Source: an uncultured Verrucomicrobiota bacterium (GTDB lineage: Bacteria > Verrucomicrobiota > Verrucomicrobiia > Limisphaerales > UBA1100). Taken from it: a stretch of 53,344 nt of DNA. Both the position numbers and the translations under genes were made by a program. How positions within the stretch are numbered: the stretch's first letter is position 1; each line of letters begins with the position of its first letter. Below, piece after piece: positions 1 to 53,344 of this stretch. Location: assembly GCA_964616045.1 (NCBI GenBank), contig CAZTTU010000005.1, positions 1 through 53,344 on the forward strand, given 5' to 3'. A model generated the notes under the pieces. The model saw nothing but the letters and a program-made list of their open reading frames with translations. It was not told the origin of the DNA and made no database searches.

Positions 1-336
1 CTCAAAATAATCCGAGGCAAAGAAAACCTTGTCACTCAGCACATGATCCGCCCAGTCATCGATCAGCCATCTCACATCGGCCTGGATCGACTTCACGTAT
101 TCTGTGTCCTCTTTAACCGGATTCGTGTCATCAAAGCGCAGGTGGCAGGTTCCATTATTTTCCAAGGCAATACCGAAGTTCAGGCATATGGATTTTGCGT
201 GCCCGATGTGCAGATAGCCGTTGGGCTCAGGCGGGAAACGCGTAACTATATCTTCATATTTGCCCGCAGCTACATCGGCCAAGACGATATCACGCACAAA
301 ATCGGTTAACGATTCATTAATTGCAGTCTCACGCAT
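1..336 (-). CDS. glnS: Glutaminyl-tRNA synthetase, 5' part (runs off the left edge)
   Basis: Not in the ORF track. The minus strand from ATG at 336 reads [18 protein letters not shown]...[25 protein letters not shown]...[16 protein letters not shown], the class I HIGH motif in GlnRS context. Confidence 0.95.
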
Positions 337-369
337 GGACGGTGTGTTTCGGACAATTGGAAGAGTGAG

Positions 370-1587
370 TCAACTATTTTGCGGAGTATCAGAAGCTTTG
401 CCCAGCCACAAATCCACTGCGCCCAAGGGGAAAACTAATGCCGCCGCAGTAAACCAGATATTTAGCTTAAAGATATACATCCCAAGCTCTCCCTCTATGA
501 GCAACGGAGCCAAAACAATAAGTAGCGTTCCACCCACGCCTAAAACCAAAGCTTTCAACGCACGCTTAGAGGCCAACTGGGGAGAGCGTTCGGTGGTGTT
601 TGTAAGGCCGATAATCACAGAGGTAATTTGCAGCACAAGCCCAATGAGCACCACCAAGGTAAAAAACACCCAGAGTAGAATTACAGGCAACATAACAATC
701 AAGCCTATCAATTGGAAGAGAATCAAGAAGACGCCCCCAACGAGACCAAGGTAATATGCCTTGGCAGAATTGGGACGCAATTGTCGCACCGCGTGTGGAG
801 TCAAAAGAATGGTAAAGTAAAGTGTACTAAGCACTCCTGCTAGAACTATTAGGAATAATAACCCGGTTGCTCCAATACCAATCAAACCGCGAAGTCCGAT
901 AAAAGACTTATCAATCGCCTCCTTCCTGCCGGTTTCCTGCGAAAGGTCGATCCCTTCCAGTCCGGAAAGGACTTCCATCAATTTGACAAAACTATCCCCC
1001 CCTACAACCATAACCAGCAGTAATGGTAACATTGAGATTAAGACCGCCAGCACTCCCCGGCTCCTACCCTTGAACATAAAACCAACCGCACTGATCACCA
1101 ATCCGGCCACACCCGGCCACACCATCAGGGGGATGACGGACCATGATAGATTTTCATTAGCCCATTCGAAATGAAAATTGACGATGCCCTTTTCGTCGCC
1201 GAGCTGAGTCGGCCAAATGAAAGCAAGCAAATAAAGCAATCCCACTGTCAGCCAAGCGCAGGAACGAATGCGCTCCTCTATTTCCGGTCTATGGCGACGC
1301 ACATCCGGATCATCCTCATGGGGATCCCGCAGATCAACAGGTTGACCAATTTTTGCCTCTCGCGCAGGATCGATGATCGCATCAGGAAGTGTCGGTGGTG
1401 TTCCCGACGATGTTCCAGAATGCTCGCCCTCCTGCGGCAAGATTTCTCCCACTGGTTTCCATTCACCAAGATCCTTACTAGTCGCAAAAGTTTCCGGTGA
1501 AATTTTTCCGGACATCAACCCTCCGCGAATCTCTGTTTCATCGAAAGGCCCGGACGCCTCACCGTCCTGAACAAGGAAAATTTTCAT
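370..1587 (-). CDS. GYF_2 (DUF4339)-domain multi-pass membrane protein
   Basis: Likely start MKIFLVQDGEASGPF at 1587, just after the upstream stop at 1589. GYF_2-like GPF...W motif, then about 8-9 hydrophobic segments. Confidence 0.75.
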   Translation of the reverse strand: MKIFLVQDGEASGPFDETEIRGGLMSGKISPETFATSKDLGEWKPVGEILPQEGEHSGTSSGTPPTLPDAIIDPAREAKIGQPVDLRDPHEDDPDVRRHRPEIEERIRSCAWLTVGLLYLLAFIWPTQLGDEKGIVNFHFEWANENLSWSVIPLMVWPGVAGLVISAVGFMFKGRSRGVLAVLISMLPLLLVMVVGGDSFVKLMEVLSGLEGIDLSQETGRKEAIDKSFIGLRGLIGIGATGLLFLIVLAGVLSTLYFTILLTPHAVRQLRPNSAKAYYLGLVGGVFLILFQLIGLIVMLPVILLWVFFTLVVLIGLVLQITSVIIGLTNTTERSPQLASKRALKALVLGVGGTLLIVLAPLLIEGELGMYIFKLNIWFTAAALVFPLGAVDLWLGKASDTPQNS

Positions 1588-1588
1588 G

Positions 1589-3067
1589 CTAGAAGTTTCG
1601 CCCATCAGGTTCGCGTTTCCCGCACAACAAATCAATGCAGGCCATTGGGATGAGTATGCAAATACCTCCCAACCACGCCATATACTTAACTCCAATCAAA
1701 AACCAACCCATGACTGACTCAATCCGGGCATTCAAAGGCGCCTTCAACTTACTCAGGTATTTTTCTTGATGTTTAACTTCGTAACTGGTCGCAGCTGTTT
1801 GTAATTGATCCGTCACATATGTGTAACGTTTACCCGCGGTTTCTGTATATTTATTTGAACTCTCATATATCACCTTGCCCCATACCGGCACAATCGGCAT
1901 CAGCATCGAGGCCACCATCAGAGTTACAGCTAGGTTTGAGTATTTTTTTATCAAACTCGGGCGAATTTTTCGTTGATTCATAAAACACAAGACGGCCGAG
2001 CCAATCTGCATCAACATCATCAGCATCAGGCCTACTCCCAACACTATGTCATTGGATATGCTGTCAATGGTCGTCATCACCAACATTCCATCGCCCAAAG
2101 GCAACAACCACATGAGGATAACCGCCACTCCGCCCACCAGAGACATCACATAAGAAGCTATATTGTCGGGTCGATAAAAACGCACTTTGGCGCCAGCCAC
2201 AATCCCTACCCAAGCCAGACCAAAAACCATAATGAAAACAGGATAATTTCCCGGGTTAAAACCCAATTTATCGTAAAATTGATTGCCTATTTCCGCCTTA
2301 GAACTGACCGTCGGTATATGTGGATTGTATTGATCATGTCCTGGGGGAGGCTCGTCCCGAACAGCCGTTGAATTATCATCCATATACTGCACCTCAAATT
2401 TCCCAACATCGGGAAACGCCAAGCTCGTGCCAATAATAATCAAGCCCAAGGCAAGCAACACACCTCCCCGGTCCCGTCCATGCATCGACGAGGCCATAAT
2501 ACAGCACGCGATACCGACAACACCCGCGGCGAGAGTATCAAACATCATCTCCCACGTGTATGGTTTCATGGTCGCAGCGTTCGGAGCATCAGATGCAGCG
2601 GGCGTCAACCACATGTCGTAGACTGGAATATGCCAATTTCCCGCTGTGCCAAAAATAGGAAGAACACAGGCGACCAGAAACGCCCAGCCTACTGAGTTCA
2701 CAAACGCACTCCGCTGGGCAGTCTCAGCCTCATATGATTGAGAGGGGGGAATCTTAATCTCAACGGTCTGTCGCTGTGCGGCAGTCGCCTGCTCTTCTGG
2801 TGAGGGCACAGGATCATCCAGATTATGGCCGCATGCCAAACAAACCACCTGATCCGACTCCAATCCCGCTGCACACTTGGGACAGGCTAAGTTTGGCTCA
2901 AGCGCTGGGGCTCCTCCTCCAACTTGGGTTATTGGATACCAGTCCGCCGCGCCCTCATGCCAAGCCATGTCCGTTGCCACAAGATTTCCCGCAGCAAGAT
3001 ACTCTTGAACCTGCTCTGGAGTATACGGACCGAATTCCTGCCCGTCCCTGGAAATGTGGATCATCAT
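1589..3067 (-). CDS. GYF_2 + zinc-ribbon multi-pass membrane protein
   Basis: ISRDGQEFGPY...LVATDMAWHEGAADWYPI (GYF_2); CPKC-x10-CLAC zinc ribbon; multiple TM helices. Confidence 0.8.
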   Translation of the reverse strand: MMIHISRDGQEFGPYTPEQVQEYLAAGNLVATDMAWHEGAADWYPITQVGGGAPALEPNLACPKCAAGLESDQVVCLACGHNLDDPVPSPEEQATAAQRQTVEIKIPPSQSYEAETAQRSAFVNSVGWAFLVACVLPIFGTAGNWHIPVYDMWLTPAASDAPNAATMKPYTWEMMFDTLAAGVVGIACCIMASSMHGRDRGGVLLALGLIIIGTSLAFPDVGKFEVQYMDDNSTAVRDEPPPGHDQYNPHIPTVSSKAEIGNQFYDKLGFNPGNYPVFIMVFGLAWVGIVAGAKVRFYRPDNIASYVMSLVGGVAVILMWLLPLGDGMLVMTTIDSISNDIVLGVGLMLMMLMQIGSAVLCFMNQRKIRPSLIKKYSNLAVTLMVASMLMPIVPVWGKVIYESSNKYTETAGKRYTYVTDQLQTAATSYEVKHQEKYLSKLKAPLNARIESVMGWFLIGVKYMAWLGGICILIPMACIDLLCGKREPDGRNF

Positions 3068-3116
3068 AACTGATGTGGGTTCAGCTTGATCAGCGAACAC
3101 GAAACCACATTTTTTT

Positions 3117-3569
3117 TCAAGGCCGGAGTCCCTCGGGCCACCAGCGCATCACGCGATGGCGACCGATTCTGGGCAGATCAAAAAAATCTCCACAAGGCTC
3201 AAAACCGAGGCGATCGTAAATTGGAATAGCCTTCACACGGACGTCTGCCCAGAGCGCGGCTTGGCGCGCGGCTGAATAAACCTGTGCAGCTTGCACCAAT
3301 TTGGTGCCAACCCCCTTCCCGCGCATCATCTCCTCAACGCCCAACCAACGAACACGCAATTCGCAATTGTGCTTAGGCTCGTTGATAACGGCAATACACC
3401 CAACAGACTCGCCCTTATGGAAAGCGACCCCCAAAACAGTCGATGGGTTTTTTGTCATTTCGGCATCTGTTTCAGGTCCAGCCGGCTTGAATGGATAGAG
3501 TGTGCGCCGGCGCACTTCAGCAATAACCTGCGGTGACACGTCCCACTCATATGTGAAAGCCTCCGACAT
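3117..3569 (-). CDS. GNAT family N-acetyltransferase
   Basis: LGVEEMMRGKGVGTKLV acetyl-CoA motif A and AIPIYDRLGF motif B. Confidence 0.85.
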   Translation of the reverse strand: MSEAFTYEWDVSPQVIAEVRRRTLYPFKPAGPETDAEMTKNPSTVLGVAFHKGESVGCIAVINEPKHNCELRVRWLGVEEMMRGKGVGTKLVQAAQVYSAARQAALWADVRVKAIPIYDRLGFEPCGDFFDLPRIGRHRVMRWWPEGLRP

Positions 3570-3575
3570 GGAGTC

Positions 3576-3872
3576 TTAGCTCTCGATCACGTTGATCTCC
3601 ACCGGCTCCACCTTGATACCCTTGCGCTCAAGCCATTTGGTAGCCATTTTCAAATCCTCACGTAAGCCTTCCATCTCCAAGCAGACGATGCCAATCTCAT
3701 CGCGAACCTCCGCCTGACGAATGTTGACCACAAGTTCAAAGCAAGTGACCAGTTCGTAGATCACCGGAGAAGTGATGTGCTTGGGCGGGTACATGAGCCA
3801 CAACCGCAACCGTTTCTTGGCTGACCCCTTCTCTGCCTTTTTTCTGGTCGCCCTCTTTTTCTTTGTAGGCAT
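3576..3872 (-). CDS. Stand-alone NIL-domain protein
   Basis: PVIYELVTCFELVVNIRQAEV...GIVCLEMEG...WLERKGIKVE matches the NIL (ACT-like) pattern; basic N-terminal tail. Confidence 0.8.
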   Translation of the reverse strand: MPTKKKRATRKKAEKGSAKKRLRLWLMYPPKHITSPVIYELVTCFELVVNIRQAEVRDEIGIVCLEMEGLREDLKMATKWLERKGIKVEPVEINVIES

Positions 3873-3876
3873 AAGC

Positions 3877-4152
3877 TCAGCCGCCGGCGATGGCAGGAAT
3901 GATGCTTACCTCGTCACCGTCCTTGAGCGGAGTTTCCTTTTCCTGCAAGAAACGAATGTCTTCCTCATTGACGTAGACGTTAACGAAGCGGCGAACTTGA
4001 CCCTTCTCATCAAGCAGTCGCTCCTGAAGACCGGGGTAACGACTCTCTAATTCGGCGATAGCATCGCCAATGGTCTCTGCACTGGTCTCCACCATTTCCT
4101 CATCGTGGGTGAGCTTACGTAGCGGGGTGGGGATTCGGATTTGAACTGGCAT
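3877..4152 (-). CDS. MoaD/ThiS/CysO-family ubiquitin-like sulfur carrier
   Basis: IPTPLR...FVNVYVNEEDIRFL...LKDGDEVSIIPAIAGG, ending in a free C-terminal GG. Confidence 0.92.
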   Translation of the reverse strand: MPVQIRIPTPLRKLTHDEEMVETSAETIGDAIAELESRYPGLQERLLDEKGQVRRFVNVYVNEEDIRFLQEKETPLKDGDEVSIIPAIAGG

Positions 4153-4159
4153 AATTTAT

Positions 4160-5419
4160 TTAGATGGAGGTTAGGGATTTATCACTGTCCAGCAGTGCAT
4201 CAAACTCGCGCAGGCTTGGGCTGATTTCGCAGGTGCGACCAGCATTGTTCTCTACCGCATCGAGGGTCTTGAGCCCATTGCCGGTAACACACAACACGGC
4301 GGAATCATCGGCGGGGATGGCACCGCTGGCAATTAGTTTCTTGGCCACACCCACTGTCACACCACCGGCCGTCTCGGAAAAAATACCTTCGGTCTCGGCC
4401 AAAAGTTTGATGCCCTCACGAATCTCATCATCCGTCACATCTTCTGCCGCTCCGCTGGTTTCATTGAAAACTTTCAATGCGTAGAATCCATCCGCTGGAG
4501 TACCGATGGCGAGACTCTTGGCAATAGTGCTGGGTTTTACTGGTTTGAAAAAATCCTGCCCGTCCTTGAACGCCTGGCTGATGGGCGAACAGCCAGTGGC
4601 TTGAGCCCCATGAACACTATAGGGCGTCCCCCTCACCAAACCAACCTTGACGGCTTCCTGATAGCTCTTTTGGATTTTTGTGAGCAACGAGCCGGAAGCC
4701 ATCGGCACCACGGTGTGCTGCGGAATTTCCCAGCCAAGCTGCTCGATAATTTCATAACCCTGACTTTTGGAACCTTCAGCGTAATAGGGCCGCATGTTCA
4801 CATTCACAAATGCCCAGTTATATTTGCCGGCAATCTCCGCACACAGGCGATTCACCTCGTCGTAGTGGCCCTTAATGGAAATTACATTGGCATTGTATAT
4901 AAGAGAATTGACAACCTTGCCCTGCTCAAGGTCGTGAGGGATAAACACAAACGCCTTTATGCCGGAAGCCGCTGCGTTGGCGGCAACGCTGTTGGCAAGA
5001 TTGCCGGTGGATGCGCAGGCCACCACCTCGTAGCCCAGCTCACGCGCGCGGCTCAAGGCCACGCTCACCACGCGATCCTTGAACGAGAGCGTCGGGTAAT
5101 TGACCGTGTCATTCTTGACCCAAAGCTCGCGAATACCCAACCGCTTGGCAAGGCGATCCGCCTTGATAAGTGGCGTGAAGCCCACCTCGAGACCCACCGT
5201 GGGTTCCTTGGCCACGGGCAACAGTTCACGGTAACGCCACATACTTTGTGGCCGACTGGCGATGGATTTGCGGGTGAGCTTGCTCTTGATACGCTCATAA
5301 TCATACACCACCTCGAGCGGTCCAAAATCAAACTCACACACATGCCGCGCCTCGAGCGGATACTCCCGCCCACATTCGCGACACCGCAACGCCTTCATGT
5401 ATCCCTGCTGTTTTGCCAT
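4160..5419 (-). CDS. thrC: Threonine synthase-family PLP enzyme (possibly a sulfhydrylase)
   Basis: PTLSFKDR PLP-lysine motif, CASTGNLA and VTGNGLKT; N-terminal CxxC. Confidence 0.85.
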   Translation of the reverse strand: MAKQQGYMKALRCRECGREYPLEARHVCEFDFGPLEVVYDYERIKSKLTRKSIASRPQSMWRYRELLPVAKEPTVGLEVGFTPLIKADRLAKRLGIRELWVKNDTVNYPTLSFKDRVVSVALSRARELGYEVVACASTGNLANSVAANAAASGIKAFVFIPHDLEQGKVVNSLIYNANVISIKGHYDEVNRLCAEIAGKYNWAFVNVNMRPYYAEGSKSQGYEIIEQLGWEIPQHTVVPMASGSLLTKIQKSYQEAVKVGLVRGTPYSVHGAQATGCSPISQAFKDGQDFFKPVKPSTIAKSLAIGTPADGFYALKVFNETSGAAEDVTDDEIREGIKLLAETEGIFSETAGGVTVGVAKKLIASGAIPADDSAVLCVTGNGLKTLDAVENNAGRTCEISPSLREFDALLDSDKSLTSI

Positions 5420-5432
5420 GGCGTTTCGCTAA

Positions 5433-5463
5433 ATAAAAAAACCCGCTCGTGACGATGAGCGGG
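5433..5463 (-). terminator. Intrinsic terminator / expression platform of the SAM riboswitch
   Basis: Minus strand CCCGCTC-atcgtcac-GAGCGGG followed by a T-tract. It contains CTCATC, complementary to the aptamer 3' P1 strand GATGAG. Confidence 0.8.
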
Positions 5464-5484
5464 CGAAAAACGTTTGCACCAAGG

Positions 5485-5595
5485 CTCATCTTTCCGGCTC
5501 CCGCCGGCTGGATTTGGCACCTGGACATCGAAACGCGCCGCTTCAACCGGTTGCCGTGACATCAACGGGCCAGACCCTCCGTCACTCTTCATGAG
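5485..5595 (-). ncRNA. SAM-I (S-box) riboswitch aptamer
   Basis: Minus strand CTCATGAAGAG...GGAGGGTCTGGCCCGTTGA...CGGCAACC...GGTGCCAAATCC...AAAGATGAG is the canonical SAM-I conserved core. Confidence 0.93.
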
Positions 5596-5618
5596 CGCTC
5601 TCCGAAGAAAGCGAGAAA

Positions 5619-5646
5619 ATTCTAGTTAAATCGCCACTCACGTCAA
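5619..5646 (-). promoter_or_regulatory. Sigma70-type promoter of the riboswitch operon
   Basis: TTGACG-N16-TAGAAT, ~25 nt upstream of the aptamer. Confidence 0.6.
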
Positions 5647-5649
5647 TGC

Positions 5650-6120
5650 TTAATCAGACAACTCAGCCGGAAACCCCTGCTGCCGGAGCGATTCATAGAG
5701 TACCAAAGCCACGCAATTTGCCAGATTCAAGGAGCGCGCCTCGGCATTGAACATGGGAATTCGCAAACAACTCTGCGGATTATTGTCCAGCAATGCAAGT
5801 GGCAATCCCGCGGTTTCCCGGCCAAACACCAGATAGTCGTCTGGATGGAATTCAACTTCATTATAACGCATCTTCCCACTTTCCTCTACGAACCAACACC
5901 GTGCCCCGACCGTCAACGTCTTCGTAAATGCAGGCCAATCATTCCACACCTGCCAATCCACCTGCTGCCAGTAATCCATCCCGGACCGCTTAAGCGTGGA
6001 ATCATCCAGTCGAAAGCCAAGTGGACCAACCAGGTGCAACCGTGAATTTGTCGCCGCGCAAAGTCGCGCCACATTGCCAGTATTTGGAGGAATCTCTGGC
6101 TCGACCAACACAACATTCAT
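5650..6120 (-). CDS. trmL: tRNA (cytidine/uridine-34 2'-O)-methyltransferase, SPOUT family
   Basis: EPEIPPNTGNVARLC, LVFGRETAGLP and RSLNLAN motifs. Confidence 0.93.
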   Translation of the reverse strand: MNVVLVEPEIPPNTGNVARLCAATNSRLHLVGPLGFRLDDSTLKRSGMDYWQQVDWQVWNDWPAFTKTLTVGARCWFVEESGKMRYNEVEFHPDDYLVFGRETAGLPLALLDNNPQSCLRIPMFNAEARSLNLANCVALVLYESLRQQGFPAELSD

Positions 6121-6135
6121 CTTCAGTTAATCTTC

Positions 6136-6882
6136 CTAATAAAAAACACGCCATAACGTCAGCCCGCAAGCCGGTGCATTCATGCCTGCCACACCTCGAT
6201 CGCGCTCGTGAAAAATTTGGCGAATTTCCTTCTGTGTCATTTTCCCCTGTCCCACTCGTTCCAGTGTTCCCACAATTCCTCGGCACATCTTATAAAGGAA
6301 CCCTTCGCCCTCGATAATGAGTTTCCAGGTGAAACCTTCCTTGCGCACGTCACACCGTGTCAAGCGTCGCACTGTAGATTCCATTTCGTACTCGTGCGTG
6401 GAGGCAAATGATTTAAAATCCTTTTTACCAACAAACAACTTGGCTGCCTTCTGCACCCTCTCCAAGTCCATCGAAACCGGCACATGCCAAGCGCGATTGA
6501 GCAGCAGTGGATTCATCGCCGCGCGGTTCCAGATAAGATACAAATACTGTTTTCTCTTCGCATCAAAGCGCGCATGGAAATCCTTCTTTACTCGCTTGAC
6601 CCCCATAATTCGGATGTCGACGGGCAAAAAAGAATTAACCGCCAACAGTAGCTTGCGCTCATCCATTCGGCACTCGGCCTCCAGAATGTCCACATGCGCC
6701 ACCATGCCCATCGCATGCACGCCCGTATCGGTACGGCTTGAACTATGAACGCGCTTCACGCTCGGGAACAATTCACGCAATGCCTCTTCCACCCGTTGCT
6801 GCACAGTCATCCTGCCCTTTTGCACTTGCCACCCAAAATAGCGCGTGCCGTTGTAAGCAATGGTGAGCTTGAATCGCAGCAT
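6136..6882 (-). CDS. truA: tRNA pseudouridine(38-40) synthase
   Basis: YNGTRYFGWQ, RTDTGVHA (catalytic Asp), FHARFDA and GFLYKMCR. Likely ATG start at 6882. Confidence 0.95.
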   Translation of the reverse strand: MLRFKLTIAYNGTRYFGWQVQKGRMTVQQRVEEALRELFPSVKRVHSSSRTDTGVHAMGMVAHVDILEAECRMDERKLLLAVNSFLPVDIRIMGVKRVKKDFHARFDAKRKQYLYLIWNRAAMNPLLLNRAWHVPVSMDLERVQKAAKLFVGKKDFKSFASTHEYEMESTVRRLTRCDVRKEGFTWKLIIEGEGFLYKMCRGIVGTLERVGQGKMTQKEIRQIFHERDRGVAGMNAPACGLTLWRVFY

Positions 6883-6883
6883 G

Positions 6884-7297
6884 TTAACCGGAAAGACTGT
6901 CAAGATAGGCCTGCAACATCACTGCGGCCGCCGAAGCATCCACTTTCGCCTTTGCTTTCTTTGCGTTCACACCGGCTTCGCGCAGATTCTTAACGGCAGA
7001 TATACTTGTGAGCCGCTCGTCCCATGATTGGACTGGCACCACCACGGATTTCCTCAATGTCGCCAAAAAATCCTGCACTTTCAACGCCTGCGAACCGTAA
7101 CTACCATCCATGTTGCGGGGCATACCTACAACTATCTGCTCAATCTGCCGCTCGACCATGATTGTTTTCAGTCGCTCTAGAAACGCCTCATATGGCTCCG
7201 TTAAAATAAATTCCAAAGGATGCGCGAGCATGCCGAGATCATCGCTCACCGCAATGCCGATACGTTTGTCGCCGTGATCAATCCCAAGCGCCTTCAT
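6884..7297 (-). CDS. ruvX: YqgF/RuvX pre-16S rRNA nuclease
   Basis: LGIDHGDKRIGIAVSD, VVGMPRNMDG, DERLTS and DASAA motifs. Confidence 0.93.
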   Translation of the reverse strand: MKALGIDHGDKRIGIAVSDDLGMLAHPLEFILTEPYEAFLERLKTIMVERQIEQIVVGMPRNMDGSYGSQALKVQDFLATLRKSVVVPVQSWDERLTSISAVKNLREAGVNAKKAKAKVDASAAAVMLQAYLDSLSG

Positions 7298-8577
7298 TGC
7301 AACGTCGCCATTACCTTCTCTGCCGCCGAAATTGTATCGTCGATATCCTCATGAGAATGCGCCGCGGAAATGAAACCGGCCTCAAATGGCGACGGAGCAA
7401 GATACACCCCCTCAGCCAACATTCCGTGAAAATATTGTTTGAACCGCTCACGATCAGCCTGCATGGCCTCGGCCAGATTGTGAACCGGCTGATCGGTGAA
7501 AAAAGTGCAGATCATGGAGCCGATGCGTTGGATTGTCACCGCAACGCCATTCTTCTCTGCCGCGGCATTCAAGCCAACCTCCAGCCGCGCACCGGAAGTT
7601 TCGAGTTTCTGATGTATTTTACCCGACTGCAGCTGCTCCAGGGCTGCAATACCAGCCACCATTGCCAGCGGATTTCCGCTAAGAGTGCCGGCCTGATATA
7701 CCGGGCCATCGGGTGCGAGTACATCCATGATTGCCCCACGCCCGCCAAAGGCGCCCACCGGCAAACCGCCTCCTATGATTTTGCCGAAGCAACTCAAGTC
7801 CGGCGTGATACCAAAGCGTTCCTGTGCCCCACCCAAATTCACGCGAAAGCCAGTCATCACCTCGTCAAAAATTAAAAGGCTGCCGTTGGACCGGGTAATT
7901 TCTCGCAGGAACTCCAGATATCCCGGCCGCGGAAGATACACCCCAGCATTACCCGGCACTGGCTCAAGAATGATGCCAGCCACCTGTGATTGATTTGCCG
8001 CAAACGCCTCTTCCACGGCTGCCTTGTCATTGAATGGCAACACGATCGTGTGCGCGGTAAATTCCCCTGGCACTCCAGCGCTATCGGGATTGCCGCAAGT
8101 CAACGCACCCGAACCTGCCTTTACCAGAAGTGAATCTGCGTGCCCATGATAGCAGCCATCAAACTTGATGATCTTGGGCCTATCGGTAAATCCACGTGCC
8201 ACGCGAATGGCGCTCATGCAGGCCTCGGTGCCGGAATTGACCATGCGCACTTTCTCCACACTTGGCACGCATTCCTTCACGAGCTGCGCCATGCGCACCT
8301 CATGCTTATTGGGAATACCAAAACTGGTGCCCTGCTCCGCAGCGTTCTTCACCGCCTCAATGATGGCCGAATTGGCATGACCCAAAATTGCCGGGCCCCA
8401 GGTGCCCACATAGTCGATGTATTTATTCCCGTCCACATCCCATACGTGAGAACCGACTGCGCGTTTCGCAAAGAATGGCTGGCCGCCCACGCCGCGGAAG
8501 GCGCGCACCGGCGAATTGACTCCGCCGGGAATATGATTTAGCGACTCGGCAAATAGTTCCTTAGATTTTACATTCAT
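7294..8577 (-). CDS. hemL: Glutamate-1-semialdehyde 2,1-aminomutase
   Basis: PGGVNSPVRAF, GCYHGHAD, FDEVMTGFR, GKIIGGGLPVGA and YQAGTLSGNP. Confidence 0.97.
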   Translation of the reverse strand: MNVKSKELFAESLNHIPGGVNSPVRAFRGVGGQPFFAKRAVGSHVWDVDGNKYIDYVGTWGPAILGHANSAIIEAVKNAAEQGTSFGIPNKHEVRMAQLVKECVPSVEKVRMVNSGTEACMSAIRVARGFTDRPKIIKFDGCYHGHADSLLVKAGSGALTCGNPDSAGVPGEFTAHTIVLPFNDKAAVEEAFAANQSQVAGIILEPVPGNAGVYLPRPGYLEFLREITRSNGSLLIFDEVMTGFRVNLGGAQERFGITPDLSCFGKIIGGGLPVGAFGGRGAIMDVLAPDGPVYQAGTLSGNPLAMVAGIAALEQLQSGKIHQKLETSGARLEVGLNAAAEKNGVAVTIQRIGSMICTFFTDQPVHNLAEAMQADRERFKQYFHGMLAEGVYLAPSPFEAGFISAAHSHEDIDDTISAAEKVMATLQ

Positions 8578-8582
8578 GAATG

Positions 8583-10217
8583 TTATCCTTGATATTTTTG
8601 TGCCACGGGAATTCGGCGACCTACACCAAAGGCCTTGCTGGCAACCTTCAGGCCAGGGGCCGCCTGTCTGCGTTTGTATTCATTGAGATCAATGAGGCGC
8701 ACGATGTGGCAAACCGTTTCCTCATTGAAACCAGCCGCAATGATTTGATCAACTGATTCATTTCCCACCACATAACGATCCAGAATCGCATCAAGGATTT
8801 TATACGGCGGAAGCGAATCTTCATCCTTCTGATCCGGCCACAATTCGGCAGAAGGTGGTTTCTTGATCGTAGCTTCAGGAATCACCTCGCGCTCCCGATT
8901 GATCCAATCCGCAAGGTGGTACACCAGTGTCTTGGGCACATCACTGATCACTGCCAACCCACCGCACATATCACCATAAAGGGTGCAGTAGCCCACGGCC
9001 AATTCGCTTTTGTTGCCCGTGGTAAGCACAAGGGGCCCGAATTTATTTGAAAGTGCCATCAAAAGCAGGCCGCGCAAACGCGCCTGCATGTTTTCCTCGG
9101 CAACATCCTCTTCGCGGTTTTCAAAGAGTGGCGACAGGCTTTCCTTTAGCGTTTCAAAAATCGTCTTGATCGGCACCACGTCATATTGGATGCCCAGGTT
9201 ATTTGCCAGGGTCTTGGAGTCATCCAAACTGCCTTGGGAGGAATATTGTGAAGGCATCGAAACGCCCCAGACATTTACTGCACCCAGCGCGTCAACCGCA
9301 ATTGCTGCCGTCACGGCAGAATCAATGCCGCCACTAAGGCCTATGACCGCGCGCGTAAAACCGCATTTTCCAAGATAATCGCGCACACCCAGAACGAGGG
9401 CATCATGGAGCATGACCACCTCTTCAGTTGCTCCCATCTCCACAACGGGCCCGTCAAGATCGCTTACCAGAACCGCTTCGGAAAAATATGGTGCCTGCTG
9501 GGTGATTTGACTTTCCGCGTTAAACACCAGACTGCCGCCATCAAAAATCAACTCATCATTACCGCCGACAGCATTGCAATAAATCAGCGGACGCTTAACT
9601 TTCGCAACCGTGCCTTCCAGCATCTCCCTGCGCATGCGATTTTTCCCGAGGCTCCAGGGCGAAGCAGAAACGTTGATGAGAAGCTCCGCACCCTGCTTCA
9701 CCAGCGATTCAACCGGGTTGGCGCGATACCGGCGGTCATCCCAAAAATCCTCATCGTTCCAGACATCCTCACAAATCGTGAGGCCGAGTCGGTGACCGTT
9801 CAGTTCGACCGGCGCGTTTTCCGTGGCCGGTTCAAAATAACGATCCTCATCAAACACATCGTAGGTGGGCAATAAACTCTTCGTTCGCGTGGCAGTAACT
9901 TTCCCATTCTGGATCAGGGACACCGCGTTGGTTGCCACGCGCCCGGGCTGCCTTTCATTCCGCCCCACATGCCCCACCACCAAGGCCGCCTCGCCCACAT
10001 GTGCCGCCAATTCATCCAGCGCCGCCAGGTTGCCCTCAACGAAACCACTCTTTAGCAGCAGATCGCGTGGCGGATATCCGGTGATTGCCAGCTCGGGGGC
10101 CACGACAATTTCCGCCCCGGCGGCTGCAGCCTCCTCATAGCCTTCGCGCAGGCGCGCGACATTCCCGGCAAAATCGCCCACCGTGGTGTTTATTTGCGCC
10201 AAGGCAACTTTCATCAC
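8583..10217 (-). CDS. nadE: Glutamine-dependent NAD+ synthetase
   Basis: Nitrilase domain (PEL/K/ICED) plus synthetase motifs SGGIDSA, TTGNKSE and EYKRRQA. Confidence 0.95.
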   Translation of the reverse strand: MMKVALAQINTTVGDFAGNVARLREGYEEAAAAGAEIVVAPELAITGYPPRDLLLKSGFVEGNLAALDELAAHVGEAALVVGHVGRNERQPGRVATNAVSLIQNGKVTATRTKSLLPTYDVFDEDRYFEPATENAPVELNGHRLGLTICEDVWNDEDFWDDRRYRANPVESLVKQGAELLINVSASPWSLGKNRMRREMLEGTVAKVKRPLIYCNAVGGNDELIFDGGSLVFNAESQITQQAPYFSEAVLVSDLDGPVVEMGATEEVVMLHDALVLGVRDYLGKCGFTRAVIGLSGGIDSAVTAAIAVDALGAVNVWGVSMPSQYSSQGSLDDSKTLANNLGIQYDVVPIKTIFETLKESLSPLFENREEDVAEENMQARLRGLLLMALSNKFGPLVLTTGNKSELAVGYCTLYGDMCGGLAVISDVPKTLVYHLADWINREREVIPEATIKKPPSAELWPDQKDEDSLPPYKILDAILDRYVVGNESVDQIIAAGFNEETVCHIVRLIDLNEYKRRQAAPGLKVASKAFGVGRRIPVAQKYQG

Positions 10218-10221
10218 TTTT

Positions 10222-10752
10222 TCATCGTCGCGGAAAATACGTCTCCGGCAGCGTGCCTTTCCCCGTTGTGATCATCACGCCCGGCCCGATTCCATTTCGC
10301 TTGAACCACCCCTGCGGCGTCTCCAATGCGTACTTGATATTGTTACTCACAGAATCAACTGTATTCGTATCCTGCGGCTTCATGTCGTGGATTTCTACAA
10401 TCCTGCCCACCGGGTTGATGTAGGCGATGGACAAGGCTACAAAACAATTTTTCATCCAATAATTACGCTCACGCACATCCTGATGCACAAAAATCATACC
10501 TTCGTTGGGTCCCATTGATTTGCGAAACATCATCCCTGTCTGGATTTGGATCTCCGTTAACGCTTGCTCCACTTCTATTTCCACCGTGCCCACGTACATC
10601 TTGACAGCCGGCAATTTTGGTTGGGCTTGACTGGGTTCCACGAGAATTTCGGGAACCGCATTGGTCAGCATCGGCCAGGGCGGAGGCTTGGTAGAGGGCC
10701 CTTTTTCGCAAGCCGCAACCATCACCAGCAAAAATGCCGCCAAGAAGCGCAT
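10222..10752 (-). CDS. DUF192-domain lipoprotein
   Basis: Lipobox VAAC after MRFLAAFLL; GMMFR...GMIFV...YWMKN...LSIAYI...YALE pattern. Confidence 0.8.
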   Translation of the reverse strand: MRFLAAFLLVMVAACEKGPSTKPPPWPMLTNAVPEILVEPSQAQPKLPAVKMYVGTVEIEVEQALTEIQIQTGMMFRKSMGPNEGMIFVHQDVRERNYWMKNCFVALSIAYINPVGRIVEIHDMKPQDTNTVDSVSNNIKYALETPQGWFKRNGIGPGVMITTGKGTLPETYFPRR

Positions 10753-10856
10753 CCACGCAGCATGGGACACAAGCAACAAATTGGCAAGTCGACTCAAGAA
10801 AATCAGACCTCAGCCATCTCAAGAGAAAAATCTGATGGCCATAGTTTTTCCGATGA

Positions 10857-11441
10857 TCAAGCAATCCATTCAGCCGCCTTATCAAAATCGATGATAACAG
10901 GCATCCGATCGTGATAGGGTTGCACGGCGGCTTTGGGTGAGGTGGTTAGAATCGTAAAGGTCTCCACCCGAGGCACCGGAGTCTTGAAGCTTTCAGCAAA
11001 AACCCCAGTTTGGCGAGTGGGCGGACGTTGCCAGCGGTCCCAGAGGCCGGCAAAGCAGAAGAGGAACGGTCAGGAAAATGAAAATGGAACAATTGTTTTT
11101 TTCCGGAGCAGAGGTTCAGATGGTTCCATTCATAAAATCCATCGGCAGAAACGAGGCAGCGGCGCTGACGCCAGGCCTCGCGAAAAGCTGGCTTTTGAGC
11201 AGCAGTTTCGCTACGTGCATTAAAGAGCTTGTGACCAATCTTCTCATTATTTGCCCAGTGGGGGATGAGCCCCCCAACTCATAGGCTTAAGCTCGATTTG
11301 GCCGTTTTTGCACACAATCACCGAGGCAGTCTGGGTGGGGACAATGACCGGACACGAGGCAAACTCGTAGGTACAAAGGTCAATGGCCGGCCTCTCTACC
11401 AATTGCATGGGGTCAACGGTCTCAGAGTAGCGGCCCCACAT
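10857..11441 (-). pseudogene. SOS response-associated peptidase (SRAP/YedK/HMCES) pseudogene
   Basis: Frame-corrected translation MWGRY...PTQ...MSWG/LIPHWA...NARSETAAQKPAFREAWRQRRCLVSADGFYEW.../FCFAGLWDRW...FTILTT...HDRMPVI. There is a +1 shift in the G-run near 11270-11275 and a -1 shift near 11060; Cys2 is replaced by Trp. Confidence 0.85.
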
Positions 11442-11522
11442 GGTTAAAAATGCCGCATCACGGCGCATTCTCCAATCCATTTACGCCTTGCCCCGCCGGC
11501 TCTCACGCGAAAAGCTTTGCCC

Positions 11523-12308
11523 ATGGATCTGCAACTAAAGGGCAAGGCAGTGATCGTAACCGGTGGCGCGAAGGGGATCGGTGCCGCCGCTGTGGAATCC
11601 TTCGCCACTGAAGGAGCCAAGGTGGCCATTGCCGGCCGCAGCCCAACCGAGGGTATCTCACTGGCCAAGGAAGTAGGCGGCATTTTTATTGAGGCTGAAC
11701 TGGCCGAGGAAGCAGCCTGCCGCAGAGTGGTTGATGACACCCTCAACGCCTTTGGCCAAATTGATGTGCTGGTGAATAACGCCGGCTTCAATGATGGGCG
11801 CGATCTGGACACCTCACCTGCTGAGTTTATCGAATCAGTACAACTGAACCTCTCGCACGTCTACACTCTGGCGCACCTTTGCCGCGGAGAATTGTCAAAA
11901 AACAAGGGTGCCATCATCAACGTAAGTTCCAAAGTGGCCGTAACAGGACAGGGAAGCACTTCAGGCTACGCTGCGGCCAAGGGGGCTATGAACGCCCTCA
12001 CCCGTGAATGGGCCATTGCTTTGGCTCCGGATAATGTGCGCGTTAACTGCGTGATCCCGGCCGAATGCATCACCCCACAGTATCAGCGGTGGTTTGATTC
12101 ATTGAACGATCCCGATGGCACGCGCGCAGCGATTGAGCAACTGGTGCCATTGGGCCAGCGCATGACCACGCCCAAGGAGTTGGCCGACATGATCGTGTTT
12201 CTCGCCTCACCCTGCAGCAGTCATACCACCGGCCAGATGATCTTTGTGGATGGCGGCTACACGCACCTTGACCGCGCTGTGACCGCAGACCACTCGAAGT
12301 GGGGATAG
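11523..12308 (+). CDS. SDR oxidoreductase, L-fucose dehydrogenase-like subgroup
   Basis: TGGAKGIG, NNAG, YAAAKG, SSKVAVTGQG...LTREWA and the C-terminal VDGGYTHLDRA typical of SDR L-fucose dehydrogenases. Confidence 0.8.
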   Translation: MDLQLKGKAVIVTGGAKGIGAAAVESFATEGAKVAIAGRSPTEGISLAKEVGGIFIEAELAEEAACRRVVDDTLNAFGQIDVLVNNAGFNDGRDLDTSPAEFIESVQLNLSHVYTLAHLCRGELSKNKGAIINVSSKVAVTGQGSTSGYAAAKGAMNALTREWAIALAPDNVRVNCVIPAECITPQYQRWFDSLNDPDGTRAAIEQLVPLGQRMTTPKELADMIVFLASPCSSHTTGQMIFVDGGYTHLDRAVTADHSKWG

Positions 12309-12324
12309 GCTCTGTTGCCGGGCC

Positions 12325-13941
12325 CTATTCTTTCTCATTGGCGCCACCAAGCGTGACGCTGATCTTATATTTGTTCTGCAGATGCGCGTGGGCCCGACTG
12401 GCCTGACTGGCCTTGGGATACAGCTTACAGGTTTTCTGGAACCACTTGATTGCGTTTTCGCGCTGTCCGTATTGCTCGTAGGTGTAGCCAATGCTAATAG
12501 TGGCCTCGACAGCCGAGCCCTTGTCGACCCGGGCCTGATGGTACAACACCAACGCTTCCTTGTATTGATTGAGGCGCCGGTGACAGGAAGCCATCCGGAA
12601 ATACAAGCTGGGATATTTATCCGACTGCCGATAGCTCTGAATGGCTTCCTTCAATTTTCCGGTGGCTTCGTAGCATTCGGCGATACCCCAATACCAGTCA
12701 CCGAACCGGCCAGGCACAACCTTGAGCAGTGCCTGGTAGGCGGCGATGGCTTGATCCCATTTCTTGGCCTCACGCCAGGTGGTCACAATGTGTTCATGCC
12801 ATTCGCCTGCACGTTCTTTCTCCATTCCAATCAATCGGCTGTACACCGCCACGGCCTGGTCGTGCTTACCCTCATAACGCCGGTAAGTCCAAGCAATGTT
12901 CACCTGACCAGCCACCTTGTCCGCGAACTGCCCGTAAATGTTGCGCGCCTCGGCATATCGTTTTCGGCCGCGATGCCAACCGGCCTGTTTGCCGCGCAGG
13001 TCGTCATCCACTCCGATCAATTTGCCCAGCCGCGCGTACAATTCCAACCCCTCCGCATCCCGTCGCGCGTGGCTATGCACTCCAGCCATGATATAATAAA
13101 ACTCTCTCGCGCGAACGATGTTGGCATCATCCTTCAAGTCCTGCGGGATTTGCTGCTCAATAAACATAATCAATTCGTCGGCCAGTTTTTCCCCGACTTT
13201 CTTCCCCTCCTCTTTTCCAGTCAGCTGACTAATAGGACTTTGCGCATGCTGATAGAGTCGGCGCACCAGACTGGTGCCCTTGTATGTTGTCTCAAACGCC
13301 TTCAACCCATCTTGGAAATTGCCGGCATAAAAGTGGTGTTGCCCGAGGTAGCTTGCGGCGTGTGTGGTGTAGTAGCTACTCTCCTTGGTTCGCTTGGTTT
13401 TGAAGGCGAGGTCCTCCCAGACCTTAATCCGCTTATCTTCAGCCTTTTGTATCCGGTAAATTTCAGCAAGATCCCACTTGGCCAAGACGGCAGTATAATG
13501 ATCTGGGTGAGAAGCAATCGCACGCGCATAAGTTTTCTCAGCATTGGGTAATTCTCCCGTCGACTTATAACTCCTGCCTATAAGATAGGCTGCAAGAATA
13601 GCCTCATGTGAATCAGGCCAGTAATCAACCACAGACTGGAAGCCATCGCGAATGGCGGCATACACCTTGCGTTGCTTCACAAGGCAATGGCTCCACATGA
13701 GTTGCGCATAAGGCGCTGCTGCGCTGCGTTCATAAAGGGTCAGGAACTTTTCGTACTCCGAAGCCGCCACCTTGTATTCGCCCTTAAGATAGAACTTCTC
13801 CGCAATTTTCAACTGATATCGTTCCGTCTCGCGCATCTTGGCGAAGATATCCACGGGGATTTGTTCGAGATACGAAAGGGTCGCCGCAGAGGTTGGCAAG
13901 AGGCTCCAGCAAACGAGCATGCCAGTGAGGAATTGTTTCAT
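12325..13941 (-). CDS. Secreted tetratricopeptide-repeat protein
   Basis: Signal peptide MKQFLTGMLVCWSLLPTSAA; repeated TPR helices; ATGA overlap with the upstream gene. Confidence 0.85.
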   Translation of the reverse strand: MKQFLTGMLVCWSLLPTSAATLSYLEQIPVDIFAKMRETERYQLKIAEKFYLKGEYKVAASEYEKFLTLYERSAAAPYAQLMWSHCLVKQRKVYAAIRDGFQSVVDYWPDSHEAILAAYLIGRSYKSTGELPNAEKTYARAIASHPDHYTAVLAKWDLAEIYRIQKAEDKRIKVWEDLAFKTKRTKESSYYTTHAASYLGQHHFYAGNFQDGLKAFETTYKGTSLVRRLYQHAQSPISQLTGKEEGKKVGEKLADELIMFIEQQIPQDLKDDANIVRAREFYYIMAGVHSHARRDAEGLELYARLGKLIGVDDDLRGKQAGWHRGRKRYAEARNIYGQFADKVAGQVNIAWTYRRYEGKHDQAVAVYSRLIGMEKERAGEWHEHIVTTWREAKKWDQAIAAYQALLKVVPGRFGDWYWGIAECYEATGKLKEAIQSYRQSDKYPSLYFRMASCHRRLNQYKEALVLYHQARVDKGSAVEATISIGYTYEQYGQRENAIKWFQKTCKLYPKASQASRAHAHLQNKYKISVTLGGANEKE

Positions 13942-15548
13942 TTGTCGTCCTTTTTCTTTCGGGCCTGAAGCCACTTGCTGTACTCAGCGTGGGAGTAGAT
14001 TATCACGTTTCCACCGAGCCGATAGCAAGCCTCATAAACACCGGTGGGCACCCCGGCATGACCGTCCGCCCAAGCATCCCCGATATCGCCGGGATGATAA
14101 TACGCCACCAGCCGGCTTTCCACCACCCATCCGTAGGCAGTCCTGCCTCCATGCGGCGCCACAATCGGAAGAAACGGCATGCCGCGATGGACGGGATGAT
14201 CCAGTGGCACCTTGATCGGCTCCACATCCGGCAAGACCTGGCGCATGGTATTAAAAAACTGACTGTGCCAACCAGGGCTGCCACCATTGTCGGCAAAGAG
14301 CATGCCGTGCTTATCGGTGAGATACTCCCGCAACACCTCGATTTCGCTTCGTGAAAATGAGATATTTCTCTGGCCAGTCATGTAAACCATTGGCGGGCTC
14401 TTGCCGATGGGGAACTTGGCAAGTTGCCCCAGGGTGCGCACCTCCGGCTTGGCAGCAATCTCGTGACCGGTATTGGCAGCATACCAAACAAGCATGTTTA
14501 GATCAGAGTTAAGGCCAAGATCCTGATCCCAATCTCCACCAGCATACCGAAGGCGAATAAAGCGAACTTTTCCTCGGCGTGTGCCTCCAGCAAAACCCGC
14601 GCCCTTTCCTTCTCCTTGCCCTACCTGATAAACATGCTTGGTTATCTCCAGAAGCTCCAACTTGATCTGCTCGATGGGAGGGGGATTGAATAGAATGGCG
14701 CTGTAAGGATTGATCACATATTTTTTGCGAATCACCTTCTTGATCTTCACCACCTTCTGCTTGAGTTGCTCCTCGCCGCCTCCAGCAGGCAATTCATAAA
14801 TCTCCCCGCAACCGGAGAATGAAAACAACATCCACAGCACCAAAAACCACCCAGTGTAAAATGTAACGGCACAGAAAGACTGTTTCAGCTTTTGCCGGCG
14901 GCGGCCATAATACCACGCGCCCTGATCCACCGGGTTCCACAACCCGCCTTGGCAGGTACTCGTACAGGATGATATTACCGCCAACAAATAGCCCAACATC
15001 ACCACTCCTATGAGCCCCCCTAAAATCAGAAAGTACACCTTGCTCAGCGTGGGCAGAAAGCCATGCAGCAGCCAAAATAGCAATCCCAGCAGGCCCAGGA
15101 AACCGACAACAACCACAGGCACCCAAGCAAATCGCGCGAGCTCACTGGGCTCACCCGCAGAACTATTCATGGCCTCAAGTGGGCCTATCTTCTTTAACTG
15201 CCCCCCTGTGACAGTTTTGCGCAGTAATTGGAACTGACGGGATTTCCTCTCAACAAACCAAATCACCCAGAGCAATCCTCCAACAAACAATACAAACAAT
15301 AACGCCCGCCCGACCATGGCGAAGATCCTGTGCCATTCAATCCAGCCAAAGTGATGCGCAATATATACCAGCCAAGTCCACAATGGAATTACGCCTATAG
15401 ACAGCACCAGCCACTGGACCCATTGCGACCAGCCACGATTCCGTGTCCACAGGAGCAGGACCGCAGCCACCACTGCGGAGGTGGCCACGCAGCCAATACT
15501 GATAATGAGCCACCAAAAAAAGGAGATTTCCTTTAATTCCACGATCAA
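13938..15548 (-). CDS. Membrane protein with C-terminal DUF4159 domain
   Basis: About 6 N-terminal TM helices, then RLRYAGGDWD...PMVYMTG...LREYL...GMLFADNGG...PLDHPVH...GDAW...LGGNVIIY. Confidence 0.78.
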   Translation of the reverse strand: MIVELKEISFFWWLIISIGCVATSAVVAAVLLLWTRNRGWSQWVQWLVLSIGVIPLWTWLVYIAHHFGWIEWHRIFAMVGRALLFVLFVGGLLWVIWFVERKSRQFQLLRKTVTGGQLKKIGPLEAMNSSAGEPSELARFAWVPVVVVGFLGLLGLLFWLLHGFLPTLSKVYFLILGGLIGVVMLGYLLAVISSCTSTCQGGLWNPVDQGAWYYGRRRQKLKQSFCAVTFYTGWFLVLWMLFSFSGCGEIYELPAGGGEEQLKQKVVKIKKVIRKKYVINPYSAILFNPPPIEQIKLELLEITKHVYQVGQGEGKGAGFAGGTRRGKVRFIRLRYAGGDWDQDLGLNSDLNMLVWYAANTGHEIAAKPEVRTLGQLAKFPIGKSPPMVYMTGQRNISFSRSEIEVLREYLTDKHGMLFADNGGSPGWHSQFFNTMRQVLPDVEPIKVPLDHPVHRGMPFLPIVAPHGGRTAYGWVVESRLVAYYHPGDIGDAWADGHAGVPTGVYEACYRLGGNVIIYSHAEYSKWLQARKKKDDK

Positions 15549-15556
15549 TCGATTTT

Positions 15557-16213
15557 CTATTTGCCTAATGGATCAACCAGTAGATCGCCCTTATTCTCAA
15601 ATGGATTCACTTCCTTGGGCTTGCCGGTTTTCTCCTGGCCCACGCCAAGCACATCTGCGGGTTTATTCTCTTTCGGCTTGCTGACAGGGGTGATCAGTTC
15701 AATATTGGCCTTCCCTTTGGATGCCTTCTCCTTTTCACGCGCCTCTTCAATACGGGAAACCGCTTCACTTTTACTTTTGCGCCAAACATTCACTCCATAG
15801 GGCACAACGGTAAGAACCACGAGCAGGATAATAATAGCAACTGTGGAAATTATCGTGCTCAGCACCAAGGTGCTTTGGGCAATGGCACCGAGCATTTCGC
15901 GTGGACTTTTGCCGCGCATCTCGCGCATGAATTCCCGCAACTCACTGACGGTGACCGAAGAGTTGCGTTTGAGGTTCTTGAAATCCCGCGAAATGCTCGC
16001 CATAGGCTGCACCCCGCCACCACTTGCGACTGGCGAACCAGCACTGGACCCCACCGAAAGCCGCAGGACTTCAGCCACCGTACCCCACTCAGTGTCACCT
16101 TCCAGAAGAGCAGGATCATCTGGCTTAAGACTGTCGGCGTTGACCAACCCCTTTACCTCATCAACCGTCAGGGGGCCGCGCTTTTCTCCATCGTCTACCA
16201 CGTAGATGTTCAT
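15557..16213 (-). CDS. GYF_2-domain single-pass membrane protein
   Basis: IYVVDDGEKRGPLT...DDPALLEGDTEWGTV (GYF_2-like); one TM; short Lys/Pro-rich tail. Confidence 0.75.
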   Translation of the reverse strand: MNIYVVDDGEKRGPLTVDEVKGLVNADSLKPDDPALLEGDTEWGTVAEVLRLSVGSSAGSPVASGGGVQPMASISRDFKNLKRNSSVTVSELREFMREMRGKSPREMLGAIAQSTLVLSTIISTVAIIILLVVLTVVPYGVNVWRKSKSEAVSRIEEAREKEKASKGKANIELITPVSKPKENKPADVLGVGQEKTGKPKEVNPFENKGDLLVDPLGK

Positions 16214-16225
16214 TATTCTTCCCAA

Positions 16226-16639
16226 TCAGGGCGCTGCAATTTTCTCTTCCTCCAATATATGATGCAGCTCACCGCCAGCTTCACTAATTGCCTCAATGAC
16301 CGGCTCAAAATATACCGCCGTTACCTCATGGTGCACCTTTACCATTACCGTTCGTTTCCCGGAAGGGTTTTCTCCCAGCAACACCTTTAACTCCTCTGCC
16401 AGTGCGTTCACGGAAGTTTTTCGACCGTTCAGGTGAGTTACATTATGTTTATCAATCACCACGCTGGCATTCATCGTGTCGGGACGCACCAATTCCTGCC
16501 CAGGTGCCGGCTTCCATTGAAGATGACTGTCATCCCGCGCGCGGGCAAGGATCACGAAAAAAATTAACAGCAAAAATGCAATATCCCCCATCGCCATGGC
16601 GGGTATCGTTGCATCCATCTGCCTGCGTTTAACGATCAT
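16226..16639 (-). CDS. exbD: ExbD/TolR-family motor subunit (second copy)
   Basis: MAMGDIAFLLLIFFVI TM with the conserved Asp; periplasmic domain ending VIEAISEAGG. Confidence 0.88.
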   Translation of the reverse strand: MIVKRRQMDATIPAMAMGDIAFLLLIFFVILARARDDSHLQWKPAPGQELVRPDTMNASVVIDKHNVTHLNGRKTSVNALAEELKVLLGENPSGKRTVMVKVHHEVTAVYFEPVIEAISEAGGELHHILEEEKIAAP

Positions 16640-17058
16640 TTTACCTGAACGGTTTGTTCCTCCTCCAATTGCAGCGTAATCACGCCACCAGCACCCTCAA
16701 TAAGTCCTGTCACGTGAATCCAGTGGCTGTAGGGTACTTCTTTGCGGCTCTTAACCGTCACGATTTTATCCTCCTCACGGGTTTTATCTGCAAGCTTAAT
16801 GGCAATGGTCTTTTCAAAACGATCCGGTGTAAGCGGATTTCCATTTAAGATCACCGCATTACGCGTAAGTTCCACCTCAATGTTCTGGCTTTGCTTTTTT
16901 TTCTCCTTTTCAGGCTCACTCCGCGGCAGTGTCTGCGCCCTGCCCTTGTCCGGCTCCACGGAGGCGCAGACAAGAAAAAACACGATCAGTATAAACGCGA
17001 TATCGCTCGTGGCGCTGGCTGGCGGTTCCAGCAATAAACTGGTACGGCGCAGTTTCAT
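16636..17058 (-). CDS. exbD: ExbD/TolR-family motor subunit (first copy)
   Basis: ATSDIAFILIVFFLV TM with the conserved Asp; VPYSHWIHVTGLIEGAGG. Confidence 0.88.
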   Translation of the reverse strand: MKLRRTSLLLEPPASATSDIAFILIVFFLVCASVEPDKGRAQTLPRSEPEKEKKKQSQNIEVELTRNAVILNGNPLTPDRFEKTIAIKLADKTREEDKIVTVKSRKEVPYSHWIHVTGLIEGAGGVITLQLEEEQTVQVK

Positions 17059-17912
17059 GAATCCGATCGTTCCTCGGCTTTTTTCAGGGTGAGTTGCAGC
17101 GTCACCGCTTCCATCAACTCCGCAGCGGTTTCCTCTACATCAAGAACGAAGTTATTGATCACACTCGAGAAATAATTAAACGCCATGAAAGCCGGGATGC
17201 CTACCATCAACCCAAAACACGTGGTCAGCAGTGCAATAGAAATGCCCGATGCAGCTGCCTGAATGATGTTACCACCTCCGGACTCATCCATCTCAACGAT
17301 GTTATCGAAGGCAACAATCATGCCCTGTACAGTGCCCAGGAACCCAAGCATTGGCGCCACACTAGACACAATGGCGAGCACAGGAAGGTGCCGCTCCAAA
17401 GCTGCTACAATATGCACCCCATAACTTTCCATGCTTTTAACTACCTGCTCCTCCAGCCTTGCTGGGTCGTAGTTGAGCCGATTCAACACCATGTACTTCC
17501 TTAAACCGTTGGCAAGAACTGCCGCCACTGGCCCACGCTCCCCATCGCAACGTTCCAATGCCTCCTCCACTCGTTCATTGGTCAAGTCATCAAGCACAGC
17601 TTGGCGCAGGGCTTCGGTATTAGTGTCCAACATTTTCAGGCTACGCCATCGTTCAATAATTACCGCCAATGCCATGATGGCCATGATGAGGATAGGCCAC
17701 ATAAAAAAGCCGCCCTCCAGTAGCAGGCCAATGGCACCAGAATCGAATAAATCCGAAATCCATGACGGTTCAGCAACTGCTTCAACACCCGAGTCAGTTC
17801 CCGCTTCTGGTGTGGGCGCAGATTCTACGGATGCTGCGTTAGTTCCGCCGACATTCGTGGCGGAGGAATTCTTGTCCACTTCGTTGGTGACCTGGGCAAA
17901 TTGGACTAACAT
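17055..17912 (-). CDS. exbB: MotA/TolQ/ExbB proton-channel protein
   Basis: GGFFMWPIL...ERW, APMLGFLGTVQGMI and GISIALLTTCFGLMVGIPA. Confidence 0.92.
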   Translation of the reverse strand: MLVQFAQVTNEVDKNSSATNVGGTNAASVESAPTPEAGTDSGVEAVAEPSWISDLFDSGAIGLLLEGGFFMWPILIMAIMALAVIIERWRSLKMLDTNTEALRQAVLDDLTNERVEEALERCDGERGPVAAVLANGLRKYMVLNRLNYDPARLEEQVVKSMESYGVHIVAALERHLPVLAIVSSVAPMLGFLGTVQGMIVAFDNIVEMDESGGGNIIQAAASGISIALLTTCFGLMVGIPAFMAFNYFSSVINNFVLDVEETAAELMEAVTLQLTLKKAEERSDS

Positions 17913-17963
17913 GGGTCTGGGGTGAACAATTTGCTCAATTGCAAAGGAGCTTGGCCGCTCGGG

Positions 17964-20900
17964 TTAATTGTCATTGTCAATAGAATTAGCCTCGCTTTCG
18001 AATTGGGACAACATTTCCGGCAAGGCAAGGCGACCTCGTGCGTACTTTGCCGCATCACTCTCTGGGAAATCCCAGCGACAGCGATTATAACGGCGGAAAG
18101 CAAAAGACACATTGTTGGCGCTACGATAGCTTTCGCCTGCCCAGAATAACGCCTCTGAACACAATGGATCGTCCGGAAACTTCTTTGCAAAGAGGTCAAA
18201 CACCCCGCCGGCCTTGGCGAAGCCCTCATCCTTGTAATGGCACTGCCCCCAACGAAATGCCATTTTCGGAGCAAACTCATGGTCGGCAAAGCGATCCATG
18301 AATTTCTCAGCAACCTTCGCAGCGACTTTGTAATTTTCCCCCTTATAAAAATACTCGTTGATGCGGATCATCACGTTCGGGATCAGCGGATTCTTGGGAT
18401 AGGTCGCAGCCAGAGTAACATATTCCTCCAATGCACGATCGAAGTCATTCGCCTCTTCAAAACACTGCGCCAGTTTGTACTGCGCATCCGCAGCCAGAGT
18501 GTGGTTTGGATATTGCCGAACAATGAGCGCGTAACTGTTGGCGGCTTCATTCCAATCCTCCAGCTCCTGCGAGAATTGCCCACTCAGGTAGGCAATACGA
18601 GGCAGATATTTCGGATCTGGATAATCAACCATGATCTCCTTAAGAACCCGTCGACCCGCCTTGAGTGCTTTTTCACTTTCATCCTCACGCTCAAGTTTCA
18701 GGTTATTCTTGAATAATTCAAAATAGCTCTCGGCAATGTGGAATTGGGTCTGTACGGCGAGCTGTTGATTGCCAAATATTTTACTGAACGCCGAAACAAT
18801 TCCATCGGTACCAATCGCCACAGGCAACTCAACACTAAGCTCCACCTCGCCTTCTTCCGCTCCTGAGGCGGCATCTAAGTAGGTAGCAATAAGCTTGTCA
18901 CCAAAGAAGCACTCTATCTCCCTGTCAATATCGCTGAAGTTTAACGCAGTGGGTTTTTCACGCGCCTTCAATTCGAACGAGCCTACAAAAACGCCACTGT
19001 GACTAAGGGTTTCCTCCAAGGTCACTTTCTCGTTCTCCCCAGTTCCAGTGGCAATGCCTAACTCCGCCTTGTCTCGATCATCGGATATATCGAGATCAGG
19101 GTCGGCTATCATAACATAAAGTTTTTCTCCCACGCGCAACAGCTCCGTTGATTTTTCATAACCCTCGTCGGTTATGGCCATGGAACCATCCGTTACAAGC
19201 CGTGCCTTTGAGGATAAATCGACAGCCGTGGCATCCGGACGCACCTGGTCATGGTAAATGGCAGAAAGCAGCGACTTGCCGTTCACATTAAGCACGGTAT
19301 CCAGCAAGTTGTTGGATTCAGTTTCCTTATCCTCACCCGCGGGACGGGCAAGACCAGTAAGTCCAGAGCCGGAGCCCAGTGAGCGAGGCAGTCTAGAAGG
19401 GGAAGCCACGCCACCCAATTGCATTTTAACCTGACCCACAAATCTCCCCATCATGAGGGCGGCACTGGCTTGGCCTGATTCAACCCCAGAGACATCGCCG
19501 AATTGGGTGGATAACACACAAGTAATCTCCACCGCATTGGTGGTGCCGGCATCCAACTGCACGGTCACAGTACTCAAACTGTCCTTAGCAGCGTCGGGAT
19601 CGACTACCACCACAGTCAACGGCACGAAATAGTTCACACCCACAGGTTCTTCCTGACCTTCAGTTGCCGGCAGGAAAACCGCTTGCGGCTTGGCCTCACT
19701 GTCGGGCTGAGGCACGGTTCGGCGAGTACCGATGATGCGCATCACGCCATCGGTCGGTTCATTGGCAAAAACCACGGCCTCGCGTTGAACGGAATGACCG
19801 GGAAAGGTGTTCTGCAAATCCACATACCGACAAAACACTCGATCTCCCTTCCCGATCACCAGCTTTTCGCCATCGGCCTCTGCGGCAGTGTCGACCTCCA
19901 CCCGGAAAACACCGGAGTATTCCCCGATTTCGGTCGCGGTGAGTTCTTTCCATTTCACGCCGTTGGCCCAGATTTCCACAGGTACGGTATCGCGCTCATC
20001 GGTTTGGTCCATGTCGTAGTCAGTCACTTCAAAGGTGATGCGATCACCCGGGTCGATGCGCAGCAATTCCTTGCGCGTTTGCTGCACGCCACCTCCGACA
20101 TTGCGACTGAAGTCAAAACCGATTGGCAACACCTCCGCGTTGTTGTAGGTGGCCTGAAGTTCCCGCGTAAGCAACCGGCTACCACCTTGTGTGGCAATAG
20201 AGGTTTCGTCGGTATAACTGGCGGTAATCACGTCGCCACCGGCAATCTCCAATGTCTCATTCTCGGCCAACGTGCTCACGTCCACCTTGGTGGGGATAAA
20301 CGTTTTGTCTCCGTTTCGAATTTCAACGTGATTAATCGCCACCGAGTCACCCAAATATTCATCTATCTGGAACCGGGCGTAGCGTAATTTCACCGGATCG
20401 AAGAAAAATTCCCATTCCCGGTCGCGCTGGACCATTCCCACTTTCTCAGCCGGCCGCAATTCCAAGCCGGCCACATCCATCAAGCCACTGCCCTTGATTT
20501 CCAGCGGCTTGATCGAGAGCGCCTGTGGATCGGCAGAATCCACCATCATTATGCCTACCCGATGCCAAGCAAACGTGTTCCAGCCACCAGTCTTGGGCAC
20601 CTCCATTTCGATCAATTGATCTCCAAATTCCACGCGAAATTTCGATCCTCCATCCTGATGTGACAAATTCACCCACAACTCATACGCGCCGACATTGGGC
20701 ACCGTAAACAGCCACTTCATCGTGTCTTCTATATTCTTCCAATTTCCGATACGCTGAGCATTGTTTACGGTGATCACTCCGAATTTTTCGGTTTTTACGT
20801 GAAACTCCGTCTTGTTCATGTCCATCTCAATAGATTTTTGTGCGACGACAGCTTGGTCGGGCTTTAGGTCCAGGAATCTCTTGGCTGACTCCAAGTCAAA

Positions 20901-23900
20901 ATCCTCCACGGTAAAGGAATTCAATTGAGGATTGCTATTACTGTAATTGGATCGCGCCCGGGTGGCCTCGAGTGGTTTTTTGGCCGTCTTGTTCGCGACA
21001 AAGATGGCAATCTCATGTAAGCCAGAAGTCAGCCATACATCCACCGTTTTGACCTCTGCGGAGGGTTGCATCACCACCCGGCCATCCACAACCACGGCGG
21101 CCAAGTCACCCGTCACGCCAATGCGCATTGCGCCTTCCCGTAATTGCACTATTTGACCGTTCCACAAAGACGCGTGCGGCTGGTCGGCACCCTCAGCATT
21201 CGGCTCAGGAATCCACGACAATTCCGTGGCGTTTTCATCCAATATCGGTTTACCCGTGCGAGAAAGCGATACCACTTGGGACCAACTCTTAAGGCCAGTA
21301 TGGTCTCCGGAATAAATTCGCTGCCGTAGCTGGTCGGTTCGACCGGATACCGCTTCAGCTTGAGGCAGCATGGGGTGCGCAGCGATGGTAAACCAAAAAA
21401 CTCCGTCATGGCTGCCTAGCAGTGTACCACGCACAGGGTTGTTTTCCGAAGCATTGGGTGTGGCCACGCGCAAACGAGAAACGGTGTGCAGTTGTTTCAT
21501 GTCCACCGTCAGCAACTTAGGTGTTACGCCGTCAGGCTCGGATTGCCAGTAAGTATCACTGCTATGATCGATGGCCATCAGCGGGTTATGGTCAATTGCG
21601 CTGTCAGTGGCAGACGCGCCGGCGGGTAGCTCGGAAGTAGGAATGGCCGCGCGGAATTCGCCTGTGTGAGGCCCGGTCTCCAGCAATTCCACCTGCACCT
21701 GATCACCACTATTCGCTCGCAGGGTCACAGCCACCCGGTCGGGCTCATCACCAAGATCGCGGTCAACATCTTGCAGGCGCATGAAAATTCGGTTGCCTGG
21801 CTTTACTTGGTTGGATGGACGACCTTGGGAAACACGTCGGTCCTGATCTGCTTCTTCGGCCTGTTCGCGCTGAAGTTGTTGAGTGAGGGTTTCCTTTTCC
21901 ACGTCCACAATCTCACTGCTGGCCACATCAAATTGACCATCGGCTGCAATGCGTATTTCCACATCGCTAAGCGGCACGGTGCGAAACTGCGCCTTAAACT
22001 TAGCCGGGTAATCACTCTCGATCACGTCACGACCGGTGAGTTGTAGCAGTCCGTCATTTTTTTCCATGACACCCAGAGTGGTATCCACCTCTCCGCGGAA
22101 CAATCCTTTGCCAGCACCTGCCGTGCTGCGCAAATACACCAGTTCCTCATCGCCACCGGGTTTTGTGGTGACTACCACTGGAATACGATTTTTCCCGCGG
22201 CTCACACCCAAATCACGATCGTGCACCACGATGGACAATGCGTTTCCCGGAACATGCAAACGCTTACTGGCCTGTCCCAGTCGACCAACAGTACGCAGAA
22301 GGTTCAGCTGCTGCAGGTAACGCTGCTCCAGTCCGTAAATTTCCGACAAACTAAACAAGGTTCGGTTGGCCAGCTCCACATCCGGCACGCGCTCGAGGAT
22401 ATGCTGGAATTTCTCACGAGCCTCATCACGTTGTTCCTGCCGAAATGCCAGAAGGCCGTTGAGGAACTCTGCACGGATCGAAATTTGCAAATCCGGATTT
22501 TCTTCCAGTGATTTGAACATTTGGGAAGCTTGATCGTAGATTTTCTGACCCATGAACGATTCCCCAATACCAAACTTAGCCTCAATGGCGTGTGGTGTGC
22601 CGGAATAACGATTAGTCACCGTGGAATACTCCGCGCGCGCCACGTCATAGCGCTGCCCCTTGTAGTAGCTCTTGGCTAGCAATAGCTGCAAACGCGCCTT
22701 TGCGGTCTCACTTTGCTGCTTACTTTCGGGCTTATCGGGATCGGTAAACTTAATCAACCAGGAGCGCAGAATGTCCTCCACCTCCGCCAATTTTTCCTCG
22801 CCACCACCCGCCATCAGATGGGTGCAAACAAATTCAATCAAGTCCGGCGGCAGGTCGTTGCGATGCTCCTTAAACAACTCCACGTTGTCTTGATACAGCT
22901 CACGCGCCTTATCCCTGTCGCCCAGTCGAAGGTAAAGTGCCGCCTGCAACAGTGGAGCCAGCGGGCTGTCCTCGTCAATCGTCAACCCCACCGCGCCCAT
23001 GCGTGAATGAGCACGCAGCACCGCACCACGGCCTTCATCTTGTGACTCTTTTGAGGAGCTGGTTATGTTTGACAGCATACCCGTCAGAAGTGTTGCACTA
23101 TCGACGTAACGCTTCGCCTCAAAGGTCTTCTGCGCGTAGCTACGGATTGAGTTCCAGCGAGTCTGGTCATTGTTAATCGACTGCAAACGACCATTGGCCT
23201 GCGTAATTCGCATCAGCCGTAACAATCGCTGCATTGCGGGCTCCTGATCCAAGGCTCCCGCCAAGAGCAGATCACAGGTAGAATATGCTGATTGGTCACG
23301 CGTACGAATATCGCGCAAGACCTTGTAGACACTCAACTTGGCCACATCGTCCAGCACCTTAAAATCCTTATATGCTGGGTCTTCACTCTCAGTTAAAGTC
23401 TTGTTGTTATAGGCAAATTCACGCCAAGTATAACCCACGTCACGCCAACTCTGGCTTGCAAATGGCGTTTCCCTCGCCGTCGCCCGCAGCTTTTGCACAG
23501 CCTGTGAAAAAGCCGGAATATTACCCTGCAACCGCAGGATATCCGTGATCTTAAGGGCCGCAATCCGGTGTTTCAGATCCGGCCAACGATAATCGGCCTG
23601 CTCGCGCCATGGCTCAGGAGGATTACCGCCGTTGGCAAGAAATCTCTCCGCGCAATTACGCTCCTCATATCGGCCATGGGAAACGTTCGCATCAGACACT
23701 CGCCGCCACCAGTCCAACGCCTGTGTCTTTTGGTTGAATTTGTAGAGCACATCTCCGACATAGTCGCTGTAGGCAGTATCAATTGGAATCTTGATCGCCC
23801 ACTGATATATGGCCAGCGCCAGCGCAGGATCCTTGTTTAATTCGGCAACCTGCATCAGGCTGCGAACCAATCCGGAATTGCCTCTCTTCAAGGGTATACG

Positions 23901-25934
23901 CAAAATGCGCTGGGCATAGACCTTGGCTTGCGCCTTGGTCTCTTCGTTTCGGTTATCCTCCATCACCCATTGCAATGCAGTGTGATCATTGGGGTGTAAT
24001 TTCAGGAGCAATAATCCCAGTTGGTGCGCACGTTCCGGGTCACGTTTCTTGGCATAGCTGAACAATGTGCCGCGTTGGGTGCCGACGATGTGAAATTGAT
24101 TGTTTCGACCCATCTGAGCTAATCCCTTGATGGCCGCTGCGCGAACTGTCACGGCTTTTTTGGAGGAGGTTGAAGCTGATGAATAGTGCGTGATAGCCGC
24201 CAGCAGCGGTTCGGTGTTCTGCTTGGCCACTTCCGCGGCGATATATTGGGCCTTGGCCTTTTGATCCTTGTTGCCCTTATTAGCCGTGGCCCATCCCGGA
24301 AGGTAGTTTCGGTAGTTGTTGTCCAGAAAATGATCTCGCCGCTGCTTGAGCATAAGGGCCACGTCGGCGCGGAACTGGTTATTCAACGACTGGCGCGTCA
24401 ACAAGTCCTCGAACATCGAGGCCATCCAGCTGGAGTAAATTGCCACTTCCTTCACCGCCAAGCGCGCGTGAGCCAAGGCGGTGGCCTCGTTCTTCATCCG
24501 GTCCCGATACAGGTTGCGCGACAGCACGATCCGCAGGCCCAGCTTATCGGAGGGTCGCTTGGCCTGTGATATGGCTGCGGTAAGCGTACGACTGGCCTCA
24601 TTGGCTAGGGTGTTCACCGTGTTTTGCTTTGCGGCATGTGCGGCTGTATCAGTGCGAAATTTAACTTCAAGCGCTTGGCGCGCCTTCACGGCGTTGTCAT
24701 AGGCCACCTTGGTAGTCATTTTTGCGTCAGGATTCTTCGTCTTATTAAAAGTATCCAGCTTGATTTTCTCGTCCTTCCGGGCATTTTCCAGACTAGTCTG
24801 GGTCGCCATCTTGGTGCTGTTGGCTGTGTTGAGTTCACCCACCGCCTTGTCCATTAGCCACGTCACGTAGTTGGCCGCCATGCTGCCATCTCCAGCGGCA
24901 TGGGCCAGAGCCGGAACCACCGCGCGCGCAGCACGCATTGTATCTCCTTCGCGTGCATAGGCATTACCAATGCGATTGTAGTTACTCCAGCGCGCGTGCT
25001 CATTGGGAAAACGGGCGGCAAAGGAATTAACCTCCGGCACGATCTGAGCAGCCTTCATCGCAGCCTGATACATGGCGTAGATTTGCCGCTCATGCAACTG
25101 CCACCCTTCATTTGGCCGCCAACCTTCACCTTGACCGCGCGCCTGCTTCAAAGCCACCACGGCGTTGGCCCATTGGCTTTGGGAAATGAAATTTTCGGCC
25201 TGCAGCCGATATAATTCATGCCGAATGAGGCGCGTAAGTGGCAGCCCACCTTTCTTGAACATCTTCTGGATAACCTGATTGGATTCAACCCAGCGACTAA
25301 GATAACGATACTCACTCACCGCGCGCAAACCGGCGCGCAGGGTGTATTCGCCGCCGGGCAGTCTATCCAACAAGCTCTCGGCCATTTGAGCTGACCGTAT
25401 GCGCAAACGAGGATCCCCCTCTTGCCCGTACAACTCCGAGGCGCGCTCAGCCGCCGGTCGATTGGCGGCAACTGGCTTATGTTCCCACAAAAGACGCAAT
25501 GCATCAGCAGCCTCTCGTCGCTTCCGGTTACGCTCCAAGGCATCCGCCACGCGCAGCGCAACATCCAATGCCTCGGTTGAGCCAGAATATCGCGACAGGT
25601 ATTGACGCCCAACAGTGATAAGATCGTCGCGGCGAGCCATTACCTCTAATCCATCGATTAACTTTAACATCACCTCGCGGTGCTTGGAGTGCTTACTTTG
25701 TGCCTTTACGAATCTTTCACTCACACGCACCAAACCGAATACTCGACCTTCCTGGTAATATAGGTCAGTCAGTTCCAACATAACTTTGGCTGCTGCAGGC
25801 GAGGTATCAAGGCTTTTGGTAAGTTGGGTTTCCAACGCGGCAGCCTGTTTATCGATTGCGCTGGATTCAGGTTTATCAGCAGCCGACAGGAGTAGCGGGC
25901 ATGCGAGGAGAAAAACAATAAATCGGATTATCAT
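17964..25934 (-). CDS. Giant secreted TPR protein (2656 aa) with Ig-like repeats and discoidin-, PA14- and CBM6/35-like domains
   Basis: Signal peptide; N-terminal, central and C-terminal TPR arrays; five Asp-rich D-x-D...(ET)..(S/T)G.F beta repeats; AIDH...TYWQS...LTVDM (F5/8C-like); VPKTGGWNTF (CBM6/35-like). Confidence 0.85.
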   Translation of the reverse strand: MIIRFIVFLLACPLLLSAADKPESSAIDKQAAALETQLTKSLDTSPAAAKVMLELTDLYYQEGRVFGLVRVSERFVKAQSKHSKHREVMLKLIDGLEVMARRDDLITVGRQYLSRYSGSTEALDVALRVADALERNRKRREAADALRLLWEHKPVAANRPAAERASELYGQEGDPRLRIRSAQMAESLLDRLPGGEYTLRAGLRAVSEYRYLSRWVESNQVIQKMFKKGGLPLTRLIRHELYRLQAENFISQSQWANAVVALKQARGQGEGWRPNEGWQLHERQIYAMYQAAMKAAQIVPEVNSFAARFPNEHARWSNYNRIGNAYAREGDTMRAARAVVPALAHAAGDGSMAANYVTWLMDKAVGELNTANSTKMATQTSLENARKDEKIKLDTFNKTKNPDAKMTTKVAYDNAVKARQALEVKFRTDTAAHAAKQNTVNTLANEASRTLTAAISQAKRPSDKLGLRIVLSRNLYRDRMKNEATALAHARLAVKEVAIYSSWMASMFEDLLTRQSLNNQFRADVALMLKQRRDHFLDNNYRNYLPGWATANKGNKDQKAKAQYIAAEVAKQNTEPLLAAITHYSSASTSSKKAVTVRAAAIKGLAQMGRNNQFHIVGTQRGTLFSYAKKRDPERAHQLGLLLLKLHPNDHTALQWVMEDNRNEETKAQAKVYAQRILRIPLKRGNSGLVRSLMQVAELNKDPALALAIYQWAIKIPIDTAYSDYVGDVLYKFNQKTQALDWWRRVSDANVSHGRYEERNCAERFLANGGNPPEPWREQADYRWPDLKHRIAALKITDILRLQGNIPAFSQAVQKLRATARETPFASQSWRDVGYTWREFAYNNKTLTESEDPAYKDFKVLDDVAKLSVYKVLRDIRTRDQSAYSTCDLLLAGALDQEPAMQRLLRLMRITQANGRLQSINNDQTRWNSIRSYAQKTFEAKRYVDSATLLTGMLSNITSSSKESQDEGRGAVLRAHSRMGAVGLTIDEDSPLAPLLQAALYLRLGDRDKARELYQDNVELFKEHRNDLPPDLIEFVCTHLMAGGGEEKLAEVEDILRSWLIKFTDPDKPESKQQSETAKARLQLLLAKSYYKGQRYDVARAEYSTVTNRYSGTPHAIEAKFGIGESFMGQKIYDQASQMFKSLEENPDLQISIRAEFLNGLLAFRQEQRDEAREKFQHILERVPDVELANRTLFSLSEIYGLEQRYLQQLNLLRTVGRLGQASKRLHVPGNALSIVVHDRDLGVSRGKNRIPVVVTTKPGGDEELVYLRSTAGAGKGLFRGEVDTTLGVMEKNDGLLQLTGRDVIESDYPAKFKAQFRTVPLSDVEIRIAADGQFDVASSEIVDVEKETLTQQLQREQAEEADQDRRVSQGRPSNQVKPGNRIFMRLQDVDRDLGDEPDRVAVTLRANSGDQVQVELLETGPHTGEFRAAIPTSELPAGASATDSAIDHNPLMAIDHSSDTYWQSEPDGVTPKLLTVDMKQLHTVSRLRVATPNASENNPVRGTLLGSHDGVFWFTIAAHPMLPQAEAVSGRTDQLRQRIYSGDHTGLKSWSQVVSLSRTGKPILDENATELSWIPEPNAEGADQPHASLWNGQIVQLREGAMRIGVTGDLAAVVVDGRVVMQPSAEVKTVDVWLTSGLHEIAIFVANKTAKKPLEATRARSNYSNSNPQLNSFTVEDFDLESAKRFLDLKPDQAVVAQKSIEMDMNKTEFHVKTEKFGVITVNNAQRIGNWKNIEDTMKWLFTVPNVGAYELWVNLSHQDGGSKFRVEFGDQLIEMEVPKTGGWNTFAWHRVGIMMVDSADPQALSIKPLEIKGSGLMDVAGLELRPAEKVGMVQRDREWEFFFDPVKLRYARFQIDEYLGDSVAINHVEIRNGDKTFIPTKVDVSTLAENETLEIAGGDVITASYTDETSIATQGGSRLLTRELQATYNNAEVLPIGFDFSRNVGGGVQQTRKELLRIDPGDRITFEVTDYDMDQTDERDTVPVEIWANGVKWKELTATEIGEYSGVFRVEVDTAAEADGEKLVIGKGDRVFCRYVDLQNTFPGHSVQREAVVFANEPTDGVMRIIGTRRTVPQPDSEAKPQAVFLPATEGQEEPVGVNYFVPLTVVVVDPDAAKDSLSTVTVQLDAGTTNAVEITCVLSTQFGDVSGVESGQASAALMMGRFVGQVKMQLGGVASPSRLPRSLGSGSGLTGLARPAGEDKETESNNLLDTVLNVNGKSLLSAIYHDQVRPDATAVDLSSKARLVTDGSMAITDEGYEKSTELLRVGEKLYVMIADPDLDISDDRDKAELGIATGTGENEKVTLEETLSHSGVFVGSFELKAREKPTALNFSDIDREIECFFGDKLIATYLDAASGAEEGEVELSVELPVAIGTDGIVSAFSKIFGNQQLAVQTQFHIAESYFELFKNNLKLEREDESEKALKAGRRVLKEIMVDYPDPKYLPRIAYLSGQFSQELEDWNEAANSYALIVRQYPNHTLAADAQYKLAQCFEEANDFDRALEEYVTLAATYPKNPLIPNVMIRINEYFYKGENYKVAAKVAEKFMDRFADHEFAPKMAFRWGQCHYKDEGFAKAGGVFDLFAKKFPDDPLCSEALFWAGESYRSANNVSFAFRRYNRCRWDFPESDAAKYARGRLALPEMLSQFESEANSIDNDN

Positions 25935-25951
25935 GGTATCAAATTAGAGGG

Positions 25952-28339
25952 TTAAAATCCGCCCTTGGCGAGAGCCTGAGCAATACGCTTAGCCTCGGGA
26001 GCCAACTGGCTCTGGGGAAATTCGTCAATCAACTGGTCAAACCGCTTTCGAGCCTCCCCTTTGCGCTCCATTCGATAGAGACAGCGACCATAGTTGAAAA
26101 GGATCACATCCAGAAAATTACCGTCGGGATAATCGGAAAGGACTTTCTCAAAGACATCCACCGCGCGCGCGTAATCTTTTCTTTGGTAATAGAAGCTAGC
26201 CATCTTGGCGACAGCATCTCCAACCTTGCCGCTTTCTGGAAATTGGTCAAAGACCGCCTTGTAAGCCAGAAAGGCACGCTCATACATTTGCCCATTATTA
26301 CCACCCGCTGCCTTGGCCATTTCCTCATAGCATTCACCAATGCCGTATTGCCCTTCCCCTCGCAGCTGACTCTTTGTCAACCGTGTGAGGTTATTGTAGA
26401 GAGATACAGCGCGCGCGTAGTCTCCGGATTTCTGAGCCACACGTGCTTGTTGCAATATGGCTTCATCAAGGTAAACACTCTCAGGAAATTCCCGCTGCAG
26501 GCGCAGGCTCATGGCTGCAGCAAGATTTAGGCGATCCATTGCAAAATAAATACGCCAGAGCTGCACATAGGTTTCCTCCAACAAGCTGCCACCAATTTTG
26601 CGCGCTTCATCGGCAATCTCTTCGCCAACGCTCAGTGCTTCCTCATATTTAAGTTTCGCTTTAGCATCGAGGCCAAAATCACGATATTGGGTGCCGATTT
26701 GGGTTAGCGCACTGGCGGTTTTGAGCTTCGTCTTAAGTGCCAGCTCGGCGTCGTTGATTTCCGTACGGGTCACGCGCACTCCGCCAAGGTTGCCTTCCAC
26801 GCACTTGGCCTCGCGGGTCAAATCGCGCGGGCCGGCAGTGATGTTCAACTTATCGGTGTAGCTCAGGCGAATGAGATCTCTGGGCTGCGCCTGCAGCTTA
26901 GCATCTCCCTTCACCACTTCAGCCACAGATTCCACGGGCACGGTACCGCGGAAAACACCGGTGTGTATTGTGCCATCACTCACCAAATCCTCAATCTCAC
27001 TCACCAAATCCTCTCCCACGGGTGACTTGGGTGGATCAACAGTGCCTTCACGCCCGATGGAATCCTCATCACCATCGCCAATATTGGCAGGCTTGGGCGT
27101 GGGCTTTTCAATAAGGCCATCATCGCCCGCGCGCTCTGCCTCGGTAAGCGACAGCACCACGGTATCAATCACTTTGTACGGATCCACCTCTTCCTCGGCC
27201 TCCTCAGGATCAGGCACGACCGGCTTGGGCTTGTTGATGGTCTCGGCGATGAGCTTGGCTTTTTCCTCCTCGATCTCCGCAGGGGTCTTTTGCCTCAATA
27301 CATCGACCTTCACCGTCAGGGAATCAGCTTTATCGCTCACGTCGCGATCAGCATCGGCCACCTGCAGATTGGCTTCCTTGCCCAGCACCACACCCTGCAA
27401 TGCCTCGGCAAAGGCACCGTCCATCACTTGCACCATCGCATTGCCCACCACAGTCACTTGTTTTTTTCGCACTGTATCAAACTTGCGATCGGCCGTGTGA
27501 GAATCCACGTAGTCCACTTCCACCTTGGCGGTGCCAGTCACCTCAAGGACGCCATTGCCCTTGCGCGGCTCACCCAACCGTGTGGGAATTGAACCCAACG
27601 CCAAGCGCACATTGCGGCCGACAGACCGGCACTCAACCAGTTCCTCATCGCCCTCGGTGGTACGAACTTTTACCTGCACAGACTCTTCCTTCTCCAGGAT
27701 CGCCAGATCAGCGTCCTCAATCTTCACAAAGAACCGCTTGCCTGCCTCGAGCTTCTCAGCATTCTTGTCCTTCTGGCCAACAGCCGTACCCACCTTTTCC
27801 AACGCGGAAATAGCCCGACCATAATGACCCTGTTTGAAATGGCCCAAACCAATGTAGTAATAGGCTTCGTTCACCTGCTCGGCGACTGGAAATTCCGCAA
27901 TCACCTTGCGCATCACCTTGTAACATTGCCCATAGTGGCGCCCTTCAAAGAGGCAAACGCCCACCTTCAGGGTAGCCGCAGCACGTTGCTCTTCATCTTT
28001 GTTTTCTTCACTGGCTACCGCGTCAAAACTCACACGGGCTTTATCATAGGCATTACCCTTGGTTAGATGATACTCACCCAGTTTCATATGTGCCTGATAA
28101 CGAACTTTACTACGCGGATACCGCTCGATGACAGATTGCCAAATTTCGACGGCCTTTTCCTCCTCGCCCGCATCATAGCGCAGATCGCCGGCCTGAATGA
28201 GCTTGCGCGCCGCGCGATCCTCAATGATGGAACCCCGGGGTGGTTTCGCTGGCGCAGCACCGGCATTTAGAAGGACATTTGATCCGATAAAAAGAAAGAC
28301 AACCCCAATGGTAACAGGTCTGGAAATCATGGCTAACAT
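25952..28339 (-). CDS. Secreted TPR protein with Ig-like inserts (795 aa)
   Basis: Signal peptide; TPR arrays at both ends; central IEDADL.../VADADRD...HTGVFRG repeats like those of the giant protein. Confidence 0.85.
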   Translation of the reverse strand: MLAMISRPVTIGVVFLFIGSNVLLNAGAAPAKPPRGSIIEDRAARKLIQAGDLRYDAGEEEKAVEIWQSVIERYPRSKVRYQAHMKLGEYHLTKGNAYDKARVSFDAVASEENKDEEQRAAATLKVGVCLFEGRHYGQCYKVMRKVIAEFPVAEQVNEAYYYIGLGHFKQGHYGRAISALEKVGTAVGQKDKNAEKLEAGKRFFVKIEDADLAILEKEESVQVKVRTTEGDEELVECRSVGRNVRLALGSIPTRLGEPRKGNGVLEVTGTAKVEVDYVDSHTADRKFDTVRKKQVTVVGNAMVQVMDGAFAEALQGVVLGKEANLQVADADRDVSDKADSLTVKVDVLRQKTPAEIEEEKAKLIAETINKPKPVVPDPEEAEEEVDPYKVIDTVVLSLTEAERAGDDGLIEKPTPKPANIGDGDEDSIGREGTVDPPKSPVGEDLVSEIEDLVSDGTIHTGVFRGTVPVESVAEVVKGDAKLQAQPRDLIRLSYTDKLNITAGPRDLTREAKCVEGNLGGVRVTRTEINDAELALKTKLKTASALTQIGTQYRDFGLDAKAKLKYEEALSVGEEIADEARKIGGSLLEETYVQLWRIYFAMDRLNLAAAMSLRLQREFPESVYLDEAILQQARVAQKSGDYARAVSLYNNLTRLTKSQLRGEGQYGIGECYEEMAKAAGGNNGQMYERAFLAYKAVFDQFPESGKVGDAVAKMASFYYQRKDYARAVDVFEKVLSDYPDGNFLDVILFNYGRCLYRMERKGEARKRFDQLIDEFPQSQLAPEAKRIAQALAKGGF

Positions 28340-28448
28340 CTGACGCGTTTAAATAGCCGCTTCATCAATCCAATTGTCCTTAAGGACAGGCTTCGGCGAC
28401 AAGGGCGAAGGTACTTTATTTGCTGTAAAAAGCAAACTTCATTGGCAC

Positions 28449-28480
28449 AAAAAAACCTCGCCTAAAAATAGGGCGAGGTC
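28449..28480 (-). terminator. Intrinsic terminator after the DUF1501 gene
   Basis: ACCTCGCC/GGCGAGGT stem followed by a T-tract on the minus strand. Confidence 0.75.
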
Positions 28481-28500
28481 TTTCTGTGAACTTCGTGATT

Positions 28501-29784
28501 TTAACCAAATAACTCCAAAACCGGCTTGCCTTCCTTGAAGATCATTTCCAGTTTCACGCCAGGCAGCTTGGTCTGCAGCTTCTTCCTGTAGTCGATCCCC
28601 ATGGCGTGACAGATCGTCGCGTGAAGGTCGCTCGGCTTGACCGGACGCTCAGCCGGATCCATGGCGTCCTTGTCGGACTTGCCAACCACTTGGCCTCCCT
28701 GGATACCCCCTCCGGCCATGAATCCGCTAAAGACGCGTGCCCAGTGATCACGACCGGCATTGTTGTTGATGCGGGGGGTGCGGCCAAATTCGCTGAGCAT
28801 GATAACCATCGTTTCCTTTAGCTTGCCGCTGGCAGCCAAGTCCTCAATCAGCGAAGCCAAAGCCGGGTCCATGATATCACCGTGATTCTGCATGGCCGGG
28901 AAGTTGTTATTGTGGGTGTCAAACCCACCCCGGTTCACCTGGACAAATCGTACACCAGTTTCGACCAGCTTGCGCGCGATTAGGGCCCCCCGACCAAAAT
29001 CGCTGTCCCCATAACGCGCAAGAGTGTCAGGCGACTCATTGTGAAGCTCAAAGGCTTTCAGAGCCGGGCTGCGCATCAGTTTCACCGCTTCGTTGTTGGC
29101 AGTCTGAACCGCCTTGGCTTCATCGCCGCCCAACCTGCGAGCGGTGCGTTGGTTATATCGAGCTAAAATTTCCAGCCGCTTGTCTCCCCGGGTTTTCGTG
29201 ATCCCCGTGGGGAAGGCAAGATAGGGGTCACGATCGCCGGGCTTGGCCACAAAGTAAGCCTCGGATTGCTGCCCCAGGTAGCCTGCGCGACGCGCCTGAC
29301 CACTGATGGTGATAAATGAGGGTAGATCCCCAATCCTATCGAGTTCGTGATTTACAATAGAGCCAATGCCCGGGTGCATGATGAGCGGGTTCTCGTCATA
29401 GCTGGTCTGCAATTGATAGGACGCCCGGCCATGGGCGGCGTTGGTGCCCTGGATGGAGCGGATGAGCGCCGCATGATGCATCTGCTTGGCTAATAGCGGA
29501 AAGATGCTGCTGATCTGTACACCATCGGCAGAGGTCTTGATGGGCTCAAATTCACCGGCCACCGGGCGGCCCGGCTTGGGATCCCACGTGTCGATATGAC
29601 TCATACCCCCACCATTCCAGAAAAGGATAACGTGCTTGGCAGTCGCCTTCTTCGTTTCACCAGCGCGCGCCAGCATCTGTGCGATGGGCATGCCCAGCAG
29701 CGTGGCGCTGGACATCCCCAGCATCCGGCGGCGCGTCATTTGATAATCCAAACATCCGTGACTCATGTGTGTGCTCCTATTCAT
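28501..29784 (-). CDS. DUF1501-domain protein (Tat-type signal)
   Basis: TRRRMLG twin-arginine; GGMSHIDTWDPKP, GFDTH and SEFGRTPRIN...GRDHW. Confidence 0.92.
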   Translation of the reverse strand: MNRSTHMSHGCLDYQMTRRRMLGMSSATLLGMPIAQMLARAGETKKATAKHVILFWNGGGMSHIDTWDPKPGRPVAGEFEPIKTSADGVQISSIFPLLAKQMHHAALIRSIQGTNAAHGRASYQLQTSYDENPLIMHPGIGSIVNHELDRIGDLPSFITISGQARRAGYLGQQSEAYFVAKPGDRDPYLAFPTGITKTRGDKRLEILARYNQRTARRLGGDEAKAVQTANNEAVKLMRSPALKAFELHNESPDTLARYGDSDFGRGALIARKLVETGVRFVQVNRGGFDTHNNNFPAMQNHGDIMDPALASLIEDLAASGKLKETMVIMLSEFGRTPRINNNAGRDHWARVFSGFMAGGGIQGGQVVGKSDKDAMDPAERPVKPSDLHATICHAMGIDYRKKLQTKLPGVKLEMIFKEGKPVLELFG

Positions 29785-29818
29785 TTGGTTGATTGATAAT
29801 TAAATTTCAAATCTCTGG

Positions 29819-31948
29819 CTACGGCAGGTAGCGAAAGTCGTTGCTGTTGAGCAGCGTCCAGCGCAGGTCCGCCATGCCTTCAAGGGCTTGTTTGCCGGTG
29901 CCAACAATTACCCTGGCAAACTCTATTTCCTGGGCATCGGGCTGGCGCGTGAGGATTTCCATGTAGGCCAGCTTGATGGCGGCGGTAATGTCTTGCTTGT
30001 CCCCGTCAAGGTGCCGGTGGATTGGCTCCAGTGTTCCCACTCGGGAAGCCTCGTGGGTGATTTTCCCATTGAGCATCATCAGCTGCTGCCGCATGGAGGG
30101 GGTGTGGTCGCGGAATTCGCCCAGTTGCTCCCGGGGTGTTTGGCCGAAGACGCGCAAAAAATGCGCCGGGGGCGCCGGTGTGGCCATGCGCATGGTGCTG
30201 CCAAAGCGCGGGTTGTCATCCGCCTTGCGCTCCACCGTCTCATACTTGTAACGCACACGTATATTTTGGCGGCGTTGCTCAGCCATTTCCGCCATTTTCT
30301 TTTTACGCTCAAGTTCTGCGTCTGACATTTTCTTCATCATCTCCAAATCTCTGGCCATCTCCCCTTTGAGTAAGGCGTCAAAATCAAGCGCAATGGTCTC
30401 CTCAAGGTTGTAGCCCTGACCAGCCTTGGCTGCCATCATGCTGGGAACCATCTTGGGCTCGGTTCCAGCGACCGGCAGGGGCGGCGCAGGTTGTCCTCCC
30501 CCCTTTTCCGGTGGAAGCGTTACGCGCACGCGCTCAGTATAGGTGCGCACATTGGCGCCGGCGGGCCACTTGTACTCGGTTAGATGTCCGGCAACCACCA
30601 CGCTGTCATACATCACTTCTCCCACCATGCGGCGTGTGCTGGCTGCCGTGAAAGCCCTTTGCGCCTTGTCAACTTCGCTATTGGGCACGGTGGCATCAAG
30701 GTGGCCAATGGCGTAGGCGTCGGTCTCAACAATCATTCGGATCAGGTTCTTGATGTCATACCCGCTGGCAATAAATTCATGGGAGAGGTGTTTGATGGTT
30801 TGGGGGTGACTAACAATGTCCTGAAAATCATCGTAGGGCTCGTAAAAACCGTGGCCCATCAGCTCGCCCCAAAGACGATTGACCATATTTCGCGCAAAAT
30901 AGGGATTGTAGGGGCTGGTAACCAATTGAGACAACTTTGCCCGCTGCTCACTTTGGCGATAAAGATCACCCTTAACATCCAGTGCGCGGCCTTGGGCTTT
31001 CACCTCGTTCTTCACAGAACGGGCAAAGCCGCGATCCTTGTCAAAGACCTTGTTGGGATCAGCGCTCTCAAGAAGGGCATCAAGTTTTCTTGCCTTGTCA
31101 CCTTTCAGCACAGCCAGTTCAAGTCCGGCACGCTTGGCCTCAAATCGCCTAATGAAATCCGGCTTAACCTCGTATTCATTAAGTTCGAAAGGAAATTTTG
31201 GCATAACCGCAGCGCGCGTCTTTGGCTTGCGACGTTCCGGAGGCCATAGCACTGAGGTATCGTTGGCCTCCGTAGTATAGGTTCGGCGTGCAAACTCATT
31301 CTGCACCACGCGCGTCTTTCCGTAAAAGGTCGCCAACTCGTAGAACTGCTTCTGCTTCCATACGTCAAAGGGGTGATTGTGGCATTGCGCGCAGAACATG
31401 CGCACGCCCATGAACATCTGCGCGGTCGCCGCTGCCAGTGCCATCGGTTCAGCCGACTCACCAAGAATGAAGCCTACTGCCGGCGTTTTGCCGGTGGAGC
31501 CGTTGGCGGAGATCATTTCCCGCGCCAATTCATCCCATGGCCGATTTTCGTCGACTGCCTTGTGCAGGTAAGCTAGAAGCGCATTGCCGCCAGTAGCGCC
31601 GCTGCGGACGCGCAGCATGTCAGCGAAATAAACCGTCCACCGGTCCGCGAAGCGCGGATCAGCCATTAGCTTGTCGATCAGCTTGGTTCGCCGCTGTTGC
31701 TTTGACCATTTCTGGTATTGCTCAATTTCCTCATAGGTCGGGATGCGCCCAATAAGGTCGATGTTTGCTTTGCGCAAAAATTCCAAGTCACCAATCGCTT
31801 GGGCAGCTTGCGTTGGACCGCCTTCGGCCTTGGCGTTATCAGCTGACAGTAGCTGATCAATCTTAGAGGGTTTCGCCCCGGCTATTGTAGCACTGATTAA
31901 AGCGGCTACGAAAGAAAGTTTTAACAGAAAAGAAGTCATGCGTTTCAT
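29819..31948 (-). CDS. DUF1549/DUF1553 (PSCyt2/PSD1) protein
   Basis: FLRKANIDLIGRIPT, MGVRMFCAQCHNHPFDVW, NPYFARNMVNRLW, FLRVFG and DLRWTLLNSNDF. Likely start MKRMTSF. Confidence 0.9.
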   Translation of the reverse strand: MKRMTSFLLKLSFVAALISATIAGAKPSKIDQLLSADNAKAEGGPTQAAQAIGDLEFLRKANIDLIGRIPTYEEIEQYQKWSKQQRRTKLIDKLMADPRFADRWTVYFADMLRVRSGATGGNALLAYLHKAVDENRPWDELAREMISANGSTGKTPAVGFILGESAEPMALAAATAQMFMGVRMFCAQCHNHPFDVWKQKQFYELATFYGKTRVVQNEFARRTYTTEANDTSVLWPPERRKPKTRAAVMPKFPFELNEYEVKPDFIRRFEAKRAGLELAVLKGDKARKLDALLESADPNKVFDKDRGFARSVKNEVKAQGRALDVKGDLYRQSEQRAKLSQLVTSPYNPYFARNMVNRLWGELMGHGFYEPYDDFQDIVSHPQTIKHLSHEFIASGYDIKNLIRMIVETDAYAIGHLDATVPNSEVDKAQRAFTAASTRRMVGEVMYDSVVVAGHLTEYKWPAGANVRTYTERVRVTLPPEKGGGQPAPPLPVAGTEPKMVPSMMAAKAGQGYNLEETIALDFDALLKGEMARDLEMMKKMSDAELERKKKMAEMAEQRRQNIRVRYKYETVERKADDNPRFGSTMRMATPAPPAHFLRVFGQTPREQLGEFRDHTPSMRQQLMMLNGKITHEASRVGTLEPIHRHLDGDKQDITAAIKLAYMEILTRQPDAQEIEFARVIVGTGKQALEGMADLRWTLLNSNDFRYLP

Positions 31949-32095
31949 GTCCCGTCTATGGGAAATCTGGCTTATTTCCCTTCTTGGCGCAAGTAAAAGT
32001 AAATCAGATTTTTGCAATGTATTTATTCCCATTCCTACAACCCTCCACTAGAAAATACTTTTCATTCTGACACATTGAACATAAAGCCTTTCCTC

Positions 32096-32722
32096 ATGCC
32101 CTGTCCGCTCTGCCATGGTAAAGACGCATTCTTTTTTGAGGATGAGCGCCGTTCATATCAGCAGTGCGGCCAATGCACACTCATCTTTGTTCCGGCTGAA
32201 TTCCACCTCACGCGCGATGAGGAAAGGGCGCAGTATGATCTTCACGAAAACAATCCCAACGCTCCCGGCTACCGCCAGTTTCTCAATCGATTGGCTGAGC
32301 CTTTGCTGAAGAAACTCCCACCCAACAGTTCCGGCCTTGATTTTGGTTGTGGCCCCGGCCCAACACTCTCGTTGATGTTCGAGGAAGCCAACCATCAAGT
32401 TGCCTTACATGATCCATTTTTCCTCCCCAACCCGACGGCACTCAAGGCCACTTACGATTTCATCACCGCCACCGAGGTCCTAGAGCACCTACATCATCCG
32501 CGGCGCGACTTGGATGCCATTTGGAATTGCCTGCAACTCGGCGGCTGGCTGGGCATAATGACCAAGCGTGCACACAGTCGCGAAGCGTTTGCCAAGTGGC
32601 ATTATAAACAAGACCCCACACACGTCTGCTTCTGGAGCAACACCTCCCTTCAATGGTTGGCCAATCAATGGAGCGCAAAATTGGAACTGATCCAATCAGA
32701 TGTTGCGTTATTGCAAAAATGA
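32096..32722 (+). CDS. Class I SAM-dependent methyltransferase with N-terminal Cys motif
   Basis: CPLC...CGQC, LDFGCGPG, ATEVLEH and WHYKQDPTHV. Confidence 0.85.
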   Translation: MPCPLCHGKDAFFFEDERRSYQQCGQCTLIFVPAEFHLTRDEERAQYDLHENNPNAPGYRQFLNRLAEPLLKKLPPNSSGLDFGCGPGPTLSLMFEEANHQVALHDPFFLPNPTALKATYDFITATEVLEHLHHPRRDLDAIWNCLQLGGWLGIMTKRAHSREAFAKWHYKQDPTHVCFWSNTSLQWLANQWSAKLELIQSDVALLQK

Positions 32723-33062
32723 TCAGCGAAATTCGACTTGCTGTGTTAACTTGGGGCGTGATGTGTCGGTGGCCAGCAAGCTACTTGCGATTCTGTGGCG
32801 TGATTGCATTCACAGCTTTGCTTCCCCTATCTCCCGGTCAATCGGCCATTCCCTAACCTCACCCCATTTCTACCGGTCAACCGGCACGCAGCCTACAGTA
32901 ATTGAGGGTATCAATTCCCGCATCTTCGCTTAAGCAAATGCGCCTGAACTTGCGCATCGGCTACGTCAACCAAAGCCGTCCCGCCAACACTCCCACAGCC
33001 CATCGCCAGACAACCATGGCGCAGCGCTAATCTTTATTTGCTTGTTCAATCTTGCCGTGTAT

Positions 33063-33290
33063 TCATCCCGATATCACACCCGCAACCATTATCAGGCCAA
33101 TACCGACTAACTGGATGAAGAATGGCTTCCAGGCAGTATGCCAATACAAAATCAGGAAGACCAATGAAGCTGGACCACAAAACAAACATCCGAGCCCCCA
33201 CCAAACACTTGCCCTGAATGCCACAATCAAAAACATTACCAAACCCACGAGCGATATCGCACACCCTGCGAGCATTAAAATAACATCCAT
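33063..33290 (-). CDS. Small membrane protein (75 aa)
   Basis: Three hydrophobic segments with AF...SVWWGLGC...W...KPF; preceded by a purine-rich AAAGGGAAAG. Confidence 0.7.
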   Translation of the reverse strand: MDVILMLAGCAISLVGLVMFLIVAFRASVWWGLGCLFCGPASLVFLILYWHTAWKPFFIQLVGIGLIMVAGVISG

Positions 33291-33486
33291 TTTCTTTCCC
33301 TTTCAGTAAGGCAACCCAAAACGAGACAAGATTTATGCTGCCTTGACTGCCTTGAAATTTGCAACGGGAAATTTTCCCCAAATTATATAATTGGAGCTAT
33401 CATTCCATCTTGGCCGTCTCCTCTCCGGCAATCAACTGCAGCGAATCGTTCCCGTTGAGCGGTTTGGATGCCTCGAAGAAAAATGA

Positions 33487-33878
33487 CCTTGGAAGGGTTG
33501 TAAGCCGAATTTTGTCTGCACCGGTTGCCCGGCGGAGAGGATCATTTATCTATTGCGACCTTACCCGGAGCCGTGATCGTTTCCGATCATGGAGCGAACC
33601 GCCCCTAGCCCCCTATTTGGCCTTGCACCCAATGGGGTTTACCGTGCCGCCTCGCTTACGCTTGGCGCGGTGGGCTCTTACCCCACCTTTTCACCCTTGC
33701 CTCGACCAAAGCCGTGGCGGTTTGTTTTCTGTGGCACTTTCCGTCAGCTTTCCTCACGGATAAACTGCCCGCGTGTACCCCCGGCTGAACCAAGGTTACG
33801 CGGCATCGTGTCCTGCGGTGTTCGGACTTTCCTCTCCCAGCAAATCAATGCCGAAAGCGATCCTCCACCCTTCCAAGG
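33487..33878 (-). ncRNA. rnpB: RNase P RNA (class A)
   Basis: Minus strand GAGGAAAGTCC...GGAAAGTGCCACAGAAAA...GGTAAGAGCCCACC...GCAAGGCCAAAT...AGACAAAATTCGGCTTA (conserved regions CR I-V). Confidence 0.96.
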
Positions 33879-33911
33879 TGAAATGGATCATAGAGGGAAA
33901 CGCACTAAAGC

Positions 33912-34637
33912 TCAAGCCTCCTCAAGGGTCATGTCGCGCGTGTAGTAGAGAATGCGGGCGCAATTCGGACAGTACTTGATCTGCCGACCGCCCTTGACGG
34001 CCACCACTTCAGAAGAAGGCAACTTCATATGGCAACCGCCGCATGTGCCATGTGTGATGCCCACAATGATATTGGCACCCTTTTTGCCAAGCAACCGGTC
34101 GTAGCGGGCAAGTGTGGTGCCATCTATTTTCCCGGCAGCCTCCATACGCAGACCCTCCATTTCCTCGATGGTCTTATTCAGATTTGTCTCGCGCTCATCA
34201 ATCTGCGCCAGCGCAGTAGCTTTATCCTGATTGGCTTCGGCAAGGGCTGCCTGCGCCTGCTTCAATATTTCCGCCTGCGCATCAATTTCCTCCAGCGCCA
34301 TCAGCTCCTCAGTCTCGAGGTCAGAGATGTTCTTCTGGCAGGCTTCAATCTGCCGACTCAATGCGCGATAGTGTTCGTTGTCCTTGGTCTCCAACTGTTG
34401 TTTGGAATAGGTACGAATCTTTGCCTGCTCCCCCTGTATATCCGACTCAAGTGCATTTTTCTTGACCTCAAGTTCCTTGGCTTTCTGATCGGCAGCAGCC
34501 TGAGCATCCTCCGCTATGGTGGAGCGGTTCTGGCTCTCGGTTCGCTCGTGCTCCAGCCTCACATATTCCTCACGCCCATCTTTGATGGCGCGATCGCGAG
34601 ACTGAAGGACCAAAAGTTTTTCAATTTCCTCGTGCAT
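33912..34637 (-). CDS. Coiled-coil + C4 zinc-ribbon protein (DUF164; CT398/HP0958-like)
   Basis: Long heptad region, then CGGCHMKL...CPNCARILY; lies directly upstream of rnpB. Confidence 0.88.
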   Translation of the reverse strand: MHEEIEKLLVLQSRDRAIKDGREEYVRLEHERTESQNRSTIAEDAQAAADQKAKELEVKKNALESDIQGEQAKIRTYSKQQLETKDNEHYRALSRQIEACQKNISDLETEELMALEEIDAQAEILKQAQAALAEANQDKATALAQIDERETNLNKTIEEMEGLRMEAAGKIDGTTLARYDRLLGKKGANIIVGITHGTCGGCHMKLPSSEVVAVKGGRQIKYCPNCARILYYTRDMTLEEA

Positions 34638-34761
34638 GAAAAAGAGAAACAACACCGTAAGCAGACCGGCAAAGCAAGTCAACCGCGCACCGTCGCCAGT
34701 TGGGAATAGATTTTACTGGCTAACGAGTTGAGAACCGGCAAGTTGCTCGCCTTTTCCGAGC

Positions 34762-36303
34762 ATGAAGGAGCAAGTTGTCATTCTCGATTTCGGGTCGCAA
34801 TACACGCAGGTGATTGCCCGGCGCATTCGCGAATGCAGGGTATACTCGATCATCCTGCCCCACAATACTCCCGTGGGCGAGATTGCCGCACTGAACCCCA
34901 AAGGCATCATCCTTTCCGGAGGACCGCAGAGCGTCTACAGCCGCACAGCACCCTTGCCGGACAAGAAGATATTTGATCTTGGCGTGCCAATGCTCGGCAT
35001 TTGTTTCGGCCTACAGCTTATGGCCAAATATCTCGGTGGCAAGGTTGAGCGCGGCCTCAAGCGCGAATATGGCAAAGGCTTCCTAAAGGTAAAGGACGGC
35101 AAATGCGCGCTTTTTGGCAAACTACCCGGCACCCTGCAAGTCTGGAACTCGCATGGCGACAAGCTCACCCAGTTGCCCAAGGACTTCAGGACCGTCGCTG
35201 TCACGGAGAATTCACCGTTTGCCGCGGTGGAAAACCGTAAGCGACGGTTTTTTGGCCTGCAATTTCATCCTGAAGTTGTCCATACGCCAAAAGGCAAGAC
35301 GATCATCAGCAATTTTGTCCACAGGATCTGCGGCTGCGGACGCAAGTGGACAATGCGCAACTACATCGACCTGGCCGTTGAGGAAATTCGATCGCAGGTC
35401 GGCGATGAGCATGTGATTCTTGGGCTGTCAGGCGGCGTGGATTCCAGCGTGGCCGCCGCACTCATCCACAAGGCCATTGGCAAACAACTCACCTGCATTT
35501 TCGTAAACAACGGCGTGCTCCGGGCGAATGAGGCTGAGGTGGTGCAGAAACTTTTCCGTGACAACTTCAAGTGCAATTTCCTTTATGAGGACACGGCAAA
35601 ATTATTCCTGAAAAAACTCAAGGGCATCACCGACCCCGAGACCAAGCGCAAGATCATAGGCAACACGTTTATTGATGTGTTTCAGAAGGCCACGCGCAAG
35701 GTCGGCAATGCAAAGTTCCTGGCACAGGGCACATTATATCCAGACGTAATCGAGTCCGTGCCAATCGCCGGCAACCCCGCCTCGCTCATTAAGAGCCATC
35801 ACAACGTCGGTGGACTGCCGGACAACATGAAGTTTGAGCTCGTCGAGCCTCTGCGCAATCTCTTCAAGGATGAAGTGCGTCTACTCGGCCTCGAACTCGG
35901 CCTGCCCAAGGAAGTCGTTTGGAGACAACCCTTCCCGGGGCCCGGTTTAGCCGTACGCCTACTTGGTGAGGTGACCAAAAACAACCTCACCATCCTCCGC
36001 AATGCCGATCGTATTGTCATCGAATCAATGAAAAACGCCGGTTGGTATTACAAGGTTTGGCAAAGCTTCGCCGTGCTGCTGCCGGTTCGCAGCGTTGGGG
36101 TAATGGGTGACGAACGCACCTATGAATATACCATCGCCGTGCGCATCGTTGAGAGCAAGGACGGCATGACTGCCGACTGGGTGAAACTTCCCTCGACTTT
36201 ACTCGAAACCATCTCCAGCCGCATCATCAATGAAGTTGATGGCGTCAATCGCGTCTGCTACGACATTACCAGCAAGCCTCCCGGCACCATCGAGTGGGAA
36301 TAG
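34762..36303 (+). CDS. guaA: GMP synthase (glutamine-hydrolysing)
   Basis: [35 protein letters not shown] and KPPGTIEWE. Confidence 0.98.
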
Positions 36304-36436
36304 CACCCTGCTCTTTTCAAACCACCCACGTGCATAACAGGTAACAACAATAATCACGCCATCCATTGCGAGAAAGCGATTGATGTGTGAGATTGTGAAA
36401 GCTCCTCAGACTGGGATCTCAGAAAGGAAACCAGCC

Positions 36437-38764
36437 ATGAGAAACAATGTTACCCGACCTGTAGCCCTTGCCGGATTTTTGGGCCTCGCCCTCACCCTAA
36501 TCTGGACTGGCCCCAAACACACGCCATCGCGCGAATCAGTATCCAATAACAAATCGATCACCGCTCGGGCACGCGCGGCGATGTTGTATTCGAGCCCAAG
36601 GTCACCGTTGGTGTCTGCCAATCATCCGACACCAAAACAACACGCGGGTTCGCGTCAAAATCCAACGCATAAACCCTCACAGCAATTTTCGATTGCCCAA
36701 GCTTGGCGCACTCACGAGGGTGCGAAGATCAACCCTGCTCCCGTCGCGTTGCCGGAAGGCACGGCATTTGTGCGTGGAATTCCCGTACATCCTTCAAGAG
36801 TAGTGGCACGAATACGACCAGAAATCAGCCGTGATGCATTGGCCAACGCGCTGGATGGCGTAGGCGCCTCCATCGCTATCGATCCAAACCCGAGTGGCTG
36901 GCTAACAGTAGATTTGGCTCCGACGACCCCCGAGGACGAAGCACTTGGAGCTGAAACCACCCTGCTCACCCGGATGAAAGTGCTGCAAGGCACCGGCACG
37001 CTGGAGGCGATTGAACCGGATTATTTGCTCACGCACACCGCTACTCCCGGCGATGCAGGCTACAATCAAGGCTGGCTCTGGGGCCTTCACAATACCGGCC
37101 AAAACGGCGGCACGGCCGGAATCGATATCGGTGCGACCAAAGCTTGGGACACGACCACTGGTTCCTCCAACGTGATAGTAGCCATCATCGACACGGGCGT
37201 TCGCTATACGCACCAGGATCTTGAAGGGCAAATGTGGATCAACTCCGGAGAGATTCCCGGCAACGGTGTGGACGATGACAATGACGGTTACGTTGACAAC
37301 GTGCATGGCATTGACGTGATCAACAATGACGGCGACCCGATGGATGATAACAGTCATGGCACACACTGCGCCGGCACAATTGGCGCGCGCGCCAACAATG
37401 GTCATGCGCACGTGGGCGTTGCGTGGCAGGTGCGCCTCATGGCGTGCAAGTTCCTTAGCGGCGACGGCTGGGGCTACACCAGCGGCGCGATCGAATGCAT
37501 CGACTTCGCCGTAAGCAACGGCGCAAAAGTGCTCAGCAACAGTTGGGGCGGTGGCGGATTCAGTCAGGGCCTTTACGATTCCATTGCAAGTGCACGCGAT
37601 GCGGGTGTGGTCTTTGTGGCTGCTGCCGGCAACAGCGGGCAGGACACAGATTCATCCCCACAATATCCTAGCGCGTATGACTTGGAAAATATCATCGCTG
37701 TGGCTGCCATCGACCGAAACGGTCAATTGGCAAGTTGGTCCAACTATGGCCATACCACCGTGGATCTCGGCGCGCCTGGAGTAGACATTTTCTCCAGCGT
37801 GGCGGATTCGGACAGCAGTTACTCTTCCTACAGTGGCACCAGCATGGCCACTCCCCACGTGTCCGGCGTGGCAGCCCTATTGTTCGCGAATGACAACACA
37901 CTGTCGGTCAGCAAAATAAAGGCGCAACTCTTGAATACCAGCGTACTTTTGGACGACCTGCGTGATCGCACCGTGAGTAGCGGACTGGTCAATGCCGCCA
38001 ACGCACTGGATGGAGGTGATGATGGTGAATTAGAAATTGTCCTGACTGTTTCTGATAACCCGCTTCGCGGCGGGCGCAAGGCAGCCGTGATGGCACAGGT
38101 GAGCGACGTAACTCCCGTGACTGGGGCTAATGTGACCGGCGATATGGATGGCACCTCCCTTGCTTTTGCTGATGATGGGAACGTGCCGGACGAAACGGCC
38201 GATGATGGGATTTACACCGCGACAATGGAAGTGTCGGACGACACATCGGTTGAAAGCGTAATGATTTACGCCACGGCTGAAGCCACCGACAAGGCCCCTG
38301 TGAGCACGAGCCTTACTGTTGCTGTAATCCATACGCCGGCGAATGATAACTTTGATGAACGCGCCGGCTTGAGCGGACGCAAGGTGAGCCTTAGTGGGTT
38401 CACTAATCGCGCAGCCACCGCAGAGGATAATGAGCCGCGGCATTACTGGTCCAAACCACTGAAATCTGTCTGGTTCACGTGGGCGTCACCACGCACCGGT
38501 CGGGCGGATATCTGGCTAAAAGGGAGTGACTTCGATACCGTCATGGCGGTTTACCGGGGCAGCACGCTCGACAATCTTCGTCGCGTGGCGCGCGATGATG
38601 ATGGCGGCGGCAAACTCACCAGCCGCGTTCGATTCAACGTACGCAAGGGTCGCACCTATCATTTCGCAGTAGACGGATGGAGTGGCGCCGAGGGTGATAT
38701 AAACGGCCGGCTCGTTGTGAAGAAACGCAAACCCTTCAAGCGCAGTCGTAAATGGTGGCAATAG
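36437..38764 (+). CDS. S8 subtilase with choice-of-anchor-X-like and PPC-like C-terminal domains
   Basis: Catalytic triad IIDTG / HGTHCAG / GTSMATPHV; DDG...DDGIYT; PANDNF...SVWF...FDT.MAVY...AVDG. RBS-like AGAAAGGAAA before the ATG at 36437. Confidence 0.92.
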   Translation: MRNNVTRPVALAGFLGLALTLIWTGPKHTPSRESVSNNKSITARARAAMLYSSPRSPLVSANHPTPKQHAGSRQNPTHKPSQQFSIAQAWRTHEGAKINPAPVALPEGTAFVRGIPVHPSRVVARIRPEISRDALANALDGVGASIAIDPNPSGWLTVDLAPTTPEDEALGAETTLLTRMKVLQGTGTLEAIEPDYLLTHTATPGDAGYNQGWLWGLHNTGQNGGTAGIDIGATKAWDTTTGSSNVIVAIIDTGVRYTHQDLEGQMWINSGEIPGNGVDDDNDGYVDNVHGIDVINNDGDPMDDNSHGTHCAGTIGARANNGHAHVGVAWQVRLMACKFLSGDGWGYTSGAIECIDFAVSNGAKVLSNSWGGGGFSQGLYDSIASARDAGVVFVAAAGNSGQDTDSSPQYPSAYDLENIIAVAAIDRNGQLASWSNYGHTTVDLGAPGVDIFSSVADSDSSYSSYSGTSMATPHVSGVAALLFANDNTLSVSKIKAQLLNTSVLLDDLRDRTVSSGLVNAANALDGGDDGELEIVLTVSDNPLRGGRKAAVMAQVSDVTPVTGANVTGDMDGTSLAFADDGNVPDETADDGIYTATMEVSDDTSVESVMIYATAEATDKAPVSTSLTVAVIHTPANDNFDERAGLSGRKVSLSGFTNRAATAEDNEPRHYWSKPLKSVWFTWASPRTGRADIWLKGSDFDTVMAVYRGSTLDNLRRVARDDDGGGKLTSRVRFNVRKGRTYHFAVDGWSGAEGDINGRLVVKKRKPFKRSRKWWQ

Positions 38765-38794
38765 CGACAGAAATTCTCCAAAGGGTTGTTAACC

Positions 38795-38830
38795 AGAAAG
38801 CCCCGGCATCTTTTCGGACCGGGGCTTTCT
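38795..38830. terminator. Intrinsic terminator hairpin (possibly bidirectional)
   Basis: AGAAAGCCCCGG...CCGGGGCTTTCT. Confidence 0.7.
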
Positions 38831-38882
38831 CACTTCCTTTCCCATTGCAAAAGGCCATGCATTCAGTTAATTTGTAATTGTC

Positions 38883-39791
38883 GTGCGAAAAACCCCAACC
38901 CATCGTGCCGGGTTTACTATGATCGAGTTGCTGGTGGTGATTGCCATCATTGCGATTCTGGCGGTACTGCTGTTGCCGGTGTTAGCTCGCGCCAAGGCCA
39001 AAGCCAACCGCATGAGGTGCGCAAGCAACCTGCGCCAGGTGGGCATTTCCCTCCTGGGATTCTGCAACGAGAACAACAGTCGCCTTCCTTGGTTATTGCC
39101 GCTTTCAGAACAGGCAATTGTGACACAAGGCCTTGCCGGTCCGGCACCGTTTCGTGGCCAACACCCTGCCAACAAACGCGTTCGGGATGTAACCACCCTG
39201 TTCTTAATCCCTGCCATCCGCAACGACTTAGACAACAATTCCAAACTCCTGCTGTCACCCTGCGACCCAACAGCGGCAGCAGCAAATGAAACGATGGAAC
39301 TCAACTTCAGCAACCTTAAGCAGCTTGACCTTAAAGGCATCAGCTACTCAATTTGTCACGGAGGTGATACCATGCTTCCCTCCACCATCGTTAGCCTTAC
39401 ACGCAATACTGAACATATAGCCCTCAAGCCCTTTTCCAGCAAATGGCATTCCAAGCGTGGTCAATACTTTTGCCATGTGGCGCGAAACCCACCGGGAAAT
39501 TCCACCCGCTTCATGGGTGCTGATGAACTGAACGAAAACACACCTCCTGCCGAAAGTCGACGACTTTTACCCTGCATCATGAGCCAACTCAACAAAGGTC
39601 AGGGGCAAATGGCTTTGGGCGATGGCAGTGTGGATCAGACGAATGATGCCAAATTTGACGAACAAATCACCTCTCACCTGAAAGCGCGAGGGGGAGTAAC
39701 CATCGGCCAACCTCAGAGCAGCATCAGCCGCCCATTCCAACCGGCTTCATCAATCGCGGCGGGTGTCGGCCTAAACCAAGGTGGAAAATAG
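38883..39791 (+). CDS. Prepilin-type N-terminal cleavage/methylation domain protein
   Basis: RAG|[17 protein letters not shown] class III signal; C.SNLRQ; C-terminal ALGDGSV. Confidence 0.88.
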
Positions 39792-40026
39792 AGGAATTGC
39801 CCAATGTAAAAAGCCTGAGAACACCGGTTTCACTTTTTGAGGAAACCGAGATGAAAAAAGCTTTTCAAGCATTGGACCCATTAGTACTGGAGGTAACGAT
39901 TCGCCCAACCCAGCACAAGGCCACATCAACTAAAACGCCTGACATCGAGGATGCGGTGAGAGGATCATAGGGCCAAACACCGAGTTTCTTTTATGTCGCT
40001 CAGTTACTAAATCAACTGGTATTGGC

Positions 40027-40644
40027 TTAGGCCAAGAGATTTCTTGTGACCTGCTCAAAGATTGGCATGACGCGGTTTTTTGCAAGATAAACCTCGTTGG
40101 GCGTGACTTCCAGCATTTCCACGATACGTGTCACGTCATGTTCCTTAATGCAGTACAAGTGGAATATCTGGTACTGCTTGGGACTGACTTTTTGTTTCAC
40201 CTTCGCCAGTGCCATTTCATTTACGCGACCAAGGTATTCCCTTTTCCAGATGTCTTCCCACTGGTTCACGGGATCCTCGATTTCCGGCAGGGCAGCCTCA
40301 TCACCCGGCTCCACTTCCCGAATGAGAGGTTGGCGGTTGGCCTTGCGGTAGTAGTTGGCGATTTGTTGCTTGGTGATGAGGCAGACCCAGTTGCGAAATT
40401 TTCCGCGGGCCGGGCGGGGTTCAAACCGGCCGATGTACTGCGATATTTTAAGGACTGTGAATTGAACAATGTCCTCGGCATCTGCATGTGACAATCCTGA
40501 TTTGCGTGCCACACTAAAAATCAATCGGGAATAAGTGTCAAAAAATTCATACCAGCTTCCCTCATTGGTGCGGGTGCGCCGCAGTCGCTCGAGCAAGGTT
40601 CGGCGGGTGTCCGACCAGCTGTTTTTTACTGATGTTGTTTCCAT
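40027..40644 (-). CDS. ECF-type RNA polymerase sigma factor (PVC, kinase-associated type)
   Basis: TRRTLLERLRR...WYEFFDTY...DAEDIVQ...GKFRNWV; region 4 VYLAKNRV. Confidence 0.88.
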   Translation of the reverse strand: METTSVKNSWSDTRRTLLERLRRTRTNEGSWYEFFDTYSRLIFSVARKSGLSHADAEDIVQFTVLKISQYIGRFEPRPARGKFRNWVCLITKQQIANYYRKANRQPLIREVEPGDEAALPEIEDPVNQWEDIWKREYLGRVNEMALAKVKQKVSPKQYQIFHLYCIKEHDVTRIVEMLEVTPNEVYLAKNRVMPIFEQVTRNLLA

Positions 40645-40650
40645 ATGTAT

Positions 40651-40675
40651 AGACACGGGAAGTAGCAGGTGTTTC
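40651..40675 (-). promoter_or_regulatory. Putative ECF-type promoter of the sigma factor gene
   Basis: GAAAC-N16-GTCT ending 6 nt before the ATG at 40644. Confidence 0.45.
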
Positions 40676-40712
40676 TGTCAAGAATTGCAAATTCCACACA
40701 AGACCATAGGGG

Positions 40713-41726
40713 CTAATCAATTTCAACAGCCTTTATGGATTGGCCTATAGGCGCATCAGTGGTTTCGGCCAAGGCTTGGTCAATCATGCGGATATATATC
40801 ATAACGAACAGAACCAAGAGAAGGGCCAGCAGCGCATAAACATATCTACCCCAACCCTGATTGCCTTGGATGACTGTGATGTCTGTCTGTTCCCGGGGCA
40901 GGATCGAGTTCAGATCCGCAAGCAGCTCCAGTCCAGATTGCTGGCGATTTTGCGCAATGGGATCAGCCGCCTTGAGGACGACTGTGTTCATGGCCTTGAA
41001 CAGGTCGGCTTCATCTGATACATCAAAAACCCAACTGGGGCATTCCGGGAAATTCGCCACCTCGTTGCCGGTAACCATTTCATAAAGAATTTTCCCCAGT
41101 CCATGGACATCCGCAGATGGATTACCCGGCCCTTCCGGGGCGATGTATCCCAAAGACCCGACATAGGTTTTTCCACCTCTAGTGGAAACAAAACCTAGGT
41201 CCGCCAGCTTCCATTTGCCGTTGATGCACAGAAAATTTTCCGGCTTCACATCGCGGTGAACCAGATTTTCAGAATGCAGATGACTCAAGGACTCGGCCGC
41301 CTCGATCCCAATCTGAATGGCTTCCCGAACAGGAATTCGCCTACCCTCATGGCTGTCGAGATATGATCGCATCGTTTTGGGCTGATAATTTGGCGCAACT
41401 TGATCACCCAAATGCAAGTCATCCGCCAAATCCATCACATAATAATAAAACCCATCCTGCTCTCGGATTCCCACATGATGGATTTCGATCAACCCCTCAT
41501 ATTTCCTGGAAAAGGGCGCGTAATGCTGGAGGCCATGATACTCTGCCTGATAGGATTCCAGTGAGCTTGAATTCTCATGCCGAATGATCTTGATGGCGCG
41601 ATGAAGCCCGAGGACATCCCGACCCATCCAAATCTGCCCAAAGCCGCCCTCATCAATTAAGAGGATCAACTCGTAATCTGGAATTTCCTTAGGTTGAAGG
41701 AGAACAGAAACATCTTTCTCATCCAT
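40713..41726 (-). CDS. Membrane-anchored Ser/Thr protein kinase
   Basis: GGFGQIW, AIK, HRDVKPEN, DLG, GYIAPE and DVHGLG; one C-terminal TM with a very short external tail. Confidence 0.9.
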   Translation of the reverse strand: MDEKDVSVLLQPKEIPDYELILLIDEGGFGQIWMGRDVLGLHRAIKIIRHENSSSLESYQAEYHGLQHYAPFSRKYEGLIEIHHVGIREQDGFYYYVMDLADDLHLGDQVAPNYQPKTMRSYLDSHEGRRIPVREAIQIGIEAAESLSHLHSENLVHRDVKPENFLCINGKWKLADLGFVSTRGGKTYVGSLGYIAPEGPGNPSADVHGLGKILYEMVTGNEVANFPECPSWVFDVSDEADLFKAMNTVVLKAADPIAQNRQQSGLELLADLNSILPREQTDITVIQGNQGWGRYVYALLALLLVLFVMIYIRMIDQALAETTDAPIGQSIKAVEID

Positions 41727-41882
41727 TAATCTCAATATCACCCAAACCTTCGAAAAATTCCAGTAGAATGAACGATCAATAAATAATTCCAATCTACTGA
41801 AAGAAACCTGACCGACCGCCGGTGAGTAAGGGCATAGGCAACAACGCCATGAACCAAGGGAAAAATTATTGAAAGGATCGAA

Positions 41883-42539
41883 ATGAAGAAGCTCATCGCA
41901 ACCACCACCCTCATCGTCGCGACATTAGTCTCGGCCAATATCACAAACGCACAAGAGTTCGCCCCAAGAAAACAAGCGCAATTTCAGGCAAACGGAACCC
42001 TGAAACAGGCCGTCGACCAGATGGTTCGAAGCATCGAGCGTTCGCTAGGCATCTTCGAGGGGCTCAACCGCTCGCAACAAGAAAAGATGGCCGAGTTCGA
42101 CAAAATTCTTGCGCAGATTAATTACGGCATCAAGATCACCACAGCCGACGGGTCATTGGCCAAGAAAATCTCCCGTGCCGTCAGCCTCGCCAACCAGCAG
42201 GCCGAGTGGTGTGTCAAGACTGCCGACGCCAAGGACAACGACGCGCTTGCCGAGAGATATCGCCGCCTTGGGGAAGTCTCCGCCGACAAGGCCGTGCGCA
42301 TCGAGAAAAACGCTGCGCTCGTCCGCACGATGAATACCGAGCTGGCCGAACTGTTCCCGGTCATCAAGGATGAGAGGGAATTCTTCTACGCCGCCCAAGT
42401 CGTCGGCGACCTCGCCACCGCCAACGAGTCCCTCAAGGACGTTCATCAAGACATGAAAAAAGTCATCAACATCCTCAAGCGCCTCGGCGGCATCGGTGAT
42501 GAATTCAACGCCCCCGCTCCGGTCTTCGCCAAACGATAA
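41883..42539 (+). CDS. Secreted helical/coiled-coil hypothetical protein
   Basis: Signal peptide MKKLIATTTLIVATLVSANITNA; RBS-like AAGGA; followed by a terminator. Confidence 0.8.
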   Translation: MKKLIATTTLIVATLVSANITNAQEFAPRKQAQFQANGTLKQAVDQMVRSIERSLGIFEGLNRSQQEKMAEFDKILAQINYGIKITTADGSLAKKISRAVSLANQQAEWCVKTADAKDNDALAERYRRLGEVSADKAVRIEKNAALVRTMNTELAELFPVIKDEREFFYAAQVVGDLATANESLKDVHQDMKKVINILKRLGGIGDEFNAPAPVFAKR

Positions 42540-42544
42540 ATATC

Positions 42545-42582
42545 AAAAAAAACAACCAACCCCGGGGTTGGTTGTTTTTTTT
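42545..42582. terminator. Bidirectional intrinsic terminator
   Basis: Perfect inverted repeat A8-CAACCAACCCCGGGGTTGGTTG-T8. Confidence 0.85.
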
Positions 42583-42772
42583 GAGTGAGGAAACTGATCT
42601 CCAGCGGTAAAATATCACCAGCCAAGGACTCACAGGAAAACCCTGATTTTACTCTTGAACAGCTTGCGGTTACAAATGTCCACGAATAGTTTGAGGTTCA
42701 TGCCGCTTTTGTTGTGGTAATAGATCGGGTTTGCGACGGTGCGTCAGCTGGTGTGCAACGATGTGCTTGGTG

Positions 42773-43432
42773 CTATTTATTTCCGGCGACGGTATCGGCA
42801 AAAAAAAGTTTGAAGATAAAACTTCCGTTGTCGGATCGAATCCCAACGGGGCCCTTGATGTCGGAGATGTGTTTAGCGTCAATCTTGCCCGCCCAAACCC
42901 TGCGCCCGTCAATGGTTACGGTGCAGGTATATCGTCCATCTGTTTCGGTGACCATCGCACCCAGGCGATGTGCCTTATGGGTTGCGGCTGTAATGCCAAG
43001 AGGTTTCAAGGGGACCCGGCCTAGTTGTAGGTAGCCGCGAGATTGACATTCCTTGTATTTTGACTTCCCGGGATTTCGCTTGATGGCGATGTAAATCTCT
43101 TCCGTGGGTTTGATTCGCCACATGACATACAACAAATTGCAGGTATTCATCGCCCGCATTTTCAGACCGATCTGCCGCACGAAAGAGCCAGAATCCAGTA
43201 ATGAAATTTTTTCTGAGGGGCCCCGATAGCGGAACTGCAGGACTGCGCTGGAATGCTCACCCGAGGTGCGGACGGCACGTTCTTTGGGCCCCACGACGGT
43301 GAGGTAACCCGACTTCGTCTGTGAGATGCGACCTAGGCTAACACGGAGATCGGAGCGAGGAGTATCGATGAGTTCCCCTGCGATGAGGGAACCCGGGAGA
43401 ACAAGGAGGATGAAGCATATAAAAATTCTCAT
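42773..43432 (-). CDS. Secreted beta-rich hypothetical protein (possibly ConA/laminin-G-like fold)
   Basis: Likely start MRIFICFILLVLPGSLIA (signal peptide); VTIDGRRV...GPVGIRSDN C-terminus. Confidence 0.65.
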   Translation of the reverse strand: MRIFICFILLVLPGSLIAGELIDTPRSDLRVSLGRISQTKSGYLTVVGPKERAVRTSGEHSSAVLQFRYRGPSEKISLLDSGSFVRQIGLKMRAMNTCNLLYVMWRIKPTEEIYIAIKRNPGKSKYKECQSRGYLQLGRVPLKPLGITAATHKAHRLGAMVTETDGRYTCTVTIDGRRVWAGKIDAKHISDIKGPVGIRSDNGSFIFKLFFADTVAGNK

Positions 43433-43635
43433 TCGCGGCCTTGTTACTCGCCACATCCTATGCCTACCGCCACACCTACTCAAGGACTGAACTTGGGGGA
43501 GCCATCCATGAATCGTTTCCATTTGATGATGGCTCCGGCACGAATTTGGGTGGGCTCCTTGCTCGCAATGTTTGCAGCCATTTATTTGGGAGAAATTCGG
43601 GTTTACGGTGGCAGCTGTGGTGGTAGGGTTGGCGC

Positions 43636-44139
43636 ATGAAGAATACAATTCTGATACTTGTTGTTGGTTTGGCTATGGGTGTTGTAGCGGCTGGTAAAGA
43701 TGCGGAAAAAAACAGCCCCCAATTTACCAAAAGCCACTTGGCAAAAGCCAAGGAGTATTACGAATTGGTTAACTCAACTCCTGAAGATGAAAAGCTGCTG
43801 AAGGATATGGTGATTACAATGATCGAACCGTTGCTCGCACCATTTCGTAAATTCCCTCCCGATCAATACAACCAAATTAAAATGGCCTATACGAATTGGA
43901 TGTTTCGTATGTTCAAAGATCCGGAGTGGGCTCTTAAGGTACAGCTAGAGACGGCTAAGAATTTCACCGAAGAAGAATTGGAAGGGTTAATCAAATTCAA
44001 TAAAACTCCTCTCGGGAGAAAGGCAGTGAAGACGCTGCCTGCCTTGATGCGAAATTACCAACGAATAGGGAAACAATGGGGGACAGAACACGCGCCCGAA
44101 CTTCAGAAAGAGATCGAGCGCATCTTGAAGGGGGCATAA
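43636..44139 (+). CDS. DUF2059-domain secreted protein
   Basis: Signal peptide; AKNFTEEELEGLIKFNKTPLGRK...LPALM. Confidence 0.8.
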   Translation: MKNTILILVVGLAMGVVAAGKDAEKNSPQFTKSHLAKAKEYYELVNSTPEDEKLLKDMVITMIEPLLAPFRKFPPDQYNQIKMAYTNWMFRMFKDPEWALKVQLETAKNFTEEELEGLIKFNKTPLGRKAVKTLPALMRNYQRIGKQWGTEHAPELQKEIERILKGA

Positions 44140-44375
44140 TCAAAGGACGACAAACTCACGGGATTTCTTCTCCACCCCCATCACCGCCACGCATCCACAA
44201 ACCCGCCATCCTGTTGGCGTGGAGGCATCCTGCCAAAGGCAAAACCACCATGCACTTTTAATACTGCCCCCACTACTGACACGGGGGGTTCTTCATTTAA
44301 CCGGGCTAAGGCTAATATCCTCGCCCGATGAAACTGCTTCACTGAGAAAGTTCCCCATAACTTTGGAACAAAAAA

Positions 44376-44451
44376 TGGTGGGCGATGAGGGATTCGAACC
44401 CCCGACCAACGGCGTGTAAAGCCGCTGCGCTAGCCGCTGCGCCAATCGCCC
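44376..44451 (-). tRNA. tRNA-Val (anticodon TAC)
   Basis: GGGCGATTGGCGCAGCGGCTAGCGCAGCGGCTT-TAC-ACGCCGTTGGTCGGGGGTTCGAATCCCTCATCGCCCACCA; 76 nt cloverleaf with encoded CCA. Confidence 0.96.
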
Positions 44452-44663
44452 GCGGAAAACGCCCGTCAATGAAAGGGAGGCGAATTCATTTGTCAAGAGA
44501 ACCTCCATTCCATGCAAATGAGAATCACGAAGAAAATACGTGGAATTTAACCATTCTCTTGCGTGTCACTTCTCTGGCACGGTCATGTGACAACCCATTT
44601 TGAATGAGATCGCTGTCGCTATCACTCTTTTCACAGTAAAAAATATGGCGCTGCACCAAATTT

Positions 44664-44682
44664 ATGCGTTATTTCCACGCAT
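44664..44682. promoter_or_regulatory. Palindromic upstream activator-like site, copy 1
   Basis: ATGCGT-N7-ACGCAT within a ~55 nt block that is repeated at 46412-46467. Confidence 0.6.
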
Positions 44683-44795
44683 ATACCCCCAAAATTACGC
44701 AATCTCCATTCATCATATCCATAATTTTAGGAGGATCATCAATACTTCCAACAAATATCCCTTAGTTAGATCCCATTAAGTTAGTCAATAATCTT

Positions 44796-44811
44796 CGGCA
44801 CACTACCTGCT
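44796..44811 (+). promoter_or_regulatory. Sigma54 (-24/-12) promoter, copy 1
   Basis: CGGCACACTACCTGCT: GG-N10-GC, ~90 nt upstream of the pilin-like ATG. Confidence 0.7.
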
Positions 44812-44899
44812 AGAAAGCGGTCAGACTGGAAGCTCGGCTTTTTTTGATTAAAAAAAGACCCGACATCCCTGATAAATGACCCTAACCAGTTAAAAAACC

Positions 44900-45835
44900 A
44901 TGAAAAATACCAAAGGATTCACGTTGATTGAGTTGCTTGTGGTAATTGCCATTATCGGCATTCTCGCAAGCATGTTACTCCCCGTCTTGGCCAAGGCCAA
45001 GAATAAGGCAAACCGCATGAAGTGCGCCAATAATCTGGGCACCATTCAAAAGGGCTTTGTTAATTACTCCACCGAGTCAGACGGCATGACTCCTTGGTGG
45101 GATACCCGTTACACGGTTGAAGGATCTGGAGGTCCGCAGCGCCAATCCAACGCGATGGGTTACTACCAATGGTGCAGCCCGTGGCGCACTTACCGCTGGA
45201 TGGCCGGTTACCCCATCCGTCAAAGCTTGACAAAATACGCCGCACTGGGATCGCCACTGGACCAGAAAGTGGTGGCCAGGCTACGTCGGCAACGCGTTAA
45301 GGAGTTTGAGGAATGGACTAGCATGGGATGGAATAGTCGTGGATACGTCCAGTATTATGAGCAGAGTTATTCCATAGCAATACAGGGCGACTTGGATTGC
45401 CCGGAGACAGTCATTGGCCTGACCCGAAATACCGTGGGGAAAAGCCCTTACTCCTACTATAACATCCAGGACAAAGTCCCGGGAATGCATAGGGGAGGAA
45501 GCCGGCGCCCTCGCAATGGTTGGTGGCCGAACCATCAGGCCACACGGGACGGGATGTACTGGGGCTGGATTGTCACCCCATCGTTCCTTGGTTGGCGTAG
45601 TAACAGGCCCGATGCAAATTTCTACGGCCCGGGCAGTGCTAACTACAGCATGACCGGCTTGGCAAAGGACCAGGGGAACTGGATAACTTCCGGTGGGGCA
45701 GTGGCTCAGGGATCAAACTCCGAACTCAACGACGCGTTGTATGGCGCGCAGGTTAAGTTTGAGGATAAAAGTGCTGACCACGGATCGGCGATGACCACCT
45801 TACCTTGCCTGACCATCATTCAGCCGAGGCAATAG
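44900..45835 (+). CDS. Prepilin-type N-terminal cleavage/methylation domain protein (311 aa)
   Basis: KG|[17 protein letters not shown] class III signal; paralog of 46649..47584. Confidence 0.9.
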   Translation: MKNTKGFTLIELLVVIAIIGILASMLLPVLAKAKNKANRMKCANNLGTIQKGFVNYSTESDGMTPWWDTRYTVEGSGGPQRQSNAMGYYQWCSPWRTYRWMAGYPIRQSLTKYAALGSPLDQKVVARLRRQRVKEFEEWTSMGWNSRGYVQYYEQSYSIAIQGDLDCPETVIGLTRNTVGKSPYSYYNIQDKVPGMHRGGSRRPRNGWWPNHQATRDGMYWGWIVTPSFLGWRSNRPDANFYGPGSANYSMTGLAKDQGNWITSGGAVAQGSNSELNDALYGAQVKFEDKSADHGSAMTTLPCLTIIQPRQ

Positions 45836-45870
45836 CCGCCGCAAATCAATAAATATATATAATCGGATTA

Positions 45871-45905
45871 GGGGGTGCCGGCGTAAAACCCGGCACTCTC
45901 TTTTT
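45871..45905 (+). terminator. Intrinsic terminator
   Basis: GGGGTGCCGG...CCGGCACTCT followed by a T-tract. Confidence 0.7.
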
Positions 45906-46039
45906 GTCGCCCCCCTTTTTCAGCCTACAGGTTTTAGCGTGCCGCTGCGATAGGGAATAAACACACCGAAGCAAATACACCGACCGGTGTATTTACGGAG
46001 GTTCCTGGCAGACTAAAACTGTTTAACCCTTGAGCTGGG

Positions 46040-46261
46040 TCAGTCTTTCTTCTCCTCCTCACCAAAGCCAAACTTCCCACTTGGGTCGGTGGTGCCCTTG
46101 AGGGCATCGTCCGGGTCGCCTGGGTCCGGGGCAAGCTCCTTTTGCTTGGCCTCGTTGGCCGCCGCATCCGGATCCTCCGGCACTCCCGAGGAGCATCCCA
46201 CAAATCCAAAGGGACTAACTGCGAATGCACATACCGCCAATAAAACTAATGCTCTCTTCAT
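46040..46261 (-). CDS. Small acidic lipoprotein, copy 1
   Basis: Signal peptide II ending FGFVG|C; EDPDAAAN motif shared with 47730..47978; RBS-like AGGAGAAGG upstream. Confidence 0.8.
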   Translation of the reverse strand: MKRALVLLAVCAFAVSPFGFVGCSSGVPEDPDAAANEAKQKELAPDPGDPDDALKGTTDPSGKFGFGEEEKKD

Positions 46262-46428
46262 ATTTATCTTTCCTTCTCCTTGGGGCTCTCTTCAAACCCC
46301 TTTGCCCCAAACGATATATATTATGTTGTTTCACATCAAGGGCTTAAATATACCATCAAACGCTCAGCGTTGCCTTTGCATTTCCCCTGATGTCCGGGAA
46401 GCGTAAAAAGTGTCGCTACGCCAAATTC

Positions 46429-46447
46429 ATGCGTTATTTTCACGCAT
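46429..46447. promoter_or_regulatory. Palindromic upstream activator-like site, copy 2
   Basis: ATGCGT-tattttc-ACGCAT. Confidence 0.6.
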
Positions 46448-46548
46448 ATTTTCCTGATTTTGCGCAACTTTATTCACAAAACATCTGTGCGTGGGCCTAA
46501 AAAACAATAATCCCCCCAATAAATCTAATTTTTTGTCGCTTACTTTTT

Positions 46549-46564
46549 AGGCATATATTCTGCT
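46549..46564 (+). promoter_or_regulatory. Sigma54 (-24/-12) promoter, copy 2
   Basis: AGGCATATATTCTGCT: GG-N10-GC, ~85 nt upstream of the ATG. Confidence 0.68.
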
Positions 46565-46648
46565 AAAGTAACGGCACGGTAATCTCGGTGCCTGTTTTTT
46601 CAGCAGACCGACAACCCTGTAAACCCAGTAAAAAAAGGCAAACAAATC

Positions 46649-47584
46649 ATGAAAACAAACAAAGGATTCACACTCATTGAGCTGCTGGTAGTGATTGCCA
46701 TTATCGGCATTCTCGCAAGCATGCTGCTCCCTGTCCTGGCCAAGGCCAAGAACAAGGCAAACCGGATGAAGTGCTCCAATAACTTGAAGACCATCCACTC
46801 CGCCTACAATTCCTATTCCACGGAAGCTCAAGGCGCAACGGCGCACTTGGATTCGCAATACGCACCCCGGTGGGGTAATCCACAACCCAGGCCCGAAACC
46901 CTTCGAGCGCGGGCAATGGGTTACTCCAACTGGAATCATATGCAGAGGGGCTACCGCTGGATGAACGGCTATCCGATCCGGCAGGGCCTTGCCACGTATA
47001 CCACGATGGCTTCGCCACTGGATCAAAAGACGATTGCCCGGCAACGCGCATACAACAGAACGATAAACGGCGGACGCGTTTTGATGAATTCCTTCGATCA
47101 GTGGGGTAAAGAATGGAATCCAGGTCGGGATTGGGCATGCTCAGTGCCTTACTACCTTCAAAGCTACGCCATTGCCATGCAGGGAGACCTTGACGTGCAG
47201 GACACGGTTCTAGGCCTCACCCGCAATGTGTCTGGTGGCAGTCACGTGGACTACTACGCCCAGTATGGTGGATATACAGACAAGAACCGTTGGTTGTTCC
47301 CGCATTATCCATTCCCCTACACCTGGCACAACTACCGCACGCACCTTACCGGAACCGTCAACAATCACACCGTTGGCTTCTATGGCCCCGGCAGCATGCA
47401 ATACAGCATGACCGGCATGGCCAAGGATCAAGCCAACTGGGTGACCGGTGGTGGCGCCGTACTGCAAGGTTCATCGAGCGAGTTCAATGACCAGTTGAAA
47501 ATGGCCGACAGGACCTTCAATGAAGGCTCTGCAGCGACAACTGCGCCCTGCCTCACGATCCTGCGCCCCTACCAGAATAGGTAG
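46649..47584 (+). CDS. Prepilin-type N-terminal cleavage/methylation domain protein (311 aa)
   Basis: Residues 5-42 are identical to those of 44900..45835; shared SPLDQK, QSY.IA.QGDLD, GLTRN and FYGPGS..YSMTG motifs. Confidence 0.9.
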
Positions 47585-47610
47585 TGGGCCTGGTTTGTGC
47601 GACTCTCAAG

Positions 47611-47644
47611 GAAGCACCGACGAAAGTCGGTGCTTCTTTTTTTG
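47611..47644 (+). terminator. Intrinsic terminator
   Basis: GAAGCACCGAC-GAAA-GTCGGTGCTTC followed by a T-tract. Confidence 0.85.
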
Positions 47645-47674
47645 TGCCTGAACCTAACCCCCCCAACCAGAAAT

Positions 47675-47706
47675 AAAAAAACCGCCCATCCAAAGGATGT
47701 GCGGTT
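47675..47706 (-). terminator. Intrinsic terminator of the minus-strand lipoprotein operon
   Basis: AACCGC.CATCC/GGATG.GCGGTT stem with a T-tract on the minus strand. Confidence 0.7.
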
Positions 47707-47729
47707 AAAAAGAAGGTTAACGAATACGG

Positions 47730-47978
47730 CTATTCACCCTCATCACCCTCATCATCCGGGTCATCCGGGTCTTTTTTAGGTGCGAATGCCTTCTCACCAT
47801 CTCCTTCGCCATCATTGGCATCCTTATCCGGATCGTCAGTATCCGATGTGGTATCGATTTCCTTGGCTGCATTTGCAGCGGCATCCGGATCCTCAGCAAC
47901 TTCGCCTGAGCAGCCAACGAAACCGAAAGAACCGGCCATAAATGCAACCGTAGTCAGTAATAGTATTATTTTTTTCAT
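47730..47978 (-). CDS. Small acidic lipoprotein, copy 2
   Basis: FGFVG|CSG lipobox, EDPDAAAN and a D/E/P-rich tail; ATGA overlap with the upstream gene. Confidence 0.82.
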   Translation of the reverse strand: MKKIILLLTTVAFMAGSFGFVGCSGEVAEDPDAAANAAKEIDTTSDTDDPDKDANDGEGDGEKAFAPKKDPDDPDDEGDEGE

Positions 47979-48391
47979 TTTTTTGGTTTATCAGGTTGTA
48001 CATTTTTACCTGAGATCATCTCGGCCTTGCATCGCTTAAACACAAGCGTGCCGCCATCGCCTCCACCCAAGCGGGTGGCGAGCTCCCAGCCATCCTGGCC
48101 GAGTTGGTTTAATTCGTTTTCCGTGGAATCAGTGGTAGCCTTGATCATCGTCACGACCTTGTATTCCCATACAGGCTTGACTGACTTGATTTCAAGCCCC
48201 TTGAAGTTATTGATGCGCGCGCCGACCTCCTGCACCTGCTCCACTGTCTCCGCCACGGTTCGTATGGTCTTTGCGACATCATCAAGTGAATCGGCGGCCG
48301 ATTCGGCAGCCTTCTCTGAATCACTTTGGGCTTTCTTTGTGCAGCCCAAGGAGAGGGAAAGAATGATCAGAGAAATAAATGTCTTCTTCAT
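47975..48391 (-). CDS. DUF4177-domain lipoprotein
   Basis: LSLG|C lipobox; WEYKVV...LNQLGQDGWELA...LVFKR. Confidence 0.82.
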   Translation of the reverse strand: MKKTFISLIILSLSLGCTKKAQSDSEKAAESAADSLDDVAKTIRTVAETVEQVQEVGARINNFKGLEIKSVKPVWEYKVVTMIKATTDSTENELNQLGQDGWELATRLGGGDGGTLVFKRCKAEMISGKNVQPDKPKK

Positions 48392-49917
48392 GGGCTTGCC
48401 TGTATATCAACGACAATTCCGTTTTGGATGCCAAAACGGACCTTTGTCATGGTGCCACCGCCGGCAATATTGCGCACTGTCATGTTTTTGTAAATCCAAT
48501 AAATACCGTCCTTTTCGTCCGGCGCACCAAAAGCCGTCTGGACGGTGGTTTCGGGTTTATTGAGATAAATTTGGTCAATCCGGACAGCTGGCTTGCCGCC
48601 GTTGATGGTCCAAGTTATCAATCTGCCAGCAGGGAGATTGGATGGGGGCGGCAAACCGGGCAAGACAGGATCAGCCTTGCCGGTGCCACCTGATCCTGGC
48701 CTTGTACTTGGAAACCCACCGGGATTGCCACCCGGAACAGGTAGACCTACCGTACTTGGGTTACCTCCTCCTCCTGGAAAAGCACCGGGATTACCCCCGG
48801 CAACCCCCACGTTAGGAAAGGCATTCTGCAATTGCTCAAGCTGCAAAGCCAAACCACTGAACCCTCCCATGGCAGCTTGCAACAGATTCTCCGGAGTTTC
48901 CTGTTTGTCTATGGCATCAAGCACTCCGTCCACGGATTTCAGGAAGTTGAGTGTCACTGCCTTTTGCTGCGCAGTCATTGGTTTATCTGCAAGGGATCCC
49001 ATCGGAGCAACCTGCTTGAGCTGGGCAATGAACTGATCAATCCCCATGGCCACCTCCTTGGGCAACCAACGATCCTCAACCTTTACCATGTCCCATTCCT
49101 TTTCCTTGGTCTTGAAATCTGCCGAGCTGAGTTTCATTTTGGCTGTGGTTTCATTGGAGGAAACCACAGTTGCTTCAATTCCCTTAAGCCATTCGCGCAT
49201 CTGGGCCATGTTCTCTGGAGCATCCGGATCGTCATCTTCGGCCAAGGCTAAATTGATCAATTTTTCTAAATCGGGCGAACCCATTAGTTTACTGCCATCT
49301 TCCTCGAGTAACACCCCCAAATCCGGATTTTTCACCCAAGTGGTATCAGAGAATTTGCTATTTACGACGATCTCCAACAGGTTCACCGCGCTATCCCAAT
49401 TCTCGGTAATCTGGGGCATTGGCGAGGCCATCGTATTGGGCCCACTTTGTTGCTCGAAGAAACCATTGCCTGACTGAAGAATGAGGGCTTTTTTGTTTTT
49501 CAGTAGTCCCGTCAGCTTCTGCAGGACTGCGAAAATCTGCTCGTGCACCTCCGAATCCACATTGGTCATGGATTTCTTGAGTTCATCATTAAGAGTTTGT
49601 TGATGCGATGCGGGCAACGCCTCCCACAGAACCTCCGGCTTGTTGTTCGCAACACCGTTAAGTACATACTCGATGGTGCCATCAGGCGTATTCACATCAC
49701 CGCCGTCGCCCATGTGTTTGGCCCACAGATCCGGACCGTATGTTATTCCGGCAAAAACCAGACCTCCAACAATGATCAGGACGCCGGCAAGGATTCCGAT
49801 CAATTTGCCTTTACCAGACTTGGCCGGCGCACCACCCATTTGCATGGGCTGCATTGGCGCACCACCTCCTGACGGAAGAGGGGCGTCTCCGGACGGCGGG
49901 GTTGGGGGATTGCTCAT
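48388..49917 (-). CDS. Membrane-anchored hypothetical protein with Gly/Pro-rich linker
   Basis: Pro-rich N-terminus, one TM, a helical domain, GGNP repeats and a small C-terminal domain (VQTAFGAPD...WIY). Confidence 0.8.
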   Translation of the reverse strand: MSNPPTPPSGDAPLPSGGGAPMQPMQMGGAPAKSGKGKLIGILAGVLIIVGGLVFAGITYGPDLWAKHMGDGGDVNTPDGTIEYVLNGVANNKPEVLWEALPASHQQTLNDELKKSMTNVDSEVHEQIFAVLQKLTGLLKNKKALILQSGNGFFEQQSGPNTMASPMPQITENWDSAVNLLEIVVNSKFSDTTWVKNPDLGVLLEEDGSKLMGSPDLEKLINLALAEDDDPDAPENMAQMREWLKGIEATVVSSNETTAKMKLSSADFKTKEKEWDMVKVEDRWLPKEVAMGIDQFIAQLKQVAPMGSLADKPMTAQQKAVTLNFLKSVDGVLDAIDKQETPENLLQAAMGGFSGLALQLEQLQNAFPNVGVAGGNPGAFPGGGGNPSTVGLPVPGGNPGGFPSTRPGSGGTGKADPVLPGLPPPSNLPAGRLITWTINGGKPAVRIDQIYLNKPETTVQTAFGAPDEKDGIYWIYKNMTVRNIAGGGTMTKVRFGIQNGIVVDIQASP

Positions 49918-50052
49918 GGGATAATCAAAAACATTCAGTGACTAGTTCAACTTTGGAAAATCTAACGAAATCCAAATAGTTTTGTCCAACGGAATATTGG
50001 CGATAACACACACTGGGAACAGGAGCAGTCAGGTTTTTCTCAAGAAGAAACA

Positions 50053-50156
50053 GAAAAGGGGTAGCATACGCTACCCCAGCTCCTCAGGCTGAACAGACCT
50101 CTTTTTTTCCACTTTATTGCAGTTAGTTTTAGAGTCGGTTCTAACCCTTTAGTTAC
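50053..50156 (-). ncRNA. Candidate sigma54-dependent small RNA (~105 nt)
   Basis: Lies between a -24/-12 box (50166-50181) and the terminator GGGGTAGC-GTAT-GCTACCCC-TTTT (50054-50077); no ATG-started ORF. Confidence 0.5.
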
Positions 50157-50165
50157 CTAACACAG

Positions 50166-50181
50166 AGCACAATGCATGCCA
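50166..50181 (-). promoter_or_regulatory. Sigma54 (-24/-12) promoter
   Basis: Minus strand TGGCATGCATTGTGCT, close to the TGGCACG-N4-TTGCW consensus. Confidence 0.65.
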
Positions 50182-50276
50182 GTGCCAACGCATTTTATTC
50201 CTCCAAAAAACCGTTAAAGCTCTTCTTTCCAATATATTAAGGTCTCTATAATGCGTGAAATTTTACTGATCGGCAC

Positions 50277-50304
50277 AAAAAAACACGCGGAAAGTATCCG
50301 CGCG
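50277..50304 (-). terminator. Intrinsic terminator after the cytochrome c gene
   Basis: CGCGCGGA-tactt-TCCGCGTG followed by T7. Confidence 0.7.
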
Positions 50305-50323
50305 TTGATGACCGGGAAAATGC

Positions 50324-51301
50324 CTACTTCTGCTTGGCTCCCTGTTCGATCCAGCGACGAACAAGATCGATAACCGGCTTGGATAGAGAGTCACCTTTCT
50401 TGGGCATACGTTCCTCGTCACTAACGGGCAGGTTGATGAGTTTATAGAATGAGCTTTCATCGGGTTTCTTGGCCGTGATCACCGACTCCCCATCAGCGCC
50501 TTTCTGCAACTCAGCAAAGGTATCTAGCCTGAATTTGCCTTTCGGCTTGTCCTTGCCATGGCACTTCGTGCAGTTCTGTTTTAAAATCGGCAGGACGTCC
50601 TTCTCGAATTTTGGCTCCTTTATGGCTGCATACTTCTCGGCTTCAGCCTTCGCAGCCTTCGCGGCGGCCTCCTTGGCGGCCTTGGTGGACGACGCCCGTT
50701 GCTTCTTCAACCGCGCGATCGTATTCACGCTGCGCAGGTCCTTGTCCACACCGAGGTTGATGGCGAGGTCCTTGTTGCCAGCCTTGGCCATGGCCGCTTG
50801 AAACTCCTTGGCCTTGGCCTCGGTCACCTTCGTCTGCCACAAATATAATGTCTTGAGTTTTTTCAGGTTCTTTAACTTGTCCAGACCCGCGTCGGTCACG
50901 CCGGTCTTGTAAACATTCAAATATTCCAGGTTGACCAAGCCCGCAGCCGTATCCAACGCCTTATCCGTTACCTTTGTCTTCTCCAGATGCAACTTTTTCA
51001 GGCCGGTCAAACCCTTGATCGGTGTCACCCAATCGTCAGTCGCATCCGGGTTCTGGAAGGCGATTTCCACGGCATTTTTCATTTCCGCCAGCACTTTGGC
51101 ATCAGCCACCTCAAAACTTTTCTTTTTCCCAAACATATTCTTGGTGATCGTAACACTGTACTCCTTGGAATCCTTGGCAATGTACAATACCCGACCGCCG
51201 AGCGATTCGATCTTGGCGATCGCAGATTTTTCATCAGCACGAACCAAACTGACCAATGCCAGCAAGGCGAGAGTAAAGGAGAATCTCTTAAGTGATGTCA
51301 T
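50324..51301 (-). CDS. Secreted LRR protein with C-terminal planctomycete-type cytochrome c domain
   Basis: LxxLxLxxTxVTD repeats; FEKDVLPILKQNCTKCHG...RMP...WIEQGA. Confidence 0.9.
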   Translation of the reverse strand: MTSLKRFSFTLALLALVSLVRADEKSAIAKIESLGGRVLYIAKDSKEYSVTITKNMFGKKKSFEVADAKVLAEMKNAVEIAFQNPDATDDWVTPIKGLTGLKKLHLEKTKVTDKALDTAAGLVNLEYLNVYKTGVTDAGLDKLKNLKKLKTLYLWQTKVTEAKAKEFQAAMAKAGNKDLAINLGVDKDLRSVNTIARLKKQRASSTKAAKEAAAKAAKAEAEKYAAIKEPKFEKDVLPILKQNCTKCHGKDKPKGKFRLDTFAELQKGADGESVITAKKPDESSFYKLINLPVSDEERMPKKGDSLSKPVIDLVRRWIEQGAKQK

Positions 51302-51367
51302 GGTGCCTTGAGGCTAGGCACGCCGCTGGAAAATTCAAAGGAGAAAATAACTGTTTAACCATTCTCC

Positions 51368-52381
51368 TCAGCTGCGCCCAGCAGCCTTGAGGAAGGGCTT
51401 GATCTCGCGCATGAGTTTCCTGAAGGCATCCAGTGTAACCTGCTGAGCACCGTCACTCCAGGCCTCAGCTGGATTGGGGTGCACTTCGATGAGCAAGGCA
51501 TCAGCACCCATGGCCACCGCACCTTTGCAGAGTGTGGCAATAAGGTCGGCCCGGCCGCAACCCTGACTGGGATCGACAACCACCGGGCAATGCGACTCCT
51601 GTTTCACCGCGGGAATCGCCGAAAGATCCAGTGTGTTGCGCGTATAGTCTTCAAACGTGCGAATGCCACGCTCACAGAACATCAACCCGGGGTTCTCATT
51701 GGCCAAAATATATTCGCCGGCCAGCAGCCACTCCTCAATCCGCATGGACATGCCTCGCTTGAGCAGAACCGGCTTGCCCGTGCGCGCGGCAGCAATGAGG
51801 AGCTGAAAATTCTGCGCGTTGCGGGTGCCGATCTGGAGAATATCTGCATACTCGGCCACGAGGTCGACCTGATTCTGTGAAAGCAGCTCAGTGATAATTG
51901 GCATACCGGTCTCCGCACGCGCCTTGGCCAGCAGTTTGAGGCCCTGCTCGCCGAGTCCCTGGAATTCATAGGGCGAGGTGCGCGGCTTAAATGCCCCGCC
52001 ACGCAGGATCGTCGCGCCTGCCTTGCGTACGGAGTGGGCGGTTTCCATGAGCTGCTTCTCGTTCTCCACCGAGCAGGGCCCAGCCATCACGTGAAATTTC
52101 TTTCCACCAATCACGCGCTTCCCCACCTTGACGGTGGAGTTTTTCCCGTGCGCCTCACGACTCACGAGACGGAATCGTTTCTGGATAGGCATCACTTTCT
52201 CCACCTGCGACCACGATGAGAGCGTCTCCAGCGATGGATTTTTCTTTTCATCACCAATGGCGCCAATCACCGTATGCGCCACCCCGCGCATCACGTGCGG
52301 CTCATAGCCTAGCTTCCTGATTTCGCGCAGCACACTATTCTCCTGGCGCTTCGTGATCCGGGGTTTGAGGACGATGATCAT
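51368..52381 (-). CDS. aroF: DAHP synthase, class I-beta with N-terminal regulatory domain
   Basis: AGPCSVE, RGGAFKPRTSPY, LLKRG, CERGIRTF and EVHPNP. Likely start MIIVLKP. Confidence 0.93.
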   Translation of the reverse strand: MIIVLKPRITKRQENSVLREIRKLGYEPHVMRGVAHTVIGAIGDEKKNPSLETLSSWSQVEKVMPIQKRFRLVSREAHGKNSTVKVGKRVIGGKKFHVMAGPCSVENEKQLMETAHSVRKAGATILRGGAFKPRTSPYEFQGLGEQGLKLLAKARAETGMPIITELLSQNQVDLVAEYADILQIGTRNAQNFQLLIAAARTGKPVLLKRGMSMRIEEWLLAGEYILANENPGLMFCERGIRTFEDYTRNTLDLSAIPAVKQESHCPVVVDPSQGCGRADLIATLCKGAVAMGADALLIEVHPNPAEAWSDGAQQVTLDAFRKLMREIKPFLKAAGRS

Positions 52382-52490
52382 AAAAAAACGAAACCTAATG
52401 GCCTTGCGCAGACCGGTCAATCTCCATCGGGTTAGCTCATGTCGTGCTCAAGCTTGCCTTTATCCATTATTGCGCCCTACTCTCTGCTCC

Positions 52491-53024
52491 ATGAAAAACA
52501 TCATTTACTATACTGCCCTACTGCTAACTACTTTGAGCCTATCGGCCGTCGAGCCAGCGTTGGAAGGCAGCCGTGTACGCGAGGCCCTCGATGCCTTGCA
52601 AGGCAAACCCGCCCCCGAGTTACAGCTTAAGGGCTGGCTCAATTCCAAGGCGCTTGACCTCAATCAACTCAAGGGCAAAATCGTAGTCCTCGATTTCTGG
52701 GCCACCTGGTGCGGTCCATGCATTGCATCCATCCCACACACCAATGAGCTTATGGGAAAATATGCCAACAAGGGCGTGGTAATAATCGGCGTATGCGCCC
52801 AACGCGGAGCAGAGAAAATCGAAGCCACCGTGAAGGATCGAGGCATCCAGTACCCCGTTGCCATTGACCAAGGCACCAATGCCGCCTACAAGGCCAACAG
52901 CTACCCAGACTACTACATCATTGATCGCAAGGGCGTACTGCGCTGGGCGGATATCGTGAATAGAGACGTGGAAAAGGCCATCAAGCACCTTTTGGCCGAA
53001 AACCCGGAGACATCCTCCAAATAA
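52491..53024 (+). CDS. TlpA-family thiol-disulfide oxidoreductase
   Basis: Signal peptide; LKGKIVVLDFWATWCGPC and YP..YIIDRKG. Confidence 0.9.
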   Translation: MKNIIYYTALLLTTLSLSAVEPALEGSRVREALDALQGKPAPELQLKGWLNSKALDLNQLKGKIVVLDFWATWCGPCIASIPHTNELMGKYANKGVVIIGVCAQRGAEKIEATVKDRGIQYPVAIDQGTNAAYKANSYPDYYIIDRKGVLRWADIVNRDVEKAIKHLLAENPETSSK

Positions 53025-53083
53025 TTGCCCGATAAACCAATCCACTTGGGGGGCCGGATAATGGTTCGCGCGCCTGACAGGGC

Positions 53084-53344
53084 AAAAAAATCACCGCCCT
53101 AAAGCGAACCGAGGTTCACCGTAGGGCGGCTACCAATCCTTTTCAAGGGGCTCCCTTTCGAGAGTACTATCAAGGTCTATGCCTTTGGTGCGGCAACAAT
53201 CATCCAGCCCCACAACTTTCCCGAAAGAAAGCCAACCCGCAAACCCGAAGGTCATTAGGCCTAGGTGAAAACTTCTCCCCGAGGGGTTCAGTTTCCGTGG
53301 CCGGTTGATCGACCGAGCGATTCCGAAGATCCGCTCAACGCGAT
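53084..53344 (-). ncRNA. 3' portion of a highly structured non-coding RNA (truncated by the window edge)
   Basis: Six hairpins on the minus strand capped by UUCG (x3), CUCG (x2) and GAAA tetraloops. The last is followed by a U7 tract. No ORF is called here. Confidence 0.7.

Follow-up and report, generated by a model that had tools for sequence, protein, structure and literature searches.

The window analysed here, a stretch of 53,344 nucleotides from a marine verrucomicrobial bacterium that is also present in seawater metagenomes, contains eight tightly packed, co-oriented ORFs on the minus strand (12325-28339). In gene order, these encode a secreted TPR protein of 795 aa (25952..28339; Pfam TPR only); a secreted giant TPR protein of 2656 aa (17964..25934; Pfam TPR and DUF5077); an ExbB/TolQ-like proton-channel subunit of 285 aa (17055..17912; PF01618, MotA_ExbB, E 5e-25); two ExbD/TolR-like subunits, ExbD1 of 140 aa (16636..17058; PF02472, E 1.5e-14) and ExbD2 of 137 aa (16226..16639; PF02472, E 3.5e-12); a GYF-TM protein termed the stalk, 222 aa by the ORF tool (15557..16225; GYF_2, 28.2 bits, cut-off 25.8); a multi-TM DUF4159 inner-membrane protein of 536 aa (13938..15548; PF13709, E 2.8e-28); and a secreted TPR protein, TPR549, of 538 aa from the ATG at 13941 (12325..13941; Pfam TPR families). 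The ORF list and an overlap check agree with the preliminary description of eight coupled genes, with ATGA overlaps at ExbB/ExbD1, ExbD1/ExbD2, and DUF4159/TPR549 and remaining intergenic gaps of 17, 51, 0, and 8 nt. The last overlap requires the ATG at 13941 as the TPR549 start, from which the protein has a signal peptide; from the GTG at 13974 chosen by the ORF tool (12325-13974), it has none. The TPR549 gene is translationally coupled to the DUF4159 gene. The operon is flanked by housekeeping genes, and no CAZyme or sulfatase gene is found in the window.

Metagenome-assembled genomes (MAGs) of Verrucomicrobiota and Planctomycetota show this gene order again, the closest named ones being Pedosphaera/Verrucomicrobiales, and since the order is kept across two phyla, the clustering goes far beyond chance. 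Six related loci have all eight genes in order, and in five more every gene reached by the contig is present. Across 80 named loci, TPR549 immediately follows the DUF4159 gene in 71/72; ExbD2 is present in 59/63, ExbD1 in 58/62, ExbB in 55/59, and the stalk in 54/67; and the giant is adjacent upstream in 44/51 of those with enough flank. The comparison of PVC neighborhoods that the preliminary description called for thus reveals one conserved unit of fixed order. Within the phylum the operon is sparse, but its distribution follows phylogeny. A sample of 400 high-quality genomes from the phylum contained no orthologue, though two had relatives at 39-46% identity, and the operon was found in just one of the order's 30 other families and in 10 of 71 Akkermansiaceae-family genomes; the tree follows phyla, with two label changes (minimum 2, shuffled mean 12).

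The operon ExbB has three TM segments by TM scan and an N-terminal extension of roughly 55 aa. It scores best with TolQ, yet falls under both NCBIfam equivalog cut-offs (TolQ, 110.5 bits, cut-off 221; ExbB, 64.4 bits, cut-off 206.2), and the ExbDs score under the TolR cut-off. In an ExbB tree built without Myxococcus AglRQS references, the operon sequences form a clade of 13 rows (SH-aLRT 99), with the ExbB from a paralogous DUF4159 operon as its sister (91), while E. coli TolQ and ExbB and the genome's own Tol group lie elsewhere (support 98). Clustering with canonical ExbBD had been named as a possible outcome; the motor instead forms its own clade, which supports a motor that is neither canonical ExbBD nor the host's Tol system. 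ExbD1 and ExbD2 have one TM each, and the proton-carrying TM Asp previously noted in both (Asp19) corresponds in alignment to D25 of E. coli ExbD and to the Asp of TolR and is invariant in orthologues (36/36 for ExbD1, 32/32 for ExbD2). By analogy with AglQ/AglS, ExbD2 probably pairs with ExbD1 as a heterodimer, around which an ExbB pentamer would assemble, as proposed for AglR5QS.

The absence of TonB and Tol-Pal partners from the operon and window was borne out, as a Pfam scan of 12 + 32 window ORFs found no TonB_C, TolB, OmpA/Pal, or Plug domain. Nor was a Ton system found elsewhere: Plug-domain receptors gave no matches in the genome (87% complete) or in three further same-family genomes (90-95% completeness), and the only TonB_C-like protein of the genome sits in its TolQ-TolR-TolA-TolB cluster on another contig (C85). 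What the operon has in common with the Ton system is the ExbB and ExbD families and, presumably, the logic of proton-driven force to the outer envelope.

Stalk orthologues start at an ATG 12 nt inside the ORF-tool start. Their alignment shows a cytoplasmic GYF_2 domain, a conserved juxtamembrane helix (ELRxFMREMRGKSPREMLG), one TM (about 113-149), a variable, P/A/K/E-rich disordered linker, and a conserved C-terminal peptide motif of roughly 30 aa; neither Pfam nor the alignment reveals a globular C-domain or a TonB-CTD-like domain. The predicted stalk crosses the membrane once, in a TolA/TonB-like topology. Its coupling to the motor is putative, since the aligned TM has no TonB/TolA-type His and profile comparison detects no TolA homology (probability 4%). 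Pirellulaceae stalk orthologues (hhalign probability 96.9%, E 1.5e-10) lack GYF but retain the other elements, namely juxtamembrane helix, TM, disordered linker, and C-terminal motif, from which it follows that the stalk lacks a C-terminal domain. The GYF profile matches 7z3c, the GltJ/AgmX GYF structure (E 5e-6), but this match is not specific, as GYF_2 is mass-expanded in the genome (45 matches) and missing in the Pirellulaceae orthologues. Judged by these sequences, GYF does not belong to the core of the system, although it featured in the machine as first described.

The DUF4159 protein combines a variable, multi-TM N-part (alignments, TM scan), bearing cytoplasmic PLEAMN and AWYYG..KLKQS motifs, with a last TM that closes with a lipobox-like SGC and a linker of roughly 85 aa before the DUF4159 domain, which would be periplasmic by the positive-inside rule. 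Its AF2 model (pLDDT 77.6) matches 4i66 (Foldseek E 4e-9, VIA Z 21.7) and GATase-like folds (Z 8-10), and the predicted fold of DUF4159 is GATase1/GIFT-like. The domain has many invariant His/Asp residues in the alignments, the DUF4159 part is 58-63% identical between phyla, and the GATase elbow reads FADNGGS, with no Cys nucleophile. The host has a second DUF4159 gene, which belongs to a MoxR / BatA-vWA / TPR-peptidase cluster of contig C50; the two proteins share 24% identity (E 4e-11) and the motifs W..D, DLN, HP.H, and H..D.GD.W.

The 795-aa protein, whose orthologues in seven related loci are 51-77% identical, has a hydrophobic N-terminus with a signal peptide, N-terminal TPRs, a middle resembling giant residues 1095-1466 (tblastn cross-matches), and a C-terminal YbgF/CpoB-type TPR block. 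The giant (orthologues of 2300-2690 aa, 37-80% identity) has a signal peptide, a helical/TPR N-half, a beta-sandwich middle (about 1230-2100), and a C-terminal YbgF/CpoB-type TPR block (about 2418-2644). The best-scoring family for the TPR units is YbgF/CpoB, a Tol-Pal partner, and TIGR02795 is passed both by the 795-aa protein (104.4 bits summed over four stretches, cut-off 90.1) and, as summed repeats, by the giant; weak BatC-like TPR matches also occur. The "Ig" and "lectin" labels given earlier hold in part. No operon protein matches an Ig Pfam domain, and F5/8-type-C and NedA-like galactose-binding matches at giant residues 1443-1519 are both sub-cut-off (24.1 versus 28.2 and 24.9 versus 27.8); DUF5077 at residues 1726-1826 passes (25.1 bits, cut-off 24.6). 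In an AF2 model of residues 1050-2150 (pLDDT 63.7 overall, 75-90 for fragment residues 410-830), beta-sandwich domains match CBM-like, PA14, and complement MG domains in Foldseek, although for the multi-domain model these are generic beta-sandwiches with low TM-scores.

The eight genes very probably encode a single machine that is driven by the proton-motive force and belongs to the MotA/ExbB/TolQ 5:2 motor class, in a distinct PVC-conserved variant. Proton flow would move the stalk, the DUF4159 protein's last TM helix, or both; the disordered linker of the stalk would cross the peptidoglycan, and its C-terminal peptide would dock on a TPR module, whereby inner-membrane energy would reach a periplasmic, outer-membrane-proximal TPR scaffold. 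TolA docks on the TPR protein CpoB. In Agl-Glt, GltG/J are predicted to dock on GltD. The operon would thus represent an undescribed variant of the Ton/Tol-type envelope motor, wired to giant repeat scaffolds instead of TonB and a receptor. New relative to the preliminary description are the non-core status of GYF, the predicted DUF4159 fold, and the sparse but phylogenetic distribution.

That description called the machine uncharacterised. Indeed, it matches no characterised orthologous system, but it is not of a wholly unknown kind, as published relatives exist in Akkermansia MUL1 and in the PVC TPR-tolQ-tolR2-vWA clusters, both of which are sister variants and not orthologues. The Akkermansia muciniphila MUL1 locus, with mul1A (Amuc_0544), was reportedly studied genetically by Davey et al. 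in 2023. In the accessible part of that literature, mul1A is described as a gene for mucin transport that is required for colonisation, and a supplement table has it adjoining two ExbD genes and one ExbB gene. Like the operon, MUL1 is a PVC locus with one ExbB, two ExbD, a large secreted TPR protein, and no TonB-dependent receptor gene; its product order is matched by locus L118. The MUL1-type locus (ExbB-ExbD-ExbD, a 104-aa ORF, a 1101-aa TPR protein, and a 347-aa protein) differs in its reversed order, with the TPR protein after the motor, and has no DUF4159 protein, stalk homologue, or giant. Its ExbB is a long, unplaced branch in the ExbB tree, the similarity of the Mul1A-type protein is confined to a TPR stretch (22% over 166 aa, E 5e-4, a generic match), the Mul1B-type protein has no match, and the DUF4159 protein has none in the MUL1-type genome at E 1e-15. 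The PVC clusters (Mol Biol Evol 2025, PMC12204202) comprise, in the accessible text, TPR, tolQ-like, two heterologous tolR-like, and vWA force transducer genes, and their function is proposed there from bioinformatics alone and stated to be not known. They share with the operon the same phyla, the TPR, one TolQ-like, and two unlike TolR-like genes in front, followed by a protein tethered to the membrane that carries a disordered linker and a globular alpha/beta domain. As far as that text goes, their transducer is single-TM with an SHLS/His motif and a vWA domain, whereas the operon has DUF4159, by Pfam and the 4i66 match, on a multi-pass protein without that His, and a separate stalk without a C-domain.

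As for its job, we tentatively propose that the machine uses its energy to capture large glycans or pass them into the periplasm independently of a receptor, a first guess by analogy with MUL1, which is held to capture or pass mucin glycans; for the whole statement, architecture together with job, we put the chances slightly below even. The earlier suggestion that the machine grips or moves glycans goes further than its sub-threshold lectin-like matches allow. Leads toward glycans are these galactose-binding-like matches, DUF5077, the CBM/PA14-like Foldseek matches, and sulfatase genes located directly upstream of the DUF4159-TPR pair in two loci. Pfam finds no beta-barrel in the operon as an outer-membrane channel for the proposed passage. 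In aquatic Pedosphaeraceae, laminarin is reportedly stored in the periplasm, according to the accessible text of PMC13174399.

The main rival to the glycan job, which we consider rather unlikely, is a second Tol-Pal-like envelope-maintenance system, in which motor and stalk would position the CpoB-like TPR scaffolds for outer-membrane tethering, peptidoglycan remodelling, or constriction and not for nutrient uptake. The TolQ best match and the TIGR02795 scores fit this reading, as do the slow-evolving DUF4159 part, a tree whose adherence to phyla looks like an old constrained cellular function, and housekeeping neighbors without CAZymes. The operon also resembles Tol-Pal in its Asp-bearing ExbD/TolR subunits and its TolA-like stalk topology. 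However, the genome already has its actual Tol cluster on C85, and the operon falls below the TolQ/TolR cut-offs, has two different TolR-like genes, lacks TolA domain III, TolB, and Pal, and is too sparsely distributed to resemble a core envelope function. An export or surface-assembly machine (for a surface polymer, lipoprotein, or appendage), with DUF4159 as enzyme or chaperone, seems improbable: there is no MoxR, DUF58, or vWA gene in the operon (Pfam), no ABC, secretin, or flippase in the cluster, and no Cys nucleophile at the elbow, even though invariant His/Asp residues suggest a binding or catalytic site. DUF4159 usually occurs in Bat/MoxR-vWA-TPR operons, and the C50 paralogue with its common family motifs and the weak BatC-like matches point the same way.

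Least probable is a transducer for surface motility or adhesion like that of Myxococcus Agl-Glt, in which periplasmic TPRs would move an outer-membrane adhesin. The comparison itself was factually fair, since the accessible text of PMC11761067 gives Agl-Glt one TolQ-like and two TolR-like subunits (a pentamer with a heterodimeric plug; the operon has the same gene set, known from sequence), several large periplasmic TPR proteins (GltC/D/E), and a TM protein, GltJ, with a cytoplasmic GYF, to which the stalk GYF matches, and a long disordered periplasmic linker. Yet the operon has no TonB-CTD-like domain, FHA protein, GltA/B/H/K barrels, CglB adhesin, or vWA gene, its GYF is dispensable in evolution, and its DUF4159 has no Glt counterpart; in addition, the genome has flagellar stators, and the DNA occurs in seawater metagenomes.

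Upstream of the eight genes lie two further minus-strand genes of uncertain membership, encoding by Pfam a PSD1/PSCyt2 protein (29819-32032) and a DUF1501 protein (28501-29784). Between the latter and the operon are 161 nt, which include a hairpin with a 9-bp stem (28455-28479). This pair is upstream of the operon in six of the seven related loci that reach that far, and in several Pirellulaceae loci the last TPR gene has a family-level PSD1/PSCyt2-DUF1501 pair downstream of it.

The minus strand of the window carries eight ORFs between 12325 and 28339, all running in one direction. As assigned by Pfam and NCBIfam, they encode a 795-aa TPR protein, a 2656-aa TPR protein (the giant; 17964-25934), one MotA/ExbB/TolQ-family protein (ExbB), and two ExbD/TolR-family proteins (ExbD1 and ExbD2). 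These are followed, all by Pfam, by a 222-aa protein with a GYF_2 domain and one TM helix (the stalk; 15557-16225), a 536-aa multi-TM protein with DUF4159 at its end (13938-15548), and a last TPR protein, TPR549, which starts at ATG 13941. A preliminary description had listed eight co-oriented genes with this domain content, and the ORF list, Pfam, and NCBIfam confirm it. The three ATGA overlaps that it reported are also present, the third depending on ATG 13941 as the TPR549 start, which is the start that gives this protein a signal peptide; the remaining gaps are 0 to 51 nt. The TPR part of its labels for the large proteins stands, while the added terms "Ig" and "lectin" are weakly based in Pfam and in the model and Foldseek matches of the giant. 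Neither a TonB C-domain nor TolB, Pal/OmpA, or a receptor Plug domain was found by Pfam in the 44 window ORFs scanned, as had been claimed.

The operon is real and conserved. Searching with the DUF4159 protein gave strong matches (E <1e-100) in 17 of the 30 other family members examined, compared with 1 of 30 genomes that each represented another family of the order. Of eleven loci obtained from these genomes, six carry the complete set of eight with order and direction unchanged, and in the remaining five every gene within contig reach is present. A scan of 185,579 species genomes yielded 308 relatives, and among the best 80 loci the closest named relatives of the operon are MAGs titled Verrucomicrobiales bacterium or Pedosphaera sp. 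Verrucomicrobiota titles among the 80 comprise Pedosphaera/Limisphaerales, Verrucomicrobiales, Opitutales/Puniceicoccaceae, Akkermansiaceae, Luteolibacter, and Prosthecobacter; Planctomycetota titles comprise Rubripirellula, Rhodopirellula, Planctomicrobium, other Planctomycetaceae and Pirellulaceae, and Phycisphaeraceae; and the only title from another phylum is one Omnitrophota MAG. Luteolibacter, Rhodopirellula, Rubripirellula, Planctomicrobium, and Verrucomicrobiaceae isolate E54 are cultivable among the carriers. Counting, at those of the 80 loci with sufficient flank, genes on the same strand and the correct side, we find TPR549 at 71/72 loci, ExbD2 at 59/63, ExbD1 at 58/62, ExbB at 55/59, the stalk at 54/67, and the giant at 44/51. 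The expected conservation of gene neighborhood across PVC genomes is thus seen, the parts being inherited together. Some loci have the block from the motor to TPR549 without the giant alongside, and this block is therefore the core of the operon. In two Verrucomicrobiales-titled MAGs (loci L053:5627-9779 and L059:7126-8709), a DUF4159-TPR pair occurs without a motor upstream; sulfatase genes precede it, a pair of them in one MAG and a single one in the other.

The distribution is sparse. Among 400 genomes sampled evenly across the phylum, each at least 90% complete, none has an orthologue and two have relatives at 39-46% identity; in a sample of an Akkermansiaceae-type family, the operon is present in 10 of 71 genomes. 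To Planctomycetota-titled rows of one alignment (A3), the DUF4159 protein has 58-63% identity. Recent inter-phylum transfer as the source of this identity was considered and rejected, as a careful DUF4159 tree places Planctomycetota on one side of a single branch (98/97) and requires only two label changes, the minimum, against a shuffled mean of 12. The Verrucomicrobiota form a clade (98/97), with the Omnitrophota-titled MAG inside. We read the history of the operon, on these phylogenetic grounds, as probable old inheritance with many losses and not recent spread. The DUF4159 protein of the MAG titled Candidatus Omnitrophota (locus L055) nests with Opitutae rows (98/96), which points to a transfer or, alternatively, to an error of binning or labeling.

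The motor genes have the channel subunit and the Asp-bearing partners of the MotA/ExbB/TolQ - ExbD/TolR (5:2) superfamily. ExbB matches PF01618 (E 5.3e-25) and has TM segments at residues 59-89, 175-196, and 216-246 by TM scan, and both ExbDs match PF02472. The two ExbDs are unlike each other. ExbD1 scores 30.7 against the TolR equivalog cut-off of 127.3, and ExbD2 gives no match to that model. Both keep the proton-binding TM Asp, as previously stated; in alignment it corresponds to D25 of E. coli ExbD and to the TolR Asp, and it is present in 36/36 ExbD1 and 32/32 ExbD2 orthologues. The ExbB scores of 110.5 for TolQ (cut-off, 221) and 64.4 for TIGR02797, the ExbB model (cut-off, 206.2), are below both equivalog thresholds, which is likewise the case for all other PVC ExbB paralogues tested. 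In a quick tree of 27 ExbB-type proteins, operon ExbBs from both phyla form one clade of 13 rows (SH-aLRT, 99), with ExbBs from a paralogous DUF4159 operon as its sister group (91), while E. coli TolQ and ExbB join the host genome's own Tol motor elsewhere (98). This tree has long branches and no Myxococcus references, and it therefore shows separateness and not deeper kinship. Together with the scores, it agrees with the proposal that the motor does not group with canonical ExbB or TolQ.

An alignment of ten orthologues (A1) divides the stalk into the GYF domain, a cytoplasmic juxtamembrane helix, the TM helix, a linker, and a terminal motif. The juxtamembrane helix is very highly conserved and the TM helix poorly so; the Pro/Ala/Lys/Glu-rich linker is variable, and a C-terminal motif of ~30 residues is kept. 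Beyond that motif, neither the alignment nor Pfam indicates a globular C-domain. With an E value of 5e-6, the GYF profile hits 7z3c, the GltJ/AgmX GYF domain of known structure. In Pirellulaceae, the gene in the stalk position encodes only 137-160 aa without a GYF domain but still has the juxtamembrane helix and the TM, together with an acidic linker and a terminal motif of related sequence, and homology to the operon stalk is supported (hhalign probability 96.9%, E 1.5e-10). Because these homologues lack the GYF domain, and because the host genome has 45 GYF_2 matches, the domain is an add-on to the stalk. A TM protein stands as a part of the system, as had been described, whereas its GYF domain is not a core part. 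Two candidate relationships of the stalk were rejected: hhalign detected no homology to E. coli TolA (probability, 4%) or to the stalk of the paralogous operon (probability, 1%). A His-bearing TM was seen only in the latter stalk, and His is absent from the stalk TM (A1) and from the last TM of the DUF4159 protein (alignment A2). The GYF_2 matches form an expansion in the host genome, 45 at E 0.001 in 2.9 Mb and 42 over the Pfam cut-off, many on ORFs of 175-630 aa and some in tandem on contigs C81 and C40. Three are in the window (370-1695, 1589-3100, and 15557-16225, all minus), detected by profile search and, for two, by Pfam.

The DUF4159 match (PF13709) scores 99.3 bits and covers profile positions 1-201 of 202. 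The N-terminal multi-TM part of the protein varies in length and sequence, and high conservation begins at a cytoplasmic AWYYG..KLKQS motif. A strongly basic stretch (RRRQKLKQS) precedes the last TM, which ends in a nearly invariant, lipobox-like SGC (A2 and A3), and from this arrangement the DUF4159 domain is predicted to be periplasmic. The lipoprotein-signal-like element lies in the middle of the protein (residues ~215-248), just before the conserved periplasmic part, and the SGC could mark lipidation, or cleavage by which the variable N-terminal membrane portion is shed and a DUF4159 lipoprotein released. In one relative (L021; G024:C154, ORF 2136-7781, minus), the DUF4159 gene lies within an 1881-aa open frame with a very long N-terminal extension.

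An AF2 model of the domain (45 sequences; pLDDT, 77.6) matches the structural-genomics protein 4i66 (Foldseek E 4.3e-9, TM 0.76; VIA rmsd 1.9 over 183 residues, Z 21.7). Far lower in the ranking, at Z 7.5-10, are class-I glutamine-amidotransferase-like folds, ThuA-like proteins, the IFT52 GIFT domain, and OST48. The amidotransferase Cys is absent, the site reading FADNGGS. A His/Asp-rich motif set is common to this protein and the host genome's other DUF4159 protein, which is encoded in a MoxR/BatA-vWA cluster on contig C50. VWA families were not matched on the operon protein in Pfam at E 0.01, and no vWA chain is among the 50 matches listed for the model in a VIA wide search. Public databases label the orthologues (1016 clusters at E 1e-30) as nothing more specific than "hypothetical protein" or "DUF4159 domain-containing protein". 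DUF4159 is named in the Pfam database paper only, within the literature searched, and searches on ExbB/ExbD/DUF4159 and on Planctomycetota/Verrucomicrobiota motor and TPR genes found no paper on this operon, which would provide the family with its first functional context.

All three TPR proteins have N-terminal signal peptides. The 795-aa protein and the giant score 104.4 and 124.4 against the TIGR02795 (YbgF/CpoB) cut-off of 90.1, but only as sums over 4-5 repeat stretches in proteins much larger than a CpoB/YbgF-type partner. The 795-aa protein resembles residues 1095-1466 and 2312-2595 of the giant and, judged by this similarity, looks like a short paralogue of its second half. Pfam places TPR in the giant, with a DUF5077 match just over its cut-off and two galactose-binding-like matches just under theirs. 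In a model of residues 1050-2150 (pLDDT 63.7, only fair), TPR helices give way to several beta-sandwich domains. This 1101-residue fragment is matched best in Foldseek by CBM-like sensor domains, an arabinoxylanase CBM, a PA14 carbohydrate-binding domain, and complement MG domains; the matches are generic beta-sandwiches with low TM-scores. The modeled domains are consistent with glycan binding and are no proof of it. For residues 500-2400, the ESM Atlas gave TPR clusters only.

Compared with known systems, the operon is a new variant among envelope systems driven by 5:2 motors and not a categorically new kind; the earlier term "uncharacterised machine" holds in the former sense and fails in the latter, as two groups of PVC loci are relatives. 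One is MUL1 of Akkermansia, whose mul1A (Amuc_0544) is called a mucin transport gene in the literature. A published expression table lists Amuc_0543 to 0549 as hypothetical proteins, ExbD/TolR, a hypothetical protein, MotA/TolQ/ExbB, and endonuclease III. This order is reproduced exactly by locus L118 of a closed, 2.65-Mb Akkermansiaceae-type genome (G127), which has endonuclease III, ExbB, two ExbD, a 104-aa ORF, an 1101-aa TPR protein, and a 347-aa protein. MUL1 and the operon both combine a TPR protein, ExbB, and two ExbD in a single locus, but they have no accessory protein in common: the 1101-aa protein matches the giant at residues 2467-2632 only (22%, E 4.8e-4), and the 347-aa protein has no match in the operon. 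Orthology was rejected, since L118 lacks the DUF4159 gene, the stalk, and the giant and its genome has no DUF4159-protein match at E 1e-15. The second group, the PVC TPR-tolQ-tolR2-vWA clusters, has, as described in PMC12204202, the same front half as the operon and a different back half. The SHLS/His transducer TM described there is not found in the operon stalk or the last DUF4159 TM, and in place of the C-terminal vWA the operon has DUF4159, with the 4i66 fold at Z 21.7.

Agl-Glt, Tol-Pal, and Ton have the motor logic in common with the operon, which lacks defining features of each. As described in PMC11761067, Agl-Glt has one TolQ-like and two unlike TolR-like subunits, as here; however, the periplasmic TonB-CTD-like domain of its transducers is missing from the stalk, and of their GYF/FHA domains GYF is present in the stalk here and absent from Pirellulaceae orthologues. 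Pfam domains of the GltA/B/H/K barrels or the CglB adhesin were not found in the operon or window. In contrast to Tol-Pal, the operon has no TolA, TolB, or Pal, and its TolQ/TolR scores are under the cut-offs; in contrast to Ton, it has no TonB, its ExbB is under the equivalog cut-off, and no Plug receptor was found in the host genome (87% complete). Bat/MoxR-vWA operons differ in having MoxR ATPase, DUF58, and BatA/B vWA genes, none of which Pfam finds in the operon; MoxR/BatA-vWA genes accompany the other DUF4159 gene on C50. A paralogous operon occurs in Akkermansiaceae-type genomes (loci L113-L117 in G067, G125, G098, G061, and G128), with a giant TPR protein of >2000 aa, a 112-121-aa protein, ExbB of 210-214 aa, two ExbD, a 153-168-aa stalk with a TM His, a DUF4159 protein (31-38% identity), and 380-395-aa and 1322-1367-aa proteins. 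The last is DUF6288/HEAT in L113, the one locus scanned.

The host assembly (2.88 Mb in 210 contigs, of which the window is contig C5; estimated at 87% completeness and 4.8% contamination) has nine MotA/ExbB-family matches. Judged by neighboring genes, these are, besides that of the operon, two flagellar MotAB loci, a TolQ-TolR-TolA-TolB cluster on contig C85, motors on C42 and C87, and three others. In the C85 cluster, TolA-like and TolB-like genes follow an ExbB/ExbD pair, and the sole TonB_C-like match of the genome (PF03544/PF13103, 25.2 bits) lies inside it. The Plug domain (PF07715) has 0 matches in this genome, whose 87% completeness leaves some doubt, and is also found in 0/3 other genomes of the family that are 90-95% complete. 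On this evidence, the lineage is rich in ExbB/ExbD motors and apparently devoid of Ton receptors. The C42 locus (L024; 3000-18000) encodes TPR1076-ExbB-ExbD and, after these, a protein of 1517 aa in which PD40 and weak DUF6288 matches occur, and the C87 locus (L025; 1-8000) encodes TPR956-TPR913-ExbB at the contig end. Large TPR proteins adjoining ExbB/ExbD seem to be a general PVC theme.

Ton, Tol-Pal, Agl-Glt, and flagellar stators put one motor design to very different envelope tasks, and each new coupling partner informs on force transmission. Unusual here are a transducer without a C-terminal domain, a DUF4159/GIFT-like membrane protein that is always present, and giant TPR scaffolds as the output, in a variant conserved from Verrucomicrobiota to Planctomycetota. 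By analogy with the prediction for AglR5QS, an ExbB pentamer would surround an ExbD1/ExbD2 heterodimer. The motor may act on the stalk, whose conserved juxtamembrane helix and TM would make the contact, on the final TM helix of the DUF4159 protein, or on both. The stalk linker would cross the periplasm and the terminal peptide would dock on a TPR module, so that energy would reach a scaffold of the three TPR proteins. Because the pairing of the DUF4159 protein and TPR549 is tight (71/72 loci and an ATGA overlap), these two proteins are suggested to bind one another.

As to the task, we tentatively favor receptor-independent capture or passage of large glycans as a possibility still short of even chances, because of the CBM-like domains, the sulfatase neighbors at two loci, the MUL1 precedent, and the reported periplasmic accumulation of polysaccharides. 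The accumulation is described for aquatic Pedosphaeraceae and Akkermansiaceae in PMC13174399. Passage of large glycans into the periplasm is likewise reported for marine Pedosphaeraceae, Akkermansiaceae, and Planctomycetota, most of which are without SusC/TonB-type receptors, and the operon is a concrete candidate for such uptake. The main rival, a Tol-like role in the envelope, draws on the TolQ and CpoB affinities of the motor and TPR proteins and on slow, vertical evolution, but a true Tol cluster is already present in the host genome and the operon is sparsely distributed; we regard this role as rather unlikely. A bolder form of the glycan reading is doubtful: the operon might supply the import engine for the outer envelope that PVC bacteria without receptors have long seemed to lack, in which the ExbB-ExbD1/ExbD2 proton motor, via a TonB-like stalk pared down to a terminal peptide and a GIFT-like DUF4159 anchor, would drive the 2656-aa TPR/CBM arm and pull whole polysaccharide chains into the periplasm ("selfish" uptake) with no TonB-dependent transporter. 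If this were true, MUL1 and the clusters with vWA transducers would be sister solutions under one PVC-wide principle.

Several observations concern the surroundings. A hairpin with a 9-bp stem (6 GC) at 28455-28479, inside the 161-nt gap between a DUF1501 gene and the first operon gene, may terminate the upstream transcription unit; a promoter/terminator scan gave the counts expected by chance (11 against 12.1 and 21 against 20.0). The PSD1/PSCyt2 and DUF1501 gene pair 5' of the operon (28501-32032, minus) recurs there in 6/7 related Verrucomicrobiota loci that reach so far, and family-level pairs (22-27% identity) lie 3' of the last TPR gene in several Pirellulaceae/Rubripirellula loci (L066, L071, L075, L086, and L094). 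As both families are numerous in PVC genomes, this adjacency may be due to chance. The window DNA is present whole in two seawater metagenome runs, which may be its source, and the sequencing runs listed as matching it include no RNA run. On the plus strand, a methylation motif of the prepilin type marks the N terminus of three ~300-aa proteins (38883-39791, 44900-45835, and 46649-47584); an S8 subtilase (36380-38764) and a Ser/Thr kinase with a sigma factor (40027-41792) are encoded nearby. Elsewhere in the host genome, near-parallel flagellar loci on contigs C89 (L030) and C8 (L031) have the order Sel1/trypsin-like 1060-1084-aa protein, small ORF, sigma factor, MotA, MotB, small ORF, and FliD, and represent either a true duplication or two strains in one bin.

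Follow-up and report, generated by a model that had tools for sequence, protein, structure and literature searches.

A structured, terminator-ended small RNA outside the Rfam 15 families at the edge of a Limisphaerales (Verrucomicrobiota) contig

The window, that is, the whole 53,344-nt stretch of DNA analysed (contig CAZTTU010000005.1), comes from an uncultured Verrucomicrobiota bacterium of the Limisphaerales. Its right edge (53340–53084, minus strand) is a near-complete gene for a structured small RNA (sRNA) of about 257 nt, with the promoter cut off. Scanning the whole window with Rfam 15 at the gathering threshold returned only three matches, none of them in the right-edge region. The genes and features referred to below are listed here.

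5483–5597, minus strand: SAM riboswitch (Rfam, 76.2 bits), upstream of a same-strand operon
33485–33876, minus strand: RNase P RNA, bacterial class A (Rfam, 246 bits)
44379–44451, minus strand: a single tRNA (Rfam, 68.4 bits)
51368–52420, minus strand: DAHP synthase (Pfam DAHP_synth_1 plus FXD)
52491–53024, plus strand: AhpC/TSA-redoxin gene, convergent, lying between the sRNA and DAHP synthase in the window and in the related locus L001
53084–53340, minus strand: the predicted sRNA in full, 257 nt, running from its putative 5′ end (the block onset in a six-sequence alignment) to the last terminator U

The operon downstream of the SAM riboswitch encodes a PLP-dependent enzyme (4163–5419), a ThiS-family sulfur-carrier-like protein (3880–4152) and a NIL-domain protein (3579–3872). 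The RNase P RNA is without one hairpin of the model (model positions ∼283–305 are deleted in the Rfam alignment) and is overlapped by a spurious plus-strand ORF (33359–33760). A minus-strand ORF of 2656 aa (17967–25934) had TPR/YfiO-like matches at its C-terminus only, and its neighbors are another TPR protein on one side, and ExbB and two ExbD genes (16229–17912) on the other. For the DAHP synthase ORF, the listed start is a TTG (350 aa); the alignment with most relatives begins only at residue 13–14, which corresponds to an MIIVLKP start at 52381 (337 aa). In relatives, tRNA-Val(UAC) lies at a similar distance beyond DAHP synthase, indicating conserved synteny over at least 7 kb.

The predicted sRNA is organized, in order, into H1, H2, the H3 domain, H4, H5, H6 enclosing H8 (plus H7 in long forms), H9, a 20-nt tail and a two-tier terminator. 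Its parts in the window copy are as follows.

53315–53336, minus strand: H1, GAGCGGAUC-UUCG-GAAUCGCUC, with a 5-bp stem, an internal loop, a 2-bp tip and a UUCG loop
53299–53314, minus strand: H2, a 5–6 bp stem with a RUCARC loop, stacked directly on H1
53267–53296, minus strand: H3 domain, GGAAACU..CCC-CUCG-GGG..AGUUUUC, with a stem, a purine-rich internal loop and a CCC-CUCG-GGG tip
53234–53261, minus strand: H4, a 28-nt hairpin with a UUCG loop, of which GACC-UUCG-GGUU is the tip
53214–53233, minus strand: H5, GGCUUUCU-UUCG-GGAAAGUU, an 8-bp hairpin that is longer in relatives
53172–53211, minus strand: H6, the closing stem around H8 (53196–53179), with the further hairpin H7 inside it in the long forms of relatives
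53151–53164, minus strand: H9, CUCUC-GAAA-GGGAG, GNRA-capped, with GCAA in relatives
53131–53150, minus strand: 20-nt tail CCCCUUGAAAAGGAUUGGUA, immediately 5′ of the terminator and identical in six of six sequences
53084–53130, minus strand: intrinsic terminator, a two-tier, GC-rich hairpin with a CUCG tip (53130–53092) followed by A and U7 (53091–53084)

All six hairpins and the U7 tail named in the original prediction of a hairpin-rich minus-strand stretch were present at 53084–53340, together with two helices absent from its list, H2 (53314–53299) and the H6/H8 domain (53211–53172). G-U pairs made up 17 of the 71 pairs of the window copy in the curated structure, which places the RNA on the minus strand. 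The minimum free energy (MFE) of the 265-nt stretch was -107.7 kcal/mol on this strand (z = -3.06), with none of 200 dinucleotide shuffles as stable, and -86.3 kcal/mol on the plus strand (z = -2.51). The terminator site was also flagged by a simple terminator scan. The call of a real structured non-coding RNA on the minus strand, with an intrinsic terminator, is supported. For the tetraloop density, hairpins in which a UNCG or GNRA loop is closed by four or more contiguous pairs were counted in 2655 sliding windows of 261 nt. The density reached four per 261 nt at the sRNA, the maximum for the window, compared to a mean of 0.39 on that strand, and was matched only by the SAM riboswitch region. 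The density is above that of ordinary DNA, as had been claimed, though one of the four hairpins is probably spurious.

Relatives were gathered by a genome-contig search with the DAHP synthase of the window, which yielded 80 loci, nearly all from Verrucomicrobiota/Limisphaerales metagenome-assembled genomes (MAGs). The top DAHP synthase identity among them was only 92% (L001), so that the window's own genome is not among the 80 loci. Blastn, nhmmer with --max and a covariance model (R1) built on the 110 nt at the 3′ end all detected the RNA in the same five of the 80 loci, and in no other part of the 1.21 Mb. DAHP synthase was the bait for these loci, and a copy at another place in the same genomes would escape this count. 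R1, run over 81 sources (1,213,829 bases), recovered the six known copies only, and the next best match (E = 0.15) was the window's own terminator on the other strand. The convergent redoxin gene stops 69 nt before this weak plus-strand match (53093–53129), and the hairpin may therefore end both the sRNA and the redoxin transcripts. Counting the window, there were five distinct RNA sequences, all from one narrow clade. The copies in the relatives are these.

L001, 4771–5027: 257 nt
L025, 956–1294: 339 nt
L005, 992–1316: 325 nt
L003, 1094–1418: 325 nt, RNA identical to that of L005
L007, 9562–9897: 336 nt

Stability was also high in the relatives, with z values of -3.48 (L001), -3.81 (L005) and -7.34 (L007), and no shuffle was as stable in any of them. 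Three equally close loci (L002, L004, and L006; DAHP synthase identity 87–89%) were without the RNA, a TMEM164-family membrane gene abutting the redoxin gene in its place, and in these the RNA is either dispensable or elsewhere in the genome. It was not near DAHP synthase in any of the 72 more distant loci. The suggestion that the element is multicopy and broke the assembly at this point found no backing. There was one copy in the 53-kb window by blastn and one per positive locus in the 1.21 Mb of related DNA, no edge repeat accounting for the contig break was detected in the window by blastn or with nhmmer, and the 5′ flank in relatives was ordinary, single-copy DNA, occupied by an alpha/beta-hydrolase-like gene or by tRNA-Lys.

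The boundaries were read from an alignment with flanks (A1). Conservation was patchy upstream, became absolute from CGTTGAGCGG, corresponding to window position 53340, and ended past the terminator U-run at 53084; it rose from ∼70 to 100% exactly at the CGUUGAG onset. Upstream of the RNA, a conserved block of ∼80–105 nt was kept in five of five relatives despite differing upstream genes. In all five it included TGnTAnnnT 14–15 nt before the onset, with TTGG at about -34 and A/T-rich sequence at about -40 to -50. The layout of TGnTAnnnT and TTGG can be read as that of an extended -10 sigma-70 promoter. Upstream of the putative 5′ end, only 4 nt remain before the window edge. Because in relatives the invariant block starts at the equivalent of 53340, after the promoter-like block, the window would hold the whole RNA without its promoter, which probably lies just beyond the edge, as judged from the motif conserved in alignments of relatives. 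The supposition that the element is the 3′ end of a large non-coding RNA is not supported. Extending the locus upstream for its 5′ end and promoter, by way of the five relatives, gave a conserved onset and a promoter-like motif; the promoter part was not matched by a strict consensus scan, which found no sites upstream of the RNA in L007, L001, and L005. Further upstream of the putative promoter, at about -60 to -73, is a CCGG-N7-CCGG dyad (L001 4692–4770, L007 9456–9561, L005 912–991; degenerate in L001 and L025), which may represent a binding site for a transcription factor or form a short hairpin in RNA.

The secondary structure was curated from single-sequence folds and a second alignment (A2), giving 93 pairs over five distinct rows, with 440 cells. 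Pairing was possible in 91.4% of these cells, compared to 34–57% when the 3′ partners were slid by 1–3 columns, a control that is flattering because the same sequences gave the structure. Ten pairs were changed on both sides, compared to 6.9 ± 1.5 in shuffles, 24 of 500 of which reached ten; 14 cells had double changes, a number reached in two of 500 shuffles. The covariation score was 0.184 against 0.148 in shuffles (reached in 0 of 500), and “further pair types” were no higher than in shuffles (448 of 500). The covariation is modest, and appears supportive but not decisive, given five closely related sequences.

Individual helices differed in how this support was distributed. H1 was near-invariant in sequence, seven of its nine columns never varying, and in L025 and L007 its internal loop was a tandem G.A. 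H2 was paired in 96.6% of cells, with one-sided changes at two pairs (G-C/G-U and U-A/U-G). Two pairs of the outer H3 stem were changed on both sides. H4 showed both-sided changes in two pairs and one-sided changes in four, and the 3 × 3 internal loop of its window copy was paired in relatives. RNAalifold proposed long-range pairs competing with this local hairpin; they were set aside, as H4 was 28 nt long in every sequence and its changes were compensated. H5 was paired in 100% of cells with two pairs changed on both sides, H6 in 94.3% and H8 in 88.6%; H6 was weaker in the window copy, which has CU compared to UC in relatives. The H8 loop had a conserved CCA (ACCA in four of the five distinct copies, GCCA in L025). 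The terminator had compensatory changes in relatives, with three pairs changed on both sides.

Differences in length were accommodated by whole hairpins. The long forms, found in four relatives, add 42–53 nt of extra hairpins in the H3 domain, lengthen H5 and add H7, and each added piece is a self-contained hairpin with a UUCG or GNRA cap, which is independent support for the structure. Invariance, stems included, extended over columns 1–31 and some 55 nt of the 3′ block, and the middle varied by compensation. The invariance of the ends could also reflect nothing other than a short divergence time.

Comparison of the window with L001 revealed 87.2% identity (31 substitutions) in the RNA. The flanking spacers were less conserved, with 61.5% for the 3′ spacer and 62.4% for the redoxin–DAHP synthase spacer, as were the coding sequences of redoxin (79.9%; third positions 59.6%) and DAHP synthase (81.9%; third positions 56.2%). 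The substitutions in the RNA were spread over the three phases as 10, 8, and 13. Open frames jumped phase and strand among homologs, so that none was conserved, and a 70-codon frame at the window edge had no Pfam match. A protein-coding reading was rejected on these grounds; the element does not code for protein, and purifying selection acts on both its sequence and its base pairs. Long spurious open frames on both strands of the locus can easily be mistaken for “hypothetical protein” genes when MAGs are annotated.

No known family accounted for the RNA. The Rfam 15 families covered include MISL, GOLLD, ROOL, OLE, HEARO, raiA, 6S, SRP, tmRNA, and group I and II introns. At the permissive cutoff of E ≤ 10, the window region gave four matches, all of 12–16 bits compared to gathering scores of 33–60, and the best of them, at 15.6 bits where the gathering score is 40, was to an unrelated viral element. 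The 336-nt copy of L007 with its flanks (9456–10000) gave seven matches at the same cutoff, of 13–17 bits compared to gathering scores of 60–95, and at the gathering threshold L007, L025, and L003 contained tRNAs only. ARAGORN found no tRNA or tmRNA gene in 52800–53344. An rRNA trailer was ruled out, there being no rRNA upstream in relatives. As had been expected, the element is not a housekeeping RNA, and RNase P RNA sits elsewhere in the window. The proposal that it belongs to MISL or another large Rfam class did not hold: no Rfam 15 family matched at the gathering threshold, and MISL matched neither the window copy nor the 336-nt relative at E ≤ 10.

In the literature, MISL, which the original prediction associated with Verrucomicrobia, appears as an Rfam family in figure legends (PMC10925082), and the terms “MISL,” “Verrucomicrobia,” “Pedosphaera,” and “Planctomycetes” do not occur in the main text of PMC5737381, the supplements of which may list Verrucomicrobial motifs. 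Literature searches, at the level of their listings, returned no description of such an RNA or of a lineage-specific structured RNA from Verrucomicrobiota. The sRNA is thus outside all Rfam 15 families and so far narrowly distributed, and it is of a familiar kind, the stand-alone structured bacterial sRNA.

The interval between RNA and DAHP synthase bears on whether the RNA acts on its neighbor. In four of the six loci (L003, L005, L007, and L025) the RNA immediately precedes DAHP synthase on the same strand, a terminator lying between them, as would be expected of a cis-regulatory leader, riboswitch or attenuator, with the terminator as the regulated element. Among 43 translation start regions in the window, that of DAHP synthase moreover formed the best duplex with the tail (-23.0 kcal/mol). 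However, 28 of 50 shuffled tails did at least as well. Shuffles formed as good a duplex with the DAHP start region in six of 200 cases for the window copy, and in 46, 149, 170, and 200 of 200 cases for L001, L025, L005, and L007, respectively. The idea that the tail pairs with the start region of DAHP synthase was rejected on this basis. Because the duplexes are unconserved in the four relatives tested and that of the window is matched by shuffled tails, a leader or attenuator role is unlikely. In addition, the convergent redoxin gene intervenes in the window and L001, so that RNA and DAHP synthase do not share a transcription unit there. DAHP synthase also keeps its own promoter-like motif downstream of the terminator (conserved TTGACC...TAGGTT, ending ∼10 nt before the MIIVLKP ATG), in loci both with and without the RNA. 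Judging from where this motif lies, the DAHP mRNA may have almost no leader. An alternative antiterminator fold was not seen, and the linkage is itself biased, as the loci were retrieved via DAHP synthase; taken together, this makes the leader reading very improbable. In L007 only, a GC-rich palindrome (9897–10000) separates the RNA terminator from the putative promoter of DAHP synthase.

On the upstream side, the RNA could instead be a 3′ UTR, or an sRNA derived from one, made without its own promoter by read-through or processing from an alpha/beta-hydrolase-like gene. A weak ORF of this type ends 76–101 nt upstream on the same strand in three of the five relatives (L001, L003, and L005), the window is cut before its own upstream gene, and the consensus promoter scan was empty. 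We nevertheless hold this origin to be rather unlikely, since the upstream gene is tRNA-Lys(UUU) in L007 and an unrelated ORF in L025, and both keep the TGnTAnnnT block at -14/-15 and the sharp CGUUGAG onset, at which conservation rises so abruptly. As regards a strongly diverged 6S, SRP, Ms1-like, MISL or other large non-coding RNA missed by the Rfam models, size and stand-alone gene layout resemble 6S/Ms1-type RNAs, and Verrucomicrobiota may be thin in Rfam seed alignments. The low scores at E ≤ 10, the absence of a tmRNA by ARAGORN and the RNase P RNA elsewhere in the window speak against such a relationship. 6S RNA is rod-like, with its 5′ and 3′ ends paired and a large central bubble. Here, in both MFE and consensus folds, the 5′ end was taken up by H1 and H2, which are local hairpins, and the 3′ end by the terminator, so there was neither a 6S-like closing stem nor a central bubble, and we regard a missed family as highly improbable. 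Least probable of all, to the point of being barely credible, is that the locus is a palindromic element of the REP/MITE type, repeated or mobile, or else a pseudogene in decay or a gene for a short protein. Such an origin might be read into the presence of the RNA in only some equally close relatives, the 70-codon frame running off the window edge, or an IS200-like Y1 transposase ∼700 nt upstream of the RNA in L007 (8345–8839), which is found at this locus only. The element was single copy throughout the window and the 1.21 Mb of related loci, had no match in plasmid and phage collections (blastn, “distant” mode) and was more conserved than the neighboring coding DNA; its frame was unconserved, without a Pfam match, and its substitutions showed no phase bias.

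On balance, we consider it somewhat more probable than not that the locus encodes, in one complete copy, a stand-alone structured sRNA that ends at a terminator, acts in trans and belongs to a subclade of the Limisphaerales. Transcription would start at about 53340 from a sigma-70-type promoter just outside the window, as relatives suggest. The RNA would be released at the terminator and would act in trans, independently of its neighbors, because the upstream block is kept with differing upstream genes and the redoxin gene separates the RNA from DAHP synthase.

The invariant 20-nt tail is a candidate effector site. A search for conserved complementarity among unpaired segments singled out the H8 loop (UACCAA), which is complementary to UUGGUA in the tail. 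The pairing was possible in 29 of 30 cells, with two one-sided changes of loop A to G opposite U and no double changes, and a shuffle test was uninformative because the tail is invariant. This candidate pseudoknot between the H8 loop and the tail is a lead only.

The mechanism we favor, tentatively, is that of a shape-dependent protein-binding or scaffold RNA, because of the invariant ends with their stems, the compensating and expandable middle, and the possible tertiary contact. The invariant H1–H2 and the invariant 3′ block (H9 and tail) would be the recognition surfaces, and the variable, expandable central hairpins would serve as a stabilizing scaffold. Next in likelihood, and more doubtful, is a base-pairing regulator that would use the C-rich/AAGGA tail as a seed. 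A Pfam survey of the 41 window ORFs revealed no gene for Hfq, CsrA or another RNA chaperone nearby as a hint of a partner.

Comparison with known systems places the sRNA among several types without making it a member of any. Like MISL RNA, it is a multi-hairpin bacterial non-coding RNA of unknown function; the difference is that the Rfam MISL model matches neither the 257-nt window copy nor its 336-nt relative. With the 6S/Ms1-type RNAs, which bind RNA polymerase, it shares a stand-alone gene, a structured RNA of ∼200–300 nt, its own terminator and possible protein binding, but it is without their 5′–3′ closing stem and central bubble, its 5′ hairpins are local, and Rfam 6S does not match. The string of hairpins, the intrinsic terminator and the putative own promoter recall the CsrB/RsmZ-type sponge RNAs. 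Two conserved unpaired GGAU motifs occur, in the H6 junction and the tail; unlike in those sponges, however, the loops are UUCG, CUCG and GNRA and do not bear GGA, candidate sites are far fewer, and there is no Rfam match. The raiA, OLE, ROOL, GOLLD, and HEARO RNAs are likewise conserved and ornate, with function unknown and with variable peripheral hairpins around conserved cores, but the sRNA described here is smaller (257–339 nt), so far observed in one narrow clade, and not matched by their covariance models.

Verrucomicrobiota are abundant and mostly uncultured. It is conceivable, though unlikely, that the RNA is the founding member of a compact, tertiary-folded RNA class of marine and freshwater Limisphaerales, acting as a dedicated ribonucleoprotein subunit or as a ligand-binding or catalytic RNA and not as an ordinary regulatory sRNA. 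The features of such a class would be the invariant terminal domains, the candidate loop–tail pseudoknot and the expandable peripheral hairpins. An RNA of 257–339 nt that grows by whole hairpins and keeps invariant ends is tractable for structure probing and for a wider covariance-model search. If it proves to be widespread, it would join the few families of structured RNA in bacteria that are still orphans.
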